Origin: Bilabrum cf. latius
Lineage: Eukaryota
DNA length: 64,000 nt
Direction of reading: 5' to 3'
Assembly: GCA_965178125.1 (NCBI GenBank)
Contig: OZ237740.1
Span: forward strand, 1,054,001-1,118,000
How positions within the stretch are numbered: position 1 is the first letter of the stretch; the number at the start of each line of letters is the position of its first letter. The notes under the pieces were generated by a model. That model was given only the letters and a program-made list of their open reading frames with translations. It was not told the DNA's origin and searched no databases. This document shows positions 1-64,000 of this stretch, piece by piece. The translations under genes and the position numbers were made by a program.

Positions 1-1848
1 GCTGTCAGCAGCAGCACCCCTTCGTCCGACGCTCGCCGGTTCCTGCTCCTCTTCCTCTTCATCCTCCTCTTCATCAGTAAGCCCCATGCGCCGGCAAGCA
101 TCGGCACCAAGCTCCATGTCGCCGTGCACGGCCGCGTACCACACGTCACACCACGCCCGTCGGAACGAAGGAGACAGCCTGCTGTACATGCCGTGGTCGA
201 GCATCACGAGCTCGAACGGGCGGTCCACGCCACCGCGGTACATCTCCCCCGCGGCCTTCTTCGCGAACTCGCCCGCGGCCCGTGACATCTGCTGCCCGCG
301 ATCGCCTCGACGCTTGGCTCCATCGCTCCTGCCAGATGCACGCTCTTCTCCTTCCCGCACTCGTGCGTCCGCGCCTTGCACGGCGGCATCGATGGCCTCT
401 TTGGCCTCTTTGGCTCTCCTCTCCGCCTCTATTGCCTGCTGCCTCCAGGGCCCCTCCTCCCCGAGGGGCCGCACAAGGATGTTCCCGGGGTGAGGGTCGC
501 AGTGCACCAGGCCTGCCTCGAACATGAGTGAGGAATAGGCAGCGATCACCCTCCGGGCCACCGTTTCGGGCCGCACGCCCCTCCTCTGCAGCTCTTGGTA
601 GCCCTCCTTGGTGGGCTTGACCCCGCCCGCCAGCTGCATAGTGAGCACTCGGCGTGTCGTCAACCCCCAAGCCACGCCTGGCACCGCGACGGCTCCGTCC
701 GCTGGACTAGATGTGAGCCAATCCCGCCACCCATCGGGGCCCCACCCGCGGCCACCAGCCGCATCGCTCCGCGACATCCACGAAGCAGACGGCGAAGACG
801 ACGCCAACGACGAGGACGAGGCATCCGAGTCGTTGCCACCGCCCACGCTCGCCGCTCCGAACCGACGAGACATCGCCGCCCGGGCCCTCGCGGCGTTGTG
901 ACCCTCCTGTGCGAAATCCAGCTCCAGCGCCAGCACCTGCTCGTAGTCGGGAAGCAGCCACTTGTAGTCGTGCTGCGGAAACAGCCAGGCAAGTGCCCCG
1001 GCGATCGCTCGCATGCCGAGGATGTCGCCCAGCGCCCGGCCGGCTAGCCCCGGATACTGGACCTTCACTGCAACCTCTTGGCCTGCGGCACGAGAGCTTG
1101 ATGAGCCACTGGCAGGCACACCGCCGTTGCGCAGCCTAGCTCGGTGCACTTGTGCCAGGGATGCCCGGCCCAGCGGCTCGGGGTCGAACGTCTCAAACAG
1201 GTCGCTGCAGTCCTCTGCACCACACCTTAGCTCTCTGCGGGCCACAGCCAGCGCCTCTGATGCCGTGATTCCCTTCGCAGCGTCGGTGAGCTCTGATAGT
1301 GTCTTGGTGTACTCATCTGGCAGAGCGTTCGACATGGTGCTCGCATACTGCCCTGCCTTACAGTATATCCCTCCCAGTCCTTTGCACATCCGCAGCACCC
1401 GTTTAGCAGCAGCCAAGTTCAACGCCTTTTCTTGGAGAGAGAGCGCCTCGGCTTGATCGCCGTGCCTAGATTCCATGGCGGCTCGCGCAGCTAGGAACAG
1501 GGGGTCGCGAACCAAGGCAGGTGGGAGCGGTGCGCGCTTTGGCGGTTTTTGTTTCTGCGCACGCTTACGCTTCTTGCCACTTGTGGTACTGTCCGCATCG
1601 GCGGTCGAGGCTGGTGACGTCCAGCCAGGCCCCAGCGCAACCCCAAGCCTCTCAGCATGGCTCAAAACAAGCTATCGAGCCTCTTCATCGCACAATTTCC
1701 GAGTGCTCTTGTGTTTCTAGTCGTGGAAGTAATACCCTGCCCCGACGAAAGCTGCGGTGGAACCGGCCCAGAGAAATCGCCGAGAGCCTGACCAAGCCAG
1801 CTGCAGGTTTCGCAGAACGGACTGCGGCCCAGAAGTAGATGATTCCAT
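1..1848 (-). CDS. ABC1/UbiB-family atypical kinase (ADCK1/ADCK5-like); 3' end runs off the window
   Basis: Manual translation from ATG 1848 through TAGs at 1717 and 1672 gives KAGQYAST, PLGRASLAQVHRARL, VAVKVQYP, LELDFAQEG, VHCDPHPGNILVR and LVMLDHGMY, the ABC1 kinase motifs. It is missing from the ORF track because no stop lies inside the window. Confidence 0.9.
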
Positions 1849-2132
1849 GCGAATATAGCACAGAGATCGAGCTAGGTATTCTTGTTGTGACGCGGAGTTC
1901 AAATTTGAGATAGTTTTTTATTGCTGACGTGCCGTCAAACGAGAAGGAGAACAGATTATCAGTCTTGGATCATCATGCCACAGTGTGGACACACAAGCCA
2001 AGCAAATACCACGGCGCTTGCGCACTAGTGGCTCAGACCAAAAAACACACGAAGCCATCACACGAGACGAGATGGAAACATCACAGCTCCTCCGTGGAGG
2101 ATTCAAAGCCTTCATTCAAGCTGGCTTCCTAA

Positions 2133-4964
2133 TTATTCCATGGCGTGGTACGTCTGCTGCCCGGACTCCCCGGAAGCGTTGATTGGATCCGCAGACGCTC
2201 CAGCCCGCGCTCCACGTAGCATGTAGAATAGGCCCAGACCGAGCCCCACCACCACCACCGCTCCTGCGACGCTGCCTCCGATGATCAGCCCAGGGTTGGT
2301 CGGCTTGCTGGGGCCGCTCGGGCTCGTGCTGGGGCTCGGGAGGGGCGACGGGTCCGGCACGTACCCTCCGTTGCAGAACGTCAGCGCCAGCGAGTTGTTC
2401 CCCGCCAGGAACCGATCGGCGAGAGGCACCCCGGGGCCCTGTGCCGGGGGAGGGGAGAGAGGGCTGCACTGGAACGGGGCTACGGGCCAGCTCTGCTGCG
2501 ACAGGGTCGGGTAGCAGGGCAAGCTGCCGCCCATGCCCGAATCCAGGGCATCTCCTCCGCAGAAGCCGCACCCAGGCTCCTAAGCGCACGTCCAGCACAT
2601 GTCCAGCTGTGACTCGCCAGTCTGCTTGGTCTACATGCAGGCACGAGGAGCGGACAGGTCAACCATGGCTGCCACAACCATGGAACCAACGGTACCTGGA
2701 ACAATGACAACTCCCGGTGGCATGTTCATGACGGCAGAGACAAGCACGTGCCTGCCGTCGTTGCAGGTGGGATGGATGATTGCATTTTGGGACGCAGACG
2801 CGGCCATCTGCCACTTGGGACCGCCTCCCAGATCATGCACGGAAGCGTCCCGCCGATGCACCATCGCGGCCCTCATCGCTCGAGCGGCCCTACCGACCTG
2901 CTTGCTCACCACGTCGTGAAGCACGCGCCAAGCAGCATCACCGCTTGTGGGCACGGCTGCTTCCCCGCTCTCCCCCTTCAGGGTATCATAGTGCTCTTCA
3001 AGGAGCGAGTGCAGCTCCTCGGGGCTTCGCACCCGCGGCACGAGCGATGTGTCATCGTTCGTCTCGCCAGCGAGTGCCCTGATCGCAGGGGACGGCTGCG
3101 CGGGCCACTCGTCGTCGTCATCGGTGGGACTGGCCGGCACTGCAGGGTCGAGCAAAACCGACCGGATCCTGGTTCGTGCGTCGTCCGTGAGCTCAGGGTA
3201 CGGCTGTGCCGCCCTCCCAGCGTTCGGGATGAGGATGGCGAGCCCTTGCAGCTTGCTCTCAAAGGGCTCCAGGTTGCTGTTGGTCACTGCGACAAAGGCC
3301 ATCAGCGTGCTCTAGTCGTTGCCCAAGCTGCTGCTGCTGCCCCGCACTAATCCCTGGGGGCCCACGTTTTTGGGGTTCACGCTGCTGTCAACTGCCACGA
3401 GACCGGGGGATGCGATGTACGTGGTGGTGAACTGGATGCCATACACCGAGTTGTCGATGTTCTGCACCTGCCTCTGGATCCACAGCACGTCCAGCGTGGC
3501 GGGGGCAGCAACGGCGCGCCGCGAATCGGCAGCGCTGCCCGTGGGCTGCTTAACGCCGTACATGTTGCCGCAGCTGTCCAGCACCACGAAAATGTCGACC
3601 CCGCCGACCCGGATTCGCTCGGGGCGTGAGGCGACAGCGGGCACGCTCGAGGTGCAGGTGAACTGTTTGCCCTGCCCTTTCTGAGCCGCAGTCCGCGGCA
3701 CCCAGTCGGACTGGGCCATGAGGCCCCCGTCCTCGTGCGACAGACACACGACCCGCGACACGAACTCCGGCTCGCCCAGTCCCGGGAGGCCCGTTCGGCT
3801 CAAGGAAGCGCACAGGGGGACTGCCCTGCCGTTAGACACCGCGTCTCCGCCGGCCAGCGGGGTCTGCGGCGCGGTGTACGCAGCGGTGTTGAATGCGCTC
3901 ATGTACACGGAGGAGTTGCTGCGCAGGAACTGCGGCTCCACAAGAGAGCTCGCGTTCCTGCGCCACGCTGCTTCGCCGGACCACGGGTCGACTCCGATCG
4001 CGCTCGCTCTCGTCACGCGTTGCGGCCTGCCAGTCGAGGGATCTGTTCCATTCTCCACGCCCCCGAATGTGGTCGCGATTCGGACGGACTTCATGTCAGA
4101 TACCTTGGTGGAAGCATTCAGAACTCCGACTGGATCCGAAACTGCGAATTCAAGACCGCACTGCGATCCGGGCGAGCCGGTGGTGCTGGAACACGCCAGC
4201 AAGTCAATCGCCCACATAGAGGGTACTGGAACTTTATCGGCCGATCCTGTCTGTGCACTGAGCGCCGTCGTGTTGAGCATTTCAAGTCGAAGGATCGCAC
4301 TGCCATTGGTGAGCCAAGTGTTCTTTTCTCCGTACGTTGTGTAGGAAACAACCGCAAAGCGCGGATTTTTATTCAGAGTCGGATCGCGCACAGCAATTGG
4401 AGTGGTCACCCTGCCATTATTTCCAGAGGGGATCGTTCCGAGAGGCGCGAACGATTCGCTGACAGGCGCGACGTAGCTGGGGTGCGTAGCCAGCGCGATC
4501 TACCCGCTGCTACTCTGCACTAAGAATCCATACGGTTGATCAGTTGCATCTAGAATGTACCCAACCGGCTGGGACACGGCGTATGGCTCTCCAAGCGAAA
4601 TGATCGAGTAGCCCATATTCGCATTGGGTGTCACACTCGGTGCCTGTGCCCCGCTTCCATCACCGTTGCATACCTACGAACTCTACTGAATATCAATTGA
4701 AATAATCCGCGTTTCCCGGATAGGTTGTCCCTGCCCAAACTCGCCGTGGTATTTGGGAGGAGTGTACTCGGATGATGCCGACGCCACGAGGAACTGCGTG
4801 GGATATTGAGGGTTTCGAATGAATCGTCCGCTCAAGAGCGACGTCCCGCTGGCACTTCCAGGTACACTAAATCCATCATACTTTGTCACACTTGCGCGAA
4901 CAGCAGAAGCCAGCAGTAGGCTTGCGAGCATGATCCTCTTATTAATGGTTCTCCGGTGCACCAT
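2133..4964 (-). CDS. Single-pass type I membrane protein (~943 aa): signal peptide, large ectodomain, PSI-like Cys cluster, C-terminal TM helix
   Basis: One frame joined across TAGs at 4683, 4674, 4500, 3312, 2631 and 2580; ends at TAA 2133. N-terminal MLASLLLASAVRA, Cys cluster CWTCA*EPGCGFC, TM segment LIIGGSVAGAVVVVGLGLGLFY. Confidence 0.7.
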
Positions 4965-5114
4965 TCGCGAAATGTCCGAGAAACGCCAGCGAAAATTCGA
5001 AGGGTCAGCTACGGTTCCCGCTTAATTTACATGTTGCACTCTGCCGTGAATCAGAGTATGCACAGCTTATACAGTGCCAACCAAGTGGTAGCGCAACCGC
5101 TGATATAGAAGATC

Positions 5115-8100
5115 TCAAGAGGCCACCCTTGCCACCGCGCCCGCCCTGATACTGGCCCCTGAAAACCGAAACTCCCTCCACGCCTTGATGGTCTCCAGCG
5201 CGGTAGCTGCCAAAGAATAGCGAGGACTGGCCCCCACCCCTGCCCCTGCCCCATCAGATGATCCATCGTCTGAACTGCCGTCCAACGCGTCCTGCAGCTT
5301 CAGCACGCATAGCACTAGGGATCGGGCCGCTCTCACGTCTGCCGTCCTCAGTACCCCGCCGCCGTCGCTGCCCCCCGTACCCCCTTTGTGCTTCCCTGGG
5401 TCATCTACATCGCGGTATACGTGAAATTTTAGTGCAGCCAGGCAGTCGCAGTCATCCACCAGCCCCCGACCGCACACTCTTAGCGCCGATGCGGCTGAAA
5501 GTCCTCCCAAATCGGAAAACGGAGACACTGGCTCATCAGGGCGACCAGCGCCACCCTCTTCAAGCGTCGCGTGCTTGCCGCTGCTGCTGCTATCCGCGTC
5601 TACTGCGGCCGTCCCGTCGACAGGTGCATGCAGCTGAACACCGTCCAAGTGCGCTGCAAGCCGGCACAAGCTGTCCAGCACGGCAGCTGCAGAACTAGAC
5701 AGTATGTCCTATTGCCCTTCCACAGCCAGTCGCTGATAATTGATACCACCGGTGACGCTTCCATGCGTGCTAATCGACAGATCCAAGGCAGTGGCGAGGT
5801 CTGTGGACACATGACTCGTCTCCCATGACTCATCTCCCTGATGCGTCGCTGGCTTAAATCGATTGCCAGCCTCAGCGAGTGCCTTGGCTGCTGCGGTCTT
5901 GGCTGCTTCTGCGGCCAGTACACCCGACGACGATGGGGCTGCAGCCTTTGCTGCTTGCAAAGCGGCGTTGCAGAACGAACCAGCGACTGCGCCCCACGCA
6001 AGCCACGCGGCCCCCGCTGCCTTGACTGCGTCTACCACCAGCACGTCATCGCCAGCGCTTGAGAGCGAGTCTAGGCTTGAGCCCATGCTTGGGCTCTCTG
6101 TATTTGCCCGACCCGTATGCACACCGTGCTTTGCACACTCCTACACGGTCCTTGAGACTACTTCGGGCCACGCGACAGCAAGTCCAGGGCAGGCCGACTC
6201 GCTGCACGCCGGCATCAGCGCGGCCAGTTGCTCTTCCACCTTGGCCGCCAGTGCGAGCCTGGCCACTCCTGGCGGGGGCAATGCCAAACCATCTCCCGCT
6301 TCCCCGTAAGCAACTGCGCCATGCATCCCCTGCGCACCCTCAGACTCACCTGCATCTACCTCATTGTGGGTCTGCTTGAGAGCTCGGTTGCAGGCACGGA
6401 TGGCAGCTCGAAGACTGGCTAATCCGGGCACGCTTCGCAGTGCAATACCGGCAAAGAGGCCTGAGCCTTGCCCCAGCAGTAGGTTTCGCACCATGCTGCT
6501 CATGCCACTGCCTGTTCCTAGCAGCACAGCAACGTCGGAGCCATCGAGGCGCCAGCCGGCGGATTGCGGCACCAGGAGTCGAGCAAGCGCCCTTCCAGCG
6601 TGGTCTTGGTCTGCCTTGGCGAGCAGAGGCACCGCCGCTGCAGTGGCAAACGTAACGCCTCCAAGCAAAGCATCACTCGCTGCTATGCTCTAGCAGGCAG
6701 AGCGCAAGATGGATGCCGGTGCCGCTACGACGTCTCTCGCCGGACTCGCGCTGAGTGCAGATGCGGCTGCTGCGTGCATCAGGGGGTTGCCCACCGCAGC
6801 CGCCATGTCAGCACCGAATGGACGAATGCTGGCAGAGCTTAGCACCGCCCGGACAAGATCCCGACACACCCCATCCACCGACACGTCCTCCAGTACAGCC
6901 GCACACACGTCTTCAATGTCGCCGGCCAGATGCTCGCGCCTCGTGCGTGCCGCCAAGCCCTAGTCTTGAGATCCACCACGCGGGGCCACGGGCTGCGGCA
7001 CGTCAACCCAGGGCTGCTGCTGCAGGAGCTGAGCCACGGATGCCTGAATGCGCCCTTCCGCCTTGGCGTGCGCCGCCCCCTTGAATCGACCGGCGCCCGG
7101 TCGGCTGGCAGCACCGCTGCCCCTAGCGCTGGTCAGCACGAGACCCGCCAGCTCAGCAGCCTGCAGCTTGATCAGCTCCCGACGCAGGGGACTGACACGG
7201 AAGACCGATTGGTCACTAGTGCTTCCCTTGCTGCTGGAAGCCTCCTCGAGGTGCGCGAGACCATGCATCAGGGACAGCGGCGCAGATGGTCGGAAGGACC
7301 GGTGCACGTAGCGTCGAAGGTGCAGCGGGAGCGAGCTGCCCTCTGCAATGCACCTCTTCCGAAACGTCCTCTGGATCCTGATCGCGCACATCATGCGGGC
7401 GCTTCTCTGTGAAAGCACGAGGGCAGTGGAGCCCACCGCATCGCCCTGCCTATCAACAGCACCCCCGCCACCAGTTAGAAGCAGCCGCCCGGGCTGGGTG
7501 CTAGCGGTCCCCATCGCGCCGCTGTCCTCGTCTAGAGTCCGTCCCTCATGTCCATTTGCTACGTCAACTGGCAGGGGGCCCGACCGGAGGGCGTTCTCTA
7601 GTGCAGCCAGCTCGCGGTCCGACCGAACCACAGCCAAGGTGCCTCCGAGGTCACCCGAGTCCTCCAGCACGCAGTGCTTTGCACGCAGCAAAGCAAGCAA
7701 GTACCTCCGATACGCCTGCAGCATGCGCCTGCCGTCAGGAGGAGCAGATGCGGCAGACATCTCAGATGCCTTTGCAACGACGGCAGGGTCCGTATCTGCA
7801 GGTCCGCTGACCCCTTTCCCGGGCTCGTTCAGCACGCGGCTACCTCCCTACGTGCTTACCTGTGAGGCACTGAGGATGCTTGCGTCAGCAAGCCGTCGTG
7901 CCGCTTGCATACGCAGGCGGGGCATGGATAGCGCTGCCTCCGTGGTCCAAAGCACGTCTTCATCGGGTGGTTCCAGCCCCAGGGCGCGCTGGGTTTCTGT
8001 GGCGAGCGTGTGCCTAGCTTCCAGCACGGCCCTCTGAACCGAGGCAGGCAGCATACCGAGGCCAGACTGCAGCACCTTCCCCAGAGCCACGTCGCCCGAG

Positions 8101-11100
8101 TGCGCCCCTGCTGCAGCAGAGACTACCGCCCTGGAGCCCAGCCCAAATAGGTCCCTTTCCAGCAGCCTGGACCGCATCGACACGACGTGCACCAGCGAGG
8201 CCATCTGCTGCGGGGTCCATGCGAGCAAGAGGTTTCGTGACAAGGCGCCGCCCCACATTCCGGCGGACTGGGCCGCTTGCGCCGCCACGGCACTTCCCGA
8301 TGCGGCTGCAGCCACGAGGTCCCGCTCCTCGCTGCTATCACCGTTGCCGAGACCCTGCTCCCTCGCAGCGTACTGAGCCAGCTGTCCCGCGATGCGGCCA
8401 TTCTCCACTGCAGGCGCCCACCCGTCCGCCGACAGCTCCGGCAAGGACAGCGAGCGCGCCAGCAGCCCGCGGGCCTCTATGCTCCGCCACAGCGACGCAA
8501 CGTTGACTCGCCCAGCCCCACCAAGCCTGACCGCCGTCTTCGCCATGAGGCCGCTGTACACAAAGTAGGCGTCTGCGAATACTCCGCACGCCTCTAGCAA
8601 GGTCACAGACGGGCACAGCTGGGCGAGAACCTGGAGCGTTTGCCGCATGCTGAGACTGGTCGACGCCTGCCCGAGGAGAAACCTGTCGCGGTGACCCTCG
8701 GAGATGGTCTCTGGTGCCAGCAGCAGGGATGCAGCGTCAGCGCCGCGCCGATGCCGCCGCCTGTCCCGCCTCGCGCGCCCGGTTCCTGTCTTGCCTGCCT
8801 TGGCCTGTTGCTGGTTGCCTGCCTCGTCTTGGTCCCTTTCGCTCCCTTCCTCCGCGTCCGCTGGTTGCGATCCTGTTTCGTCTTGTTCGGCCTGGGTTCC
8901 GGCAAGCGCATCGAACGACGGGAGCTTGGAGGCTGCACGAACCGCCTCGAGCACTTCATCCTCCCTGCAGTGGCTAGCTATGGGGTCGCACGGGCGGGCG
9001 GCTCGGCTACGGCGCCATCCATCCCTGGGTGCCGGTGGCTAGGGGATGGCAGCAAGGTTGGGGTTGTCATCATCCCCATCGCTGTCCACATCCACGGCCG
9101 GCTCCCCCGCGATACTGTCGTCACGCTCGCGCACAGAAACTTCCTTGCTAAACGGGCTCTGGCTGGCCTGCTGCATGGCGTGCACGAGCTCTGCATCCCT
9201 CGCAGCCTGTTCCCTGCGGTACACCCTCAGCAGCACCTCGAGCACCTCGAACAGGTCCACGCACCTGAGCTCCCTCCGGTAGAACTGGTCCATACGCTCC
9301 TGGTGGCTGATCAGCTCGATGGCGTCGTCGTCCTGCTCATCTGTACCCGTTGCTCCGTTCAGATCGACGAGGCTGGATCGGCGACGCTGGCGGCTTGCGG
9401 CGGGAGACGCGCCCCCGTCGCCTGCGATGGCCGAGCTGGCGACGCTTCCTCGCCTGGACGGTGAAGCAGCGCCCTGCGACGCGGCACTGCCACCCACGCT
9501 GCTGCTAGGGTGCGATGCATCGGCGGATGCTGCAGCATCGGCAGGGACAAACTCACCCTTGTTGTTTTGCTGCTCCATCTCTGCGTTCATTCTCTGGATC
9601 ATCGCCTTGTCCGAGGTGGCCATCGCTGATAGCGACTCGTGGCCTCGCATCCCCCGTAGCAGCGCGGCTGCAGACTTCCTCTGACTCGCAGACATGTGCC
9701 TCGGGAGGCGACCCTCCGCCAGTCTCGATTTTTCGCGCACTGCCTTCAATGCCGCTGCACGCTGTTCGGCGGGCGCAGCTCGGAGCAGGTAGACGACCGC
9801 AGAGGTCGCGCGGGCCATCGGAATCCACACCCTGCGAGCTGGCAAGAGCCTCCATTCCTTTCTCCAGGGTACCTCGGACGCGTGGGGGGGCAGCACATCC
9901 GCACGGCTGTCGGGTGCAGGCTCAAAGACACCGCCGTCGTCAACCTCAGTTTCGGGATCTTCCCATCCGACAGGCCCCAGCCGGCTCGCAGCATCGTAGC
10001 AGTCGCTACCATGCGGAGCTCCGTCTGAAGCATGCTGCCCACCAGCTCCGCTTGAAGCCCCCGTGCCCGTGCTCTCGCCACCAGCGTCGGTGCCAGCTGT
10101 CGCTCCGTAGCTTTCTTCTCGCCTGGCCTCATACGCCTTGTTCAGTCGCTCTCGACCCACTGCCTTCTCGCAATCGAACCACAGCGGCGGATGCACCACT
10201 GCTGCATCTGCATCCTGTTCTGCAACCCTCTCCATTTGGGCCAGCTTCATCTCCTGGGATGAGTCAAACGGCAGCATGCGGACTACGAGCGGCATGTCGC
10301 TTGCACTGGAGGCCACCCATCGAGGCCCGTACCTTGCGCCCCACCAGCGCACCGTCTCCATCCCAGTCCACACCGCACTGCTGGAATCCGTTCCTCCGGC
10401 TCCTTGCGCGCCCGCATCCACCATGGCCTTGTCGGGGACAGACACGCCCGTGTCCGCCCCCGAGCTCAGCAGCAGCCGCAGCGCCATGAGCACGTACTCG
10501 AGCCCGTCGGAACCGGTGGCGCCGTCCAGCAGCTGCAGGAAGATGCGTCCCTCGGCGCTCCAAGTGGACAGTTCCTTGGCTCCGTAGAACAGCGCCCAGC
10601 GGTCCGCGTCGCCGGGCCCAATCTGGCGCTCCCACCCAGCGGCCTCTCGGCTGCTGTGCGTCGGTCGGAAAGCCTGGCTGCGCCGCAGAGCCGCCGCAAT
10701 CGCGGACGAGCTGCTGGTCCCATGCACAAGCGCGAGCCTCGCGATCTCCGATAGGGGGCCCGCAGGACCTATCCCAAGCTGGCCGTCATGGTCCCCACGC
10801 TCGATCTCACGCACGCTCAGGTGATCACCCGCAAACCAAGCGTACGCGTAGTCGGCGAGGGGTGCATACCACGAGGCCGCCGGGCCGGCAGCAGCCCGAA
10901 CCGATGCGTCTATCCTTGCCCTCGACAGCAAGATGGCTCGGATGCACCACTGCACCCACGCGGTCGGCCGAGGGCAGGGCGGGTGTGCCATGCCGCGTCC
11001 AATAGGCCTCAGCATGGCGCGAAACCTGGCGGCCGTCACCCGCAGCGCCCAACCCTTGGCACCTACAGCATCCGTTGTGCTCTCGAGGAGCAGCCTGGTC

Positions 11101-13595
11101 CTCTTTTCCAAAACCATGGACTCCAGTGAGGGAGGCACTGTACCGGCTTCCTTAGTGTGGCCGTCCATTTCAACGGCGACTTGGCGCTGCATCTAGGCGG
11201 TGTCCAGCGCGTCAGAGTCTTCCAGTCGCATGCTAGCCGACTCTCGCTTGCCGACATCGTGGTCGTAGCGCCGCTGCAGCGCCCGCACGTCAGCTTTGGC
11301 TGCGGCTGCCCTACTTCGAAGCGCCAAGCTCTCCGCCTCTACCTCCTTCACCTTCTCCACCTGCTCGTCATACTCGCGAATCACCTTCTCCTTGGCATCC
11401 TGCTCGTCCCTAACCCTGGCCTGCAGCCTCAGCTTGTCCTTGTGAAGCCCCGCCACGGTGAACACCGCGTCTCCCGCGTCCACGGCATCTCCCATCGCCT
11501 GCAGGCTCTCCCGCACCTCTGCCGTCCTTGCCTGCGCCTCGGCCGTCAGGGCTTTCTATCGGTCCAGCCTCTCCTGCCACTGGGCGTCTCTCTCCCGCTG
11601 CTCGCGGTCCAGCTCGGACTTGAGCTCGGCGCGGATCAGCTGCCGGCGGAGGAGGGCAGCGTCCCGCTCCCGTGCCAGTGCCTGCCTGCGCGCCTCCACG
11701 CAGCCCAGGGCACGCACCAGCGACATGGCGAGCTCCTGCCAGCCCATGTGTAGGCGAGCAAACGAGCGCCGTACCAGGGCTGCCTGCTCTGCGCGCTGCT
11801 TGTCGGCTGCGTCGAGGTAGCCTTCCAGATCGCCAGCCGCCAAGTCGCTCCATTTCTGCTGCGAGCCCAAGGCGGCCATTGCTTGAGCAGCCGCCGCGCA
11901 GGCTGCCACGCTCTCCTTGGAGGCCGTCGTCGGTTCGAACTCGCCGAGTGGAGGCAAGTCGTCGGCGTCCACGATGCGGGCAGCAGCCGCGTCCCCGGGC
12001 GCCCCGATGCTTGCGGCCTCGAGCGACCGCGAAGCACGCCATCTGCTCGAACCTCCGCCTGCGTCTGTCTTGCTCCTTCGCATTGGCGTCGGGGCCGGCA
12101 TGAGACCTCCATGGCTTGTCGTGCAACTGGCGTGCTTGCCGTCAGTCTCTCCGGATGCTCCCACCGCCTGCTGCTGCTGGTGCTGCTGCTGCAGCTCCCC
12201 ACGATCCAGCCTCGCGGCCACCTCACCTTCTCGAATCACCTCGGCAATTCGCCTAGCAGCTGCCGCCTTGGCCCGGACTAGCTCACCCTGCACGGTTTCG
12301 TCGGCAGCGTCGCGAGCCTCCGCATCTGCCTTGGACTCCACTCCTCCACCTCCGGGCTCGCGGCCGCTACCTCGGTGCCGGGATGGCGAGCCGGACTTGG
12401 TCGCGCTCGCACCAACTGTACCTTTCCTACTAGCTCGGCCGCCTGGCTATGCCGTGCGCGAAGCTCGCAGGGGCGAACCGAGCGCAGTGGCCACCCTGCT
12501 TCTCACCGTGGACCGGGAGTGCGACCCCGTGCCGCCCACTGCCGACGCCCGCTTGGGGGAGGCGCCACCGGCACCTCCACCTCCTTGCGACACGCGGCCC
12601 GTGGGCCCTGCAGCGGCTAAACGCAGCTCTGCTGCTTGCGGGTTGGCGATTTCCGCGGCGTCGGTGAGTGCCCCGACCAGCTCCTCTCCGCAGTGGTCGA
12701 GCACGAAGCTGAGCATGCTCGTCTGCTCCTTGGCCTTGCTGGCGGAGTACAACGCTCCCGCCCCGCCGTCTCCTCCTCCTCCGCCCCCGCCGTACCTGTA
12801 CCATCTGCCCTCGGCCGTCTGGATCACAGAGCCACCCGCCTGCCGGAGTGCGAATCTTGAGGGCGGCGCTCGCTCGCTGCCGCTGCTGCCGACTGCCTGG
12901 GCCTGCTGCTAGCCGCCGCCACTGGCACGGCTCCTTCCAACTCCCCTGGGAGCGATGTCTGCCCGTAGGGGAGAGCTCAAGGGGTCCAGGGCTCCGGCCC
13001 TGCCCCCTTCCTGTCGCGCTGCCCAGGCAGGCACACGGGGCATCACTGCGGGAGATTCGGAGGCACGCCCACCCTCTCCACGTGGTCCCCGTGGAATGCT
13101 TGTGGCGGTGCTGCGCCGCAGTAGTGACTTGTGTTGTTGCAGTGCACTGGTAGGGTAGCCCTGATCGATGGCAGCTCTTCCTGATAGGCCATCTCCGGTG
13201 CCCGGTAAAGAAGGGAGGCTGCCGGACCTTGCGACCGGACCTTGCGACCCTGTCACAGGCAAGTTCAAAAGGCTGCCGCCGAGCCGAGACACGATACCGC
13301 TTGTATTTGAGGCATTCCTAGAGACTGAAACTGTCGTCCCGCTCCCGGCGGTCCGCTGTCGTGCGATACTCGATTGCTGGCGAGCACTTCGCGTTGCGTG
13401 GCCCGCACGTGTAACTTGAGCCTGCAGAGGCCTTGCTCGGTCTCTGGATGCCTGTAGCACACTTTTGGACTCATCACGCGCACTGCTTCGAAGCACACCC
13501 AGTCGCAGTTCATCGTGCGACCCCTCCGATTGCAAAGCAGCCGCTCGTGGGATCCTCGCGTGCGGGGTACGGCTACGCCTTCTGGCGGCTGCCAT
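5115..13595 (-). CDS. Very large (~2826 aa) coiled-coil/low-complexity protein with an IQ-like motif; function unknown
   Basis: Eleven track ORFs share one frame and are separated only by TAG (12909, 12447, 11556, 11193, 9039, 7848, 6960, 6690, 6141, 5709); the true stop is TGA 5115. Coiled coil around 11200-11850; AIRIQRTFRKR near 7350-7385. Confidence 0.75.
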
Positions 13596-13969
13596 CGGTC
13601 GATGCTGCAGATTAGTTCCATTTGGTCCAGCTTTAGCGTTCGACGACGACCTAATGCTGCTCTGGCGGAGGGGTGCAGGGCTAACACCTTGTGAGATGTT
13701 GGGACTCTGTCGGACCGAGCTGGACGTACTGGGACCCCCGTGTAGGTCCCATTCTGAGCGCTGGCTTCCGTCTATGTACTACATAAAAGGGATTTTGATG
13801 CCTCTGTTTCCCAAAGAGTAATGTGAGAGTGCTTCAATGAGCCCAAACAGCACCTCCCGCGACCCGTTGAAGGCACGTTTTAATCTCCATCTTCATATTT
13901 GGTCGACTTCAAAGCGGCTAGATTCACTGAAGTCGCTGTAATAGTTGGCATAATCGAAGCAGCACAAAT

Positions 13970-15700
13970 ATGTTGGAAATGGCTGCACTGTTGGCTATCT
14001 GCTTGTTTGGAGACGTACTGGGACAAACGCTAAAGGCCCCAGACGTTATTACGCTAACCAACGAAAAAATATCTCTCCAGCTCACAGCTCAGTATGGGTA
14101 TGCTATTTCTGGTTTTGGACCTGGCACACAAGATAGCTTCACCAATTTGATCAACCATCATGACGAGGGTCGAGAGGCCCAGCTATCGTTCTACGCCGGG
14201 CCTCGCGGATACGATCCGGGAAAATGCGGCAAGAAAGGCTGGCCGAATTGGCCGTGGAATCCAATTGGAGCCGGGGATTGCTACATGAACAAGGGAACGT
14301 TGCTGCACCTGTCGCAAGCGTCCCCTGACCAGGTGACGATCATCACGAGGCCTCTGCAGTGGGCGTGCGACAACGTGCCGTGCGAGTGCACGTTTCGCCG
14401 CGACATATAGCTAGTGGAGAACACGGCAAGAGTTCGCGCTGTGCTGACCAACAACCGATCGGACAGGACAGACTACGGTAACTTCGGGCAAGAGCTCCCG
14501 GCAGTTTACACTATCTCTCCGCTGTCGCAACTGATCACCTACAACGGCTCTTCACCCTGGACGGGTGCACCAATGTCGACCGTTCCTACCCCGGGGAACC
14601 AGCCACCGTGGGCGCCCGGTAGAACCACCACCTCGGAGGGCTGGGCCGCGTTTGTCGCTCCGCCGGGAAGCAGCGGGGCGACCCTGCCGCCTGGAGTGGG
14701 CGCCGGGCAGGGGGTCGGTCTGGCACACGCTCAGGGCATCAGCAGCTTTCTGCTGGGCTTCCACGGTACCAAGGGCCCCGGCGGTCCCACTGATGATAGC
14801 ACTGGGTACATGGCTGCATTCGACACCGCGGACCTCGCATGGGACATCGTGTATGGCTACAATTTCTCCCTAGTGTTCGGGACCCCCGAGGAGGTGAGAC
14901 AGGAGGCCACGAGGCAGCACGTCGCAGCCGCAGCCACGCACGGCGCTGCCCCCGGTGTGGACGTGGGCTCAATCGCGGAGGAGCTGCTGCAGGCAGGTGT
15001 ACTAGAGAATTAGAGCGAAGGTGCATCGCATTGGGGTGCGCGGGGCCGCTCCATCCAGCACCCCGCGCTGTGGCGGCCAGCGGTGCCGGGCCGCGGCGGC
15101 TCCTTTGCGACTGAAAATGAAGCGTACATGCGACTCGTCGTGCGTTAGAACGATAGTGCCGCGCTCGTTTCGCCGGCGTTCCCGGCCCCGGAGCACTTGC
15201 TCCGGAGCGAGCACATCAAGCTGCGATTGAAGGTGCGCACTTGCTCCGGGGCGTCGCTTGAGTTGCGCGCAGTCGCTGTGGAATCCGACTCCATCGAGTC
15301 GTTTAACGAGACGTCTGTACCGCTTGGAGGTGGTGATCAGCTCCAGCTGTCAGCAATGATGAATCAATGGGCCGGCGCACCCGCCGACTATGCGAAGGGA
15401 GCCGGCGCGGTTGATGCAGCACCCAGTCACAGTGCGACGCGGACGCCGTGGATGCAATTGCAACCTGCTGAAGAGGCCGAGCGTGATCCAGCCGGTGCTA
15501 TCCAACCGGCGGACTGCCCTGAGCACGCTGTTTGGCAGACTGCAGAGCTTGACGTGGACGTGCAGCCTGAAGCTGGCAGTCTGCATCGGCAAGGCGCGCT
15601 GCTGCGCGTGGTGCTTGGCGCTCGTTGGGAGCACCCATCCCTCTCTGCGGCTTCTCGCATCGCCACGGTACACATTGCTAGCGTGCAGACTCATTGGTGA
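13970..15700 (+). CDS. Secreted protein (~576 aa), unknown function, possibly a carbohydrate-active beta-sandwich
   Basis: Signal-peptide-like N-terminus; frame joined across TAGs at 14408, 15011 and 15146; ends TGA 15698-15700. Conserved-looking block NLINHHDEGREAQLSFYAGP...WPWNPIGAGD. Confidence 0.7.
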
Positions 15701-15725
15701 CGTACTAGATCAATGCGGCGCACCC

Positions 15726-18700
15726 TGATTCAATGGCACCCCTACTGACGAATACAGAGCATCCATGTACAGTGATGTTTGGGCCGATAGTGGTATACTG
15801 ATCGGATCAATTCCGAGTACGAGCTGAGCGAGACCAGCGCTCTCACTTAGGGGAATTCAGAAGAAGATAAAGGAAATAATTTTTACTTTTATAGAATTGT
15901 TTCTTGTCTTGTTGGCCCCATTTCCTTCGGATATGGATGGGGCGGCATCGCGGCGGAGGCCGGGAGGTGAGGGGGGACCAGTAGTTGGCGGACAACAGAG
16001 GGGCCTACAGCTGAAGGGAGGGGTGCCAGGCGGATAAGGTTTACTCAGCGAGACAGGGCGTCTTAGGGGCGGGTAAGTGTGTGTGTGTCACTGCTGCCCG
16101 GTAGTGTGTGTAATATTCTCTTGGGAGGGGGGCGGAGGCAGACCGCTCCTCCTCCCTCCGCACTCAGTACCAGCATGAACCAGCCCTCTTTTCTGTTCAT
16201 GTGGACCCCCTGACAACGGGGGGACCACGTGGCACCCACGCAGGATGGCGGCGCAGATTCGGAGGGTACCAACACTCATACCTAGCTACCAACATTTAAG
16301 CGTTGCGGAGGGCAACGGAACGGGGCCAGGGAAGCTGCGTGCGTCTAGCCATCTAGAACACGTGGACGAACTGGTGGTGGCCTTTGCCACCATCCCATTT
16401 CACCAACCAGATGAGGCTCCGTGGTCGCATCTGGTGCCGATGGCCACTGTTAGCAGGACCGTTGGTGGGTGGCTTGGGGGGCCAGGGACTTGGCTGAGTC
16501 AAGTAGGCGTGGGAGTAGGGGTGGGTGCGGTCAGTATGAGGTCCGTGCCTCATGTTGATCGCTGTAAATCCGGCTATAGGTCGGAAGCAACCCACCCTCC
16601 CGGTTGCAACAGTGGGGACGGGTGTGAGGTGGCCACGCGTGAGGTGGTCATGAGACTGGGAGCAGAGGTGTGGTCCGTGCCGTAAAATCCCCCATGTGGA
16701 GCACCTCTGTTTTTCTGGAAGCACAAAGAACCGCGTTGCGGGCCCAGGAAACTTCTGTCCTTTGGATGGCTCCGTGGCCGAAGGGGGACAGAGTGACCTG
16801 CACAGCCGAGAGGAGAGCCTGAATCTCGGATCGACCCTGGGACAGTCGCACCGGCGACACCCACCGAGAGAGCGAGGCGAGATCCTGCACAGCGTACGCT
16901 GCAGTGGAGGACCACTGTGGTGCTGCAAGAGGCACGGCAACGTGCGGACAGCAGCCGGACCCCGTATCCTCACAGAGGGTAAGGCAATGGGAGCCTGAAT
17001 AGGAGCGGACCGGGTGACGACTGTGCTGGGGCTGCGGTGAGCATACAGGACCGTGTCGAGCGTGGTGGGCTGGGCGGGATGTGCGAGCGGTGATGCCCTA
17101 ACTCGATCGAGTTCAAGATTTTTTCTTCTTTTTGCGTGGTGGCGTCCCCTAGGTCGGGGCGGCGTGGGTGTTCCTTGCGGCGTTCGATGGGCGAACAGCC
17201 AAAAGGGGGGCCCAGTGTAGATCCCGTGGCCAGTGGCAGGTAGTCCCCATAGCGGCTTGAAAGGTCCGTGCCGCCTGCCCAGTGCCCGGGGAAGCACCAG
17301 CCAAAACCAAAGCGCCACGGAAGGAGGAGATTACGAGGAGCAGGTACTAGGTACGAGAGTGGAAGCTGAGGGCAGGACAAAGCGGCCAGCCGGGCCTAGG
17401 CGGCACGGAGACGGCCGTGCTAGCGACAGACGAGTGGGCGACGGTGGGTAGCGGCGCACGAGTGGCGCGTGGCGGGAGAGGGAGAGTGCTGGGGGAGCGA
17501 AGCATTGAGCGGTTGATCGACAGATCCACATTACCAACCATCATGATTCAATGGCACCCCTACTGACGAATACAGAGCATCCATGTACAGTGATGTTTGG
17601 GCCGATAGTGGTATACTGATCGGATCAATTCCGAGTACGAGCTGAGCGAGACCAGCGCTCTCACTTAGGGGAATTCAGAAGAAGATAAAGGAAATAATTT
17701 TTACTTTTATAGAATTGTTTCTTGTCTTGTTGGCCCCATTTCCTTCGGATATGGATGGGGCGGCATCGCGGCGGAGGCCGGGAGGTGAGGGGGGACCAGT
17801 AGTTGGCGGACAACAGAGGGGCTTACAGCTGAAGGGAGGGGTGCCAGGCGGATAAGGTTTACTCAGCGAGACAGGGCGTCTTAGGGGCGGGTAAGTGTGT
17901 GTGTGTCACTGCTGCCCGGTAGTGTGTGTAATATTCTCTTGGGAGGGGGGCGGAGGCAGACCGCTCCTCCTCCCTCCGCACTCAGTACCAGCATGAACCA
18001 GCCCTCTTTTCTGTTCATGTGGACCCCCTGACAACGGGGGGACCACGTGGCACCCACGCAGGATGGCGGCGCAGATTCGGAGGGTACCAACACTCATACC
18101 TAGCTACCAACATTTAAGCGTTGCGGAGGGCAACGGAACGGGGCCAGGGAAGCTGCGTGCGTCTAGCCATCTAGAACACGTGGACGAACTGGTGGTGGCC
18201 TTTGCCACCATCCCATTTCACCAACCAGATGAGGCTCCGTGGTCGCATCTGGTGCCGATGGCCACTGTTAGCAGGACCGTTGGTGGGTGGCTTGGGGGGC
18301 CAGGGACTTGGCTGAGTCAAGTAGGCGTGGGAGTAGGGGTGGGTGCGGTCAGTATGAGGTCCGTGCCTCATGTTGATCGCTGTAAATCCGGCTATAGGTC
18401 GGAAGCAACCCACCCTCCCGGTTGCAACAGTGGGGACGGGTGTGAGGTGGCCACGCGTGAGGTGGTCATGAGACTGGGAGCAGAGGTGTGGTCCGTGCCG
18501 TAAAATCCCCCATGTGGAGCACCTCTGTTTTTCTGGAAGCACAAAGAACCGCGTTGCGGGCCCAGGAAACTTCTGTCCTTTGGATGGCTCCGTGGCCGAA
18601 GGGGGACAGAGTGACCTGCACAGCCGAGAGGAGAGCCTGAATCTCGGATCGACCCTGGGACAGTCGCACCGGCGACACCCACCGAGAGAGCGAGGCGAGA

Positions 18701-19361
18701 TCCTGCACAGCGTACGCTGCAGTGGAGGACCACTGTGGTGCTGCAAGAGGCACGGCAACGTGCGGACAGCAGCCGGACCCCGTATCCTCACAGAGGGTAA
18801 GGCAATGGGAGCCTGAATAGGAGCGGACCGGGTGACGACTGTGCTGGGGCTGCGGTGAGCATACAGGACCGTGTCGAGCGTGGTGGGCTGGGCGGGATGT
18901 GCGAGCGGTGATGCCCTAACTCGATCGAGTTCAAGATTTTTTCTTCTTTTTGCGTGGTGGCGTCCCCTAGGTCGGGGCGGCGTGGGTGTTCCTTGCGGCG
19001 TTCGATGGGCGAACAGCCAAAAGGGGGGCCCAGTGTAGATCCCGTGGCCAGTGGCAGGTAGTCCCCATAGCGGCTTGAAAGGTCCGTGCCGCCTGCCCAG
19101 TGCCCGGGGAAGCACCAGCCAAAACCAAAGCGCCACGGAAGGAGGAGATTACGAGGAGCAGGTACTAGGTACGAGAGTGGAAGCTGAGGGCAGGACAAAG
19201 CGGCCAGCCGGGCCTAGGCGGCACGGAGACGGCCGTGCTAGCGACAGACGAGTGGGCGACGGTGGGTAGCGGCGCACGAGTGGCGCGTGGCGGGAGAGGG
19301 AGAGTGCTGGGGGAGCGAAGCATTGAGCGGTTGATCGACAGATCCACATTACCAACCATCA
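15726..19361. repeat. Head-to-tail tandem duplication of a 1818-bp unit (15726-17543 and 17544-19361); candidate mobile-element relic
   Basis: Identical ORF sets offset by 1818 bp; the only difference seen is C16005 vs T17823. Each unit starts TGAT and ends ATCA. Confidence 0.95.
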
Positions 19362-19516
19362 AGGGCGGGCCATTGAATGCGAACGTTCATTCTGGCGCAG
19401 CGAACCTTTTGCGACCTAGTCTCGCACGGCCAGGCCAAGAACCATCTCGTGGCATTTTCGACGGTGAATCACAACTCTCTAACCTAAATTTTGCTTGGCT
19501 TGCTTTCAAAACTAAA

Positions 19517-21130
19517 ATGGGGAACGAATAGAGCACTGGAGGGGGCGGAGGGCCCGAGACGGGACCACGAAGAAAAGATAGGGAAGCCGGGCCAAGCCCT
19601 GCGATCAGCGGAGCTCCGGGCCCAGACGGCCTAGAGTCGAAGCCACTGCCCCCTCAGGTCACATCTGGCGGGTCTGCATCTCCGGGAGGGGCAGGTTCAG
19701 GGGCTGGTGGTGGCCCCGGGGGTGCACCGCCGGCACCGGACGTCACGAGCGAAGCGACTGAAGTTCTCATTGATGCGAGATTTGGCAGAAGTAAAGGGCT
19801 CAAGGCCAATATTGAGGATTTCGAGCTTCTCAAGGTGAGATTGTGACGTCAACCTCCAAAGTCTGACATTGTGAGGCAGTTCGAACCGCGTCCACTGCCG
19901 TCCTGTTGTGTCTTCGGTTCCGCAGGTGCTCGGCAAGGGAAGCTTTGGAAAAGTCATGCTTGTGCAAAAGAAGGATGACAAGAAACAGTATGCGCTGAAG
20001 ACTCTCCGAAAGGAAACGCTGCTGAAGCGCAACCAGGTAGCACACACGAAAACGGAACGGTCGGTACTTCAGGCTGTTGACCATCCGTTCATCGTAAAGC
20101 TCATGTACGCATTTCAGACGAGAGATAAACTGTACATTGTAACGGATTACTGCCCTGGTGGAGAGCTTTTCTTTTGGCTCAAGCGCGACAGAGTATTCTC
20201 ACAGGCGAGGGTGCGCTTGTACGCAGCTGAGCTCATACTGGCGCTGGAGCATTTGCACAAGCTCGACATCGTGTATCGCGACTTGAAGCCTGAGAACATC
20301 CTACTGGATGCAGACGGTCACATCAAGCTCACTGACTTCGGCCTGAGCAAGGAGGCCGTCACCGGTTTCGGACGCGAGGGCGGGACCAAGACGGTGAGGC
20401 GCGATTCGCACTTGCCCCTGTTGCATATTCAGTCAAGGTCGTCGCTTGTACATCACCACCGAGCCATCCTTCCATGCCGACCACCCCTTCCTCTCAGTTT
20501 TGCGGCACTCCCGAGTACCTGGCCCCGGAGATCCTCGAGAACGAGGGCCACGGCAAGGCGGTGGACTGGTGGTCCCTCGGCACCCTGCTGTACGAAATGT
20601 GCGCGGGCCTGCCCCCCTTCTACGACACCAACATGGAGATCATGTACGAAAAGATCATGACCGCAGACCTCGTGTTCCCCCGGCACTTCCTCCCCGAGAC
20701 GCGCTCCCTCCTCTCCGGCATGCTCAACCGCGACGTGACCAAGCGCCTGGGTTACAACGGCGCGGAGGAGCTCAAGGCACACCCGTTCTTCGCGGGCCTG
20801 GACTGGGAGAAGGTCATGCGCCGGGAGATCAAGCCGATGTTCAAGCCGCCGCCGTCCACCTCTGAGACCGACGTGCGGAACTTCGAGGAGGAGTTCACGA
20901 GGGAGACGCCCGTCGACTCGGTGGACGAGAGGGGCTACGGGCTGTCGGCCACGCAGGCCGAACGGACCCACTTCGATGACTTCACCTTTGTAGCGGACAG
21001 CGGCCTCGGGAGGTCGACGGGGTCGGGGGCGGGGGCTCTGGGCGCAGCGGGCGGCGGGGCCGCGGTGGGGAGCGGTGCGGGGGGCGCTGGCACCGATTCC
21101 TTCGGGCCGGAGGGAGGCCTGGGGCACTGA
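19517..21130 (+). CDS. AGC-family Ser/Thr kinase (SGK/PKB/S6K-like) with N-myristoylation motif; exons 19517-19834, 19926-20393, 20498-21130
   Basis: [40 protein letters not shown] and hydrophobic motif FDDFTF. Two GTGAG...CAG introns. N-terminus MGNE*S with TAG at 19529. Ends TGA. Confidence 0.93.
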
Positions 21131-21586
21131 GTGGGGTGGGGTGTTAGGAAGGCAAACAACTTGAAGGCGCGTTTTGTGTGTGTGCATGCGCGCGTGGCCC
21201 TGGGGGCGGTGGCAACGTGCTCGGAGGGAGCCAGGTTGCCCGGCCGCTGGGCCTGCGTGGGAGGGTTCACAGCTATACAACTGGCTGCGCTGATGCCCGG
21301 GCATTCGATGCTTTTGTCGCGAGCCGCTTCAGCGATCGGCCTGGTTCATTTAACTGTGCGACGACCAGCTCGGTGGAAGGGATCCCATCCGTCCCCCACC
21401 GCTCTGAGGCGCGGCTTGGTAGCGAGGACTTCCCACCTCACGCGCGGCATGCATCAGGAGGCACGAGGGCAACGCGTGCATGCGTGGCCCTCGGTGCGCC
21501 TGGATGGCTCGTGCAGCCGTATTGATTCAACAATGCTATTCAATTTTCATTTTTCAATTGCTTTGCTTTGAGTAACGCGCAGCGCT

Positions 21587-22777
21587 TCACTGCCGGCCCT
21601 CCACCGGCAGCTGGCTGCAATCGACAGCGTTCTCCCGCAGGACGCACTGCTCGCGCTCAATAACAGCACGGCTAGCGTCATGGATGTGCACTGCACTGCT
21701 ATGCAGCATGGCCCGACCTTTGGGATTGCGCCGCAGCCCGTCGGGGCGACCCCTTCGCACTGTTCCCTCTGCTTGTGTTCCCTGACCCTTGGCTCGTCTG
21801 GCCTAGATCCAGTCCACGGCCTTGCGCAGCAGCTCCTTCCGCACCGGCACCTGCAGCGCGGCCCCTTTGTCGATGCCCTCCACCGAGTACGGGCCATACC
21901 GCACCCTCCTCAGCCGACTGACGGTGAGCCCGAAGTGCTCCATCGTGCGCCGGATCTCGCGGTTCTTGCCCTCTACCAGTGCCATGCGCAGCCACGTGTT
22001 GCGGCCCCAGTCCCCCTTCTCGGGCCTCTCCTTGAGGGTCCAGTCCTCGCCCAGCCCCTGCCTCCTGCGGTTGCCCACTGGCATCACCTGCACCTCCATG
22101 GGCTGCAGCTTCGTGCCGGAGTCGATCACGAGCCCGCGCCGCATCTGCTTGACCATGTTGGCCTGCACACCCCCGAACACACGGACGTGGTACTCCCTCC
22201 GCAGCCCGGCCTCGGGGTGCTCAAGGAACCGGGCCAGCTCGCCGTCGTCGGTTAGCAGCAGCAGCCCCTCGCTCCGGATGTCAAGCCTGCCCACCGCCTT
22301 CAAATTGGACGCATCTGGAAGCCCCATGGATTGCAGTCGTTCGAATATCGTTGGTCTTCCCTCCGGGTCTCTCCTTGTGACGACTTCCCCTGGCAGCTTG
22401 TGAGCCAAGAAAAGCTGCGGAACGTTTGGCTTCGTAGGGACCCGCATGGTCCAGTCTCGCACTGAAATACGGTCCCCTGCTTCAACGCGATCGGAGGGAT
22501 GCTGTACCTTCCGGCCATTGACGTACACCAGCCCGCGCTCCAGCAACTGCTCGGCCTCTCGCCTCGAATGCTAAGAGTACCGCGCGATTGCCTTGCAAAC
22601 GCGCTCTTGCTGCACTGGCAGCCACGAAAATTCAAATGCCGCTTGTTTTGACCGCTTCTCGGAGGTTTGCAGCTGTGAATGTAGCAAGTCGTCGCTCGAT
22701 GCAAGTGAGGCGAAGCTTCTCCTGCAAGCACGTGGTGAATGCGACGCTGCAAAGCAGCGAATTAGCTGATGCATCAT
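21587..22777 (-). CDS. RluB/RsuA-family rRNA pseudouridine synthase with S4 domain, probably organelle-targeted
   Basis: S4 motif ERVCKAIARYS*HSRREAEQLLERGLVYVNG (TAG 22571), catalytic GRLDIRSEGLLLLT and EGKNREIRR. TAG 21803 read through to TGA 21587. Confidence 0.88.
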
Positions 22778-22956
22778 GCTAGAAATTAAGCTTCCGGACT
22801 GGTTTGCGATGGTTGCGGCAGACATACTCCAATATATAGGAAATGCTATGCCCAAAACCACTCCGGATCTAATTACCACTTTTTATGCAGTGTTGTTATG
22901 AACTTCCCGAAGAACTCGACGTCTTTGGACTGACGCACATTGAATCATCTCTCACC

Positions 22957-25900
22957 ATGAACAATCAATACCCGCATAATTAGTTTTCTGGTCAATTGTG
23001 AGGGCGTGTATGTATCGGATTGTTTCTCTGCTCCCGACACTCGTGAACCAGGAACTCGCCCAGCAGTCATTTGCCTTCACTTCGCAGTCAAGGAGGCCAG
23101 GGGTTTCAACGTGAGATGATATTACAATGTTTTAAAAACCTTTGTTTGTGTCTGTCACGTGGTGTATCTCGCTCCTATCTTTGCAGGCCTTGTCGCAAAC
23201 ACCGCAGGCTATGTCGTGCAACAACAGCAACCCCCCTATGGCGTGCCGACGATGCCGATGACCCCCGCGGGGTGGCCGATGCAAGGTGGAATTCCGATGG
23301 GAGGTCACCCTGGTATGGTGGCGCCTGCGGGGCACGCGCAGCTCCCCAGTGCACACCCCAGTTTGTAGTCTCAGCAAGCGGCAGCTCAGTCCGCACCAAC
23401 AGCATCGCACACCCGGCGACCGCGCCGTACCTTTAAGATAGAGCTAGACGACGGAAAAGAGCCAGAGTGGGCCACGGAGGCCAAAAAGCGTGCAGAGGTA
23501 GAAGCTGCAGCAAGTGCAGCAGAGCCTGCAGCCACGCAAGCACCGGCCCCGCCCAGCCCCTCTCACCTGAAGAAGTCTGACGACGCCCCAACTGCACCTG
23601 CTCCCATGTCACTTCCAGCAAAATCAAAGGAGGTGAGTTCAGGAGAAGCTGGGCCTCAGAATCTGCAGATCCAGATCCGCGCAACTAGAAAAGACTTCGA
23701 CGTCAAGGATGAATCCGGAAACACCCCTGTGTGGGTGAGCAAGCCCGGCCAGGGCCAGGGCAAGGATCTCGCCCAGGGGTAGGACAAGGGCGAGCTTCGA
23801 GCGGCACCCGCCGACGTCGCATCGACGCAAGAAGCTCAGCCGATCGCGCAGGAAGCAGCCGCCAAGGCCCGCCCGCAGCCCCTAGCTCCCATGGCTCACA
23901 GCTCGAGCGCGCCCGAGCGGCTGCAGCCCGACGAGCCTGAGCCGAAGGCCATGCAGCGGGGGCAGTCCACCACGAGCGTGGGCACGAGCAGCTCCCCCAG
24001 CCACTTCGGACCTCCACCTTCTGGCGGCCACGGTGCACCGCCTGCTTCCGCAGCCAGGGCAGCCCCCAGGGCAGATGCCGTGGACGAGGCGGCAGCGGTA
24101 AAGGCAGCCCCCGAGGCATCCGACTCGGTGCTGGATGAGCCCTTCGAGCCGGGCAAGTTCTCGCCTGCCCAGCTCCGAGGCATCCGCAAGGCCATGGCGG
24201 AGATCCCAAGCAGGTCTGCCTCCGGGCCAGCGGGCCTCCTTGCCGCCGGCCTCCTAGGCTTCTCGCTGGCTCCTCGCTAGCAGACCAAGGAGAAGAAGAA
24301 GGGTAAGGGAGGCAAGGGCAGGCGGCACGACCGCGACCGTTTCTCGGAGGCGGAGCGCATGCGGCTTGTGGCCAGCCTCAAGCGCGTGCAGAACCGGTAC
24401 GACCCCAACGTCAAGCAGGCGCTGGATGAGTATTAGGAGGCGACAAGGAAGGTCACCGCCGTGCTCAACAAGCTGACGGCCGGCAATCAGAAGAAGATGA
24501 TGAAGCAGTTCGAGGAGCTCAAGGTCAAGTCCCACCGCATGCTGGTGACGATCGTGGACCTCATCTTCGACAAGGCCCTTAAGGACAAGCAGTTCCAGGG
24601 AGTCATGGCAGCCCTCATCCGGGACATCAAGCCGCTCTCCACCGAGTGGGTCAAAGGGTACGTCGAGCCCTTGTTTGTGTCCGAGGAGGAGGCAGAGGAC
24701 AACAAGGCCCTGCAGGAGATGCGCATGGCGGCCGTGCAGACCGTTATGGAGGCCGTGGACGCCAAGATGAAGAAGCCCGAGCTGGGCGCGCTGGCCCTGG
24801 CCGAGGCAAAGAAGATCCACGCCGCCATCGAGGAGCAGGCTGCCGCCCTCGAGACACCCAAGGTGACCGACGAGGAAGGCGGGGCGGCCTCTGGCGCCGG
24901 CGCGGGTGCCGGCAGCAGCAGCGCAACGGATGAGGAGCTGCAGGGCATGTCCCCTTACAAGCAGGTGGCTGACCTGGTCAACGGCAAGAGCACATACGGG
25001 CGCACGGAAGAGACGCTCAAGGAGGAGCTGGAGCAGCTCAAGAAGGAGCCAGTGGAGGCAGGATGGTACTTTGACCAGTCTGGAGACCAGCAGACTCCGC
25101 CGCCTGTGAGGTGCAACAAGGCCACAGACGAGGCATCTGCACTGCAAGAGGGCATCCGTCGCAGCCAGTTGGAGAACCTGCTCGGCTCACGCGTAATGAA
25201 AGAGTTTAAGCGACAGGACCAGTTCGCTGCGCTTGAGGAGGCCAAGCTCAAAGACGAGAAGGCTTTGGAAGACGCGCAAAACGCGGGCAGCCTGACGAAG
25301 CCGCTGCGCGACCAGCTAGAGCAGAAGAGGCTGGAGCGTGTCGAGGAGCACATGCAGATCAAGAAGCAGCTGCTCAGCAACATCTCCTTCGTGTCGCATA
25401 TCTTCCTGCAGAGGGTGCTACCTCCCACCATCATCCAGGTCAGCCTTAAGCACCTACTGCTGGGGCATCTCTCTCATGACACGTTAGTCGCGGCCAAGGA
25501 AGTGGGCGAGTCTCCCGACGAGCAGAGCGTAGAGTGCCTGTGCAACCTGATCATGCAGGTGGGCGGGCCCTTCTCTAAATTTGAGGACTAGGCTGTGCAG
25601 AAAAGGCCTGGGTACAAGCCGTTCATGCCCAAGGTGCACGAGGTGCTCTCTCAGCTGCAGCAGAATGATGACCTTGATATCCGCCTGCGGTTTTTGTGCT
25701 AGGACGTGCTGGATGCCGAGTCGAGGGGGTGGGTCGTGAAGGGCAAGCACGTCGCCGCTCTGCAGACCACTACCACGCAGGAGGAGTTCCAGAAGAAGCA
25801 GGCCGCCGAGGAGAGGGCGGCTGCCATGAAGCAGCAGAGGGGCCGCGGGCGCGGCGGTGGTCGCGGAGGCGGCGGCAGGGACTTCCGCCAGGGCGGCGGT

Positions 25901-27430
25901 GGCGGTAGGCACGGGCACGGCGGGCGGCAGGACTCGGGACGCCGCCTCCAGGGCTCCATGTCGAAGCATGGCGGCAACAGCCGGGCAAGCGGCGGCGCAG
26001 GCGGGCCCATGCTGACCCGCAATACAGAGGGTGCGAAGGGTGCCGCGTTCATGCGTGCCCGGGGGAAGGACCCTGCTGTCGGAGGCAGGGCGCCTGGGTC
26101 TGCGGGCTCTTCGAGGGCGGCTGGAGGCAGCACCGGCGGCTGGGGCGGGCGCGCAGGTCGTGATTCTCCTCGCACCAGCACACCAAGCCGTGGCTCCGGT
26201 GGAGGCTCTGGCGGCGGCTGGCGCAGTGGTGGGACCACTGGCGGTTCTGGTGCTGCACGGGGAGGCGCGGGGAGCGGTGCGGCGTCGTCGTCGTCGTCTG
26301 CCGGCCCCACCCCTCTGAAGAAGGCCAGCGAGCTGCCGTCGAGCCCTGTAGCGGCGAGCCCAGCGCCCGGAAAGGAGCCTGCCTACAGCATGACCGACAA
26401 GGAGGTCGAGCTCAAGGCGGTGTCCATGCTGGGCGAGTACAAAGGGAACGAAGGAGTCGACTCTAGGGACGAAGACGCGGCGGTTGACTTCGAAGAGGGG
26501 CTCAAAGCAGACCCTGCCACCTTTGCCTACAGGTTCGTTGGGTATGCCAGCGTGGGCATGCTGGACTCGCACGGTCCCAAGCTGGCCAGCACCGTGGCAC
26601 CAATGCTGGTTGGGCTGGTGGGTCAGGACAAGCTCGGCAAGGAGGACATCCAGAAGGGCCTGTGCAAGGGCATGGAGAAGTTCTCGTCGGTGGCCATGGA
26701 GGCGCCCAAGCTGCCGCAGTTCTTCGATGAGATTCTCGGGGGCCTGCTAGAGGCGGGCCTGATCGACTATGACACCATCTGTGGCATGCTGCCAAGGGCA
26801 GTTGCCGTGGGCAAGGGCATCGCTTGCTTCGCGGGATCCATGCTCAAGGCAGCGGCAGGAGCCAAGGTGGGCGACGAGGAGGTGGAGGCGCAGCTGGCCC
26901 GGCTAGCCCCAGCCAGTCCCTTTGACCTGGGCCAGGGCGCGCCCAAGCTGAGCCCGGAGTGCAAGAGCAGGCTGCCCAGCCTGGTGCAGGCCGTGGATTT
27001 GGCGAGGTCGATGGACGGCTGCAACCCGGAGGCCGTCGCAGCAGCGGCTGCCAAGGGCGCAGATTCCGCTGCACCGGAGGTGTTGGCCCGTGTCATCAGC
27101 GTGGCGGCGTGTGGCGCGTGCGGCAACAAGAACAGGAAGAACGAGGCGGGCATGGCTGCCGCAGTGGATGGCATCGCGGGTGTGATCAAGAGCATGCTGG
27201 GAGGGGATGCCGCCCTGGAGGCCCAGTTCCTGGAGGGTGTGGCTGGCGTGGTGCGCGAGGACTTCATGTTTCCCGTGGCATTTGGGCCCAAGGTGATCGT
27301 GAAGAGCCTGCAGGCTGCTGGTGCTCTCAGCGGTGGGGCTGCGGCAGAGCTACGCAAGGTGGCAAGTGCGCCCGGACCTGCAGGGCCCAAGACAATCGAG
27401 CAGGTCTCGGAACTCATTGCGCTCCTGTGA
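22957..27430 (+). CDS. eIF4G: Translation initiation factor eIF4G-like protein (MIF4G domain plus C-terminal HEAT/MA3-like region); exons 22957-22997, 23088-23110, 23187-27430
   Basis: MIF4G motifs VTAVLNKLT, IVDLIFDKAL, VECLCNLIMQVG and IRLRFLC*DVLD; Q/P-rich N-terminus; RGG linker. TAGs at 22981, 23366, 23780, 24278, 24434, 25589 and 25700. The two 5' introns restore the frame. Ends TGA. Confidence 0.88.
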
Positions 27431-27516
27431 TCGTGAAGGTGCCATCTGTGGCTCGGGCGGATCGTGAATGCTGTTTTATACATCATGAACAAAGTAAAAT
27501 TGTGGCCTCTCATCGG

Positions 27517-29115
27517 TCAATCTGGATGAATTGCTTCCTAACCCTTCGCCATCCCAGTAGATCTAAGGTTCTCCTTGTCCACTGTAGATTCAGCCGAACC
27601 CTGCCTCTCCAGCGACATGTCTCCTCCAGAGGTGGGGCTACTTCCGCGCGGACTAGCAGTCGCACGGCTGTCTGGCTAGCTAGGTTCGTGGGGCAGCGTG
27701 GTCGGCTCGCCACCCACCAGGTGGAAGACAAGCGCTCCAGACACAACGATGACCAAGCTCACCCAGTACCACGCACTCAACGAATTACCAAATATAGCAG
27801 CAGCAGCTAGTGCAGCCCAGGCGTCCGACGAAAGCAGCGATATGTTGAAGAAAGCTGCGTCGGCGTGTTGCAGAAAGTGCGCTGTCAGCACGTACATTGC
27901 CACAAGGCACACCACGAAGCCAGCCAGATGAAGCTGGACCCCCCCAGGGTGACTACCACTCACTGGATCCAGCCCAATCAGCTGCAGGGCACCGCGTCTC
28001 TCGAGCACGAGCACTTGCACCACGCTCACGACAGCTCCAAAGGCCCCCACGCCGCCCAGGTACTCCCCGGGCCCTCCCCGCCCCCTGACCAGCGCCTCCT
28101 GCGCGACATTGTTGCAAGCATACAGAATAGAACCCAGCACACACAGCATGTCGCCGAGAGCCCGCTGGCCCCCTTGCGACCACTCCGAGGGCGGCGTGCT
28201 CGCAGAGGCTGCAAGTCGGAGCACTTGCTCCGTGAGCGAGCGCGCCGGTGACACGCCAGACGGGGGAAGATCTGCACCGTTGCCCGCAAGGGTTGCGTTT
28301 CTTCCTCCCCCGCTTTGGCTGCCGCCACTGCTGCTGCTGTCCCCCGGATCTACAGCGTCACCGATCACCAGCACGATGAGCCCAACGAGGCAGACAAGGC
28401 CGGCACCGATGTGAATCCACGTGAACCGCCTTCGCAGGAAGATTGATTCGAGCAACATTGCCGTTGGAATGCTGAGACAATCCAACAACATGACAGACGT
28501 TAGAGTCGTGTACTAGTACGCCATCACGACGAGAAAATTCGCCTCCACGTCGGTGAAGCCAAGAACCGCATACCGCCACCATGGCACAGATAGCTCCGAA
28601 CAGCATGGCCTGCACTTCCAACAGTCCAAATTTTCACAACCGCATAGCAGAGCCGGCTGGTTATCGGGGGTTTGCAACGCGTGCGGCGCGCCAGAATCCT
28701 GCAGCCTTGGCGCAGCGGCGGGAACACGGCTCTCGACGGGTGTCCCCAGACTCTTTGCGACTGGGGAGCAGAGCAAGGGCTCGCTATCAGACCTTGATGA
28801 CTTGACACATCCATTTGTTCCGTCAGAATGCTGTCTCGTGTCCTGACCCTCTGTTGAATCGTTCAAGTGTTCACCTGTGCTGCTGGATGGCATCCTCGTG
28901 TTAGAATTTAGTCGTGGACAAGCTAGCCGGACAACCAAAAATAGCGATAACAAACTGTAAGATAATATCGATTGCGACGTGGGTGCATCAACGCCTGCGT
29001 TGGCTATCCAGGTCGAAAAAACCCCAGTACCAGCCACGAGCAGACTGATAGCCTGGCCGAACAGTACTGTAAAGAATGCCTTGTTCGTGCATATCGAGCA
29101 CGAAACCTACGCCAT
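27517..29115 (-). CDS. SLC35F1/F2-like (DUF914) solute carrier
   Basis: GQAISLL, APTSQSILSYSLL, DVEANFLVVMAY*YTTLTSVMLLDC, GDMLCVLGSILYACNNVAQE and FFNISLLSSDAW. TAGs at 29107, 28513, 27676 and 27538; stop TGA 27517. Confidence 0.9.
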
Positions 29116-29278
29116 GACTATGATTTTGTCAGACTCCCTCTGTCATGTGACTGTCTCTTGCAATGAGAAGAAGCTGCAGTTGCACAAGAGCACAGCAACA
29201 GATGACGATTGAGCCTCCTGCGAAGAACGGTGCAGAATCTAGCACAAGTAGTACTTTTAGAATATAGTACCATTGCAC

Positions 29279-32200
29279 ATGGATGAAAATAGTGGTCATG
29301 CAGGGGAGTCACACAGGGGACGAGGGAGAGGTCGTCGCAATAGGCGTGGTGGGAGGGATCGTGGTGGACGACGCGGCGGCGGCAGAGCTGGTGCAGACGG
29401 TGTATCTCAGACCGGAGGTGGAGTTAATTCGTCTACGTAGAGATAGAATACACGTGGTGGGTCGGGAACCAGGCAGGCTGGAGGACAGAGTAGGGAAACC
29501 GGTGGCTTTGCTGCCCGTGCGCTCGCAAGAGCTGCAGCCTCTGGAGCAGGAGCAGCAGATCCAAGTGAAATGTCACAAACCACGCGGGCAAGTGGTGGTT
29601 CCGGAGGAAACCGTGGTCGCGGTAGAGGCCGAGGGGCCGGTCGAGGGCGGGGTCGAGGGAGAGGCAGATCTCCGGGGTCCGGCGGGACTAGCTAGTAGCA
29701 TGGTGGGTCTGCTGCCCGCAGGGGCAGGGGTGCCAGACGTGGCGGGCGTGGTAGGGGTGGATCGCATCGTGGTGGCTCGAATGCACCCCGCGCCCGCGCG
29801 CGGCAGTCCACCGGAGCCTCCTCCGATTCTGATCCATCCGAAGGGGAGGGCCGAGGGCCTCGAGGGAGAGCGCGGGCGAGACGGATGGGGAGGGGCAGGG
29901 GGAGGAGGAGGACGATGGGTTCGGTTGAGAGCTCCTCGGAATCATCCGGTTCGTATGACAGCGACCCTGACGGAAGCAGCTCCAGCCCCATTTCCCAGCT
30001 GGGAGCAGACTCGGATGATAGAGATTCAGACTCAACCCGAAGCAGCGAGGGGGATCAGTCGAGCGTGATCTCTGATTCGTACGAGCTGAGGCAGTTTCAG
30101 GGAGCAAGGAGGAAGCACCAGTGCGCTGTGGTAGGGCTGGCGACGGCAGCCATCTCGGTTGACATCGATGCGATCGTCGGCGCGGATGCTCGCTGGGGGC
30201 AGGAGGACCCCGCAAGGCCGCTTGCCCTGCGCCGTCTGCTTTGTCCGGAACCCATGCCCTACGCTCTCGACTTCGTGAAGATAGCGCTTATTGAACACGG
30301 CGGACACATGGATCCGCCGGCGAGCGAGTTGGCCTCAAGCCGAGATGCGTTGGCGACCGTGCCTGCGGCAGCGCTGGAGCTGTCTGCCATTATCTGCGGA
30401 GCTATTGCGCAAGCGACAGCCAGCCGCATTCGACAAGAGCTTTAGGGCAGTTCGTCTGATAGCGATGCCGCATCTGCGGTGACGTTTTCCGATGACACCG
30501 ATTTGAGTGCCGCGGCCACGCGAGCCTTGATCCCCCTGCTGCAGCGCGAGCTCAGGAGACTGCCCTGCGAGGGCACCGCGCTGAGGATCCGCGAGGCGGG
30601 TGCTGACGGCACGACACATGTGGGGGCAGCCAGTCTAGCCGCAGCTGCCGGTGGCAAGACATACGAAGTGTCCATGAAGCGCAGCCAGATCTGCTCTGGC
30701 GCACTGCCGGCGCTTGCCATGATGCTGTATCCCTCCTTGCCAGTGCAGCCTTGGGAGAGCCGGAACAGGTTAGTGCAGCTGCCGGAGCCAGATGCCTCCA
30801 ACAAGGCTCGGTTGAGGAAAGTGGTGCACAGCGTCACTCGACACCTATTGGCCACTGACTAGGCGTTGCGGTCGTCTGGGGACTCTTCGATAGATAAGGC
30901 GTTCGACGAGATGGCGGCGGTCGGGCTGCGACCAGGTATCGAAGAGCAGGTCGCATCCGGTTTGCTCGCTGAGAGTCAGGTGCAGGCGAGGGAGGCCATG
31001 GGGACGAAACCTGTCGCCGCCTGGCAGATCGGAGCTATGCTTGAGAAGGTCATCTTTGGGCTGCTGCACGACCTCCCGACAAGACTGAAGGGAACCTCGG
31101 CCTCGTCGCCTTACGCGCTAGAAGGCGCCAAGCAGGCGCTTCGGTCTTGCGGGCTCCTATGGGCCACCCTTTCCAGGGAACACAGAGTGAACGAGCCCAA
31201 GACTGTCCACGACGATGTAGGGGCCCGTTGCGCGAGCGCTCGCATCGATAGGCTCCTCGGAGAGGGTGCACCTGGCACGCAGGTGCCCGCATCCCTTGTG
31301 GACAAGATGCAGCGGGAGTGGGCGCGGCGGGATGCGATGGAGTCCTCTTCGTTGCGCGCAATTATTAGCGAGCTGCAAGACTGTCTGCAGGCCAAGCCCA
31401 GCTTTGCCTTTATGGTCGTGCAGGCGTTCGGTTTGCAGCGCTGTCTCAGGCTATTGGTGAGCTGTTCCAGTCGCCCGGAGCTAGAGATCGTTTGCGAGGC
31501 GCTGCGGCTGTCGCGAGAGGTTCAAGAAGAACAAGATGGCTAGGACGGGTCTGATGGCGCGGCTGGCAGCTCCACAGCCAGCGCTGTGGCAACTGAGTTG
31601 TCCTAGGGCTTGCTGCACGCCAGGCTCGCAGCATCTTTCGTGAATTCGTACGCAGGCCTAGAGGAGGGAACCGAGTCGCAGGTGACGCCTCTGCGTGCAG
31701 TTCTCTTGTCGCTGCTTGTGGCGGCTGATGTGGAAGGCGGCCTCATCGACTGCATTGACCCGCCCTCCTTGCCTGGCGGGGCTTACGATTGGGACGGAAG
31801 CTGGCTCCGAGGGGCCATGTGGGAGCAGGAGGGCAGTCAGAGGGGGAGGCGCTCTGTGCAAGACCTAGCACACTGCCGGCCATGCAGGCCACAGGGACTT
31901 GATGAGGGATTGCTGATGCACGTTCTCTTTGGGATTGCGAGGCGGGGTACCCCGCTCGGGGTGGTGGAGCTGCTCCGATCGTTGATCGTGCTGCTAGTGC
32001 GGTGCGTGACCGGGCACGAGCTGGGACAGACCCTGTTGGAGGACTCGGACTCCTGCTACCAGCCCGAGTTTGACGGGCAATGGACGGCGGAGAGGCTAAG
32101 GGGCCATGGCAGTGATGCCGCACAGGGCTCTCTGCTCCGGCCCGAGTGGCTTGTGGCACACCAGCCTCTCCGGAATATCAAGGCGCTTGCCAGCATGGAC

Positions 32201-35200
32201 TTCATGTCCGTCAGATCGTGCAGACTGCTGCTGAGCAGCGGTATGGTCGCGTTCCTGTGTCAGAGGGTTGCGCGGTGCCTGCGCGGGCTTGCGTTCGACG
32301 TTGCCGGTTCCTGGGACGACGAGTCGTACCGGTCGTCCGAGGACGAGGTGCACGTTCTGCTGAAGAAGGGCGAAGAGTGGTCAGTGCGGCAGCTGCTTGG
32401 CTCGGCGAGCCAGCTGTACCTCCTGCGGCGCGCGCTTCCCCGCGCATGCGTGTTCAAGCCCGCCGAGGCCGAGGGCCAAACGCTTGCAGTAGCCGCGATG
32501 GTGGTGGCTGCAAGGCGGTCGGACTACCTGTGGCGCCTTGCATACGACAACGTGGGCGAAGGCGGCCAGACCAAGGCACAGACAGCCGGAGATCGTGCGG
32601 CAGATCTAGACGCAGTGGTGGGTGGATTCTTCGACGACCTTGAGGACGTGGACGAGGACGTCATCGGCGGGGCACTGATGGACGTGGACAGAGAGGGATC
32701 CGGTGGCGACGCTGCGCTGGGAGCAGCAGCGGGCGCGGCGTCTGGGGCAGGTTCAGGGGATGGGAGCAAGCCTATTCCTGGGACAGCCTCTGGGCCAGCG
32801 TCCAGCTAGCCCTCTGTGAAGCATGCCCACGAGGGCCTCGCATCTCTCAAGTCGGCCATTGCAACGCTGAGCGAGACCTCTATGCTTGACCACGACTGCG
32901 TGCGGGGCCGCGAGGTCAGGCTGCCGAGGGGGGAGCCGGCCTTCGTGATGTGTCACGGCGCCGACTCGTTTGGCGATGTAGATACAGACAGAGACGCGTG
33001 TTTGCCGAGCCTGGCAGCCACTGGGCTCCCAAGCGTGCCGGATCATCTGGAGTGGCTGTGTGAAGAGCTGGCCCAAGAGACGCTCCGTATGAAGACACTG
33101 GCGGCAGCAGCAGGGCTGCTCGGGTCGCACGCTTCGTCCGCCGATTTAGTGGCTGACTCAAGCACCGATGCACCGGCTGCCAGCGGTCGCGCCGCAACCG
33201 ACCCACTCGCAGCTAAGCCGGCACGATTCTCGCTGGATTCGGCTTGGCTGCGCGACTGGAGGCACATGCGGTCGACAGGGCTCAGACAGCTTAGCTTTGC
33301 TCGAGATTGGGCCGACTGTGCATTTGGGATCCTCGCTGCCCCCGTTGCCACGGCATTGGACCACGCCTTGTCCGCGATGGATCTCGCGCATACCGGCTCG
33401 CCCATGGAGTGCGTGGGTCGGTTTGGCGCGATCTTGTCATGCTCCATGGCCTTTGGCCAGGTGTTGCAGGCCTCGTATGCTCATCATTGTGCTGGCAAGG
33501 AGGACGGGAGCGATGGTGGTGCCTCTTCACTAGCAGCTAGTGATGGAGGGGAAGGCCTCTGGGAACAGCTGGTCGAGGCGCAGGCACAGCAGCGGTCTCC
33601 CGCCTCGGCATCGTCTGCGTCTAAAGCAAAACGGATTGGCGCAGCGGGTCTCGCAGGCCTGTAGCAGCGGCTGGAGTATGCACCTACAAGCCAGAGCTTG
33701 GACAAGCTTGTGCTCGTGTGTCTGCCCAGCATTCAGACCCAGGTGGTGCGCGGCTCCAAGCCGTCCGGGTCCTTGGCGCCGCAAGCGGCAGCCTAGTCCG
33801 CACCAGCAATGTCGCGCACCCGTCGGCCGCGCCGTATTTTCAAGATTGAGAAGGATGGAAAGGAGCCAGAGTGGGCCGCAGAAGCTAAAAAGCGCCAGGA
33901 GGAAGACGAAGCAGCAACGAGGACCGCTGCCGCACAAGCACCGGCCCCGCCCAGCTCACTTAGCCATCATCCACAAGCCGAAGCAGCCGCATAGTGCCAG
34001 GCAGCTCCTCTCCCAATCACGGTGTCCAGCGATGTTGTACCGGCTCAAGCACTGACCCTAAAATAGATTAGGCGTTCCGTGTCAAATGAAAGTCGCGGGC
34101 CTGCTCCTGATGCGTCCGAAGGTGTCGACGTTAAACCACGCGCCATGCCAGATATGCCCACTCCGTCGAGTGCCTCGCTTCTGGTCGTTACGGTGGCAAA
34201 CTGCGCGCGAGATCCATGCAAAGCGATATCCGAGGCTCGACCTACGCACCCGTCGGTCGTTCGTCTGTTTCAGCGACGCAGCACCGCGATCCAGGAGCTG
34301 GCAGACAACGACGAAGCCGGCGAGCTGCCCCCGATGATGGGCTTTCTGGCCGATATTCCTAGGGTCATGCCTCTTTCTAGCCGCATCTCGTACGTCTCTA
34401 GCCTCACGAGCGACCATGATGAGCGCGAAGTCGGCCTATTTGAGGGCGACATCGACCGCATTGCACGGGGTGAGGATTTCCGTCAGTCGGTCCTGGCCTT
34501 CGTGCTGGATATGATGCGCAGCCGTCCAGAAGAGGTACGGCCGCTCCCTACCATCGTATTCAAGGGAGAAGAGGGGGCAGGGCCCGGGCCGTCTCGGGAG
34601 GGGCTAGTACTGCTTGCAAACGTGCTTTTCTCCACCGAGCCCGTGTGGCGCGCTGAGGTAGACGCCAAGATCGCCGCTGGCACCAAAGGTGTCAAGTCGG
34701 CCGAGGACGTTGTGCTGGACGGCTGCTCAGAGGACGGCACATCGCCAGGACATCCTGTGGGGGACGCGCTCCTGTGGGCACTGCCTCTGTTCAAGCCATC
34801 GCCGGACGGGCGGCACGTGGTGCCAGTGCCGAGCGAGTGCATTCCGTGGGGGCAGCCGGTCCCTGGTGCTCCGAAGCGCTGGGTGTCCGCGCCACGCTAG
34901 GGCAAGAAGAAGACAAAGAAACAGAAGGTGGTGAAGGAGGCGCAGCCAATCCGGTACCCTCGGTCCAGGAGCATGGGCATTCGTATCAGGCAGGCGCTGT
35001 TTAAGGCTGCCGGGCGGCTGTTGGGGATGTCGGTCCTCAGCCGGCAGCCCCTTGGTGTGGCTCTGCCGCAGATCATGACAGATTTTCTGCGGTTTCCTGC
35101 CGCCAGCTCCATCGAGTCTCTGATCGTTGGTTCGGGGTTTGCTGCTGCGGACGCCTTCAGACAGCAGCTCGACTTCGAGCAGACATAGGTAGCTGCATTC

Positions 35201-35812
35201 GCCGAGGCCACAGAGGCCGCGAGGCCTGGCCCCAGCGCGCGAGCCACGGGGTGGCTGCGGCCCTCTCCCGACTTGCTCGCGGGGGCGTCGCAGAGCGCAG
35301 CAGCGCTGGTGCGAGCCATGGGAGAGGTGGATGCAGGGTTTGCGCGCCAGTGCAAGGCCATTCTGCAGGTTGACTTGGGATACGGGATCGAGCCAAGCGT
35401 TGAGGAACGGGCCAGAGAGGTCCTCGAGAGCGGCGGAGACTCCACAAGCAGGCGCGCCGCTGAGGCCGTCTCTGGTGTACTGGCTGCCTGGGTCCCTCCC
35501 GAGACGGGATTCGAGGACATGCGACTAGAGTACTCCGGGCGGGGGGACGGGCTGCCTGCGGGCGCCTCGCCAGACTGCCAGCTTGCATTCATGCAGGAGT
35601 GCGTGGTGAGGCAGGGCGGGGGACGCGTGGTGGGCGGGTTTGAGGCACCTACGAGCCGCGTGGCGAGCAGGCTGCTGGCGGGTCCGAAGGGTACAAAAGG
35701 TCGCAAGCGGAAGGGTGGGGCGGGCTCTGGCGGCTGGCAAGCTGACCCAGCTGCAGGAAAACGAGACGACGAGGGCGCGGGCGGCTGCAAGTCGGACGAT
35801 GAGGACGAGGAA

Positions 35813-35844
<32 letters not shown>

Positions 35845-36856
35845 AGGCACGCCACCCTAGGCCGGTGGAGCTGGCTAGGCGAGCGGGACGCCGTCCGGCG
35901 CCGCAACGGGCGGGGCAGCCGCTGCAGGCAAAGATGCGCCATCCAGCCCGGGCAGCGCCGCACCGCTGAAGCCGAAGCACGGAGGGAAACACTGGTTGCG
36001 CTACCTGCAGGCCGACGGTGCTCTCCACGTCTCGGAAGATCCTCTGTACTTCGAGCACGGCACGCGGTAGGAGACGGAGGCCCAGGCGAGGGAGAGGAGG
36101 GAGGAGGAGGAGGCGTGCGGACCGCTGCCCAAGGAGTTCCCCTTGACCGTTGCAGTGCCGTCGCCGCTTTTGCGCAACGACACCAAGCTGCAGTTCGTGA
36201 GGCTGCATGCGGCGCGGCTGTGCCTTGGCAGCCCGCTCGCGGCTGATGCAGAGTCCCTGCTTATCGTGCAACAGCGGGTCACTCAGCGCGAGTGGGACCA
36301 GATGGGCTCGTCTGGCGGCTTGCACGACCTGCGAGAGTCGGTGCAGTGCTCCTTTGAAATGCTGGCCTCGATGAAGACCCGGGCGTGTGACGCGGCCGCC
36401 ATGCGAGACGGCTTTTCTGAGATGGTGACCCGCGCGAGGGTGTTCTCTGCCGCGGAGCTGCAGGCCATGTTCCGCGGGTCTAGGAGTATCGACGTGCGCG
36501 CCTGGCGCGCGGCTTCGAGGCCGCACCCGCCCAACCTGCGCAGCCCGGTGCTTGGCTGGCTGTGGGACGAGATCGGAGGGATGGACGAAGCCTTGAAGCG
36601 GGCCCTCCTTCGTTTCTGGACGGGGAGCTCGACGCCTCCGGTGGGGGGGTTCCGGTCGGGCGTGCAAATGGAGGGCAAGCTTAAGGTGTGCGTGTCTCAT
36701 CAGTCGAGCGGCGGAGACGATGCTGACGGTAGGCTGCCCAAGTCGAGCACGTGCGACTTGCAGCTGCAGCTGCCGGCGTACAGCAGCCGAGCAGTCCTCG
36801 GCAGACAACTGCGGAGGGCCATTGAAATGGCTGGGGAAGGGTATGGCTTGCTCTGA
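29279..36856 (+). CDS. HECT-domain E3 ubiquitin ligase (~2525 aa) with RGG-rich N-terminus
   Basis: One frame with 18 in-frame TAGs, including tandem TAGTAG at 29693-29698. HECT motifs IVFKGEEGAGPGPSREG, LFKAAGRLLG, LLRFWTGSSTPPVGGF and LPKSSTCDLQLQLPAYSS (catalytic Cys); C-terminus EGYGLL then TGA. Confidence 0.9.
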
Positions 36857-36961
36857 GTGGACTTGTAGCACGCTGCATTTTGTGTCACCCGGAGCCCGAA
36901 CACGCTAGGTTGTCCTCGAATAATCAAAACATTGTCGCCACCTTCAAGTGTGGGCCACAGG

Positions 36962-39316
36962 ATGGGGACCAAAACTGAACTGCTACTTGGTACAGCTGGC
37001 TTCTTGATATCCCTTGCAGTGGCTGGGGGTGTAGCCGGGTTGCTATTGCCCGGCAAGCTAGGCGAGGCTGGCACTTTGATCGGGCTCACGTTCATGTGGT
37101 ACGCCGTCGCCATCGGCCTCACCCTGCTCAACAAGTACCTCTTTAGCTATCTCGAGGGCGGCGAATTCGATTTTCCCGTTAGCTTGTCGGCTTGTCATTT
37201 GATATTGTAGTTTATCGTAGCGTCGCTGCTTATGAAGCTGCGCCTCAACCTGAAAGCCTGCGGAAGCGGGTCGCCTAAGGCTGCCAGTGAGGCAAAGCTA
37301 CAGGCAAAATTGTTCGAGTGGGCCAACTTCGTATCGCTGGCCCTTCCGGTGGGTTGTGCCACGGCGGCAGACATTGGGCTCAGCAATTGGTCCGTCACAC
37401 GAGTCCCAGTTGCAGTCTACACCGTCGCAAAGGGTTCGTCGGTGGTGTTCAATCTAGTTTTTAGCATCCTCATGGGATACTAGCGCTTCTTTCCGTCGGT
37501 GGTGGGGATCATTTTGCTTATCTTTGCCGGCGTAGCCATGACTAGCTTCCCGAGCAAATCCGAAATGCATGAGCCGGACCCCGAGCAAATCCGGAACGGG
37601 ACGGCCACTCTTGCGCCAGACCAGGCTGAAAACAGCAGCTCCGTTGATGACGACGTGCGCACGGCCACACTGATCGCAGGGACGCTGGCCGCAGTCGGCG
37701 CCGCCATGGCGAATGCCCTCCGATGGGTGGGCACCGAGCGCATGATGAGGAAGGCCGAAGAAGGTGGCGCATGGAACAACGCAGCGGGCGGTTTCGGGTA
37801 GGGGATGAGCAGTGCGGCCGCTATTGAGGACAAGGGGCTGGGCCTGCGGGGCTCCCCCGGGACCGGAGCCCTGGCCAGCAGTGTAGCCCTGTCTGCTCGC
37901 CCCGATGGTGGTGGAGTGTTGGCGGCCGGGCATGGCCGGGGAGCGAGGGATGGTGGAATTGGTGGCTTGCAGGGCAGCAAGGTCGGCAAGATGGCAGGCT
38001 TGCAGGGCAGCAAGGTCGGCAGGGCGGCAGGTGGTTTTGGCGATGACGCTATGCCTGATACAGAGGCGTCGATTGCGGCTGCGTTTGGCATGGGCAGCGG
38101 GAATAGGGGGTATCGAGCGTCAACCCATGATGAAAGTGGGGCGCGACACGGTCGGGCTGCGAGGGGGGGCCGCGGGGGTAGCCGACGGGGGCAGGACGAG
38201 GACACGCTTGTGTTTGCTGGCGGTGAAGATGGTACGATTGGAGATGTGCTGGAACTGCCGCAAGGGTCATCGATAGACTTGGAGAAGCAGGGGCTGCTGG
38301 CAGGGTCAGAGTCCGACGAGGCCGAGGATGCGAGCGGGGCGCATGGGCTTGGCGAACTTGACAATGGCGGTTTGCTCGGAGCAGACAGACTTGCAAGAGC
38401 TGGATCAGAGGTTGGAATGCCGAGAGGAGCTCTCGGCATGACCCCGACGACACGGGGGGCACATCTCCAAGGCGGGGGCAGGGCTGGCACGGGTGCTTTG
38501 GACACGGACACCGGCGGGGCAGGCACCGCGACAGGGAACTAGGGCGGGCAGGGGGGCGCGTCATCTTTAGCTCTAGATGGACGGGCTGGGGTGCGTCGCT
38601 TGGCGGGAAACGAACTCGACGGCGGGGCGCTCGGACCCACTCCTGCAGCTTTTGGTTAGGGCACTGCGGACGTCAACGGAGACAGGGGCACAGACACCAG
38701 CTCGTCGACGGTCGTAGCAGCAGCAGTCCCTAGTGGTGAGAGGGAGGAACGCGGGGGGCACGTCAAGGTCGATCCTGTGCTTCTGCTGTCCGTTGTGGCC
38801 CCGGCATCGGCTGCCATGCTGCTTGGCCCCGCCCTGCTTTTGGAGGGGACGGGCATGGCTGCGTCCAGGGTCTGGCACACTGCGGGAGATGCTCCGGTGG
38901 CCTGGCTGGGTCTGCTGGGGGGAGGCCTGGCTGCCTTCATCCTGCTCTTTGCCGAGATGGGTGTGATCTCACGGACGAGTGCGCTCACCATCACGGTGAT
39001 TGGACACGCAAAGGAGACGCTGGTCATCCTTCTGTCCGTGGCAGTGTACGGGGACTAGTTGTCGGCGCTCAACGTGTGCGGGATCTTCGTAGCAATGGCG
39101 GGGATGGTTCTGTACTCGTGGTCCAAGCTTTCTAAGCGAGACGGGCCGGAAGAAGAAACCAGCGGTAGCAGTGCCAGTGGCGCAGGCGTGCACGGAGGGG
39201 CCGGGAGCGGCAGTGACGATAAGCCACTTTCCGCAGCAGCCGAGGAGGGGGGGGCAGGCGGTGCCCGACGAAGGGCGCCCTCTCCGGGCCAGCATAATCA
39301 GGCAAGTACAATGTAA
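36962..39316 (+). CDS. SLC35C2/YMD8-like nucleotide-sugar/TPT-family transporter with a long internal low-complexity loop
   Basis: WYAVAIGLTLLNKYLF, FDFPVSLSACHLIL*F, DIGLSNWS, YTVAKGSS, ALRW and RTSALTITVIGHAKE. TAGs at 37208, 37481, 37799, 38540, 38657 and 39056; ends TAA 39314-39316. Confidence 0.88.
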
Positions 39317-39599
39317 ATAGCTTCCATTGAATCTATCTGCCTGTTGTACGCACGGCTGTGCTGCCGAGATCTGTATTGGAGAGAAGCGGGCATTCATGCG
39401 ACTTGGGCCAGAACGGCGCGGGTTCAAAATCATTGCAGGCCGCAGCAAACAATCATAACCAAAGATACACCTCCACCTCAAGGCCAAACGTAACCGTACG
39501 CTGTGCGCCCATCAACGACCAAGAAAGGTGTTGTCCGGGAAAGCGGAGAAATTGCACCGCTTCGGTGCTGCTGATGCCCCCTGCCCTTTTGGGCCTGCC

Positions 39600-40133
39600 T
39601 CACTTTTGGCGACGAAAGACTCTCTTAATAACGATCGGATCCCGCTTAGGATCGTTCGGAACGAGCTTGAGTATGTCTTGCAAAGTATCGTCGTCCGCCA
39701 ATGCAGCTGCCATACTTGGCTTCCCGATTTTCTCATCCTTCGGAAGATCCATCGCGTACCCTTTACCGCCATCTGTGATACTAATATCAGCTTGTATCTT
39801 GGTTCCGTCGCCCCGCACCCACGGCATTGATTTTCCTGGTTTAACGTGGTTTTGATTAGTCCGCATCGCAGTAGTCATGGACCAGTCCATGGCAGTCTTT
39901 TCCTTGTTCATCGTCAGCTTCAAAGTAGCTCCAAAAGATGTTATACCTTTTCTTACAAGCCACGGCACGCCAACTTCGGCTAGGAATGGATCCATGGAGT
40001 CTGACACAGATTTATCTAGAATCCAAGTCCCATCCAACCTCTCGACAAAGGTGGTAGCACTCGCGACAGCATCAGCATCCTCTTTCGACTCAACGATTGC
40101 AACAGCTTTAGCGGGATCAGCAACGGCTGCCAT
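39600..40133 (-). CDS. FABP/lipocalin (calycin)-like small beta-barrel protein
   Basis: LDGTWILDKSVSDSMDPFLAEVGVPWLVRK matches the FABP-type N-terminal pattern GxWxL...fl..lGv...RK. No TAG; ends TGA. Confidence 0.6.
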   Translation of the reverse strand: MAAVADPAKAVAIVESKEDADAVASATTFVERLDGTWILDKSVSDSMDPFLAEVGVPWLVRKGITSFGATLKLTMNKEKTAMDWSMTTAMRTNQNHVKPGKSMPWVRGDGTKIQADISITDGGKGYAMDLPKDEKIGKPSMAAALADDDTLQDILKLVPNDPKRDPIVIKRVFRRQK

Positions 40134-40287
40134 GGGATCTGTCTGCCGACCAATACACTAGTAAATGCTGCGTATGCTGCGCCACGCAGCACGACATGAA
40201 GAACCGGAACAACCCGCTGAGACATGGCGGTGTGACGAGCGCAGAATCTCCGACATGAACTCACACTTCTGGATGCTGTACACGACG

Positions 40288-42177
40288 TCAGCCCGAGCCA
40301 AGTATGGCACTGCCCGCTACTCGTGCCGAGCACACACCGAAGGCAGGCACAGGCACCGTCGCCCCGGCCCCGCTGGTCCACAGCAGACCGGGGTCCTTCT
40401 CCCCAGCGCGAACCCAGGACGCGGGGCCTTCCCTGGCAGTGACACAGGTCCACTGCGCCGCTTCCAGCTAATGTACCTACTCGGCTGCATGGGGATCTGC
40501 AAGGCCCGCCAGCACGCCAGACACATCCACATCCTGTGGATGCGGCTGCGCGTTTAGAAGGAAAGCCCCGTCCGCTGCTTGTGCCTGCTACGATGCTGCG
40601 CCTGAATCCTGCGGGGCACCACCTCGTCGAAACGCGAGCCCTTGCACCACCTCAAAGCCGTAGTCCATGCCGCGGGTATAATTGATCTCGCCTTTGCTCC
40701 TGGCTGCACCGACGGATGCGGTCGAGATGGGTGCACCACTATCGTTCCGATTGCCAACAAACTGCAACCTGCCAACAAACACGGTCGTGTTAGCCATGCT
40801 AGCACCACTCCTGCGCGACGTGCCTTCCCTGGCGCCTGAAGCGCCCGCCAGGACGGACAGGGCCACGCCGGGCCCAGTTAGCGTGTTTGGCTCGACCAGC
40901 TGCGCCAGCCCGCAACAGAGCCCGTAGAATGTACCGTTGAAGCTATGGATTGCAGCGAACAGCGGTGATCCCTGCAGGACATGGAAAAATGCGCTACCCA
41001 CGCCCGGCGTGCCCAGCGTGCTCGTCGCCCAGCTAGCGGCGTACATGGCATGCGCCCAGCTCAGCCGTGCAGGGCCGCAAAATGACACAAAGTTGGCCTC
41101 CGTTACGTGCGCCTCGCGAAACACCTGCCCGCCCTGAAGCGAGAGCACAGACTGCACGGCTCTGGTTACATTGCGGGCCCCGCTGGCAGCCTGTCCCATC
41201 ACCGCCTTCCAGCCGGCGCCGGTTGCTTCAGACAACCTCCCCAGCTCCTCTCGCTGGGAGGACTGGTTGCCAAACACCGAGGTACTCGGACACAGGGTGC
41301 CGAGATCGTCCAAACCGTCCCATGTGTACGTGTGCAGTATCACAGAGTCTACCAGAGGATCCACCTCGTCTTGCGCGCGGCTGGTTCCGGCCCCGGCAGA
41401 AGCAGCAGCTGACCGTGACGTGCTTGCAATCCCGTCGGCCACCCCAGCGTTCCAGCTCTCCCAGCGCGGCAGGACCCACCCTGAAGCCAGGCCACGACCA
41501 ACGTAATATCCGCTGGCTGCAAATAAAGGTAGCGGTCGCCCCGGGCGGGCGGTGCCCGGCGCGCACCGGAGCTGTCGTTCTCGTCGTCCCCCGGCAGCAC
41601 GTGCTCGCTCGACTGTGGGCCCTGCACTGGGGGGGGCATCAGATGCTCCGCATAGCCGTGCGGCTGCGAGCAAAGCAAACGACTCGGCGTAAATACCGTA
41701 GGATGTTCCGTTCGGAAATATTTGCAGCATCCTCGGCGTTGTTCCGTAGATTTCGTTGCCAATCTCAACGAGCTCGACCCGGCTACCCGCCTCTTCTGCC
41801 TGTTGGCACGCCGATTCCAGAAATTCGAGTTGTTCGTCAACGGAAGAGCTGAGAATATTCAGCACTAGTGAAATGCCCGCGCCCATTTTCGCGCTGCCTT
41901 CCGCGCCATGCAGCACAGTGTAGTTGAGGTATGGAGCAACCCTATATTGAGCCGGCAGATCCGGCAGCGACACGTTAAAGCCGCCGTGTCTCCAGTCCCA
42001 CCAATTGCTAACGGTTCCTCCCGGATAGCGGACCAGGGCAGGAAGCAGCTTGGAACCTGTGCTGGTTAGCGCTGGGTCTTGGAACGTCCCATCATTTCTA
42101 GACACAAACTCTACATTGAAACCGAGCGGCCCGCCTTGGAACTGCAAACCTGATAATCCAGCTAAAGTCGCAATCAT
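40288..42177 (-). CDS. Clan GH-A glycoside hydrolase (GH79/heparanase-like or related); start uncertain
   Basis: RYPGGTVSNWWDW, acid/base VEIGNEIY, ILHTY and nucleophile-like HVTEAN. TAGs at 40588, 40477 and 40468; stop TGA 40288. Confidence 0.72.
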
Positions 42178-42327
42178 TGCGGTTGATGAATTCATGGATT
42201 GAAGCTGGATTTCTGAAATCTGAAAAAGTCGTATCATTACATTCACTCATCATCATCACCTTCGAGATCTCACAATGGACCCTCGTCCAAAGCTCAAACT
42301 CTGTGGCACTCGTCGAGGCTCCCGAGT

Positions 42328-45300
42328 TCACTCAGGATGACCTAGCAGCACCTATTGCCCGCCGTGGTGGGGTTGTGGTGCAGCTAAGGCTCCTGGATCC
42401 TCGGGCTCGACCTCTTGAGGAGGTGCTTCACCAGGGCCAGCAGCTGCGGCTGCTCCTCCCTGGGCTCCACTCTGCGCATTGAGTGCGACCGGCATGATTC
42501 CTTGCTGCTGGTTGAATTCAGCTTCGGCCTGCTCAGCTACTGCTGCAAGTGCTGCGGCATCTGCCGCTTCACCTGCAGCTGCCACTGCTGCTGCTTCCTG
42601 TTGCTACTCTGCTCTCTCTGCGTCCTGCGTCCTTTCCTCCTCCTCGGCAATAGCACGACGGGTAGTAACCAGCTGAACATGCTTGTAATAGTCGTTCATG
42701 TACCCCGCTCGTGTCGTTGCCAAACCCATCGTGATGCGCCTGGCCCACGTCTTGACCTGTGCGTCCACGCTCTTGCTCTGCTCTGGTCCAACTCGCTCTC
42801 GCCTGATCCTCGCCAGTTCCTCCAAGACCTTCCGTGCACCGGTACCTAGTTTCCCGGTGTGAAGAACTACGAAGTCCCGAAAAATGTACTTCCCCGGGTA
42901 TTTCAGGTGTTTGCGGTACTGTTGGCCTGGTGCGTTGCCTCCTGGCGGCACCTGTCCTGCGATCAGCCTCGTCTGGTCCTTGGGTTGGTAGTACGTCTGC
43001 AGCTTCACCTACGCCCCTGCGTGTAGTGCGCTCTCGTCCTGCCAGTCTGACCCCATCCTCTTGGCCGGTCCCTTCGAGTCGTCAAAAATGCGGCGTGCAT
43101 ACTTACCTGTATGTGCTTGTGCCACAAGCACGTCGACGACTACATTGATGCCATCTTTCCTCGTGTAGATCGCATCCGCATACCTACCTCTCTCCTTGAA
43201 CAGCCCACGTGGTTTCATCGTTTGGCGAAATCCTACGGCGGTGTTGATAATGTTGCCGAGGATCCCTTCGATTTCCCCACTGCCTCGCGTGGCGAAGCCT
43301 TTCTGGAACGCGTGCTGTTGTCCTGTTCCGCACCGTGCCCAATGCAATGGGTCGTGCAGGTATTCCTCCTTACCACACCTGGGCATCGGGCAAATGTGGT
43401 TCTTCTCCTTCTCGAGGTCGTGCTGCCCCTCTGTCGTCAGCTTGGTCCGCAGCTGAGCGATGGGGCGCGCTTTGACGTAAGGTACGTACAGCCTGGCGCA
43501 TACCTCCTGTTGGAAGGTGGCTTCGGTGATGCCTCCGTGGCATTGCCTGATGGGTTCTGCTGTGTGTGCACTCCTGCGTGAGCGAATGCTGATCCGTACG
43601 TCTTGCACCTGTTGTCGTTGTAGCCGCGTGTAGTTAAGGGGGGACTCACCCAACAGTTGCCCTGCTCGATGCTCCAGCATGAAGCGTTCGCACTAGGCGT
43701 ACGCTGCTGCAGCCCTGAGCAGGCTCTGATGGTTGCCTCCCATGTTGACACGCTCTGGTCCTGCCTACTTCAGCTTCAGATGCACCCAGTCTGACAGGCT
43801 CTTGCACTCCATGAGCCATGCTGGGGGGTCTTGTATCGCCTTCTTTGCTCTTGAGAGGCGATCCGTCCCGGTGGACGGCGTCCGTTGTGTGGGTGGGGGT
43901 TGAATCGGATCTCCGGGGATCTCGAGTGATTTGCCAGGCGGGGGCATGATCACATTTGCCAACTTGGGTCCTGTCTGCGGGTCTCGAGCAGCTGCTTGGA
44001 ACTTCTGTGAGTTCCATACTGTCTGTAGGAAAGTGGGAAACAAATCGATGGCGAGAGGCTGGAATGGCTATACGTTCCGCTCGAGCTCGTTGGGTAGTTC
44101 CTTCTTGCCCAAAATCAGCCTTTTCATCTTGTCCAAGGTGTACCTGAGGGCCCAGTCCGCCACCTCCAGCAGGGGGGCACTGTGAAAGCCAAAGGAGGGA
44201 GCCCGCTGCTCAACCTCGCCATCTCTCGCTGGCTCGACCAGGGGGTCGAGGGAGGTCAGGTATGGTAGGTCGTACTTCTTCCCCATGCTGAACAGGCCCG
44301 GCACGACGTCCAGGCACATTCCTGAAAACATCGCGAGCCTTATCAACAGTGGGGGTACCAGACCTATGTCCAGGCCACCTTGCGCCTGAGACGAATTTCT
44401 TGCCTGCTTGGCAATGGCGATTCTGAGCTAATCGTCCAGTTTCTCGAGCATGGTCGAGTTAAAATTGGAAGCGTAGTCGCCGATCACTTGGGACAGGCGC
44501 TCCAACTTGGTAAACGTGCCGCTGCCTGTGAGGCCCAGTGTGGTGCCCGACCTGTGAAGGTGGTCCCACATGGGTTTCACGCAGTCTCGGAACGCTCGGA
44601 AGGCCTCGGAAGGCGGCAGCTGCACACAGAACATGCTCAGCTGACAACACCTCTTGACTCTGTCCTTGACGAACTCCTCCACGAACTGCCGCTTGTTGGA
44701 GATGGGCACCCCAGACACGACCATCCCGTCGGCTTGGGTGCGTCCCTCCAGCCGGCCTGCGGCAATCGAGGCACTGACCTGAGTCAGTGCATCTGAGGAG
44801 GTCGAATAGAACGCTGTCTTGCTGCCTTGCAGCTCGAGACCATCCACACTGAGTTCATGCTTCAGTGTGGCGAAAGCCGGGACTATGTCATCATGCAAGC
44901 CCAGCATGAACACGTCGTCCGCGATTGCAAGGAACATCACGTCCTTGCCCGTGTGGCCTACCTCTGTCCGCACCTTTTTCAGTGCTCGGTCGAGGGCTAG
45001 GCAGAAGATCGGTGCGCTGAGAGGGGAGCCCTGGGGCACCCCCTCGCAGTTCATTGTCACCTCTACCTCCCCATCTCCACCGACCACTGAGCCCAGTCCG
45101 GCTGTCCGAAACTGAGCGGCGACGTAGGGGAGCGCCTCGGACTTAAACTTCTTGAGTGCCTCAAGAACCGCTGCCCGTTTGATGGACCCGAACGCGTTCT
45201 TCGCGTCACAGTGCACCAGGAGAACTTCGTCTCGCAGGCCCATCACGAAACGTGCTGCGAAAGCGATCGCATCTGTTCCGCATTTTGCCCCACCCCCGAA

Positions 45301-46985
45301 CTGCTCTGGGCAGCAGTGCATCACCACGAGGGCGACGAGCTCTACTGCCAGCATGCACTCCAGAGGAAAGAGCAGGTTTGGTCTCACTGAGATCGGCCTC
45401 AGTTTGGTCGAGTTGGGTTTTTCCAGACCTAGGCGTCGGTCCAGGGAAAGGATGCTGTTCGTTACCTGAGGGACCCACCCCAGGAACTGATAGCAGTAGA
45501 ACTCCCACATGAGCGACACCAACTCTGGTGATTTCTTCATCACCTCAGCCAGAAATTCGCGCTTGAGCCCCATCGCGTCGGCTGCTTTGTCTCTCTTTGG
45601 GTCCATGGCGTATGGCATCTTCACCGGGAACCCGTCGGGGCCAATCGTCGGTTTCGATTGCTCCGTCTTCTTCGCCCATTTCTTCGCCAGAGACCGGAAC
45701 CGACTCTTCCCCGAGTCTGGTCCTGTTGGGCCCTCTGGGCAGTCCCCGCCTGGGCCTGCTGGGCGACCCTGCATCTGGGCTTGCAGGTTATTCGCAATCT
45801 CCCTCGAGCTTGCTGTCGACATCGTGTTCCCTTCGATCATCTACAGCGCTTGCTTGCTCTTCTTCTTGTGCACCATCTTCACCGCGCTCTGTAGAGCTGT
45901 CTCTTGCAGAGCTGGTGTCGTGAGACCGTCCTAAATCTCATGTATGCGGGCCACGATTTGTTTCCTGGTGGCCAGTACCATGTCTTCCTCCGCGGCTGCG
46001 TCCTGGAGGTCGCCTGGGTAGCACGGCTCGGTGACACAGCCATCGCCATCGAGCATCTGAAACTGCTTGTTCAGGCTACTTTTTCCGGGGGGTCTGGGTT
46101 CCAGCGGCTTTACCCATGCCTGTCTGGATTCTGCCAGCAGTTCACTGACCTTGGTTGCCATTGCCTGGTCAATATTCCAACGAATTGTGGGATCCGCTGC
46201 GGCTCTGTAGCTGTCGCACTCCTGGAGTGTGTACTTGAAAACCTTGATGAGACCATCTGCCGCCATCTTGATCCGCTCGGGTTCTATGTTGCGGTACACC
46301 GGTTGTTCCTTGCTCGGATTGTAGGTCAGTTCGTTGATGGCATCCTGTAGGATTCGCTTAATGCGCTCCACGCGATGCTCATCCAGAGGGTGCCCCCCGA
46401 CTCCCTAAGGCTGTCCTGCATCTCCTGTAACTTCTTCTCCTCCCTGTGCCTCTCCCTCTGGGGCACCTCCTGCCTGCGCTGCTGCTGCTGGTGCTTGCGC
46501 TGGCGCTGCCTCTCCCTGTGCCTCTCCCTCTGGGGCACCTCCTGCCTGCGCTGCTGCTGGTGGTGCTTGCGCTGGCGCTGCCTCTCCCTGTGCCTCTCCC
46601 TCTGGGGCACCTCCTGCCTGCGCTGCTGCTGGTGGTGCTTGCGCTGGCGCTGCCTCTCCCTGTGCCTCTCCCTCTGGGGCACCTCCTGCCTGCGCTGCTG
46701 CTGCTGGTGCTTGCGCTGGCGCTGCCTCTCCCTGTGCCTCTCCCTCTGGGGCACCTCCTGCCTGCGCTGCTGCTGCTGGTGCTTGCGCTGGCGCTGCCTC
46801 TCCCTGTGCCTCTCCCTCTGGGGCACCTCCTGCCTGCGCTGCTGCTGCTGGTGCTTGCGCTGGCGCTGCCTCTCCCTGTGCCTCTCCCTCTGGGGCAACT
46901 CCTGCCTGCGCTGCTGCTGCTGGTGCTTGCGCTGGCGCTGCCTCTCCCTGTGCCTCTCCCTCTGGGGCACCTCCTGCCTGCGCTG
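42328..46985 (-). CDS. Reverse transcriptase + CCHC + restriction-like endonuclease ORF of a CRE-clade-like non-LTR element (~1550 codons, 5'-truncated)
   Basis: LRPISV, PEQFG, DAKNAFGSIKRA, GVPQGSPLS, FLAIADDV, VSGVPI, QGGLDI, CPMPRCGKEEYLHDPLHWARC, RYADAIY...VVDVLV and KHLKY...FVVLHTGKLG. One frame across 10 TAGs (46405, 45931, 45841, 44428, 44068, 43765, 43693, 43009, 42604, 42352); stop TGA 42328. Confidence 0.88.
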
Positions 46986-46988
46986 CTG
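46441..46988. repeat. 72-bp coding minisatellite, ~7.6 copies (AQAGGAPEGEAQGEAAPAQAPAAA on the minus strand)
   Basis: TCCCTGTGCC recurs at 46441, 46513 ... 46801; only a few single-base variants between copies. Confidence 0.95.
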
Positions 46989-47020
46989 AAAAAATCTGAA
47001 ATCTGAAATCTGAAATCTGA
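46986..47020. repeat. (TCTGAAA)n heptamer tract, i.e. (TTTCAGA)n on the element strand; second tract at 42212-42227
   Basis: ctgaaaaaa-tctgaaa-tctgaaa-tctgaaa-tctga at 46986-47020, and tctgaaa-tctgaaaaa at 42212-42227. Confidence 0.9.
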
Positions 47021-47796
47021 TTTAGGGTCAAGCATAACCGAACAATGGGTGCTGCACAAGACAGCATAACCATGACGGTGGACTTTCGTCCGCAACCATA
47101 CAGATGAAAGATTCACCACTTCCATCTGCAGGTCCCATCCACTCCGTCTTCTCACCATCCATACAGACTTGCTCGTGGCGCCATCCGCCTTACCAATCTC
47201 GTCTGCAGTGCCTCGTTGACGTCATTCTACCTGTTCCAAAGCTTCCTTTCTCCGTCCCTCAACCTAACGGTTCCTCGGATCGCTCTTAGCCCAGTCCTGC
47301 ACCATATCTCCTCCATCTACTTTCGCACGCCTCTCATCTTCCGCTCATCCGGTCGTCCTCTAGGTCTCCCCCAATTCGTCCATCTCTCTAGCCCAGTCAC
47401 AAGAGTTGGCCATGCTGACAAGGATGTTCCTCGCCATCTCAGCATCCGACACCGCGTCGGGTACCTACTCCATGCGTTCTCCATTGCGTCCAGGAATCCA
47501 CTCAGTTCCTTCCTTTGCACTTCCTCCTTGATCCTGTGCACTACCTACCTCATCCTTGGAATTGCTGCTCCCTTGGATGACTCAATCGGCTCCGACTCCC
47601 AGGGTTTCTCTGTCCATGGGGATCGTCCATCCACCTCCTTCACCAGCAACTTCGTCGTCTGCTCCGTCGTGCCCTGGCCCGATTGCCATCGCTGAACCAA
47701 CCTCCTCACCTGACGCTGACCTTCTGGTGTAAGCACCGTCGGCCGTGGCAATATCATGCACCGAGCCTTAAGTGCCAATCTCCCAAGGTTCCCCCG
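47021..47796 (-). mobile_element. 5'-truncated 3' end of a second element: ~215-codon Trp/Arg-rich ORF fragment (stop TGA 47152), short 3' UTR, then the TTTCAGA tail
   Basis: The frame is open from the TSD at 47796 to TGA 47152 via TAGs at 47545, 47317 and 47227; there is no upstream ATG. Purine-rich sense strand, as in the neighbouring retroelement. Confidence 0.5.
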
Positions 47797-47917
47797 GGAT
47801 TTGCACGAAAGTGCAACTGTCCATTATAACGTGCTCTCTCTCGGCGACGCCAATACTGGTTTAGGTCTAAACATCCACCGACAGCTCTACCAAGACTTGA
47901 TCACAGTATACATTAGC

Positions 47918-49566
47918 ATGTTGTCAATACTCGGTGCAATCACTGCAATAATCACGTCGCGTCAAGCTATGGCGTTCAATGACGGAGAGCCCATTCCGCC
48001 AGTTTATGGTGAGCAGGCGTACTGCAACTGCAGGGGAGCGCAGCGAAGCATCTCTCACAGGTCCCCTTACGTGCATGTATTGAATGCAACGCAGGTATCA
48101 ACTCCTACGATGCAACGAACGGCGCGTACAACGAGAGCCAGGTCATTGCGGCAGCAGAGTACCTCGTGGCACATCAATCTTTATCGCCGCGGTATCTGCA
48201 GATCGTGATAGACGGCGGTTGGTACAACGGCTGCAGCGAGAACGAGGCAAACGCTTGCATCGATGAGTTTGGCCGCCCGAAGCCGAACCCAGATATGTAC
48301 CCAAGCTCCCAGGGAGGGGAGGGCTTTGCCCCGCTGGTGCGCCGCCTCAAGTCGATCGACGAGAGGCTCAACCTGGGGGTGTGGATGATCCGGGGCATCC
48401 CGCGAGCAGCGGTCGACAACAACCTTCCCATCCACGGCAGCAAGTACTCGGCTAGCGATGCGTTCACCCTGCAGACGAACTGCTCGTGGAACAAGCTCAC
48501 CTACGGCGTGGACGCGTCCCACCCCGCCAGCGCCGACTACTACCGCTCCCTGCACGACCTCCTCGCCGGCTGGGGCGTCAACTACCTCAAGATGGACTGT
48601 ATGTGGCCCTCCCCCGGGCTAGTATCCGAGGGCACGCTGTTCCAGCCCGAGCTGCAGCTGTTCGGGGGCCAGTTCCAGCAGGCCTCTAGGAGCTCTGGGC
48701 ACCACGTCACCGTGTCGCTCTCCCCCGGGGAAACAGTAAATCCTGTCAACGGGAGCTGGGTGGCCGCCTAGGGGTTTGCGAAGCTGTACAGGGTGACGCA
48801 GGACCTTTGGGACGTCTGGCGCACCACCAAGCCGAACATCTACCCCACCTCTGTGGTGCAGAAGCTGAACGTGGCGCGCGATTTCGCCAAGGCTGGCCTG
48901 ATCGGCGCCAACGGGTCCTTCCCAGACCTCGACATGATGCCCATCGGCAGGCTGGGGTCCCACGGCAAGCCCAGCGGGGGCAGGGAGGGCCCGGCGGGCT
49001 GCACGCACCTGACGCTGACGCAGCAGCGGTTCGCCATGGCCCTGTGGAGCATGGCTCGGGCTCCCCTGATGATCGGAGCGTACTTTCCCCTGCAGCCAGA
49101 GGAGTACGAGTGCGACGCCGTGGCGCTCGAGCTCATCACCAACGATGTGCTGCGCAAGGCGCACGGGCTCGGCGTCAATCCTCAGGAGGTCAACCGGTCC
49201 GCGCCGCTGCACTCGTCACACAGCGGGCTCGGCGAGGACCCGGAAGAGGCTCCCCCCGTGACTGCCACCTGGGCGTCCAAGGCCTGGGACGAGGGGCAGA
49301 AGAAGGTGCTGGACGATGCGTTCGTGTCGGTGTTCAACTCGGGGACGGAGACGGCGATCGTAGACGTCACGCTGCAGGAGCTGGGGCTGGGGTCGTCTGA
49401 CGCGGGGGGCCAGAGCGATAGCGAGTGCTGGTGCACCCAGGACGCGTGGGACAGCAAGGTGACGCATTCGAGCGGCAGAGTGACGAAGACCTCGCCCCTC
49501 CGTGTGACGGTCGGGCCCGAGGACGTCTATACTGCGTTCGTGAAGTCGGGGTGCACGTGCGGCTGA
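47918..49566 (+). CDS. GH27 alpha-galactosidase-like secreted glycoside hydrolase; intron 48009-48094
   Basis: Signal peptide, PPVYG|INSYDA, IVIDGGWY, WGVNYLKMDC (nucleophile), SLSPG, YRVTQDLWD and FPDLDMMPIG. TAG at 48769; ends TGA. Confidence 0.92.
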
Positions 49567-49875
49567 GTGCATCATGATTCATGATGGTGCTGCGTGGGAT
49601 GGTTTGGACGAGGCCAAGTCTCTCTCATGACGGAGACAATCTTGATTTTCGAGCAACCTCTCTCGTTCCCGAGGCCAGGGCTAATACCGCATATTCCCCC
49701 CTCAAAGACTGCACGCCACAATCCGCCACACAGACTACGACTTCATTTATTGGATTGCTGGTCTTCGTTTTCCAAGTTAGCTCATTTGAGCAGACAAATT
49801 CAAAGATAAGCGTGTAAATACTGCTGTCAGCCAGGCAATCTTTCACGATACGCTAGCGTTTGCATTTGGACCGGC

Positions 49876-52248
49876 ATGGATCCCCGATATGATCTCAAGA
49901 GGCGTCGCGGCGAGGACGAGCCCGCAGATTCTGCAAGGCAGGGAGCACCGCTGCAAGCCAGTGGTATAGACCGCAAGCGAAGACACACGTCGCGCGACCC
50001 CAGCCTGAGCACGCTGTCTGGACTGGAGGCTGCGCTTCGAGAATTTGTCCTATCTCAGTCGCACTATGGACAAACAGTGCGCAAGACGGCGATTGCCATC
50101 CTTCCAAGCGCTCGCGATGGGGCTCCGTAGCCTATTGGAGAGGTCATCGCCGGCCTAGCTAGGGTAGGCGTGCCTGTCAACCAGGATGATGCAGCTCGGC
50201 TCGCCCTCCTGCTCGCTGCAGACAGCGGGACAATCACGCTCAAAAGACTTACGGCCAGCCTCTCGGCTATTTCTGCATCCACGGATGCGCAAGCCAGCTG
50301 GCCCGAGACCCGAGAATCGGCAGCGGCGTTGGCTGGGGCAGCCCCTTCTTCTGGCTCCGGTGCCGCTCGCAGCGCGCAGGAGGGGTTCCCGCAGAGCCGC
50401 GACGCTTCGGGGTAGGGGGCCAACGAGCCGTTTTCCTCCGACGCGGGGTTGCCCGAGTTTGGATCGCCGTCAAGAAAAGGCGGCTCGTCCGAAGGCGGCC
50501 GGGGCGAAGAGGCGCAGGGGCCTGGCAGCCCGCCTCGGGGCGCCGCGGAGGTCGCCCTCGCTGCGGAACTTCGAGCCAAGGAGGCCCTACGTGAGATCAA
50601 GGAGGCGAGGAGACAGGCAGAAGAGGGTTTCTAGGGCGATGAGGGCTTCGGGTATGACCCTGCGTCTGCCTAGCGCGGCAAGCGGCAGCGCAGGAGGAGG
50701 AGGAGGGTGGCCGGAGCAGGGGGGCAAGCGGCGGGGGAAGTGCCCCCGGGCGCTGGCATCGGCGCGGCGCCGGATGGTTCCGCAGGCCGTGCCCCTATCT
50801 CGAGCGGGCTGCTGCACAAGCGGCGGGCCGCTGACGTGGACAAACTCGCAGCGGAAGACGCGGCCAGCGGCTCCGATGGGGGCGCCTGGACCGACGGGGA
50901 TGAGGGCCACAGCAGCGGCGCGGACCTCCCGTTCGGGGGCGGTGCTCCCACCATGATGCGGCAGACTTCCGAGGATGAGGTGGTGGAGTCGCTGCGGCAG
51001 CGCAGGAGAGTGCAGGGCGACGCTGACGTGGGCGCAGTGACGTCACGGGTGCGGACGCGCAGGGCGCAGCGGTACGTGGATGCGTTCGACGGTCATGCGG
51101 CGGCGCAGCAGCAGGGCACCGGAGACGGCAGCGGCGCACTCCCAGCGGGACCTGCCTCTGGTGCGAGTGCAGGGGGGGATGCCGCCGGGCACGGCCGGCG
51201 ACTTGTTCCTCCGGGACGCCGCCGCAGGGCCGCGGATGGAGCGGACGCCCGGATGAAGGCATCCAGGGCCTCCCACGGGCACGGGCCAGCAGCGGCAGCG
51301 ACAGCCGCTGTCGCTGGCAGACCCTAGTCCGAGCAGCAGTCGCGTTCGTCGGCGGGCCGGCCTCCGAGGGCGCGCCGCCCCGTGGGAGGCCGCAAGCTCT
51401 CGGCCGAGGCGGTGCATGCACTCCTGGGGGCCAGGCACCTGGGCGTCGAGGCGGCAACGAGGGCCGCCGCAGAGGCAGAGGTCGCCGCGCAATTGGGCGG
51501 TTCCGCAACCCGACCGACATCTGCGGGTGCCGGCAGCCGCCCTCCGTCCGGCGCTTCCTCCGGCGCGGAGACCAGCGGAGCCGAGGGGGAGGGCGGCGCC
51601 ACAGGCTCGTCCTCGGCGGGGTGGTCCGCCACTGGGCTGGACGCCGCGGGGGCCTTCCGTGTGGTTGCAACCGGCCTGCTTGCGCTGGGCGAGCTGCTGC
51701 GGGAGGGCCGGCTGGGCCTTCCCGAGAGGGTGGCTGTGAAGGAGCTGCTGTTCTCTGGAGAAGAGAACGTGGTGGCGCTGGTGCTCCGGTTCCTGCAGAC
51801 GGCCGCTCTGCGATAGGCCCAGAGCGCAAGGGCGGGCGTGCGGCAGGCCAGGGATGCGGCGGGCCGCACGGCGGAGGAGAATGCGCTGCTGGACGTGCTC
51901 GAGAGAGTCGCGCAGCTGGCTGCCCGTGAGCGCGCGGTGCCGGTGCAGAGCGACCCGAGTGCGGCCCTCCGCGGTGTGATGCCAGAGGACGACGCCGAGG
52001 ACGAGGAGGGGGCGGGGGCCGGGGGCACGGAGCTGAGGCCCTCGGAGGCGCGGCGATTCGAGTCTAGCGAGGCGGTAGAGGTTGATTTCGAGGTGAGCAT
52101 GGCCCCTCCCTCCCCCGATCTGAGAGGGCAGGCCGATCCGGGAGGCCCGCCAGGTGGCAGTGGCAGCCGGTGGGGGTCGTCGGGTGGTGGGGCCACGATT
52201 GGGCAGGGCGGCCAGTCTGGGCCGGTGCGCCACTACTCTGAAGTGTGA
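49876..52248 (+). CDS. Hypothetical low-complexity protein (~790 aa)
   Basis: One frame across TAGs at 50128, 50413, 50632, 50671, 51325 and 51814; ends TGA 52246-52248. Basic NLS-like N-terminus. Confidence 0.65.
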
Positions 52249-52404
52249 CTGCAGGAGCTCTCAGAAAGTCTGGCTGCCCTCGGATTCTGCCATTGGGTTG
52301 CAAATCCGGTCGTGTCGTGGGTTGCGTGTACTTCGCCGCACATCTTTTTGCCGACACTGCAACTCCACTATCTAGCACCCGTTTGCGAATTAGGCTGGCA
52401 AAAA

Positions 52405-54375
52405 ATGGCAGCCGTAGATTCTATTGAGGATGCAATTGCTGCTATCAGGGACGGGAAGTTTGCGGTAGTCGTTGTGAGGCTGTCCCGAGGCAATACATCC
52501 GGCAGACTTCTGGAAGCAACTGTGTGACGGTGCCTTGCCGGCGACGTGTACAATCAGCTAGTTCTCAAATCAGCTACTCCTCGCAGGACGATTTTGATAG
52601 AGAGAACGAAGGCGACCTCATTCTGAGCGCGGAACGAATGACGACCGAGCGCATGGCTTTCATGGTGAGCAACAGTCAGAAGATGCGACAGGACTTGCTG
52701 CTGCCCTCAGGAAGGTACAATGACGCGCTTGCCGTTTAAGGTCGACTCTGCAGTTTGTATTTATCTGTGTATCAATTGCGTGCCGCAGATTCGCCACACA
52801 AGCGGTGTAATTTGCTCACCGATCACCCGGACGCGAGCAGAGGAGCTGAGGCTGCCGCTCATGGTTCCCGAAAATGAAGATACGCATCACACTGCCTTCA
52901 CAGTTACCGTTGATTTGCACCAGAGGCATGGAACGACAACGGGCATTTCAGCGGAGCAACGCGCAGCAACTGTTCGGGCGCTTGCCTCCGGGGCGATGGC
53001 CAGTGGTGACTTCTAGCGACCTGGCCACGTTTTCCCGTTACGATACTAGAATGGGGGTGTGCTAGTTCGCGGAGGTCACACAGAAGCATCTATTGATTTG
53101 GCAGTGGAGGCAGGAGCAGCCCCTGTGGGCTGCCTGTCGGAGATTGCGAACGACGACGGCACCATGGCCAGGATGGACGAGTGCGCCGAGCTGGCCCGCG
53201 CCCACGGCCTGCCACTCGTCAGCATCGCGGACCTTAGGAGGTACCGCATGCGCAGAGAAGGCCTGGTGCGGTTCATCAGAGGCGAGCATCGCTCGCCGGG
53301 GGCTCGTAAAGCTGCTGGTATCGAATCCGGGCTCGGCGTGGAGGATCCAGCCGGCCTAGGGCTGCTCGTCGGCAGAACGGCCGTCGGTACCGCGCGATAC
53401 ATGTTCCGCAGTGTGCACGACGGAGAGGGCATCGACGGGGAGCACGTGGTTGCCGTGGACGTGCCCGAGGGTTGGGGCGGCCCAGTGGCCGCCGCCACCG
53501 GCAAGGGGTCTGCGTCGGGATCTCCCACGTCCAACCGGGGTTGCGTGTCGGTGCTGGTCCTCCCCAGGGAACAAGCAGCGCCGGGGTCGCTCGCCTGGGA
53601 GGAGGCAACCTCAGTTGCGAGGCGAAAGGCCGCCAGCCGTGGCGACGCACTCGTCACACTGTCCCTGGGCGTGAGCGAGGTGCAGTCGCACCTCACCGGT
53701 GACGGAGCCAAGGCACCGCCCTCTGCGTACGGCGCGCGGGCCCCCGATGCGGTGCGGGCGGTGCTGGCAAGCGGGCGCCCCGCGGAGCTGGAGGAATCCA
53801 AGGACGGCGCCGAGGAACGTTCTTCGGTGTTCGCTGCTGGAGAGGAGGTGGGCATGGACCGTGCGAGCATGGCCGCGGGCCCCTCGGCCGTGGCAGCGCA
53901 ACTGCTTTGCGCCGTGCTCGCCTCGAGTGGCCTGGATCAGCTGGTTGCAACCGGAACCCATGGCAGTGGCGCGGGTACGGGCGTGGGTGCAAGCGGCGAC
54001 GTCGACGCCGCGGCAGGTGGTGCCGATACAGTGCCCGGGCTGGCGGCTCTGATTCGAGCCGCCGCGCCCCCCCTCGTCGCTCCCCTGCCAGCCAGCGGGG
54101 AGGCTGCTGGGGCTGCTGCCGGCGGAGCAGGTGCTTCTGCGAACGTCCGCCTGCTTGCCGTTCCCGGCATGCTCGTTCCTCGGCTTTGGGAGTGGGGAGT
54201 GCCTGTGGATGCGTGCGAATCGCTGGAGCTGGCAGCGGCAGCAGGTGTGCAAGAGGGTGCAGATGCAGAGAGGGGTATTGAATCGGCCGCGGATGCCAAG
54301 GTGGAGGAGCTGGTAGGAAGCAAGAGTACCTCTGCTGCTAGTTTATCCGGGTCTGGCGCGCAGACGTCGGTTTGA
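52405..54375 (+). CDS. ribB: 3,4-dihydroxy-2-butanone-4-phosphate synthase fused to a degenerate GTP cyclohydrolase II-like domain; exons 52405-52473, 52587-52664, 52789-54375
   Basis: SIEDAIAAIRDGKFAVVV|DDFDRENEGDLI, TAFTVTVD, TTTGISA and [30 protein letters not shown] (TAGs 53014 and 53047 inside the core). Ends TGA. Confidence 0.93.
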
Positions 54376-54598
54376 ATATTTGAACAGGGTTCCATTGGAG
54401 CACATGCAAGGTTTCTTTTTCAATTTTGTTCTCGATTTTTTTGTAATCCGGAGCCAAAAATGGTAGTGGATCTCGACGCCATGAAGAAACCGTTCTGGCC
54501 AGTTCTTCCAAACGTTCACATGTCCGTTGCAACCGGTGGTGGAAACCTAATCACATCTTCTGGGCAGGCACCCTTTCGAGTGAGACTGTAACATTGCA

Positions 54599-56589
54599 AT
54601 GGAGGTAGTATTGCCAGAATCGCGCTGTCAAGTCTGGAAATCGCAACGGTGCCATCCATGCCTTGCTTTGCATCGCAGGAGTGGCTGGCTGGAGTGCAGT
54701 CCGTAAAGCTTAAACCATTTGTAGATGATGCCGTGGAGCAGTCCTAGTCATTCGGTTTACGACGGTACACGGAATATCGGGTGACAGTACAGGGCAACCA
54801 AGGCTCCCAATCTTTCGACTTTTAGTGCCGCCGTCGATTCAGCGACTTCGAATACATGAGACAGTGCTTTGAGCTAAAGTTTCCAGGCATGCTGTTGCCA
54901 GCACTGCCGGGTAAAAAGGCCATAGGAAACATGGGCGATGGTTTCGTCTCCCAGCGAATGCGGGAGCTACAAATATTCTTGATCCGGTGCGGGAATAACC
55001 CGTTCATCAAATCCGATGGCCTGTTTTGGGCGTTCTTGTCATCTGGTAAGGCGGCTTGGGAGGCCCACCGAGCCGCAAGCAAGGACGTGTACCAGATCGA
55101 GTTTCAGGCAGGCCGGCTCGAGCAGTGCGCAGCCCAGGTCGTGGGCCCCATGGTGCCAGCTGCAGTGCCGCTGGAAGGTGCCGTCCGCTGGGTGCAGATG
55201 GTGAACAAGGTAGAAGCAGACCCCGCGATCGAGACCGTCATGGAGGGATCCCTCCGCATGGCTCAGGTCATGACCAAGCAGATGCAGGAGTTCGCATATG
55301 CAGGAAGAAGGATGGCAGAGCATGCAGCGGGGTTGGCTAAAGAGGCCAGCAAGTTCGTGGAGGCCTTCAAGGAGGTGGCCAAATCGGACGAGGGGCTCCG
55401 AGACGGCACGGCGTGGCCCTGCAAGCACGGCCCCCCTTTGGCGGACCTGAGCACCCAGTGCTCCAAGGGCTTTGAGGCCACGGTGCCGCTCCTCCACAGG
55501 CAGCGGCTCGCGCTGGACTCGTTGCTGGTGCAGTTCATCAGCTACGAGTACCACGCGTCGCAGGCCCTCGAGGCCCTCTTGACCAACAGGGCGAATCTCA
55601 AGGCACAGCTGGACAAGCTCAAGGCCGACGGGTCCCGCAAGCCTGCCGACCAGGCCAAGGTGGAGGCTTTGTCCACACAGCTAGCCTTCGTGAGCAAGGG
55701 TATCCGTTCCTATGAGCTGGACAGGTGGGTCAGGGACCGTCTCAAGTCCATGAGAGAGTGCATGGCCTCTGTGGGCCTGGCCATGGCACCCGTGGCAGAC
55801 ACCCAGACTCTCCTGTGGAGGCGCATCGGGGAGGCCGCCATCCCGGCGAGCATACGGGGCGACGAGGCCAAGCGAGGTAATGCCCTGCGGGAGGCCGAAG
55901 AGTTGAGCCGCAGTGCCATGCACGCAATGGCAAAGACGGTCATCCCGGACCTGGTGGGAGGTCCGAAGGGCACGCTGGATCAGCTCGATGACGGCCTCCG
56001 GGCCATGGACGCCCTGCCTTCGCTCCCTCCTGGGGTGATGCCGGGAGGCGCTGGGATCCATGCCCTGGAGGCTCCCGAGCCGGTGCTGCCTCTCCCCGCC
56101 CCATAGCCTGCAGCTGGGGGCGCGCACGGGGGTGCATCTGGTAGGGCTTCAAGTGGTGCTGGGCCCAGGCCGGGGGACCCCTTCGGAGCTGCGGCGGTGA
56201 GCGCCGGGGCAGGTGCGTCCAGCGGCGCCGCTCCCGGAGATCCGTTCGCGAGCAGCGCTGGGGCTGGGGCTGGGGCTGGGGCTGGCGCTGGAGGACCGCA
56301 AGCTGTCCCAGCCGCCCACCCTGGAGACCCTTTTGCCGTCGGCGCCGGCAGCAGTGCTGCCTCCGCTCCTGTCCCGGGTGCTGGGGCTGGTGCTGGTTCA
56401 GGTGCAGGTGCAGGTATTGGCAATCCGTTTGGAGGTGGCGCTAGTTCTCAGCCGGCGGCGCAGAGCCAGCCTGAAGGGGGTCACGGCGGAGAGGCCCCTC
56501 CACCGCCACCGCCGGCTGGAAAGCCGCCTGGCAGCAGCAGCCAGAGTAGTGGCGAGGGGGAAACGAATCCGTTTGCAGACTACGAGTGA
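54599..56589 (+). CDS. PX-BAR sorting nexin-like protein with a DPF/NPF-rich tail; probable intron 54605-54678 (5' exon uncertain)
   Basis: YTEYRVTV, F*CRRRFSDFEYMR, FPGMLLPALPGKK, FVSQRMRELQIFL and a helical BAR-like region. TAGs at 54745, 54823 and 56104; ends TGA. Confidence 0.85.
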
Positions 56590-56897
56590 TATGTCACGGT
56601 TGATCTGCTCCTAGTCAGGGCAGAACATAAATCCGTGCAGAGCCGCACGCAATTTGAAGGAACCACCGGCCAGCGAGCAGCCAATGACCGGAATCGGATC
56701 CATCGCGATGAGCGATCCCAACTCTCACGCATCTTGGGAGTCACTGCGGGAGCAAGAAACCAGCGGCGGCATTCAATTATATTTAGCCTGAGGGCTTCAT
56801 CATCCACCGCGGGCTATATCTTGCAGCAAACGCCAAAACTCTGGCGTGATCCCACACAATGCAGAACATGTCGGCCGGTGCTGCGTAGTTTCTAGCA

Positions 56898-58472
56898 ATG
56901 ATGGATGACAGCGACGACGATGAGATATTTGACAAAGAGACTGTTGTTCGGAAGGCAGAGCTGCGACCGCTGCTCCACTGTCCGCTGTGCAACAAGCCAT
57001 ATAGGAATGCAACTGTGGTCATCGAGTGCGGTCACACGTTTTGCAGAGGTTGCGTTGAGCCACACATCAGCGAAGACAAGACATGTCCTAAATGCAAAAC
57101 CCGAGTGAATGGCCTGGATCGTCTGCAGCAAGATATGGTGCTGCAAGGCTTGTCAGACAAATTTGCAGACGCTTGTTCGCGGCCGTTCACAGAATGTGAT
57201 CTCAGGCGAATAAAAGGTGGCGATTCTGCTGAATCAGACATGAATGGGGGGCATGGTATAGCAGCAACCAGTGGAGAGGCACCAGCGCAGACAGGCTCGT
57301 CGGCAGCGGGCGCGACGCCGCCAAAGAGACAGCTGCCGTGGGTGCCTCCTGAGGCTAAGGCCAGCGACCCTCTCCCCTACAACGTGCTGCCACCTTCATC
57401 TTAGGACCTAGACGAAGCAGTTCGAATCCTGTTATTGCCGACTGCCTTGAAACCGGGCCAATCAGAGATCGAGTGGCCGAGCAGCCCAGGGCCGCAGTTG
57501 CCTGGCAAGTCTGCCAGCGGGGCCGCCCCCTCGAGCGCCCCAGCCGGCGAGCACTCTGCCAGCAACACGCCCAGGTCTGACGAACAACGAGCTTTGGAAG
57601 CCTCCCGCGTGGGTTCCTTCGTGGCCGGGATGCAGCTCGCCAGGGCCTCCTCCTCCTCCTCCAAAAATGGCGACAGCACCGGTGCTGCCGAGGCCTACCG
57701 CTGGCCGGCCTGCGGGCCTCGGGGCAGGCCCGACAGGTGGATCGTCGTGCCCGTGTTCATGAAGGTTCGCTAGCTGCGGCGATACGTGGCCACGAAGACG
57801 GGCGTCCCGGAGGAGGCGGTGGTCCTGAGCGCCGGCGGCACGGTGCTCAGAGGCGAGGAGCACACGCTTCAGTTCGTGGCCCGGCTGGCAGCCTCCAAGG
57901 CCCGCATCCAGCTCGAACAGGCGACCGCAGGGGGCGGCGTCGACCACGAATCGGTGCAGGCCTCTGTCCTGCGAGCCTGCGCCCCGGAGGTCTCTGACCA
58001 GGAGCTCGTGCAGCCGGGGGCTCCCAGGCCAAAGGTGGAGGCCCTGTGCACTCGTCACTACGACGGGGGCGCGCTCAGGTCTCTCTCCGTGGAGTACTCG
58101 GTGCCGTAGCCGCCCCCCGGATCCAAACGGGTCGCCGCGCCCCCGCGACTGGCCTTGCAGGCGCAGGCGGCGGGTCGCGCGTTTGCCCCACCCCTCGCTG
58201 CGGCAGCGTTGGGTGGCGATCGTCGTGACGCCACAGTGGCATCGCGTGGGGCAGCGCCGAATGGGCATGGGCCACAGAAGCAACCCAGCGCATTTGCTAG
58301 CAGCAGCAGCAGCAGCAGCAGCCGTAGCAGTCTTGGTGGTGCCATGCAAGTGCCCATGGAGACAGAGGCAAATGACTCTCGCGTGCCAGAGGAGGAGCAA
58401 GCTGGTGCAGGCACTGCTTCCGCGGGACAGAGTGAGCCCCAAAGCACGACGTGGGCGACGCTACTGAAATGA
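56898..58472 (+). CDS. Polycomb-group RING finger (PCGF/BMI1-like: C3HC4 RING plus RAWUL-like domain)
   Basis: LHCPLCNKPYRNATVVIECGHTFCRGCV...CPKC...DMVLQGL; RAWUL-like MKVR*LRRYVATK...LRGEEHTLQFV. TAGs at 57402, 57771 and 58107; ends TGA. Confidence 0.8.
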
Positions 58473-58540
58473 AGACACAAGACACTTACAACCAGATCGC
58501 TTACAACCGCTCTAGAACAACAGGACTTGGGAAGACTGCC

Positions 58541-61537
58541 TCACGCAGTTGTGGGGAGCCCGGGCTCCTCACATTCCTCCAGCACATCGGCGATGATCTC
58601 AGCCGGGGCCCACGGCTGGAACTCTTCCTCTAGAAGTTCCTCCAGCGCCACCGCCTCGGCGCGGGTGCCCCCACCTCGCGCCACCAGTGCCCTCCGCGGG
58701 CCATCGCTGGCACCAGCCGCTCCTGAGGGCAAGAAGCCCTCACCTGCTGGCCGCATCGGGTCCACCACCCGCACGTTCTCGTCCGCAACCCAGCCGCCGC
58801 CCACCAGCCCGTAAGGAGACTTGAGAAACTCGTCCATTTCTTGAGGAGTGTCCGCGTCCACCTGCCCCGGACACGCGCCGTACTCCCGGCTGGAGCTCAC
58901 GCCCTGCCGATCGGCCGCACCACCCATAAGCCTAGACTCGCTGGCCCCTGGGCCAAAGAGCTGATCCCAGCCGTCGCCTCCAGGGACGTCCATCACCTCC
59001 TTGGCCGTGGCGGGACGGATGCGGTGGGCGAGGCACGGTAGTGCTGCCGACCTGACGTCAGCGGTGGTCACGTAGTTCCGCCCAAACCGCACTGCGCACA
59101 GCCTGGCGAACTGCAGCAGATCCTCGCCACCCCTAGGCCCCGCTCCCTGGAACACCGCAGGGTGCCCTGCGATGCCCCGCAGCACTGCGTGCACCATGTC
59201 GCCGACCGCCCTGGCCACCGGCTGCGCCTGCAGGGAGAGAAGCGCGGTGGCGTGCTTGCCCCCGATACCCAGCGCGCCCAGCCCCATGGCGTCCACTCTG
59301 GCCATGTCCGCGTCGCTCATGCTCATCCTGGGCCCAATTCCCGGCCCCGCGACGTCGCCGTTAAATCCCTCGTACAGCACGGAGGAGTACTCTGTGCCCG
59401 AGGGGGAGCCTGTCTGCCGAGACAAAGACATCTGCGTGGGCGTGCTGTGGTCGGGCGAGCCATGGGCTGCCTCGGGCGTGTCCCGGGTAGCACCCTGCAG
59501 AGGGGGCCTGCTTTGACCTGGTCCTGGCTGCTGCAGTCTCTGCTGCTGCCTGTCATTGTCCAGTCGGTCGAGCGCGGTAAGATTCCCCCCGGCAGCAGCT
59601 GTCGCGAGCCCGGATGTGACATTCCCGTCGTTGTCCTGTCCTTGCCCCCCATCCAGCACTGCCTTCGGAGTGAAGGGTTCCAGCAGCCCACCGCTGACAG
59701 TGGGCGTGTCGTCCCCGTGACCTGCACTGGATCTCAGCGGGTCTCCGTTCCGGACAGTCCCGTCGCTGCTGGCACCTTGCTGGGATAAGTGCTCGCCATC
59801 ACCTGCCTTGGCCTCCTCTTGCTCCAGCAAGCCCTTTGTACCCGACCCATCGTGCAGCGAGGATACCTTCTTGGGCGAAAAGCTGGCGGGAGGCCCGCTC
59901 CGTGAGCCCTGCCGCGGCCTGTCGGCCTCCCCCCCTGGTAGGGGTGGTGGCGGGGGGGGAGACTCTACCTGACTACCCCTGCCTCCGACTCCGATTTTGA
60001 CCCGCCCACCCCTCTCTTTCTGCCCAAGCGCGCCCCCGCTGCCAGATTCTTCATCTTCACGCAAATCCAAGCGGGAGCCGCCTCGGCTGCCATCTGTGGC
60101 TCGTGCACGCCTCCCGTGCGCCTCGTGCTACTAGCCGGCCGCGCTGTGCAGATCCACTCCGCCCCGACCAGCCTGGCCGCTTCGTTCCCGTGGCAGCCCG
60201 GGCAGAGTGCCCTGCAGCGGCCCCTGACCTCCAGCCGGCGCGACCCCCCCCGTGCTCTCCTTGTCGCCGCCCTGCTCCTACTGCTCCTCCTGCTGCACCG
60301 CCGGACGCGCTTGCTGCCCGCCCACTGCGGCTGTAGAGTACGCCACCGATCCATCGTCATCATTGCCCTCTAGCTCCTGCTACTCATCGCCACCAGGTGC
60401 TGGAGCGGCACGTGTGGTTCCATGCATGGCCAGCGAGGCTTCACCTGATGCGTGCTGGTGCTGCTGCTGCCGGAGGTCTGACACTGGTGTGTTTCGAGTG
60501 CTTCCCACGCCATGAAGCAGGCCGAGCCCGCCGCGGGCCTGATTTGCGACAGCGCTGCCACTGCCGGTGCCAGTGCCCTTGCCAGTGCCTGTGTGGGCCA
60601 TGGTGCTGGGGCCACTCGTGGGCGGCTGCTCGCTCGCTCGGCTCATCCTGCCCGGCTCCCCTCCGGTCGCTGAGCTGCTCGTTCCCTCCACTGTCTGCAA
60701 CAGATGCGGTTGCTCAAATGCGGATGTCAGTGCAGACACGCACGTGAAACTGCTGGCCACTTCCGGAATCACGGCCTCGCTCTCCAGATCATTCAGTAGC
60801 GCGCCCTGGGTCGTCGGGTGGTCGGACCTGCCCATTTCTTCGTCTTCCGGAGCAAACGACGTTGGTGGACGGGTAGCAATGATAATCGTGCGAGGTGAAA
60901 GTCTGTGCACGACCTATTCAACGACGAGTGTTCCTGTCCCAAGGCCCTGGCCCTGCCTGCTCTCCGGCGGCACCTCTGGAAGGGAATACTAGCCCGTCTC
61001 CAGAACCTCCCGCAATGCATGCTGGAACGAGGAATCAGCCTTATGCAGTGACTGTACCAATACAATGCGAAACTAGGACGTGTCATTGTCCTGGAGTCCA
61101 ACCAATGTGACATTCAGGTCTATAGGCCGGAAGCTCTCGCTGGCGCAGTCTATGCACACGCATGCCGTTCGAGGTGACCCTTCCTGTGGTGGCGATGCTA
61201 ACGAAATAACTGCAAGCCGAATAGCCGGCGTGGCCATGTCGAGACCGTCAGGGACCTCTAGCAACAGGCTCGGTACTCGAAAATCCTAGTAGTGGCCTAT
61301 CGACTTTGAGTTGGATTCGCACTGAATTGCTAGCGGGTGCAATTCTCGAAGCAGCTGCAATTTCTGGGATCGAAATGCGATTTCTCTGTCCTGCTGAGCC
61401 TGCCTCAGCGTTTGTCGCCGGGGTGATGTCTGGCCGCCACTGCCAGGATGCATGCCAGGTGATGGACTGTACTACAGGTACCGCCGAGGAGACACGCCAG
61501 CTGACCGATCCCCGAGAGTCCCAGCATCTGATTGCAT
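58541..61537 (-). CDS. MoxR-like AAA+ protein, apparently catalytically degenerate (~998 aa)
   Basis: MoxR-type lid GAGPRGGEDLLQFARLCAVRFGRNYVTTADVRSAALPCLAHRI; Walker-B region IVLVQSLHKADSSFQHALREVLETG*Y. Nine TAGs (61472, 61286, 61073, 60989, 60914, 60380, 60278, 60131, 60128); stop TGA 58541. Confidence 0.7.
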
Positions 61538-61730
61538 CGCAGATATTTGGGCTTGAACCAGTCAAACGATATGCCACGGTTTCCTAGACCGCAGCCAGGT
61601 ATTCCCGGTCGGCGAATCCGAGTCGTCGGAATCCGTCCTCACGTGTTGTGTAGAGCGATCAATAACCGAAGCCCGCAGCAATATTCTGATTGATCGCTTC
61701 TGTACCACCTAGTTATTGCTCGGATCTTTG

Positions 61731-63707
61731 ATGGGAGCCGTAGTAGTCCCGTGGGCATTCTTGCTACCGAGTCTGCTTGCTCTGCGGCACGCAGCACTCG
61801 CTCAATCAACACCTGTCTACGGCAAGGATTACTCGGGTCTTGACTACAATATCTCGTATTGGTCCAGTCCCGTTTCAAAGAGTGCAAACCATTGGAAAGC
61901 AGCCGCAATTGAATGTGAAAACCATTGCGAGAATGACTAGCATTGCTGCGCCTGGACGTACTGCACGCCAGAAGGAGGTCCAAAGGATCCTGAACGATGC
62001 TGTAAGAAGTACGGCCTCCCGAACGAAGTGTCTGCGACGACGCACTGGACGGGTCTTTCAAGCCGGGGGTAGGCCGGCAACTGCAGCGCGTGGGCTCCCT
62101 GGTCCGAGCCCAGGATCCACTTCACGTCAAAGTGCTTGCAGCAGGGTGGCTGGCACGATATCGCGGCATCCATCTCGATCGATGCTGCGCACGAGCCGGG
62201 TGCTTATGCCGGCCTCCGGCACCACGTGTTTCAAGGGTGTCCGCTCGCTGGAGGCTGGCACCACGCCTCCTCGAACGACTTTGTCCACTGGCAGGACCAA
62301 GGCATGGCCGTGACCGAGTGGCCTGAGCCATGGGGAGAGTCGTCACCCTGCAGCGGGTTTGCCGCCCTGTTTCCCAGCTGGCAGCCGGGGCGGCCCAAGA
62401 CATAGATTTGCGCGGGGTACCGTCAGTGCTAGAGCAAGCGTGGTATCGGGCCCAACCCATGGAACGTTCCCCTCGAGGTTCGCTGCACAGAAGGAAGCGA
62501 GCCCGGGGGGAACACGTCATGGGGCGCGCCGGAATACCTCTTCGACGTCTTCTTCAACCGTGCACTCCCTTACGACCCGGTGCGGCCTTGGGTGGACGAG
62601 GATGGGAGATGGTACACGGCTATCTCCATGGATGGCTGCAACGGGACCGCGCGCGGTGATTGCGCAAGCAAAGGGGGCCGCATGGTACTGTGGTCCGCAA
62701 CGGTACCCAGGGGTCCAGCAGCTGACTGGGCACTGGTTGGCACGCTCTTCGAGTCGAACAAGACCGTGCTCACTCCCAAGGGGGAGGGGACCGTCCTGGA
62801 CAAGGAGTTCGTGACTTCCAACTATTTCGGTGCCGTGCCCGGGGACCCGCTCGGTGGTCGCACTCGTGTGTTTACGAATAATGTGGGCGGGTTGGGCTGC
62901 TGCAGTGGCACAACAGGGTATTTTTTGGGCACGCAGTCTGGCCCGGGCGCCCAGCTGCTGGTGAACGAGTCCTCGCCGCACCACATGGGCATGCTGGACT
63001 GGGCCGCGTTCCTACCTGATCAAGCCGCCATCGCGAAAGGAGCCAAGGGAGCAATGGCCCTGCTTGGCACTGGCACCCGCGGCTTCAGCATGGCCAGGAC
63101 GCTGGGCAGCCCCGACGCCGACCAGGTCCTGCACCCTGGGCGACGAGTCGTCGTGGGGTGGCTTGGCATGACGCCGGCCATGCAAAGTCTGCCCAGGGAC
63201 ATTTCGCTCTCGTCGGAAGGAGAGCTGCTGCAGGCATTCGTGCCTGAGCTCGTGACCCTGAGGAAGCAGGCAGAGCCAGATCCAGGACGTGGTGCGGGAG
63301 GAGCACTGGCGCTGTCCGAAGATGATGTGCTCGGCCAGGGCCTGCAGATGGAGCTGGTTGTGGACGTGCTGCCTGCGACAGCTAATGAGACAATGGGAAT
63401 CGTGGTGCAAGAAGACCCGACCAAGGAAGGAGCCAGCGGTGTCAAGATCCTAGTAGATCCCAAGACTGAGCTCCTTCACGTCCTCGACCGTGCCGGACCC
63501 CTGCCCCCGGCAGGCGGCAGTGGGGCTGCGGGATGGCGCCTGCACGTCTTCGTGGACGGCAGCTCGATCGAAGTCATATGCAACAACCGCACTGCCCTTG
63601 CGGTGCAGGTTCCTGCCCGCGAGGGGTGCATGGAGTGCAACCAGGCGCGGCTGCTCAAGGGCACCAAGGTGGCCAGCGCGGTGGCGTGGCCCCTCGATCC
63701 GATCTGA
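61731..63707 (+). CDS. Secreted GH32-like (beta-fructofuranosidase fold) glycoside hydrolase with an N-terminal PAN/apple-like domain
   Basis: Signal peptide; CENHCEND*HCCAWTYC; PRIHF...GWHDIAA, WHHASSNDFVHW, YDP, GRRVVVGW, QSLPRDI and LHVFVDGSSIEV. TAGs at 61938, 62070, 62403 and 62430; ends TGA. Confidence 0.82.
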
Positions 63708-64000
63708 GGGACACCGGTGTGCGTCACTGCCGGGCTGCACAAGCAGCGCATGATTGCTGAATACTGATGATGAAAACTCAAATTGGACAGAACTAGATTG
63801 TGCCTGCAAAGCAAAGGAAGGGCTTACACACATTGTGGACCCGCCACGGAGCAGCTCGGCCTTGCTAGCGTTGCTCAGCTTTCCTGCGGGTCCGGCTTAG
63901 CTTCGGTCGCAGCCGCTGGCCCTTGCTGTCTCTGGGCCAGCACGCCTGCCAACCCGCCCGCGCTCGCACGAGCACCCCAAGCCCCGCCAGGCTTCGCGAC

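Follow-up and report, generated by a model that had tools for sequence, protein, structure and literature searches.

The stretch of DNA analysed here, 64 kb in length and referred to below as the window, is very probably, as far as its sequence tells, nuclear DNA from a eukaryote with a high GC content, closely spaced genes and short spliceosomal introns, in which UAG has been fully reassigned to glutamine, and UGA and UAA terminate translation. Practically every gene is read through at UAG codons, and these stand at positions that are Gln in relatives and in distant homologs; UGA is the main stop codon, and UAA is also still a stop. The evidence comes from the window and from L001, a 12.8 kb sequence from a related species that shares with it the synteny of a HECT ubiquitin-ligase gene and a TPT-family transporter gene, and it is to be read at the scale of these two sequences rather than genome-wide.

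Under the standard code, the longest reading frame of the window, whose base composition is 62% GC, has 717 codons, versus 2925 codons when TAG is taken as a sense codon. In the latter case, 24 stop-to-stop frames span 92% of the window and include 112 in-frame TAGs, with at least one in 22 of them. When the count is confined to 18 gene models (17,707 codons, counted after the first ATG), there are 100 in-frame TAGs, found in all 18 models, and neither a TAA nor a TGA. The two shifted frames of the same genes hold 136 and 105 TAGs, 34 and 63 TAAs, and 267 and 285 TGAs, respectively, meaning that TAG is not avoided in frame, where its rate resembles the out-of-frame one, whereas TAA and TGA are missing there. 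Reading TGA as sense gives no frame above 717 codons. If TAG stands for Gln, it accounts for 100 of the 863 Gln codons (11.6%). A preliminary description of this DNA, made from the letters alone, had taken TAG as a sense codon, and these frame lengths and codon counts bear it out; moreover, the TAGs that it located at 12909, 24434, 25700, 28513, 29693 with 29696, 33794, 37208, 39056, 42604, 53014, 53047, 54823, 60128 with 60131, and 60278 are all in frame.

Many of these TAG-bearing frames match Pfam families (ABC1, PseudoU_synth_2 with S4, MIF4G, SLC35F, HECT, TPT, RVT_1, DHBP_synthase, PX, RING and AAA_lid_2), which identifies them as genuine genes. On the reverse strand, the window begins with an ABC1/ADCK-like kinase gene (1..1917; Pfam ABC1, E = 1.9e-49), which has TAGs at 1717 and 1672 and whose 3' end lies beyond the window, and continues with a 962-codon frame of no assigned family (2136..5024; six in-frame TAGs, stop TAA) and with the 2925-codon frame (5118..13895; 11 in-frame TAGs, stop TGA), which has no Pfam family and is cut by the standard code into pieces no longer than 717 codons. 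A 589-codon frame of no assigned family (13931..15700, forward) has three in-frame TAGs, and an RluB-like pseudouridine synthase with an S4 domain (21590..22882, reverse), recognised through Pfam and the PDB entry of RluB (E = 1.2e-37), has two TAGs in variable columns. The central part of the window is occupied by an eIF4G-like gene (22957..27430, forward; Pfam MIF4G), an SLC35F-family transporter gene (27520..29115, reverse; Pfam SLC35F, E = 1.4e-58) with four TAGs, one of which, at 28513, lies within an A-Y-x-Y-T motif, the HECT gene (29279..36856, forward; Pfam HECT), whose 18 TAGs include the tandem TAGTAG at 29693 and whose TGA falls at the canonical HECT C-terminus, and the SLC35C2/TPT-family transporter gene (36959..39316, forward; Pfam TPT; six in-frame TAGs, stop TAA).

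Further on, a 652-codon frame of no assigned family (40291..42246, reverse; three in-frame TAGs) is followed by a retroelement-like frame (42331..47073, reverse; Pfam RVT_1) with an N-terminal tandem peptide repeat and 10 in-frame TAGs, and by a GH27-like glycosidase (48013..49566, forward; PDB match to a GH27 beta-L-arabinopyranosidase, E = 1.7e-38) with a single TAG at 48769. Then come a frame of no assigned family (49876..52248, forward; six in-frame TAGs), whose homolog in L001 immediately follows the TPT gene, and a gene with a RibB (DHBP synthase) domain and a long C-terminal extension (52720..54375, forward; Pfam, E = 5.8e-56, and PDB), with its two TAGs in the domain. The last part holds a PX-domain, sorting-nexin-like gene (54658..56589, forward; three in-frame TAGs), a RING-finger gene (56859..58472, forward; four), an AAA_lid_2-domain gene (58544..61537, reverse; nine, including the tandem pair 60128/60131), and a GH32-like secreted protein (61731..63707, forward; four), whose PDB match is short (38 residues) and has no TAG within the matched part.

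Some of the genes are split by introns. The eIF4G-like gene, with its likely start at the ATG at 22957, has two GT..AG introns (22998-23087 and 23111-23207) ahead of a main exon that begins at 23208 and contains six TAGs, with an extra TAG at 22981 if the upstream ATG is used. At least two introns also interrupt the coding sequence of an AGC kinase gene; the genome is thus not intron-free, which corrects the picture drawn in the preliminary description. Intron lengths of 90-97 bases are found in this genome, and unrecognised in-frame introns could contain a few of the 100 TAGs.

The longest frame of L001 grows from 526 to 2708 codons once TAG is sense, so that this second species likewise needs TAG as a sense codon; in its HECT gene, TAG makes up 27% of the Gln codons. 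The comparison also locates the gene ends. Among the 17 complete models of the window, 15 end in TGA and two in TAA, and none requires TAG. The HECT gene, by its TGA, stops at the same residue as its L001 ortholog, and the TPT gene, by its TAA, ends no more than three residues from its TGA-ended one. These ends weigh against an alternative, an unlikely one in our judgement, in which UAG would have a double meaning, sense within genes and terminator at some gene ends, depending on context. Such codes are reported from some ciliates, and for UAA from Blastocrithidia, ambiguous codes are on record, and in two genes of the window (SLC35F and the retroelement) a TAG does lie 6-10 codons from the TGA. 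Nevertheless, with no model ending in need of TAG, with orthologous ends that agree via TGA or TAA, and with up to 18 TAGs read through in one gene, full reassignment is the better account, although DNA sequence by itself leaves room for a TAG that stops translation in some contexts.

The identity of the residue can be read from distant homologs. In the motif R-F-x-x-Q-D-V-L/I-D of the eIF4G-like gene, the TAG at 25700..25702 (forward strand) occupies the position of an invariant Gln, found in every one of 13 homologs and likewise in three of three human paralogs from the PDB, which upholds a match that the preliminary description had made from family consensus. Its SLC35F match at 28513 also stands, with Q in seven of 14 homologs (Q7 N3 R2 S1 A1), and the eIF4G column at 24434 is shared between Q and E (Q6 E6 A1 in 13 homologs). 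The RibB TAGs at 53014 and 53047 are indeed inside the enzyme core, but as support for Gln they fail, since both columns are variable: among 120 sequences, one has A68 V21 N10 H9 and Q in 0/120, the other R85 K10 and Q in 4/120. The TAG columns of the PX, pseudouridine-synthase and GH27 genes are likewise variable and carry no residue information. The distant TPT columns are mixed (K53/Q41 and E95/Q33). When nine deep-homolog columns are summed, the two of RibB included, Q reaches +10.5 nats, followed by H at -1.8, K and R at -6.6, and E at -8.7, while neither L nor S figures in the list of the eight top-scoring residues; the sum favours Gln.

The orthologs in L001 lead to the same residue. 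In the 16 TAG columns admitted at a local identity of at least 10/20, the partner is Q in six, P in two, and A, S, M, R, L, D, H and K in one each, with E in none, and one additional column has TAG in both sequences. Ten of these 16 columns pair TAG with a residue other than Gln, which agrees, albeit in a small sample, with how well Gln itself is conserved in the alignments (0.45). The L001 codon most often found opposite a TAG of the window is CAG or CAA, and in the TPT gene the TAGs at 37208 and 37481 face CAG and CAA; the former had already been proposed as Gln on the basis of an SLC35C2-like match, whereas a second such proposal, at 39056, is weaker than it had seemed, with AAA (Lys) in L001 and R, K, E and Q among distant homologs. 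Expressed as log-odds, the ortholog columns give Q +15.5 nats, with K next at -4.5. The method was calibrated by masking 16 known positions, which returned the correct residue in 91-100% of the trials (97% for Q), with 200 trials run for each residue; this control replaced a cruder one, in which every copy of a codon was hidden and which was wrong for three of 11 codons (CAG, AAG and TAC). One more pairing comes from within the window, where the TAG at 33794..33796 of the HECT gene (forward strand) is opposite the CAG at 23387-23389 in a segment of about 130 bases in common with the N-terminus of eIF4G; the two copies align at 83% identity, confirming what had been noticed from the letters.

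That UAG is sense but for another residue (Lys, Glu, Leu, Ser or Tyr) is, in the light of these columns, very unlikely. It can draw on the Lys of L001 at 39056, on the distant TPT columns, on the E half of the eIF4G column at 24434, on RibB columns that favour A/V and R/K, and on the nuclear UAG=Leu and UAG=Ser codes on record (PMC11687900). Against these stand the two sums, of which the one from L001 was obtained with a calibrated method, the invariant Gln of eIF4G, and the predominance of CAG/CAA as partner codons; the earlier reading of TAG as Gln is sustained by both sums and by the 13 of 13 homologs alike. Codes in which UAG is Leu, Ser or Glu were considered and rejected, with L and S appearing once each and E not at all in the 16 ortholog columns, and with E at -8.7 in the deep ones. 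Pyrrolysine at TAG was set aside as well, the Gln signal at conserved columns arguing against it. The pyrrolysine system is not known outside archaea and bacteria. One account places this amino acid in "certain prokaryotes" (PMC5304391).

A code in which UAA and UAG both mean Gln (table-6 type), with UAA made scarce here by the high GC content, has very little chance of being correct. The two codons are described as usually changing together (PMC5304391, PMC11687900), and TAA is rare in the window as a whole, 171 occurrences versus 445 for TAG. However, if TAA shared the meaning of TAG, 25-33 in-frame TAAs would be expected in the 17,707 codons, as calculated from the NNA:NNG ratios CAA:CAG, GAA:GAG and AAA:AAG, and there are none, nor is there any in 3,890 codons of L001, and yet TAA occurs 34 and 63 times out of frame. 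In addition, TAA closes two genes, the end of one lying at most three residues from that of a TGA-ended ortholog, and the use of TAA as sense leaves the five longest frames as they were and lengthens others slightly, the sixth longest from 962 to 1000 codons. The table-15-type reading of the preliminary description, with TAA not reassigned, is consistent with all of this.

Contigs from four studies have the same letters at every covered TAG between 21500 and 41400, a region with 39 TAGs, of which X1 covers 39, X5 27, X7 at least 36 (with no difference), and X6 11 in the pieces listed; the letters compared are those of contigs rather than raw reads. The X6 contig is spliced at two GT..AG introns and crosses, in its 23208-27499 piece, six eIF4G TAGs with no differences, which indicates that these TAGs are neither edited nor spliced out of the RNA; none of the runs is on record as RNA, the run labels ("RNA?") are guesses, and the splicing is the sole argument for regarding X6 as RNA. 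A reading in which translation never meets these in-frame TAGs, they being assembly or consensus errors, sites of RNA editing (U to C) or small introns, can call on the existence of introns of 90-97 bases and on the guessed RNA status of the runs, but has next to no chance in view of the agreement of the four studies, the six TAGs kept in a spliced contig, the TAGs within contiguous conserved motifs, and the same pattern in a second species.

Regarding the mechanism of the UAG-to-Gln change, other UAG-only codes suggest by analogy that a tRNA-Gln with anticodon CUA would decode UAG (PMC5304391). Such a tRNA would differ from tRNA-Gln(CUG) by one anticodon change and would pair with UAG and not with UAA (PMC5304391), and eRF1 is predicted, by the same analogy, to recognise UAG poorly or no longer at all (PMC5304391). 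Changes in eRF1 would be expected in its stop-codon recognition motifs (GTS, NIKS and YxCxxxF). GC pressure may have made UGA the dominant stop and UAG a rare one, which would have allowed a cheap capture of UAG. No tRNA gene turned up when the window and L001 were scanned, an Rfam search gave no match, and the eRF1 gene is absent from the window.

Nuclear stop-codon reassignments are rare, and those that split UAG from UAA are rarer still, being described from a handful of lineages (PMC5304391, PMC11687900); TAG as Gln with TAA and TGA as stops has been seen before in a few unrelated protists. UAG=Gln with UAA retained as a stop is reported for the fornicate Iotanema spirale by Panek et al. 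2017 (PMC5304391), a non-ciliate that resembles the window in having UAG alone reassigned, to Gln, with UAA terminating, and for which the same mechanism is predicted, namely a tRNA-Gln(CUA) derived from tRNA-Gln(CUG) plus an altered eRF1 (PMC5304391). The dominant stop differs, being UAA in Iotanema (PMC5304391) and UGA in the window (15 of 17), and the window, for its part, combines 62% GC with a gene for an ABC1/ADCK-type kinase; this comparison is one of descriptions, not of sequences.

UAG=Gln with UAA not reassigned is also reported by McGowan et al. 2024 for Protocruzia tuzeti and two phyllopharyngean ciliate lineages, whose code is identical to that of the window (PMC11687900). The reassigned codon makes up a comparable share of its synonyms, given as 18.5-31.8% for two ciliates (PMC11687900) and amounting to 11.6% in the window and, in the HECT gene of L001, to 27%. 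The window nonetheless has no ciliate traits, with its 62% GC and with contigs of 212 kb and 226 kb in the runs that contain it. Ciliate genomes are typically AT-rich. In the aphelid Amoeboaphelidium protococcarum, a parasite of algae, both TAG and TAA are reported to mean Gln (PMC6299283, PMC5304391), a code also reported for ulvophytes and many ciliates; it is a stop-to-Gln change in a non-ciliate, as here, but differs from the window, where TAA is not sense, again as compared by description and not by sequence. The organism of the window may still be identical with an aphelid. The TAG=Gln crAss-like phages (table 15) formally have the same codon table, with TAA and TGA as stops (PMC9523058), but their recoding is described as the work of a suppressor tRNA in standard-code hosts (PMC9523058), unlike the window, a cellular nuclear genome with introns and with eIF4G, HECT and PX genes.

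With UAG=Gln and a UAA stop already known from Iotanema, Protocruzia and some phyllopharyngean ciliates, the window is a further case, unless its lineage has already been described. The literature searched, which left most subscription journals and supplements outside its coverage, gave no report of UAG=Gln for a GC-rich non-ciliate, which is not proof that none has been published. A further case would supply independent evidence on the way in which eRF1 and a tRNA(CUA) can separate UAG from UAA, and this one, with its 62% GC, UGA-dominated termination, at least one further related species and TAG codons in a retroelement too, would bear on whether base-composition pressure paves the way for code change.

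Standard-code protein calls from close relatives break off just before the TAG positions of the window: P0151 and P0154 end just before one, and P0148 breaks off at one and begins two residues past another. The relative behind these calls is 84-87% identical to the window. In public protein collections, the transporter is split into fragments, 83 to 241 residues long, that break off at TAG. Calling with the standard code thus shatters genes, and the assemblies concerned need re-annotation with the right table.

Tentatively, and with a little more doubt than belief, we suggest that the organism of the window, this 84-87%-identical relative and L001 may form an undescribed, GC-rich, non-ciliate clade, possibly related to stramenopiles, with an independent UAG-to-Gln change and UGA as its main stop. 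If true, the clade would be a natural test of codon capture under GC pressure, with a base composition opposite to that of most known stop-codon reassignments. The best SLC35F homolog is from Cafeteria, at 38% identity, and the TPT homologs that carry a name are from Heterosigma and one EukProt transcriptome; the closest named homologs found are stramenopile (Cafeteria and Heterosigma) and not fungal or opisthokont. The eIF4G homologs come from green algae and fish (24-31% identity), and those of a kinase exon, found in a protein atlas, are of mixed taxa (Perkinsozoa, Chordata and Bacillariophyta). Two sequencing runs labelled as algae and as protist metagenome have a small part of the window's words in common with it, a hint only.

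In the 64,000-base window, where GC content ranges from 58 to 67%, the longest stop-to-stop frame increases from 717 codons under the standard code to 2925 when TAG is read as a sense codon, and is followed by frames of 2547, 1594, 1436, and 1006 codons. The longest frames are unchanged when TAA is made sense, and no frame exceeds 717 codons when TGA is. With TAG as sense, 24 non-overlapping frames chosen greedily span 92% of the window and contain 112 in-frame TAGs; two of the 24 are TAG-free, one of these being antisense to a kinase gene. Pfam families in these frames include ABC1 kinase, RluB-like pseudouridine synthase, eIF4G (MIF4G), SLC35F, TPT/SLC35C2-type transporters, HECT ligase, reverse transcriptase, RibB, PX, RING, and AAA_lid_2, a content that shows ordinary eukaryotic genes. 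Short GT..AG introns are present, as is a retroelement, and one public sequencing run that contains the stretch includes a contig of 212 kb.

When 18 gene models are read from their first ATG (17,707 codons), TAG occurs in frame 100 times and TAA and TGA never, while the other two frames contain 136 and 105 TAG, 34 and 63 TAA, and 267 and 285 TGA. TAG is thus equally common in and out of frame, and TAA and TGA are kept out of the reading frame. Every coordinate at which the preliminary description had placed a sense TAG falls among these 100 codons. Its table-15-type reading is upheld as well, since a TAA with a TAG-like meaning would be expected in frame 25–33 times from the CAA:CAG, GAA:GAG, and AAA:AAG ratios and was found 0 times, and 17 complete models end 15 times in TGA and twice in TAA. 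The TPT gene (an SLC35C2-like transporter, 36959-39316, plus strand) ends in TAA, and its ortholog in L001, a syntenic metagenome locus of a related species, ends in TGA no more than three residues away; the HECT genes of both end at the canonical HECT C-terminus. Given the absence of in-frame TAA and TGA and the usage at gene ends, the code read at the DNA level is very probably one in which UAG specifies glutamine and UAA and UGA remain stops.

The identity of the inserted residue was addressed with L001, the sole locus from a scan of metagenome contigs with the TPT protein. It spans 12,831 bases at 57% GC and shares with the window the gene order HECT then TPT, with protein identities of 45% for HECT and 51% for TPT. 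Its longest frame extends from 526 codons under the standard code to 2708 with TAG as sense, TAA as sense bringing no gain, and its three frames hold 34 TAG, 0 TAA, and 0 TGA. Ortholog columns were scored when TAG stood in one species and at least 10 of 20 flanking columns were identical, which gave 16 columns; at one further column of the HECT and TPT alignments TAG occurs in both species. The partner residues were Q in six cases (CAG five, CAA one), P in two, and A, S, M, R, L, D, H, and K in one each. This is the proportion expected of a Gln codon, because Gln conservation in such columns is 0.45, and the chance of six in 16 at a Gln frequency of 4.3% is about 3 in 100,000 (binomial). With substitution frequencies from the same alignments, the log-odds were +15.5 nats for Q and −4.5 for the runner-up, K. 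When 16 positions of a known residue, drawn at random, were hidden, in 200 trials per residue, the right residue was recovered in 91–100% of trials (Q 97%, K 94.5%), H and N having been left out for having too few positions. A cruder control hiding every copy of a codon misassigned three of 11 codons (CAG, AAG, TAC), because this strips most of the data for that residue. The HECT gene of L001 (3-8126, plus strand) has 30 TAG, 54 CAG, and 26 CAA, so that TAG makes up 27% of its Gln codons, a heavier usage than the 11.6% of the window; the alignments suggest rapid exchange between TAG and CAG/CAA.

Distant homologs give a similar answer at uneven depth. The strongest column is TAG 25700 of the eIF4G gene (22957-27430, plus strand), located in the motif R-F-x-x-Q-D-V, where the preliminary description had placed glutamine; the aligned residue is indeed Q in 13 of 13 homologs, a set that includes five fish, two Volvox, Chloropicon, and Coccomyxa, and in each of the three human paralogs of known structure. 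Other eIF4G columns are more mixed, with Q6 E6 A1 at 24434 and A, P, Q, Q, K, and eight gaps at 25589, as is SLC35F (27520-29115, minus strand) at 28513, with Q7 N3 R2 S1 A1 (n = 14). Among 150 cluster representatives of TPT, the counts are K53 Q41 L18 at 37208, E95 Q33 at 37481, and R28 K20 E16 Q16 H13 at 39056. The TAGs at 53014 and 53047, which the preliminary description had cited as lying inside the RibB enzyme core, fare differently: the columns read A68 V21 N10 H9 with Q in 0 of 120, and R85 K10 A7 with Q in 4 of 120. These columns speak against Gln, and the enzyme-core argument is therefore evidence for read-through and not for identity. Summed over all nine deep columns, with these two included and under a simple pseudocount model, Q reaches +10.5 nats, followed by H at −1.8 and all others below −6. 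The PX, pseudouridine-synthase, and GH27 TAG columns were too variable to score any residue. Within the window, the pairing of CAG 23387 with TAG 33794 described earlier was confirmed: the two codons align within a paralogous segment that is 83% identical.

The TAGs themselves were followed through contigs of public sequencing runs from four studies that carry the stretch, in the region 21500-41400, which contains 39 of them. No alternative letter appears at any of the 39 in these contigs, the coverage being 39 of 39 in run X1, which may be the source sample of the window, 27 in X5 among the pieces listed, at least 36 in X7, and 11 in X6. One X6 contig lacks two stretches, of 90 and 97 bases, that start with GTGAG and end with CAG, so that 22997 abuts 23088 and 23110 abuts 23208, and it follows 23208-27499 with 0 differences; since it skips two such stretches, it represents a spliced transcript. 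Six eIF4G TAGs stand in this transcript, at contig level neither edited nor spliced out; the RNA labels of the runs are guesses. Depth tracks gene borders in X5 and X6, with 205 and 56 over eIF4G against 3–17 in most other bins.

The best TPT matches in a representative protein library are short fragments. P0151 (83 residues, 99% identical to the window protein) and P0154 (78 residues, 87%) both end directly before a window TAG, and P0148 (241 residues, 84%) ends at one TAG and starts two residues past another. Judged from the protein ends, all three are apparently products of standard-code gene calling on TAG-containing genes, and together with L001 they point to a probable group of related organisms with a common code rather than to a single odd assembly. 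As to the affinity of the window, the nearest named homologs are weak leads: SLC35F matches Cafeteria at 38% identity, Heterosigma is among the TPT matches, and the best eIF4G matches are green algae and fish at 24–31% identity.

A code with UAG as Gln and UAA still a stop is on record for Iotanema spirale (PMC5304391) and, in PMC11687900, for Protocruzia tuzeti and two lineages of phyllopharyngean ciliates; the latter paper also places nuclear UAG = Leu and UAG = Ser variants on record. The window therefore adds at most a further case of a known code. New in it would be its lineage, a GC-rich setting, and termination dominated by UGA. According to PMC5304391, UAA predominates among the stops of Iotanema and of the rhizarian, whereas the window is dominated by UGA (15 of 17). 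The aphelid Amoeboaphelidium protococcarum, an algal parasite, is reported in PMC6299283 to read both TAG and TAA as Gln; the lack of sense TAA in the window and the lean of its closest named homologs toward stramenopiles make identity with this aphelid less likely. A literature search whose coverage left out most subscription journals returned no account of such a GC-rich, UGA-dominated case.

Read-through of UAG and its meaning as Gln are shown by these data, and the machinery can be proposed from published cases (PMC5304391, PMC11687900). UAG, but not UAA, would be read by a tRNA carrying a CUA anticodon, which differs from tRNA-Gln(CUG) by a single mutation, and recognition of UAG by eRF1 would have to be lost. 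Stop usage and base composition suggest that GC pressure may have made UGA the main stop, in turn easing the capture of UAG.

Other features of the window deserve mention. A tandem duplication at 15721-19356 consists of two copies of an 1818-base unit with one mismatch within the unit (16005); neither Pfam nor Rfam gives a match to it, and its minus strand offers only dubious Pro/Arg-rich frames. At 19079-21130 (plus strand) lies an AGC-type protein kinase gene with at least two introns of about 90–100 bases (GTGAG...CAG), its Pkinase (19875-20657) and Pkinase_C (20336-21127) domains being in separate frames; the core lacks TAG and the gene ends in TGA. Removal of the two introns in 22957-23207 (plus strand) extends the eIF4G frame upstream to the ATG at 22957 through a Gln-rich stretch with one extra TAG (22981), and these "leader" introns may be coding introns. 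A second X1 contig (6815 bases, depth 25 against 13.5) matches the eIF4G parts 24305-24579 and 27114-27158 with 8–9 differences per piece and in a different order; it could stem from a paralogous gene or from an allele that has diverged. In the HECT gene (29279-36856, plus strand), a GAC/GAG-rich low-complexity stretch at 35795-35845, encoding an acidic run, draws hundreds of unrelated contigs from all four runs, producing numerous loose ends and spurious joints, at depths of 394–2273 versus 0.3–17 in flanking HECT bins.

Downstream of TPT, the L001 region 11204-12831 was compared with the window: the counterpart of the gene that lies at 49876-52245 in the window adjoins TPT directly in L001, and in the window the two are separated by about 10 kb (39331-49810) that hold the retroelement, a pair of glycosidase-like genes, and small frames, a difference that is an insertion or rearrangement after the split of the two species. 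The retroelement-like gene (42331-47073, minus strand) has a reverse-transcriptase domain, an N-terminal tandem peptide repeat in which a unit of about 24 residues recurs some eight times, and 10 in-frame TAGs; this mobile element uses the variant code of its host. In the RibB gene (52720-54375, plus strand), the domain covers only positions 43-191 of the 191 in the profile, and about 370 Ala/Gly-rich residues follow where the best matches, bacterial RibBA proteins of about 60% identity, have their GTP cyclohydrolase II half; an exon further upstream may encode the absent N-terminal portion.

Follow-up and report, generated by a model that had tools for sequence, protein, structure and literature searches.

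Nuclear genetic code changes are rare. When such changes affect UAA and UAG, the two codons are nearly always reassigned jointly. In PMC5304391 and PMC11687900, the UAG-only cases are few, and consist of the fornicate Iotanema, the rhizarian exLh, some ciliates, Protocruzia tuzeti, and Scotinosphaera. The initial annotation of the DNA described here had called UAG-only recoding rare, and these papers uphold that statement while adding Protocruzia tuzeti and Scotinosphaera. Codes in which both codons specify glutamine (UAR = Gln) are used by many ciliates, hexamitin diplomonads, some ulvophytes, and Amoeboaphelidium (PMC5304391). In Iotanema spirale, by contrast with those codes, UAG encodes Gln and UAA is a stop (Panek et al. 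2017, PMC5304391), and the Iotanema eRF1 carries a T32G change in its GTS motif (PMC5304391). Protocruzia tuzeti and two phyllopharyngean lineages likewise combine UAG = Gln with UAA as a stop, an arrangement that has arisen several times (PMC11687900). Other UAG-only changes lead to different amino acids: UAG = Leu in the rhizarian exLh and UAG = Ser in Scotinosphaera (PMC5304391, PMC11687900).

Here, we analyze a 64-kb stretch of DNA, hereafter the window. We are confident, from its sequence, that the window is nuclear DNA of a GC-rich, compact, intron-poor protist in which UAG is a sense codon, most likely for Gln, and UAA and UGA are the sole terminators. The window itself is 62% GC, compact, and intron-poor. 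We take its code to be NCBI translation table 15. The code type is already known, and it apparently occurs here in a new lineage. Gut phages with TAG = Gln reportedly use "genetic code 15," formally the same code as NCBI translation table 15. Table 15 is otherwise found in phages or goes back to an old assignment for a ciliate, whereas the window appears to be eukaryotic nuclear DNA with introns. As far as it has been tested, the window resembles Iotanema spirale in having in-frame TAG aligned with Gln and TAA and TGA as terminators, and resembles the UAG-only ciliates in combining UAG = Gln with retention of UAA as a stop.

The first line of evidence comes from open frames. Frames in the window reach 718 codons at most when TAG counts as a stop. 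Reading TAG as sense opens frames of 2,926, 2,548, 1,595, and 1,437 codons, while reading TAA or TGA as sense instead leaves the longest frame at 718. The products of the TAG-read frames include an ABC1 kinase, an RluB-type pseudouridine synthase, eIF4G-like, SLC35F, HECT, and TPT proteins, a reverse transcriptase, and RibB, PX, RING, and AGC kinase proteins. Pfam domains are present in 11 of the 20 modelled genes, and TAG lies in frame within conserved protein-coding genes. Judged by these products, the TAG frames are real eukaryotic genes. Five of them are drawn on below:

2133..4964, minus strand: gene for a secreted single-pass membrane protein of 943 aa, without Pfam family, 6 in-frame TAG
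5115..13784, minus strand: gene of 2,890 codons, without Pfam family, 11 in-frame TAG, TGA end
19517..21130, plus strand: AGC protein kinase gene, 1 TAG in exon 1, TGA stop
29279..36856, plus strand: HECT ubiquitin ligase gene (Pfam HECT), 2,526 codons, 18 in-frame TAG, TGA at 36854-36856
36962..39316, plus strand: TPT/nucleotide-sugar transporter family gene (Pfam PF03151, E = 3.6e-17), 6 in-frame TAG

Among the frames that open solely when TAG is read, gene 5115..13784 is the longest. The AGC kinase gene has two GT-AG introns, at 19835-19925 and 20394-20497. A retroelement is also present in the window. Purine-rich frames at 47345-47767 have a coding-like score, but they contain several TGA and no protein-like sequence, and we rejected them as genes.

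Codon counts were made on models of 20 genes in 22 CDS pieces, amounting to 18,148 sense codons from this 64-kb window of one genome. In frame, TAG occurs 101 times, and TAA and TGA do not occur; rates in the off-frames predict 121 TAG, 52.6 TAA, and 285 TGA. Thus, TAG behaves like an unconstrained sense codon, and TAA and TGA behave like codons barred from the frame. The initial annotation had stated that no CDS contains an in-frame TAA or TGA and that CAA is nonetheless freely used. Our recount bears this out, with 179 CAA alongside 588 CAG in the same 20 genes.

The meaning of TAG was judged from alignments, in which the following sites figure:

25700..25702, plus strand: MIF4G-domain TAG of eIF4G-like gene 23252..27430, motif RLRFLCxDVLD
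28513..28515, minus strand: TAG of gene 27517..29115 (SLC35F family), motif AYxYTT
33794..33796, plus strand: TAG in the HECT gene, pairing with CAG 23387-23389 of a paralogous coding segment in the eIF4G-like gene
53047..53049, plus strand: TAG of gene 52720..54375, inside its DHBP synthase (RibB) domain, motif PLRYxNGGVL

TAG could be aligned at 15 sites. Q stands in the closest aligned homologue or paralogue at 7 of them (probability of at least 7, 3.5e-6 for a Gln background of 5%), and every other residue appears at 2 sites at most. Q occupies the two best conserved TAG columns. Specifically, the eIF4G motif RFLCxDVLD has Q in 5/5 matched PDB sequences (human eIF4G1, eIF4GII, and eIF4G2), and at the SLC35F motif AYxYTT, 8 of the 15 homologues that align carry Q, with N in 3, R in 2, S in 1, and A in 1. 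The RibB site is Q in the 4 enterobacterial sequences shown, and a second TAG of that gene, 11 codons upstream of 53047, stands opposite N. The paralogous pair reads CAAGCGGCAGCC TAG TCCGCACCA in the HECT gene versus CAAGCGGCAGCT CAG TCCGCACCA in the eIF4G-like gene, that is, AAAxSAP versus AAAQSAP. TAG could instead specify another amino acid, e.g., Lys, Glu, or Leu, which are known from other UAG/UAR reassignments. Consistent with that idea, 8 of the 15 sites are not Q (N, H, E, K, A, A, R, L), K is found at one site in two relatives, and TTG (Leu) lies opposite TAG at one paralogue site. These 8 sites fall in variable columns. In PDB alignments, the TAG of the RluB-type and GH27-like genes lie in variable columns (H; E/K) and are hardly informative. 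The six TAG sites of gene 2133..4964, compared with fragmentary relatives, give Q at 2 and K, A, R/M, and A elsewhere. With Q at 7 sites against at most 2 for any other residue, and in the best conserved columns, a non-Gln meaning is very improbable, and glutamine, in this small sample of sites, is the most likely one. The same tally (L at 1 site, S at 0) separates the window from exLh and Scotinosphaera, with which it shares a UAG uncoupled from UAA and UAA as a stop.

In Condylostoma and Blastocrithidia, reassigned codons also act as terminators at gene ends. An ambiguous or context-dependent code of this kind, in which TAG is read inside genes and also terminates near their true ends, could account for genes whose annotated stop lies 59-85 codons behind a TAG, and for the low though positive codon scores behind the last TAG in the RluB-type gene (0.08) and gene 40288..42237 (0.09). 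We consider such a code very improbable here. TAG is evenly spread over the length of genes: by gene-length decile, 100 TAG are distributed as 15, 15, 13, 10, 4, 8, 9, 7, 13, and 6, with no excess in the last deciles. Behind the last TAG, the codon score is positive (0.08-0.34) in 17 of 18 TAG-bearing CDS pieces, the exception being a 6-codon tail (-0.01) too short for judgement, and the alternative frames of these tails score negative in 16 of 18. The context of TAG mirrors that of CAG: the following base is G 40, C 26, A 18, and T 17 times after TAG, and G 232, C 174, A 110, and T 72 times after CAG. Moreover, each gene reaches TGA or TAA in a coding-like frame, and none requires a TAG end.

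One of the 20 modelled genes extends beyond the window start, leaving 19 3' ends inside. These ends are TGA in 17 cases, TAA in 2, and TAG in none. The initial annotation had counted 18 TGA and 2 TAA; both TAA were found, while the TGA ends modelled number 17. For a loose comparison, we took GC-rich contigs from other organisms that use the standard code; their long ORFs terminate in TGA 16 times, in TAG 7 times, and in TAA 7 times. With 17 of 19 ends and no in-frame occurrence against 285 expected, TGA behaves as a terminator. The HECT product illustrates the point: its Pfam HECT match extends to position 305 in a profile of 306 before the terminus ...GYGLL (stop), so TGA is a true stop in this gene.

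The status of TAA is central to distinguishing our preferred reading from a UAR = Gln code, which is NCBI table 6. UAR = Gln codes also recode a stop to glutamine, but TAA is sense there. Were both codons Gln in this organism, TAA would be missing from frames merely through GC richness. GC3 is indeed high, and A-ending codons are in the minority (CAA 23%, AAA 21%, TTA 11%). The numbers, however, make this explanation highly improbable. Zero in-frame TAA against 52.6 predicted has a Poisson probability of 1.5e-23. Judged by the ratios in four A/G-ending codon pairs, 101 TAG should be accompanied by 12 to 33 TAA, and the probability of seeing none is 1e-5 to 4e-13; even the most skewed pair, TTA/TTG, predicts the 12 (P = 1e-5). 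The CAA:CAG ratio predicts ~31 TAA (TAA/TAG versus CAA/CAG, Fisher p = 3e-11), so the missing in-frame TAA are not due to GC bias. Furthermore, the off-frames of the same genes contain 105 TAA (35 in frame +1 and 70 in frame +2), whereas TAA at Gln positions in frame number 0 in 18,148 codons. No two adjacent long ORFs of the same frame are parted solely by TAA. The absence of TAA is neither chance nor merely an effect of delimiting ORFs.

Gene ends provide the complementary evidence, for which the features are:

2133..2135, minus strand: TAA terminator of gene 2133..4964, whose ORF ends ...TYHAME (stop)
39314..39316, plus strand: TAA terminator of the TPT-family transporter gene 36962..39316, whose protein ends ...QASTM (stop)
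39387..40148, minus strand: transcript-like unit belonging to the small, TGA-ended gene 39600..40133, placed by contig edges

The initial annotation had located TAA stops at 2133-2135 and 39314-39316 with AT-richer DNA beyond, and our positions and GC falls agree. Past TAA 2133-2135, GC declines from 0.66 to 0.49 and the codon-usage score from 0.28 to 0.00 bits per codon; past TAA 39314-39316, GC declines from 0.67 to 0.52 and the score from 0.21 to -0.23. The 17 TGA stops show a downstream drop in GC and codon score of the same kind. Because a TGA follows in frame only six codons after TAA 2133-2135, that TAA is no proof of termination, and read-through, as a UAR = Gln code would have it, is possible. 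The C-terminus of this gene has matches to P0342 and P0343 (E = 6.5e-4 and 9.5e-4, 36-38% identity) that are too weak to locate the proper end of the protein. Termination there is plausible. Beyond 39314-39316, the frame meets another TAA 58 codons downstream and its first TGA 85 codons downstream, so that, under UAR = Gln, the gene would gain 85 non-coding-like codons including a second TAA. The extension would also enter, antisense, the transcript end of the neighbor at 39386/39387, the starts of contigs from runs X6 and X7 in two studies. X7 spans 39387-40148 and X8 spans 39517-40141, while the DNA run X5 continues through (that the transcript-like runs are RNA is a guess). The 3' end of unit 39387..40148 therefore restricts the space behind the TAA at 39316. 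On these grounds, TAA 39314-39316 is the one firm TAA terminator of the two. The observations support the conclusion that, in this 64-kb window, TAA is not sense and still terminates genes (2 of 19 ends; 0 in frame versus 12-53 expected).

Across 36500-42300, the contigs of four public runs from three studies (X5-X8) contain no letter differing from the window and no joints; X6 lacks cover at 39262-39385, and X7 and X8 lack cover at TAA 39316. X8, patchy and by guess RNA-like, retains all three TAG codons that it spans. These contigs are a weak hint against both RNA editing and assembly error. That the TAG codons are artefactual or untranslated, through pseudogenes, assembly errors, or U-to-C transcript editing, is extremely improbable, since 54 kb of coding sequence with 101 TAG but devoid of TAA, TGA, and frameshifts does not resemble decay, the letters are identical in four runs from three studies, and the contigs guessed to be RNA retain TAG.

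For a code with UAG = Gln and UAA as a stop, we envision the following route. A tRNA-Gln with anticodon CUA would decode UAG, and it would leave UAA untouched because C34 pairs with G only. eRF1 would have lost or weakened its recognition of UAG and kept that of UAA and UGA. Old TAG terminators would have been exchanged, chiefly for TGA, in keeping with a GC-rich genome. The tRNA and Rfam scans of the 64-kb window each returned 0 matches, and the window contains no eRF1 gene.

Regarding lineage, the best named homologues are stramenopiles for 3/3 proteins compared, although identity is only 31-59%; ciliates are not among the best named homologues. The window thereby differs from Iotanema, and differs further in possessing an ABC1/UbiB-type kinase and an RluB-type enzyme with a presequence, both typical of aerobic mitochondria. 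Ciliate macronuclear genomes are usually AT-rich. Unlike the UAG-only ciliates, the window has 62% GC, a retroelement, and multiple genes on 64 contiguous kb, and its best named homologues include no ciliate. In the literature searched, we found no stramenopile and no other GC-rich protist reported to combine UAG = Gln with UAA as a stop.

Relatives were sought in public data. The protein search gave no full-length match to the window's SLC35F protein, metagenome, genome, and viral contigs queried with the reverse transcriptase yielded no relative, and the DNA of a 54% identical relative, P0334, was not found in genome or viral contigs. Among 80 metagenomic SLC35F loci, 31 of at least 4 kb were examined for frame gain, and none of these distant relatives showed a long-frame gain specific to TAG reading. 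In-frame stops are present in 11 of 96 tblastn segments of metagenomic SLC35F, and in 10 of these segments the stops are of mixed kinds or not TAG, as introns would produce; one distant locus, L073, has a single in-frame TAG. The lack of a TAG-sense signal in these relatives fits a separate origin, as a comparison of loci and not a phylogeny. We tentatively suggest, at somewhat less than even odds, an independent origin of UAG = Gln with UAA = stop in a lineage for which no change of the nuclear code is known, possibly that of a heterotrophic stramenopile branching deeply, with a GC-rich genome. A relative of gene 2133..4964, with 49-55% identity, is present among proteins just as three separate ORF pieces, and thus, the recoding may mark a whole clade.

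Each uncoupling of UAA and UAG is a natural experiment in how eRF1 discriminates the third base of UAA versus UAG, and in how a CUA-anticodon tRNA captures a single stop codon. A GC-rich, compact, intron-poor case outside ciliates and metamonads would broaden the known conditions for uncoupling, and such a genome would be convenient for finding the eRF1 and tRNA changes. If the origin was indeed independent and in a GC-rich genome, TAG is expected to have been a common terminator beforehand, and thus, AT-pressure and codon-disappearance scenarios would not be ready explanations. In practice, standard gene callers split the genes of this organism at every TAG.

Reading TAG alone as sense transforms the frames of the window. 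Specifically, the longest frame under standard stops is 718 codons; with TAG as a sense codon, frames of 2,926, 2,548, 1,595, and 1,437 codons appear, and making TAA or TGA sense instead leaves the maximum at 718 codons. Domain matches mark the long frames as ordinary genes of a eukaryote. Those discussed by position, together with one gene that matches no Pfam family, are as follows.

2133..4964 (-), 943-aa secreted single-pass membrane protein, no Pfam family
23252..27430 (+), eIF4G-like protein (MIF4G)
27517..29115 (-), SLC35F transporter
29279..36856 (+), HECT ligase
36962..39316 (+), TPT transporter
42328..47073 (-), retroelement-like frame with reverse transcriptase
52720..54375 (+), DHBP synthase (RibB)

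Further long frames encode an ABC1/UbiB kinase, an RluB-type pseudouridine synthase with an S4 domain, a PX protein, a RING protein, and an AGC kinase. The AGC kinase gene carries two short GT-AG introns, and all other genes are modelled as unbroken frames starting at ATG. The 20 modelled genes leave 9,499 of the 64,000 bases (15%) outside CDS models, and the GC content is 62%. The genome is very compact. The HECT TGA stop lies only 105 nt from the ATG of the next gene, which shares its strand and frame (36854-36964), two convergent genes have their stops, at 39316 and 39600, 283 nt apart, and other intergenic spacers are likewise short.

Codon counts establish that TAG is essentially unconstrained in frame and that TAA and TGA are excluded. 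Over the 18,148 sense codons of the 20 genes, TAG occurs 101 times and TAA and TGA never. The remaining two frames of these genes contain 242 TAG, 105 TAA, and 570 TGA, from which approximately 121, 53, and 285, respectively, would be expected in frame for an unconstrained triplet; the Poisson probability of no TAA is 1.5e-23. The initial annotation's observation, of no in-frame TAA or TGA and of genes that end in TGA or, twice, in TAA, is confirmed. Delimitation of ORFs by TAA is rejected as a source of artefact, given that adjacent long same-frame ORFs are never split by a lone TAA. Five in-frame TAA codons do lie just upstream of start codons, all within short AT-richer intergenic stretches. 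GC bias fails to explain the missing TAA, as the A/G pairs of other codons show. Codons ending in A make up 23% of CAA/CAG, 25% of GAA/GAG, 21% of AAA/AAG, and 11% of TTA/TTG, which predicts 31, 33, 26, and 12 TAA, respectively, per 101 TAG. Fisher's test of TAA:TAG (0:101) against CAA:CAG (179:588) gives p = 3e-11.

Gene ends show the same division. The 19 gene ends within the window use TGA 17 times, TAA twice, and TAG never. The initial annotation had counted two TAA and 18 TGA terminators; both TAA stand, and the TGA number falls to the 17 modelled. As a loose control, long ORFs on GC-rich, SLC35F-bearing contigs of other organisms end in TGA 16 times, in TAG seven times, and in TAA seven times. 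Downstream of the TAA at 2133-2135, GC drops from 0.66 to 0.49, and a log-odds score of codon usage, with the genes of the window as training set, falls from 0.28 to 0.00 bits per codon. At 39314-39316, the corresponding changes are 0.67 to 0.52 and 0.21 to -0.23. The same drop in both measures follows the 17 TGA stops.

The sequence makes the TAA at 39314-39316 a firm terminator. With read-through, the frame would gain 85 codons up to the next TGA, would meet a second TAA at codon 58, and would enter the 3' end of the convergent neighbor in antisense. Contigs from two public sequencing runs of two studies end at 39386/39387, and a DNA run continues through; if the two runs are RNA, as presumed, these ends hint weakly at the 3' end of the neighbor's transcript. 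Two RNA-like runs, X7 and X8, also have contigs that outline a 762-nt unit (39387-40148) around the 178-codon gene 39600..40133; the unit would have a 5' leader of ~15 nt and a 213-nt 3' end, and its depth in those runs is far above that of its neighbors. At 2133-2135, a TGA follows six codons after the TAA, and the sequence would fit termination at TAA and a seven-residue extension equally.

No sign that TAG also terminates is seen in the window's genes, as judged by position within the gene, coding score of the tail, and next-base context. By decile of gene length, 100 TAG codons distribute as 15, 15, 13, 10, 4, 8, 9, 7, 13, and 6. From the last TAG to the annotated stop, the coding score is positive in 17 of 18 TAG-bearing CDS pieces, the exception being a six-codon tail, and the other two frames of these stretches score negative in 16 of the 18. 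The bases that follow TAG (G 40, C 26, A 18, T 17) are distributed much like those that follow CAG (G 232, C 174, A 110, T 72). The initial annotation's reading that UAG is recoded and UAA remains a stop is, within the window, well supported.

TAG probably encodes glutamine, which is the best reading from a small sample of aligned positions. At 15 alignable TAG sites, with the residue taken from the closest sequence at each, Q occurs at seven and every other residue at no more than two; at a 5% Gln background, the probability of at least seven Q is 3.5e-6. In the SLC35F motif AYxYTT, the TAG column is Q in 8 of 15 homologues, and in the eIF4G motif RLRFLCxDVLD, it is Q in every one of the five matching PDB sequences. 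At another eIF4G site, eIF4GII has Q and eIF4G2 has D, and the two RibB sites are Q and N. Sites in gene 2133..4964 face Q, A, K, Q, R/M, and A in relatives of 49-55% identity, and the sites in RluB and GH27 vary (H; E/K). The eIF4G-like (23450-23513) and HECT (33854-33917) genes have in common a conserved peptide segment, RRPRR-FKIE-DGKEPEWA-EAKKR, with 78% DNA identity, which may be a common binding motif. Between these two genes, TAG stands opposite CAG in an otherwise identical AAAQSAP context and, at a less conserved site, opposite TTG.

Two papers (PMC5304391, PMC11687900) describe UAA and UAG as nearly always having the same meaning. They report UAG-only changes in rhizarian exLh (Leu), Iotanema spirale (Gln), and Scotinosphaera (Ser), and to Gln in Protocruzia tuzeti and, arisen twice, in phyllopharyngean ciliates. 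They also describe that a CUA-anticodon tRNA decodes UAG and leaves UAA alone, and that Iotanema eRF1 carries T32G in the GTS motif. Since UAG-only cases are already described, the code here is of a known kind. Our literature search, which covered the full texts of a limited library, returned no report of a UAG=Gln/UAA-stop code in stramenopiles or in GC-rich non-ciliate protists. An independent origin and an eRF1/tRNA mechanism are both inferences. The case is of real interest for the study of code evolution.

The best named homologues of three proteins are from stramenopiles.

Stramenopile matches of three window proteins
SLC35F: Cafeteria, 38% by BLASTP, 42% in alignment
ABC1: Hondaea fermentalgiana, 41% over 29% of query
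AGC kinase: oomycetes, 56-59%

Because non-stramenopile matches score close behind, this placement is a tendency rather than a finding. The window's letters recur without any difference over 5.8 kb (36500-42300) in four runs (X5-X8) filed under three organism labels in three studies, which speaks against assembly error; all being identical, the four offer no diverged relative for comparison. The wider stretch 30001-40000 is found in runs under four organism labels in four studies, and the organism may be carried along in other cultures or samples. Judged by ORF lengths and in-frame stops, distant SLC35F-bearing metagenome contigs use the standard code. In the public protein library, the relative of gene 2133..4964 is represented by no more than three separate ORF fragments (P0334, P0335, P0338), two of which abut within ~4 residues, an arrangement that in-frame codons read as stops by gene callers, short contigs, or introns would produce alike.

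The retroelement-like frame (1,582 codons, RVT_1 domain) carries 10 in-frame TAG and is thus adapted to its host's code. A 72-nt tandem repeat of 7.6 copies (46440-46988) makes up its N-terminal part, and a search of three contig collections found no relative of the element. Between two genes, 15718-19366 is a tandem duplication of a 1,818-bp unit whose two copies align over 1,831 bases with 10 differences; it shows no convincing coding signal, no Rfam match, and no Pfam match for its longest frame. Finally, the DHBP synthase domain most resembles enterobacterial RibB (E = 4.5e-45 against E. coli RibB structures) and is followed by ~370 residues of alanine/glycine-rich sequence without a family. 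Its Pfam match begins at profile position 43, so the model may miss a 5' exon.

Follow-up and report, generated by a model that had tools for sequence, protein, structure and literature searches.

A segment of the eIF4G N-terminus is present as an in-frame, conserved copy in a neighbouring HECT E3 ligase gene of Bilabrum cf. latius

In human eIF4G, the PABP-binding motif PAM1 is located N-terminal to the eIF4E site and the MIF4G domain; in eIF4G1 it comprises residues 166-200 and binds RRM2 of PABP (structure PDB 4F02; available text of PMC12709193). Paip1 and Paip2 interact with PABP and compete with eIF4G for it (available text of PMC3759697). The HECT ligase UBR5/EDD1 harbors a PABP-type MLLE (PABC) domain, by which it seizes Paip2 at its PAM2 motif and directs it to degradation (available text of PMC11326040 and PMC3759697). 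The origin of short docking motifs is usually attributed to point mutations within disordered regions. At the locus described here, a ready-made conserved motif segment seems to have passed from a translation factor to an E3 ligase in a single step. A literature text search limited to the articles themselves returned no paper on an eIF4G-type motif in a HECT ligase. The locus is part of a 64,000 nt stretch of contig OZ237740.1 (the window), and its features are listed in Table 1.

Table 1. Features of the eIF4G-HECT region, with positions counted from the first letter of the window.
Feature	Position	Strand	Remarks
eIF4G gene	22957..27430	+	Exons 22957-22997, 23088-23110 (23-nt micro-exon), 23208-27430
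Copy A (putative donor), Box 1	23374..23557	+	eIF4G residues 78-138
Box 2 of eIF4G	23687..23749	+	From residue 182; same R..R..F.....G..P.W spacing as Box 1
MIF4G domain, best-scoring stretch	24446..24640	+	Pfam PF02854, residues 443-507 of P0001
SLC35F-type transporter gene	27517..29139	-	Between putative donor and recipient; Pfam PF06027, E 8.6e-60
HECT E3 ligase gene	29279..36856	+	ORF; Pfam HECT PF00632, E 8.8e-31
Block absent from the relative's HECT	33770..33952	+	HECT residues ~1498-1558; gap placement ambiguous by a few residues
Copy B (putative recipient site)	33781..33955	+	HECT residues 1502-1559
HECT catalytic domain, interrupted by very large inserts	34553..36853	+	Alignment to HUWE1 HECT

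The eIF4G gene has 1428 codons with an ATG start, seven in-frame TAG codons and a TGA stop, and the HECT gene has 2525 codons with 18 in-frame TAG codons and also a TGA stop. Internal TAA or TGA codons were absent from both. The two copies of the segment are each in frame within these long ORFs, with TAG read as sense, and were coding, as the preliminary description of this DNA had proposed. Runs X7 and X8 have spliced contigs that show the GT..AG joints of the eIF4G gene (22997>23088 and 23110>23208). The Pfam match to MIF4G (E 2.7e-13, 50.5 bits vs a cut-off of 30.8) comprises two stretches, with an insert that splits the domain, and the MIF4G/HEAT-1 identity was also indicated by Atlas feature matches to MIF4G/eIF4G clusters (score 0.92). 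Box 1 (residues 78-138 of 1428) is part of the disordered N-terminus and precedes MIF4G by some 300 residues. The pattern [YF]....L[LIVMFW] of a canonical eIF4E site was absent from the 1428-residue spliced protein. The N-terminus may, therefore, depart from the textbook layout, and a divergent eIF4E site is possible. A Pfam scan (E ≤ 0.01) listed MIF4G alone and no C-terminal MA3 or W2 domain; animal eIF4G has these domains and yeast eIF4G lacks them.

HUWE1 was the best PDB match of the HECT catalytic domain (E 2.2e-17). By alignment to HUWE1 HECT, the catalytic cysteine is Cys 2492 (36752-36754) and the C-lobe spans 36395-36850. The strong match to the HECT Pfam profile is limited to positions 160-305, and about 570 residues of insert separate this part from a weakly matching N-lobe stretch, in which the motif I-V-F-K-G-E-E-G begins at residue 1759 (weak HUWE1 alignment, independent E 57). 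Copy B is located in a variable, Ser/Pro/Ala-rich linker. It had been described as lying just upstream of the HECT domain: the upstream position held, but the distance is roughly 120-200 residues. Copy B ends at residue 1559, a block fully conserved with a relative starts at about residue 1640, and the HUWE1-aligned N-lobe motif at 1759. The protein differs from a UBR5/EDD-type ligase: a Pfam scan of the 2547-residue ORF (E ≤ 0.01) listed HECT alone and no MLLE (PABC) domain, and the catalytic domain is closest in the PDB to HUWE1, not to UBR5.

Comparison of the eIF4G and HECT genes by blastn gave a single match of 184 columns with 75% identity and two gaps (E 1.8e-30); the next best match across the whole window had an E value of 0.032. 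The repeat search of the window returned the same segment as two-copy direct repeat families, 23374-23443/33781-33850 at 81% (spacing 10407) and 23450-23513/33854-33917 at 78% (spacing 10404). Ungapped identities between copies A and B were 57/70, 51/67 and 30/38. When three peptide versions were compared to the window by tblastn, copies A and B were the only places matched, apart from Ala/Gln/Pro-rich low complexity (E ≥ 8e-4). The duplication was borne out at the positions given in the preliminary description, and within the window the segment is present at two places only. Copy A consists of a basic run followed by F-K-I-E, D-G, E-P-E-W-A, K-K-R and an Ala/Glu-rich part, and ends with Q-A-P-A-P-P-S. 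One in-frame TAG of copy B corresponds to CAG in copy A.

Sequencing contigs of other public runs matched both copies with no differing letters; contigs of run X5 cover 23098-23956 and 33557-34762, and those of run X6 cover 23299-28051 and 32184-35593. On the basis of these exact matches, an assembly artefact of the window was ruled out. The contigs of public runs contained no splice joint that removes copy B from the HECT gene; the preliminary description had named such removal as contrary to its proposal. A 3410 nt contig (32184-35593) runs through copy B; it comes from run X6, which is labelled 'RNA? (probably DNA)', and runs X7 and X8, which are clearly spliced, have patchy coverage of the HECT gene.

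A search of 1.84 billion representative proteins with Box 1 yielded three matches at E ≤ 0.001. Two of them were repeat proteins and P0003 alone was a true relative; no match outside of a small lineage was found among these proteins. P0003 is a fragment of a relative's eIF4G, in which Box 1 is directly joined to downstream sequence found only in eIF4G. P0006 is a fragment of a relative's HECT ortholog with 86% identity and one open frame across the site, and the 61-residue block with copy B is missing from it (local alignment; MAFFT gap columns 59-119). Since a relative's HECT lacks the block and a relative's eIF4G has the motif, the segment most likely moved from eIF4G to HECT, and in this lineage; this polarity is based on a single fragment of each protein, possibly from two different relatives. 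Acquisition of the segment by the ligase had been proposed before with its direction left open, and both points are now supported by the orthologs. The two features by which we defined a lineage-specific copy, the likeness at the DNA level (E 1.8e-30) and the 61-residue gap in P0006, were both found. At the protein level, the donor flanks and the uninterrupted HECT site of the relative are all Ser/Pro-rich, and S-P-S-H occurs both after the segment in eIF4G and at the HECT site of the relative (protein alignments).

The 40 base differences over 59 aligned codons comprise 10 at codon position 1, eight at position 2 and 22 at position 3. Between copies A and B, dN/dS was 0.26 (59 codons; bootstrap 0.11-0.48), and none of 2000 resamples reached 1. 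It was 0.13 in a core of 38 codons (dS 0.81) and 0.65 in the back half of the segment. Because dS between the copies is 0.67-0.81, the copying event is not recent. In a three-way comparison of copy A, copy B and P0003, 29 of the 46 ungapped columns were identical, five were changed in copy A only, six in the relative only and two in copy B only, and four were different in all. Within the 26 core columns, three changes and one indel were specific for copy A, five for the relative and none for copy B; had the B branch drifted neutrally, about 20-24 replacements would be expected in the core. A relative-rate test of A against B was not significant (p 0.26 overall, 0.083 for the core). Residues invariant across the three versions include non-basic ones (F-K-I-E, D-G, E-P-E-W-A). 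As suggested in the preliminary description, these data clearly point to purifying selection on the protein sequence of the copy.

AF2 predicted, at low confidence, one element per copy, a helix that starts from E-W after the D-G turn. No fold was predicted for copy A besides this helix (mean pLDDT 58). Box 1, Box 2 and the three-sequence profile were used as queries against the PDB chains (phmmer/hmmsearch, E ≤ 10). No chain named eIF4G was returned and, consequently, the matches did not include the solved PAM1 peptide of eIF4G; KIF1C scored best (E 0.33-0.59). Box 1 resembles PAM1 in being short and conserved and in its place upstream of MIF4G within the disordered eIF4G N-terminus, but it has no detectable sequence relation to any solved eIF4G peptide (all PDB chains, E ≤ 10). 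Its pattern of basic residues, alternating hydrophobic and basic residues, and Asp and Gly presumably resembles the PABP-binding motif of human eIF4G; the presumed core of the human motif was not found by a literature text search. No PABP gene is present within the window. Due to the position of the motif in eIF4G, PABP is the leading, unproven candidate for the partner of Box 1.

We lean slightly towards the explanation that Box 1 was copied into the HECT linker and kept as a portable docking segment for a shared partner. About 61 codons of the disordered eIF4G N-terminus would have been copied into the variable linker of the HECT gene, which lies on the same strand 10.4 kb downstream, with orientation and reading frame preserved, most likely after the lineage had split from the nearest sampled relative. 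In break or fork repair, short tracts of nearby loci are copied by templated insertion and by ectopic (non-allelic) gene conversion, and local templated repair or ectopic conversion was probably the route here, which may have been aided by short Ser/Pro-coding similarity at both junctions. The single short tract, the donor 10.4 kb off on the same strand, the sharp borders and the similar Ser/Pro-coding junctions fit a templated insertion; the differences are that the tract was fixed here in frame with the reading frame of the donor and was later conserved, and that we infer the microhomology from protein alignments. Since copy B is HECT coding sequence and its protein sequence is almost unchanged, it most likely serves as a docking segment, which would consist of an extended basic/hydrophobic stretch and a short helix. 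The eIF4G partner that binds Box 1, whichever it is, would become accessible to the ligase, which could ubiquitinate this partner or proteins next to it, or vie with eIF4G for it. Judged from sequence, the ligase probably borrows one of the putative docking sites of eIF4G.

Such a protein would resemble UBR5/EDD1 in being a HECT ligase with a module of the translation machinery N-terminal to the catalytic domain and in sharing a partner with a translation factor. As far as the available text on UBR5 goes, that ligase borrows a folded PABP domain and binds PABP ligands, whereas the ligase described here carries a linear eIF4G segment and would bind the ligand of eIF4G. Were PABP the partner of Box 1, the ligase would compete with eIF4G for the same surface, like Paip1 and Paip2, which differ in having their own PAM1/PAM2 motifs and, in the available text on them, no catalytic domain.

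The conservation could also be an accident of small numbers, if templated repair had transferred part of the highly expressed eIF4G gene nearby into a disordered linker that tolerates insertions, where it is translated but inert. Copy B lies in the most variable part of the region aligned to P0006, with 95 residues further downstream being 100% identical to the relative, AF2 showed no fold around it (mean pLDDT 36.5), the back half has a dN/dS of 0.65, and the rate estimates rest on 59 codons only. A passenger would, however, hardly keep its frame, a length that is still a multiple of three, a core dN/dS of 0.13 at a dS of 0.81 and 26 core columns free of B-specific changes where about 20-24 are expected under neutrality, and we judge it unlikely. 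An insertion before the split, followed by deletion in the relative between flanking short Ser/Pro repeats, would account for the high dS (0.67-0.81) and for five positions and one indel at which copy B is like the relative's eIF4G and copy A differs; Ser/Pro-rich flanks on both sides could promote deletion as well. It needs two events instead of one, and the states shared by copy B and the relative are equally explained by changes in copy A after the duplication, which makes this order of events quite improbable.

It is possible, if rather doubtful, that the segment functions in both proteins with a partner other than PABP, as a long bipartite nuclear localization signal (R-R-x-R-R ... K-K-R), a basic RNA-binding patch or a dock of another factor, and that the new location or partner of the ligase is unrelated to the poly(A) tail. 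The two basic clusters are about 19 residues apart, the PDB searches revealed no similarity to the solved eIF4G peptide, and Box 2, which is better conserved and was not copied, could be the real PABP site. On the other hand, a plain import signal or RNA patch would need no invariant F-K-I-E, D-G and E-P-E-W-A, and the position before MIF4G is that of PAM1 in human eIF4G (available text of PMC12709193). Mimicry of a substrate, with Box 1 as the site where this ligase or another enzyme recognises eIF4G and the ligase's copy as a regulatory pseudosubstrate or decoy, has one general precedent on its side. The MLLE domain of UBR5 reportedly binds the catalytic domain of UBR5 itself. Nothing in our analysis points to a pseudosubstrate role, and we regard mimicry as very improbable.

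A more far-reaching form of the docking explanation is that this TAG-recoding protist gave its giant HECT ligase the PABP-docking segment of eIF4G soon after the split, and that the ligase sits on poly(A)-bound PABP, rivals eIF4G and ubiquitinates components of the closed-loop mRNP. We would not expect this full scenario to hold. If true, it would represent a new ubiquitin switch on translation and the mirror image of the borrowed MLLE of UBR5, caught early, with donor, recipient and empty ancestral site all still readable. The relevance to termination or quality control that had been put forward, with the organism being recoded, is speculation; only the use of TAG as a sense codon is a fact here.

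Donor, recipient and empty-site ortholog can all be read at this locus. If the copies share a partner, the locus would amount to a natural experiment in which a ubiquitin ligase was rewired to the translation machinery, with a parallel in the PABP-like domain of UBR5. The 61-residue block offers a handle on the target of the ligase and on the function of the N-terminal eIF4G motif in a little-studied TAG-sense lineage.

Box 2 has no copy in HECT, and its 22 residues are identical in the relative (P0003 alignment). Outside Box 1 itself, it gave the best local match to the Box 1 core within eIF4G. The score of 39 was attained in 6 of 500 shuffles with copy A, but in 128 of 500 with the version of copy B.

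The preliminary description had reported that a piece of the eIF4G N-terminus recurs inside the neighbouring HECT E3 ligase gene. This duplication was confirmed, with both stretches (copy A in eIF4G, copy B in the ligase) lying where it had placed them. A blastn comparison of the two genes gave one alignment of 184 columns with 75% identity and 2 gaps (E 1.8e-30), and a repeat search of the window returned copies A and B as two-copy direct repeats with a spacing of 10407/10404. The ungapped identity between the copies was 57/70, 51/67 and 30/38. When the segment was compared with the whole 64-kb window by blastn, only the segment itself and the second copy were found, and the next match had an E value of 0.032. 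The three known peptide versions of Box 1, the motif segment within the copies, also led only to copies A and B in tblastn; the remaining matches in the window were Ala/Gln/Pro-rich low complexity. Contigs of X5 and X6, two public sequencing runs that match the window, reproduced both copies with no differing letter. Since these contigs stem from other public runs, we concluded that the repeat is not an assembly artefact of the window. At the end of the repeat, 21 nt (23537-23557 / 33935-33955) are identical in both copies, third positions included, and so are the first 12 nt; outside these ends the copies differ at almost half of the synonymous sites. The identical ends may be a matter of chance or of codon preference, or they may mark a short tract converted at a later time.

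With TAG read as sense, the plus strand showed two long ORFs, eIF4G and the HECT ligase; an SLC35F transporter gene of the minus strand lies between them (see table). The eIF4G ORF harbors a MIF4G domain (Pfam E 2.7e-13), and a TAG-free MIF4G stretch led to MIF4G clusters in a protein atlas. MA3 and W2 domains were not detected in eIF4G by Pfam, and the canonical eIF4E-binding motif Y/F-x4-L-hydrophobic is absent from 22957-27430. Spliced contigs of the public runs X7 and X8 revealed a 23-nt micro-exon between the two short eIF4G introns. The HECT domain lies at the end of its ORF (Pfam E 8.8e-31), its catalytic cysteine aligned with that of HUWE1, and the earliest N-lobe motif that could be recognised was placed at residue 1759. 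Inserts between N-lobe and C-lobe stretch this domain to about 770 residues; at an acidic run among them, unrelated contigs pile up to very high depth and produce many false joints. The AF2 models, used for the hint of a helix alone, were of low confidence both for the copy A region, which appeared unfolded except for one helix (mean pLDDT 58.1), and around copy B (mean pLDDT 36.5).

Coordinates of the two copies, their host genes and nearby features in the window
Feature	Position	Strand	Details
Tandem duplication	15726-19318		1818-bp unit, 99.94% identity over 1775 nt; 344-codon minus-strand ORF in each unit, no Pfam match
AGC-type kinase gene	19875-21127		2 kb upstream
Pseudouridine synthase ORF	21587-22879	minus	divergent, just 77 nt from the eIF4G start codon
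eIF4G gene	22957-27430	+	start 22957; spliced exons, 1428 codons, 7 in-frame TAG
eIF4G introns, 5' end	22998-23087 (90 nt), 23111-23207 (97 nt)	+	GT..AG; spliced contigs of X7, X8
Copy A	23374-23557	+	eIF4G residues 78-138
Thr-creating changes in copy A	23435-23437, 23480-23482, 23534-23536	+
Box 2	23687-23749	+	second eIF4G motif
HECT ligase ORF	29279-36856	+	2525 codons, 18 in-frame TAG, no internal TAA/TGA
Copy B	33781-33955	+	HECT residues 1502-1559
HECT domain	34553-36853	+
Acidic run in HECT inserts	35783-35863	+	GAG/GAC-rich
Reverse-transcriptase ORF	42328-47109	minus	1593 codons, Pfam RVT_1 E 2.5e-13, 10 TAG as sense
Tandem repeat in 5' part of RVT_1 ORF	46296-47060		8 copies of 72 nt, Ala/Gln/Pro/Gly-rich unit

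Throughout the window long ORFs are closed only by TAA and TGA, and TAG is a sense codon (e.g., 23366, 33794, 53014, 53044). Alignments placed TAG opposite Asn and Gln in E. coli RibB, opposite His in RluB and, in the HECT gene, opposite Leu and Glu in a relative's HECT protein; the TAG in copy B faced CAG in copy A. The TAGs of the ABC1 kinase fell outside the aligned part. Gln appears to be the likeliest meaning of TAG. The tRNA and Rfam scans found no tRNA genes or Rfam families in the window.

Selection on the protein sequence of both copies, suspected in the preliminary description, was supported. For 59 aligned codons, with TAG taken as Gln (one codon affected), the Nei-Gojobori method gave a dS of 0.67, a dN of 0.17 and a dN/dS of 0.26 (bootstrap interval 0.11-0.48; 0/2000 resamples reached 1). 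The ratio was 0.13 for the first 38 codons and 0.65 for the other 21. Because synonymous differences are many, recent homogenisation by gene conversion was ruled out. We used P0003, a fragment of a relative's eIF4G, as the third sequence in a three-way comparison. Of 46 ungapped columns, 29 were identical and 4 differed in all sequences; a change was limited to copy A in 5 columns, to the relative in 6 and to copy B in 2. In addition, 3 gap columns were specific to copy A. The 26-column core had no change confined to copy B, compared with about 20-24 replacements expected under neutral drift if half of the synonymous distance is assumed to lie on the copy B branch. The HECT copy has therefore been kept at an apparently ancestral sequence, and the eIF4G copies have drifted somewhat in both lineages. 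The rate difference between copies A and B in a relative-rate test was not significant (p 0.26 overall; 0.083 for the core). Three of the five copy A-specific substitutions lead to Thr (Ile to Thr after the basic run, and Ala to Thr twice), and these new threonines could be phosphorylation sites in the donor copy.

Removal of the segment from the HECT mRNA by splicing, a possibility raised in the preliminary description, was not observed: none of the joints seen across four runs cuts out copy B. A 3410-nt contig of X6 spans 32184-35593, including copy B. X6 is labelled "probably DNA" by the run classification; we read it as RNA-like, because the depth of eIF4G and the ligase differs about forty-fold in X6, as in the spliced runs X7 and X8. 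The latter carry the spliced eIF4G form, though none of the matching runs is listed as RNA; they cover the ligase only in patches, and their coverage of copy B is too sparse to be informative. The stronger argument for translation of the segment comes from an uninterrupted frame of 2525 codons, combined with selection at the codon level.

Three matches at E <= 0.001 were obtained when a profile of copies A and B was run against 1.84 billion representative proteins; two of them were unrelated repeat proteins matching only the Ala/Pro-rich tail. The third match, P0003 (128 aa, from a 611-nt contig), represents the N-terminus of the relative's eIF4G. It contains Box 1 and then the eIF4G-only sequence found after copy A, including Box 2, which is identical over 22 residues. 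A protein search with P0003 as query returned only P0003 itself, and a near-length protein search with eIF4G residues 40-560 gave no match among 7999 scored candidates. Motif alignments against JGI metagenome and GTDB genome contigs gave 60, 599 and 56 pattern stretches, none of which was confirmed by tblastn. When shorter proteins were searched with the HECT linker as query, two fragments were found, P0006 (86% identity to the HECT protein) and P0007 (79%), both encoded on contigs of 3633 nt. The preliminary description had suggested checking HECT orthologs in relatives for the segment: the ortholog fragment P0006 reads through the site in a single open frame but is missing a 61-residue block containing copy B, and the approximately 95 residues downstream of this gap are 100% identical to the HECT protein.

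The presence of Box 1 in P0003 and the lack of the block in P0006 indicate that Box 1 is native to eIF4G and was added to the ligase. Acquisition by the ligase and the direction from eIF4G to HECT are thus supported, with the polarity taken from one P0003 and one P0006 fragment, which may derive from different relatives. The gap in P0006 may also reflect loss in the relative of a copy B that was present earlier; a single insertion into the ligase gene in this lineage is the simplest history. For such an insertion, copying by templated repair or ectopic conversion, guided by short similarity, would fit, because the copied tract has sharp borders, donor and recipient are on the same strand 10.4 kb apart, and Ser/Pro-rich stretches flank the donor on either side and occur at the uninterrupted HECT site of the relative. 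The empty site also contains S-P-S-H, the residues that come directly after the segment in eIF4G. Local duplication is seen elsewhere in the region, in the 1818-bp tandem repeat (99.9% identity), and a reverse-transcriptase element lies nearby, so that an RNA-mediated route may also have produced the copy.

All three versions of Box 1 share a basic run and the elements F-K-I-E, D-G, E-P-E-W-A and K-K-R; after these come a predicted helix and the conserved end Q-A-P-A-P-P-S. Box 1 therefore looks like a specific docking segment and not a mere basic patch, and we slightly favour a functional docking segment shared by eIF4G and the ligase. The preliminary description had likened Box 1 to the PABP-binding motif of human eIF4G. 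Human eIF4G has PAM1, which binds RRM2 of PABP, at the N-terminus before MIF4G (PMC12709193). Box 1 resembles PAM1 in its location, N-terminal and ahead of MIF4G; only this position points to PABP as its partner, an assignment we consider rather unlikely. Box 2 shows the spacing R..R..F.....G..P.W as in Box 1, with a weak internal repeat between the two. It is better conserved than Box 1, has no copy in the HECT ligase, and may be the true PABP site. Searches of PDB chains with Box 1, the three-sequence profile and Box 2 returned only a KIF1C chain and designed ankyrin repeats, and no chain named eIF4G, and a TAG-free stretch with both boxes gave no usable match in the protein atlas. The KIF1C chain 9ko8_A (99 residues) matched Box 1 at 23399-23500 non-significantly (E 0.33-0.59) and probably by chance; the two have R-R-x-P-R-R, hydrophobic-x-I and G-K-D/E-P-x-W-A in common. 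For the designed ankyrin repeats, the whole-sequence E value of 1.6e-4 was a sum over repeats; individually, none of the stretches passed, and the match was regarded as a chance pattern.

A text search of the literature, limited to main texts, revealed no report of an eIF4G-type motif in a HECT ligase. The nearest functional parallel is UBR5/EDD1, a HECT ligase with a PABP-type MLLE domain that captures Paip2 (PMC11326040, PMC3759697). The ligase studied here does not belong to this family: Pfam shows no MLLE domain in it, and the closest match of its catalytic domain is HUWE1. This case stands out because a conserved linear segment seems to have moved in one step between two neighbouring genes that are unrelated, and because a relative still has the empty site.

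Runs under four coded organism names from four studies contained the stretch 27000-36999, with word shares from 0.26 to 1.00. The four runs compared (three names) showed long contigs without a differing letter; the exception was a single C>T change in an X8 contig of 151 nt. Since the stretch is found in runs under several names, samples labelled as other species may contain the organism, either as an associate or as a contaminant.
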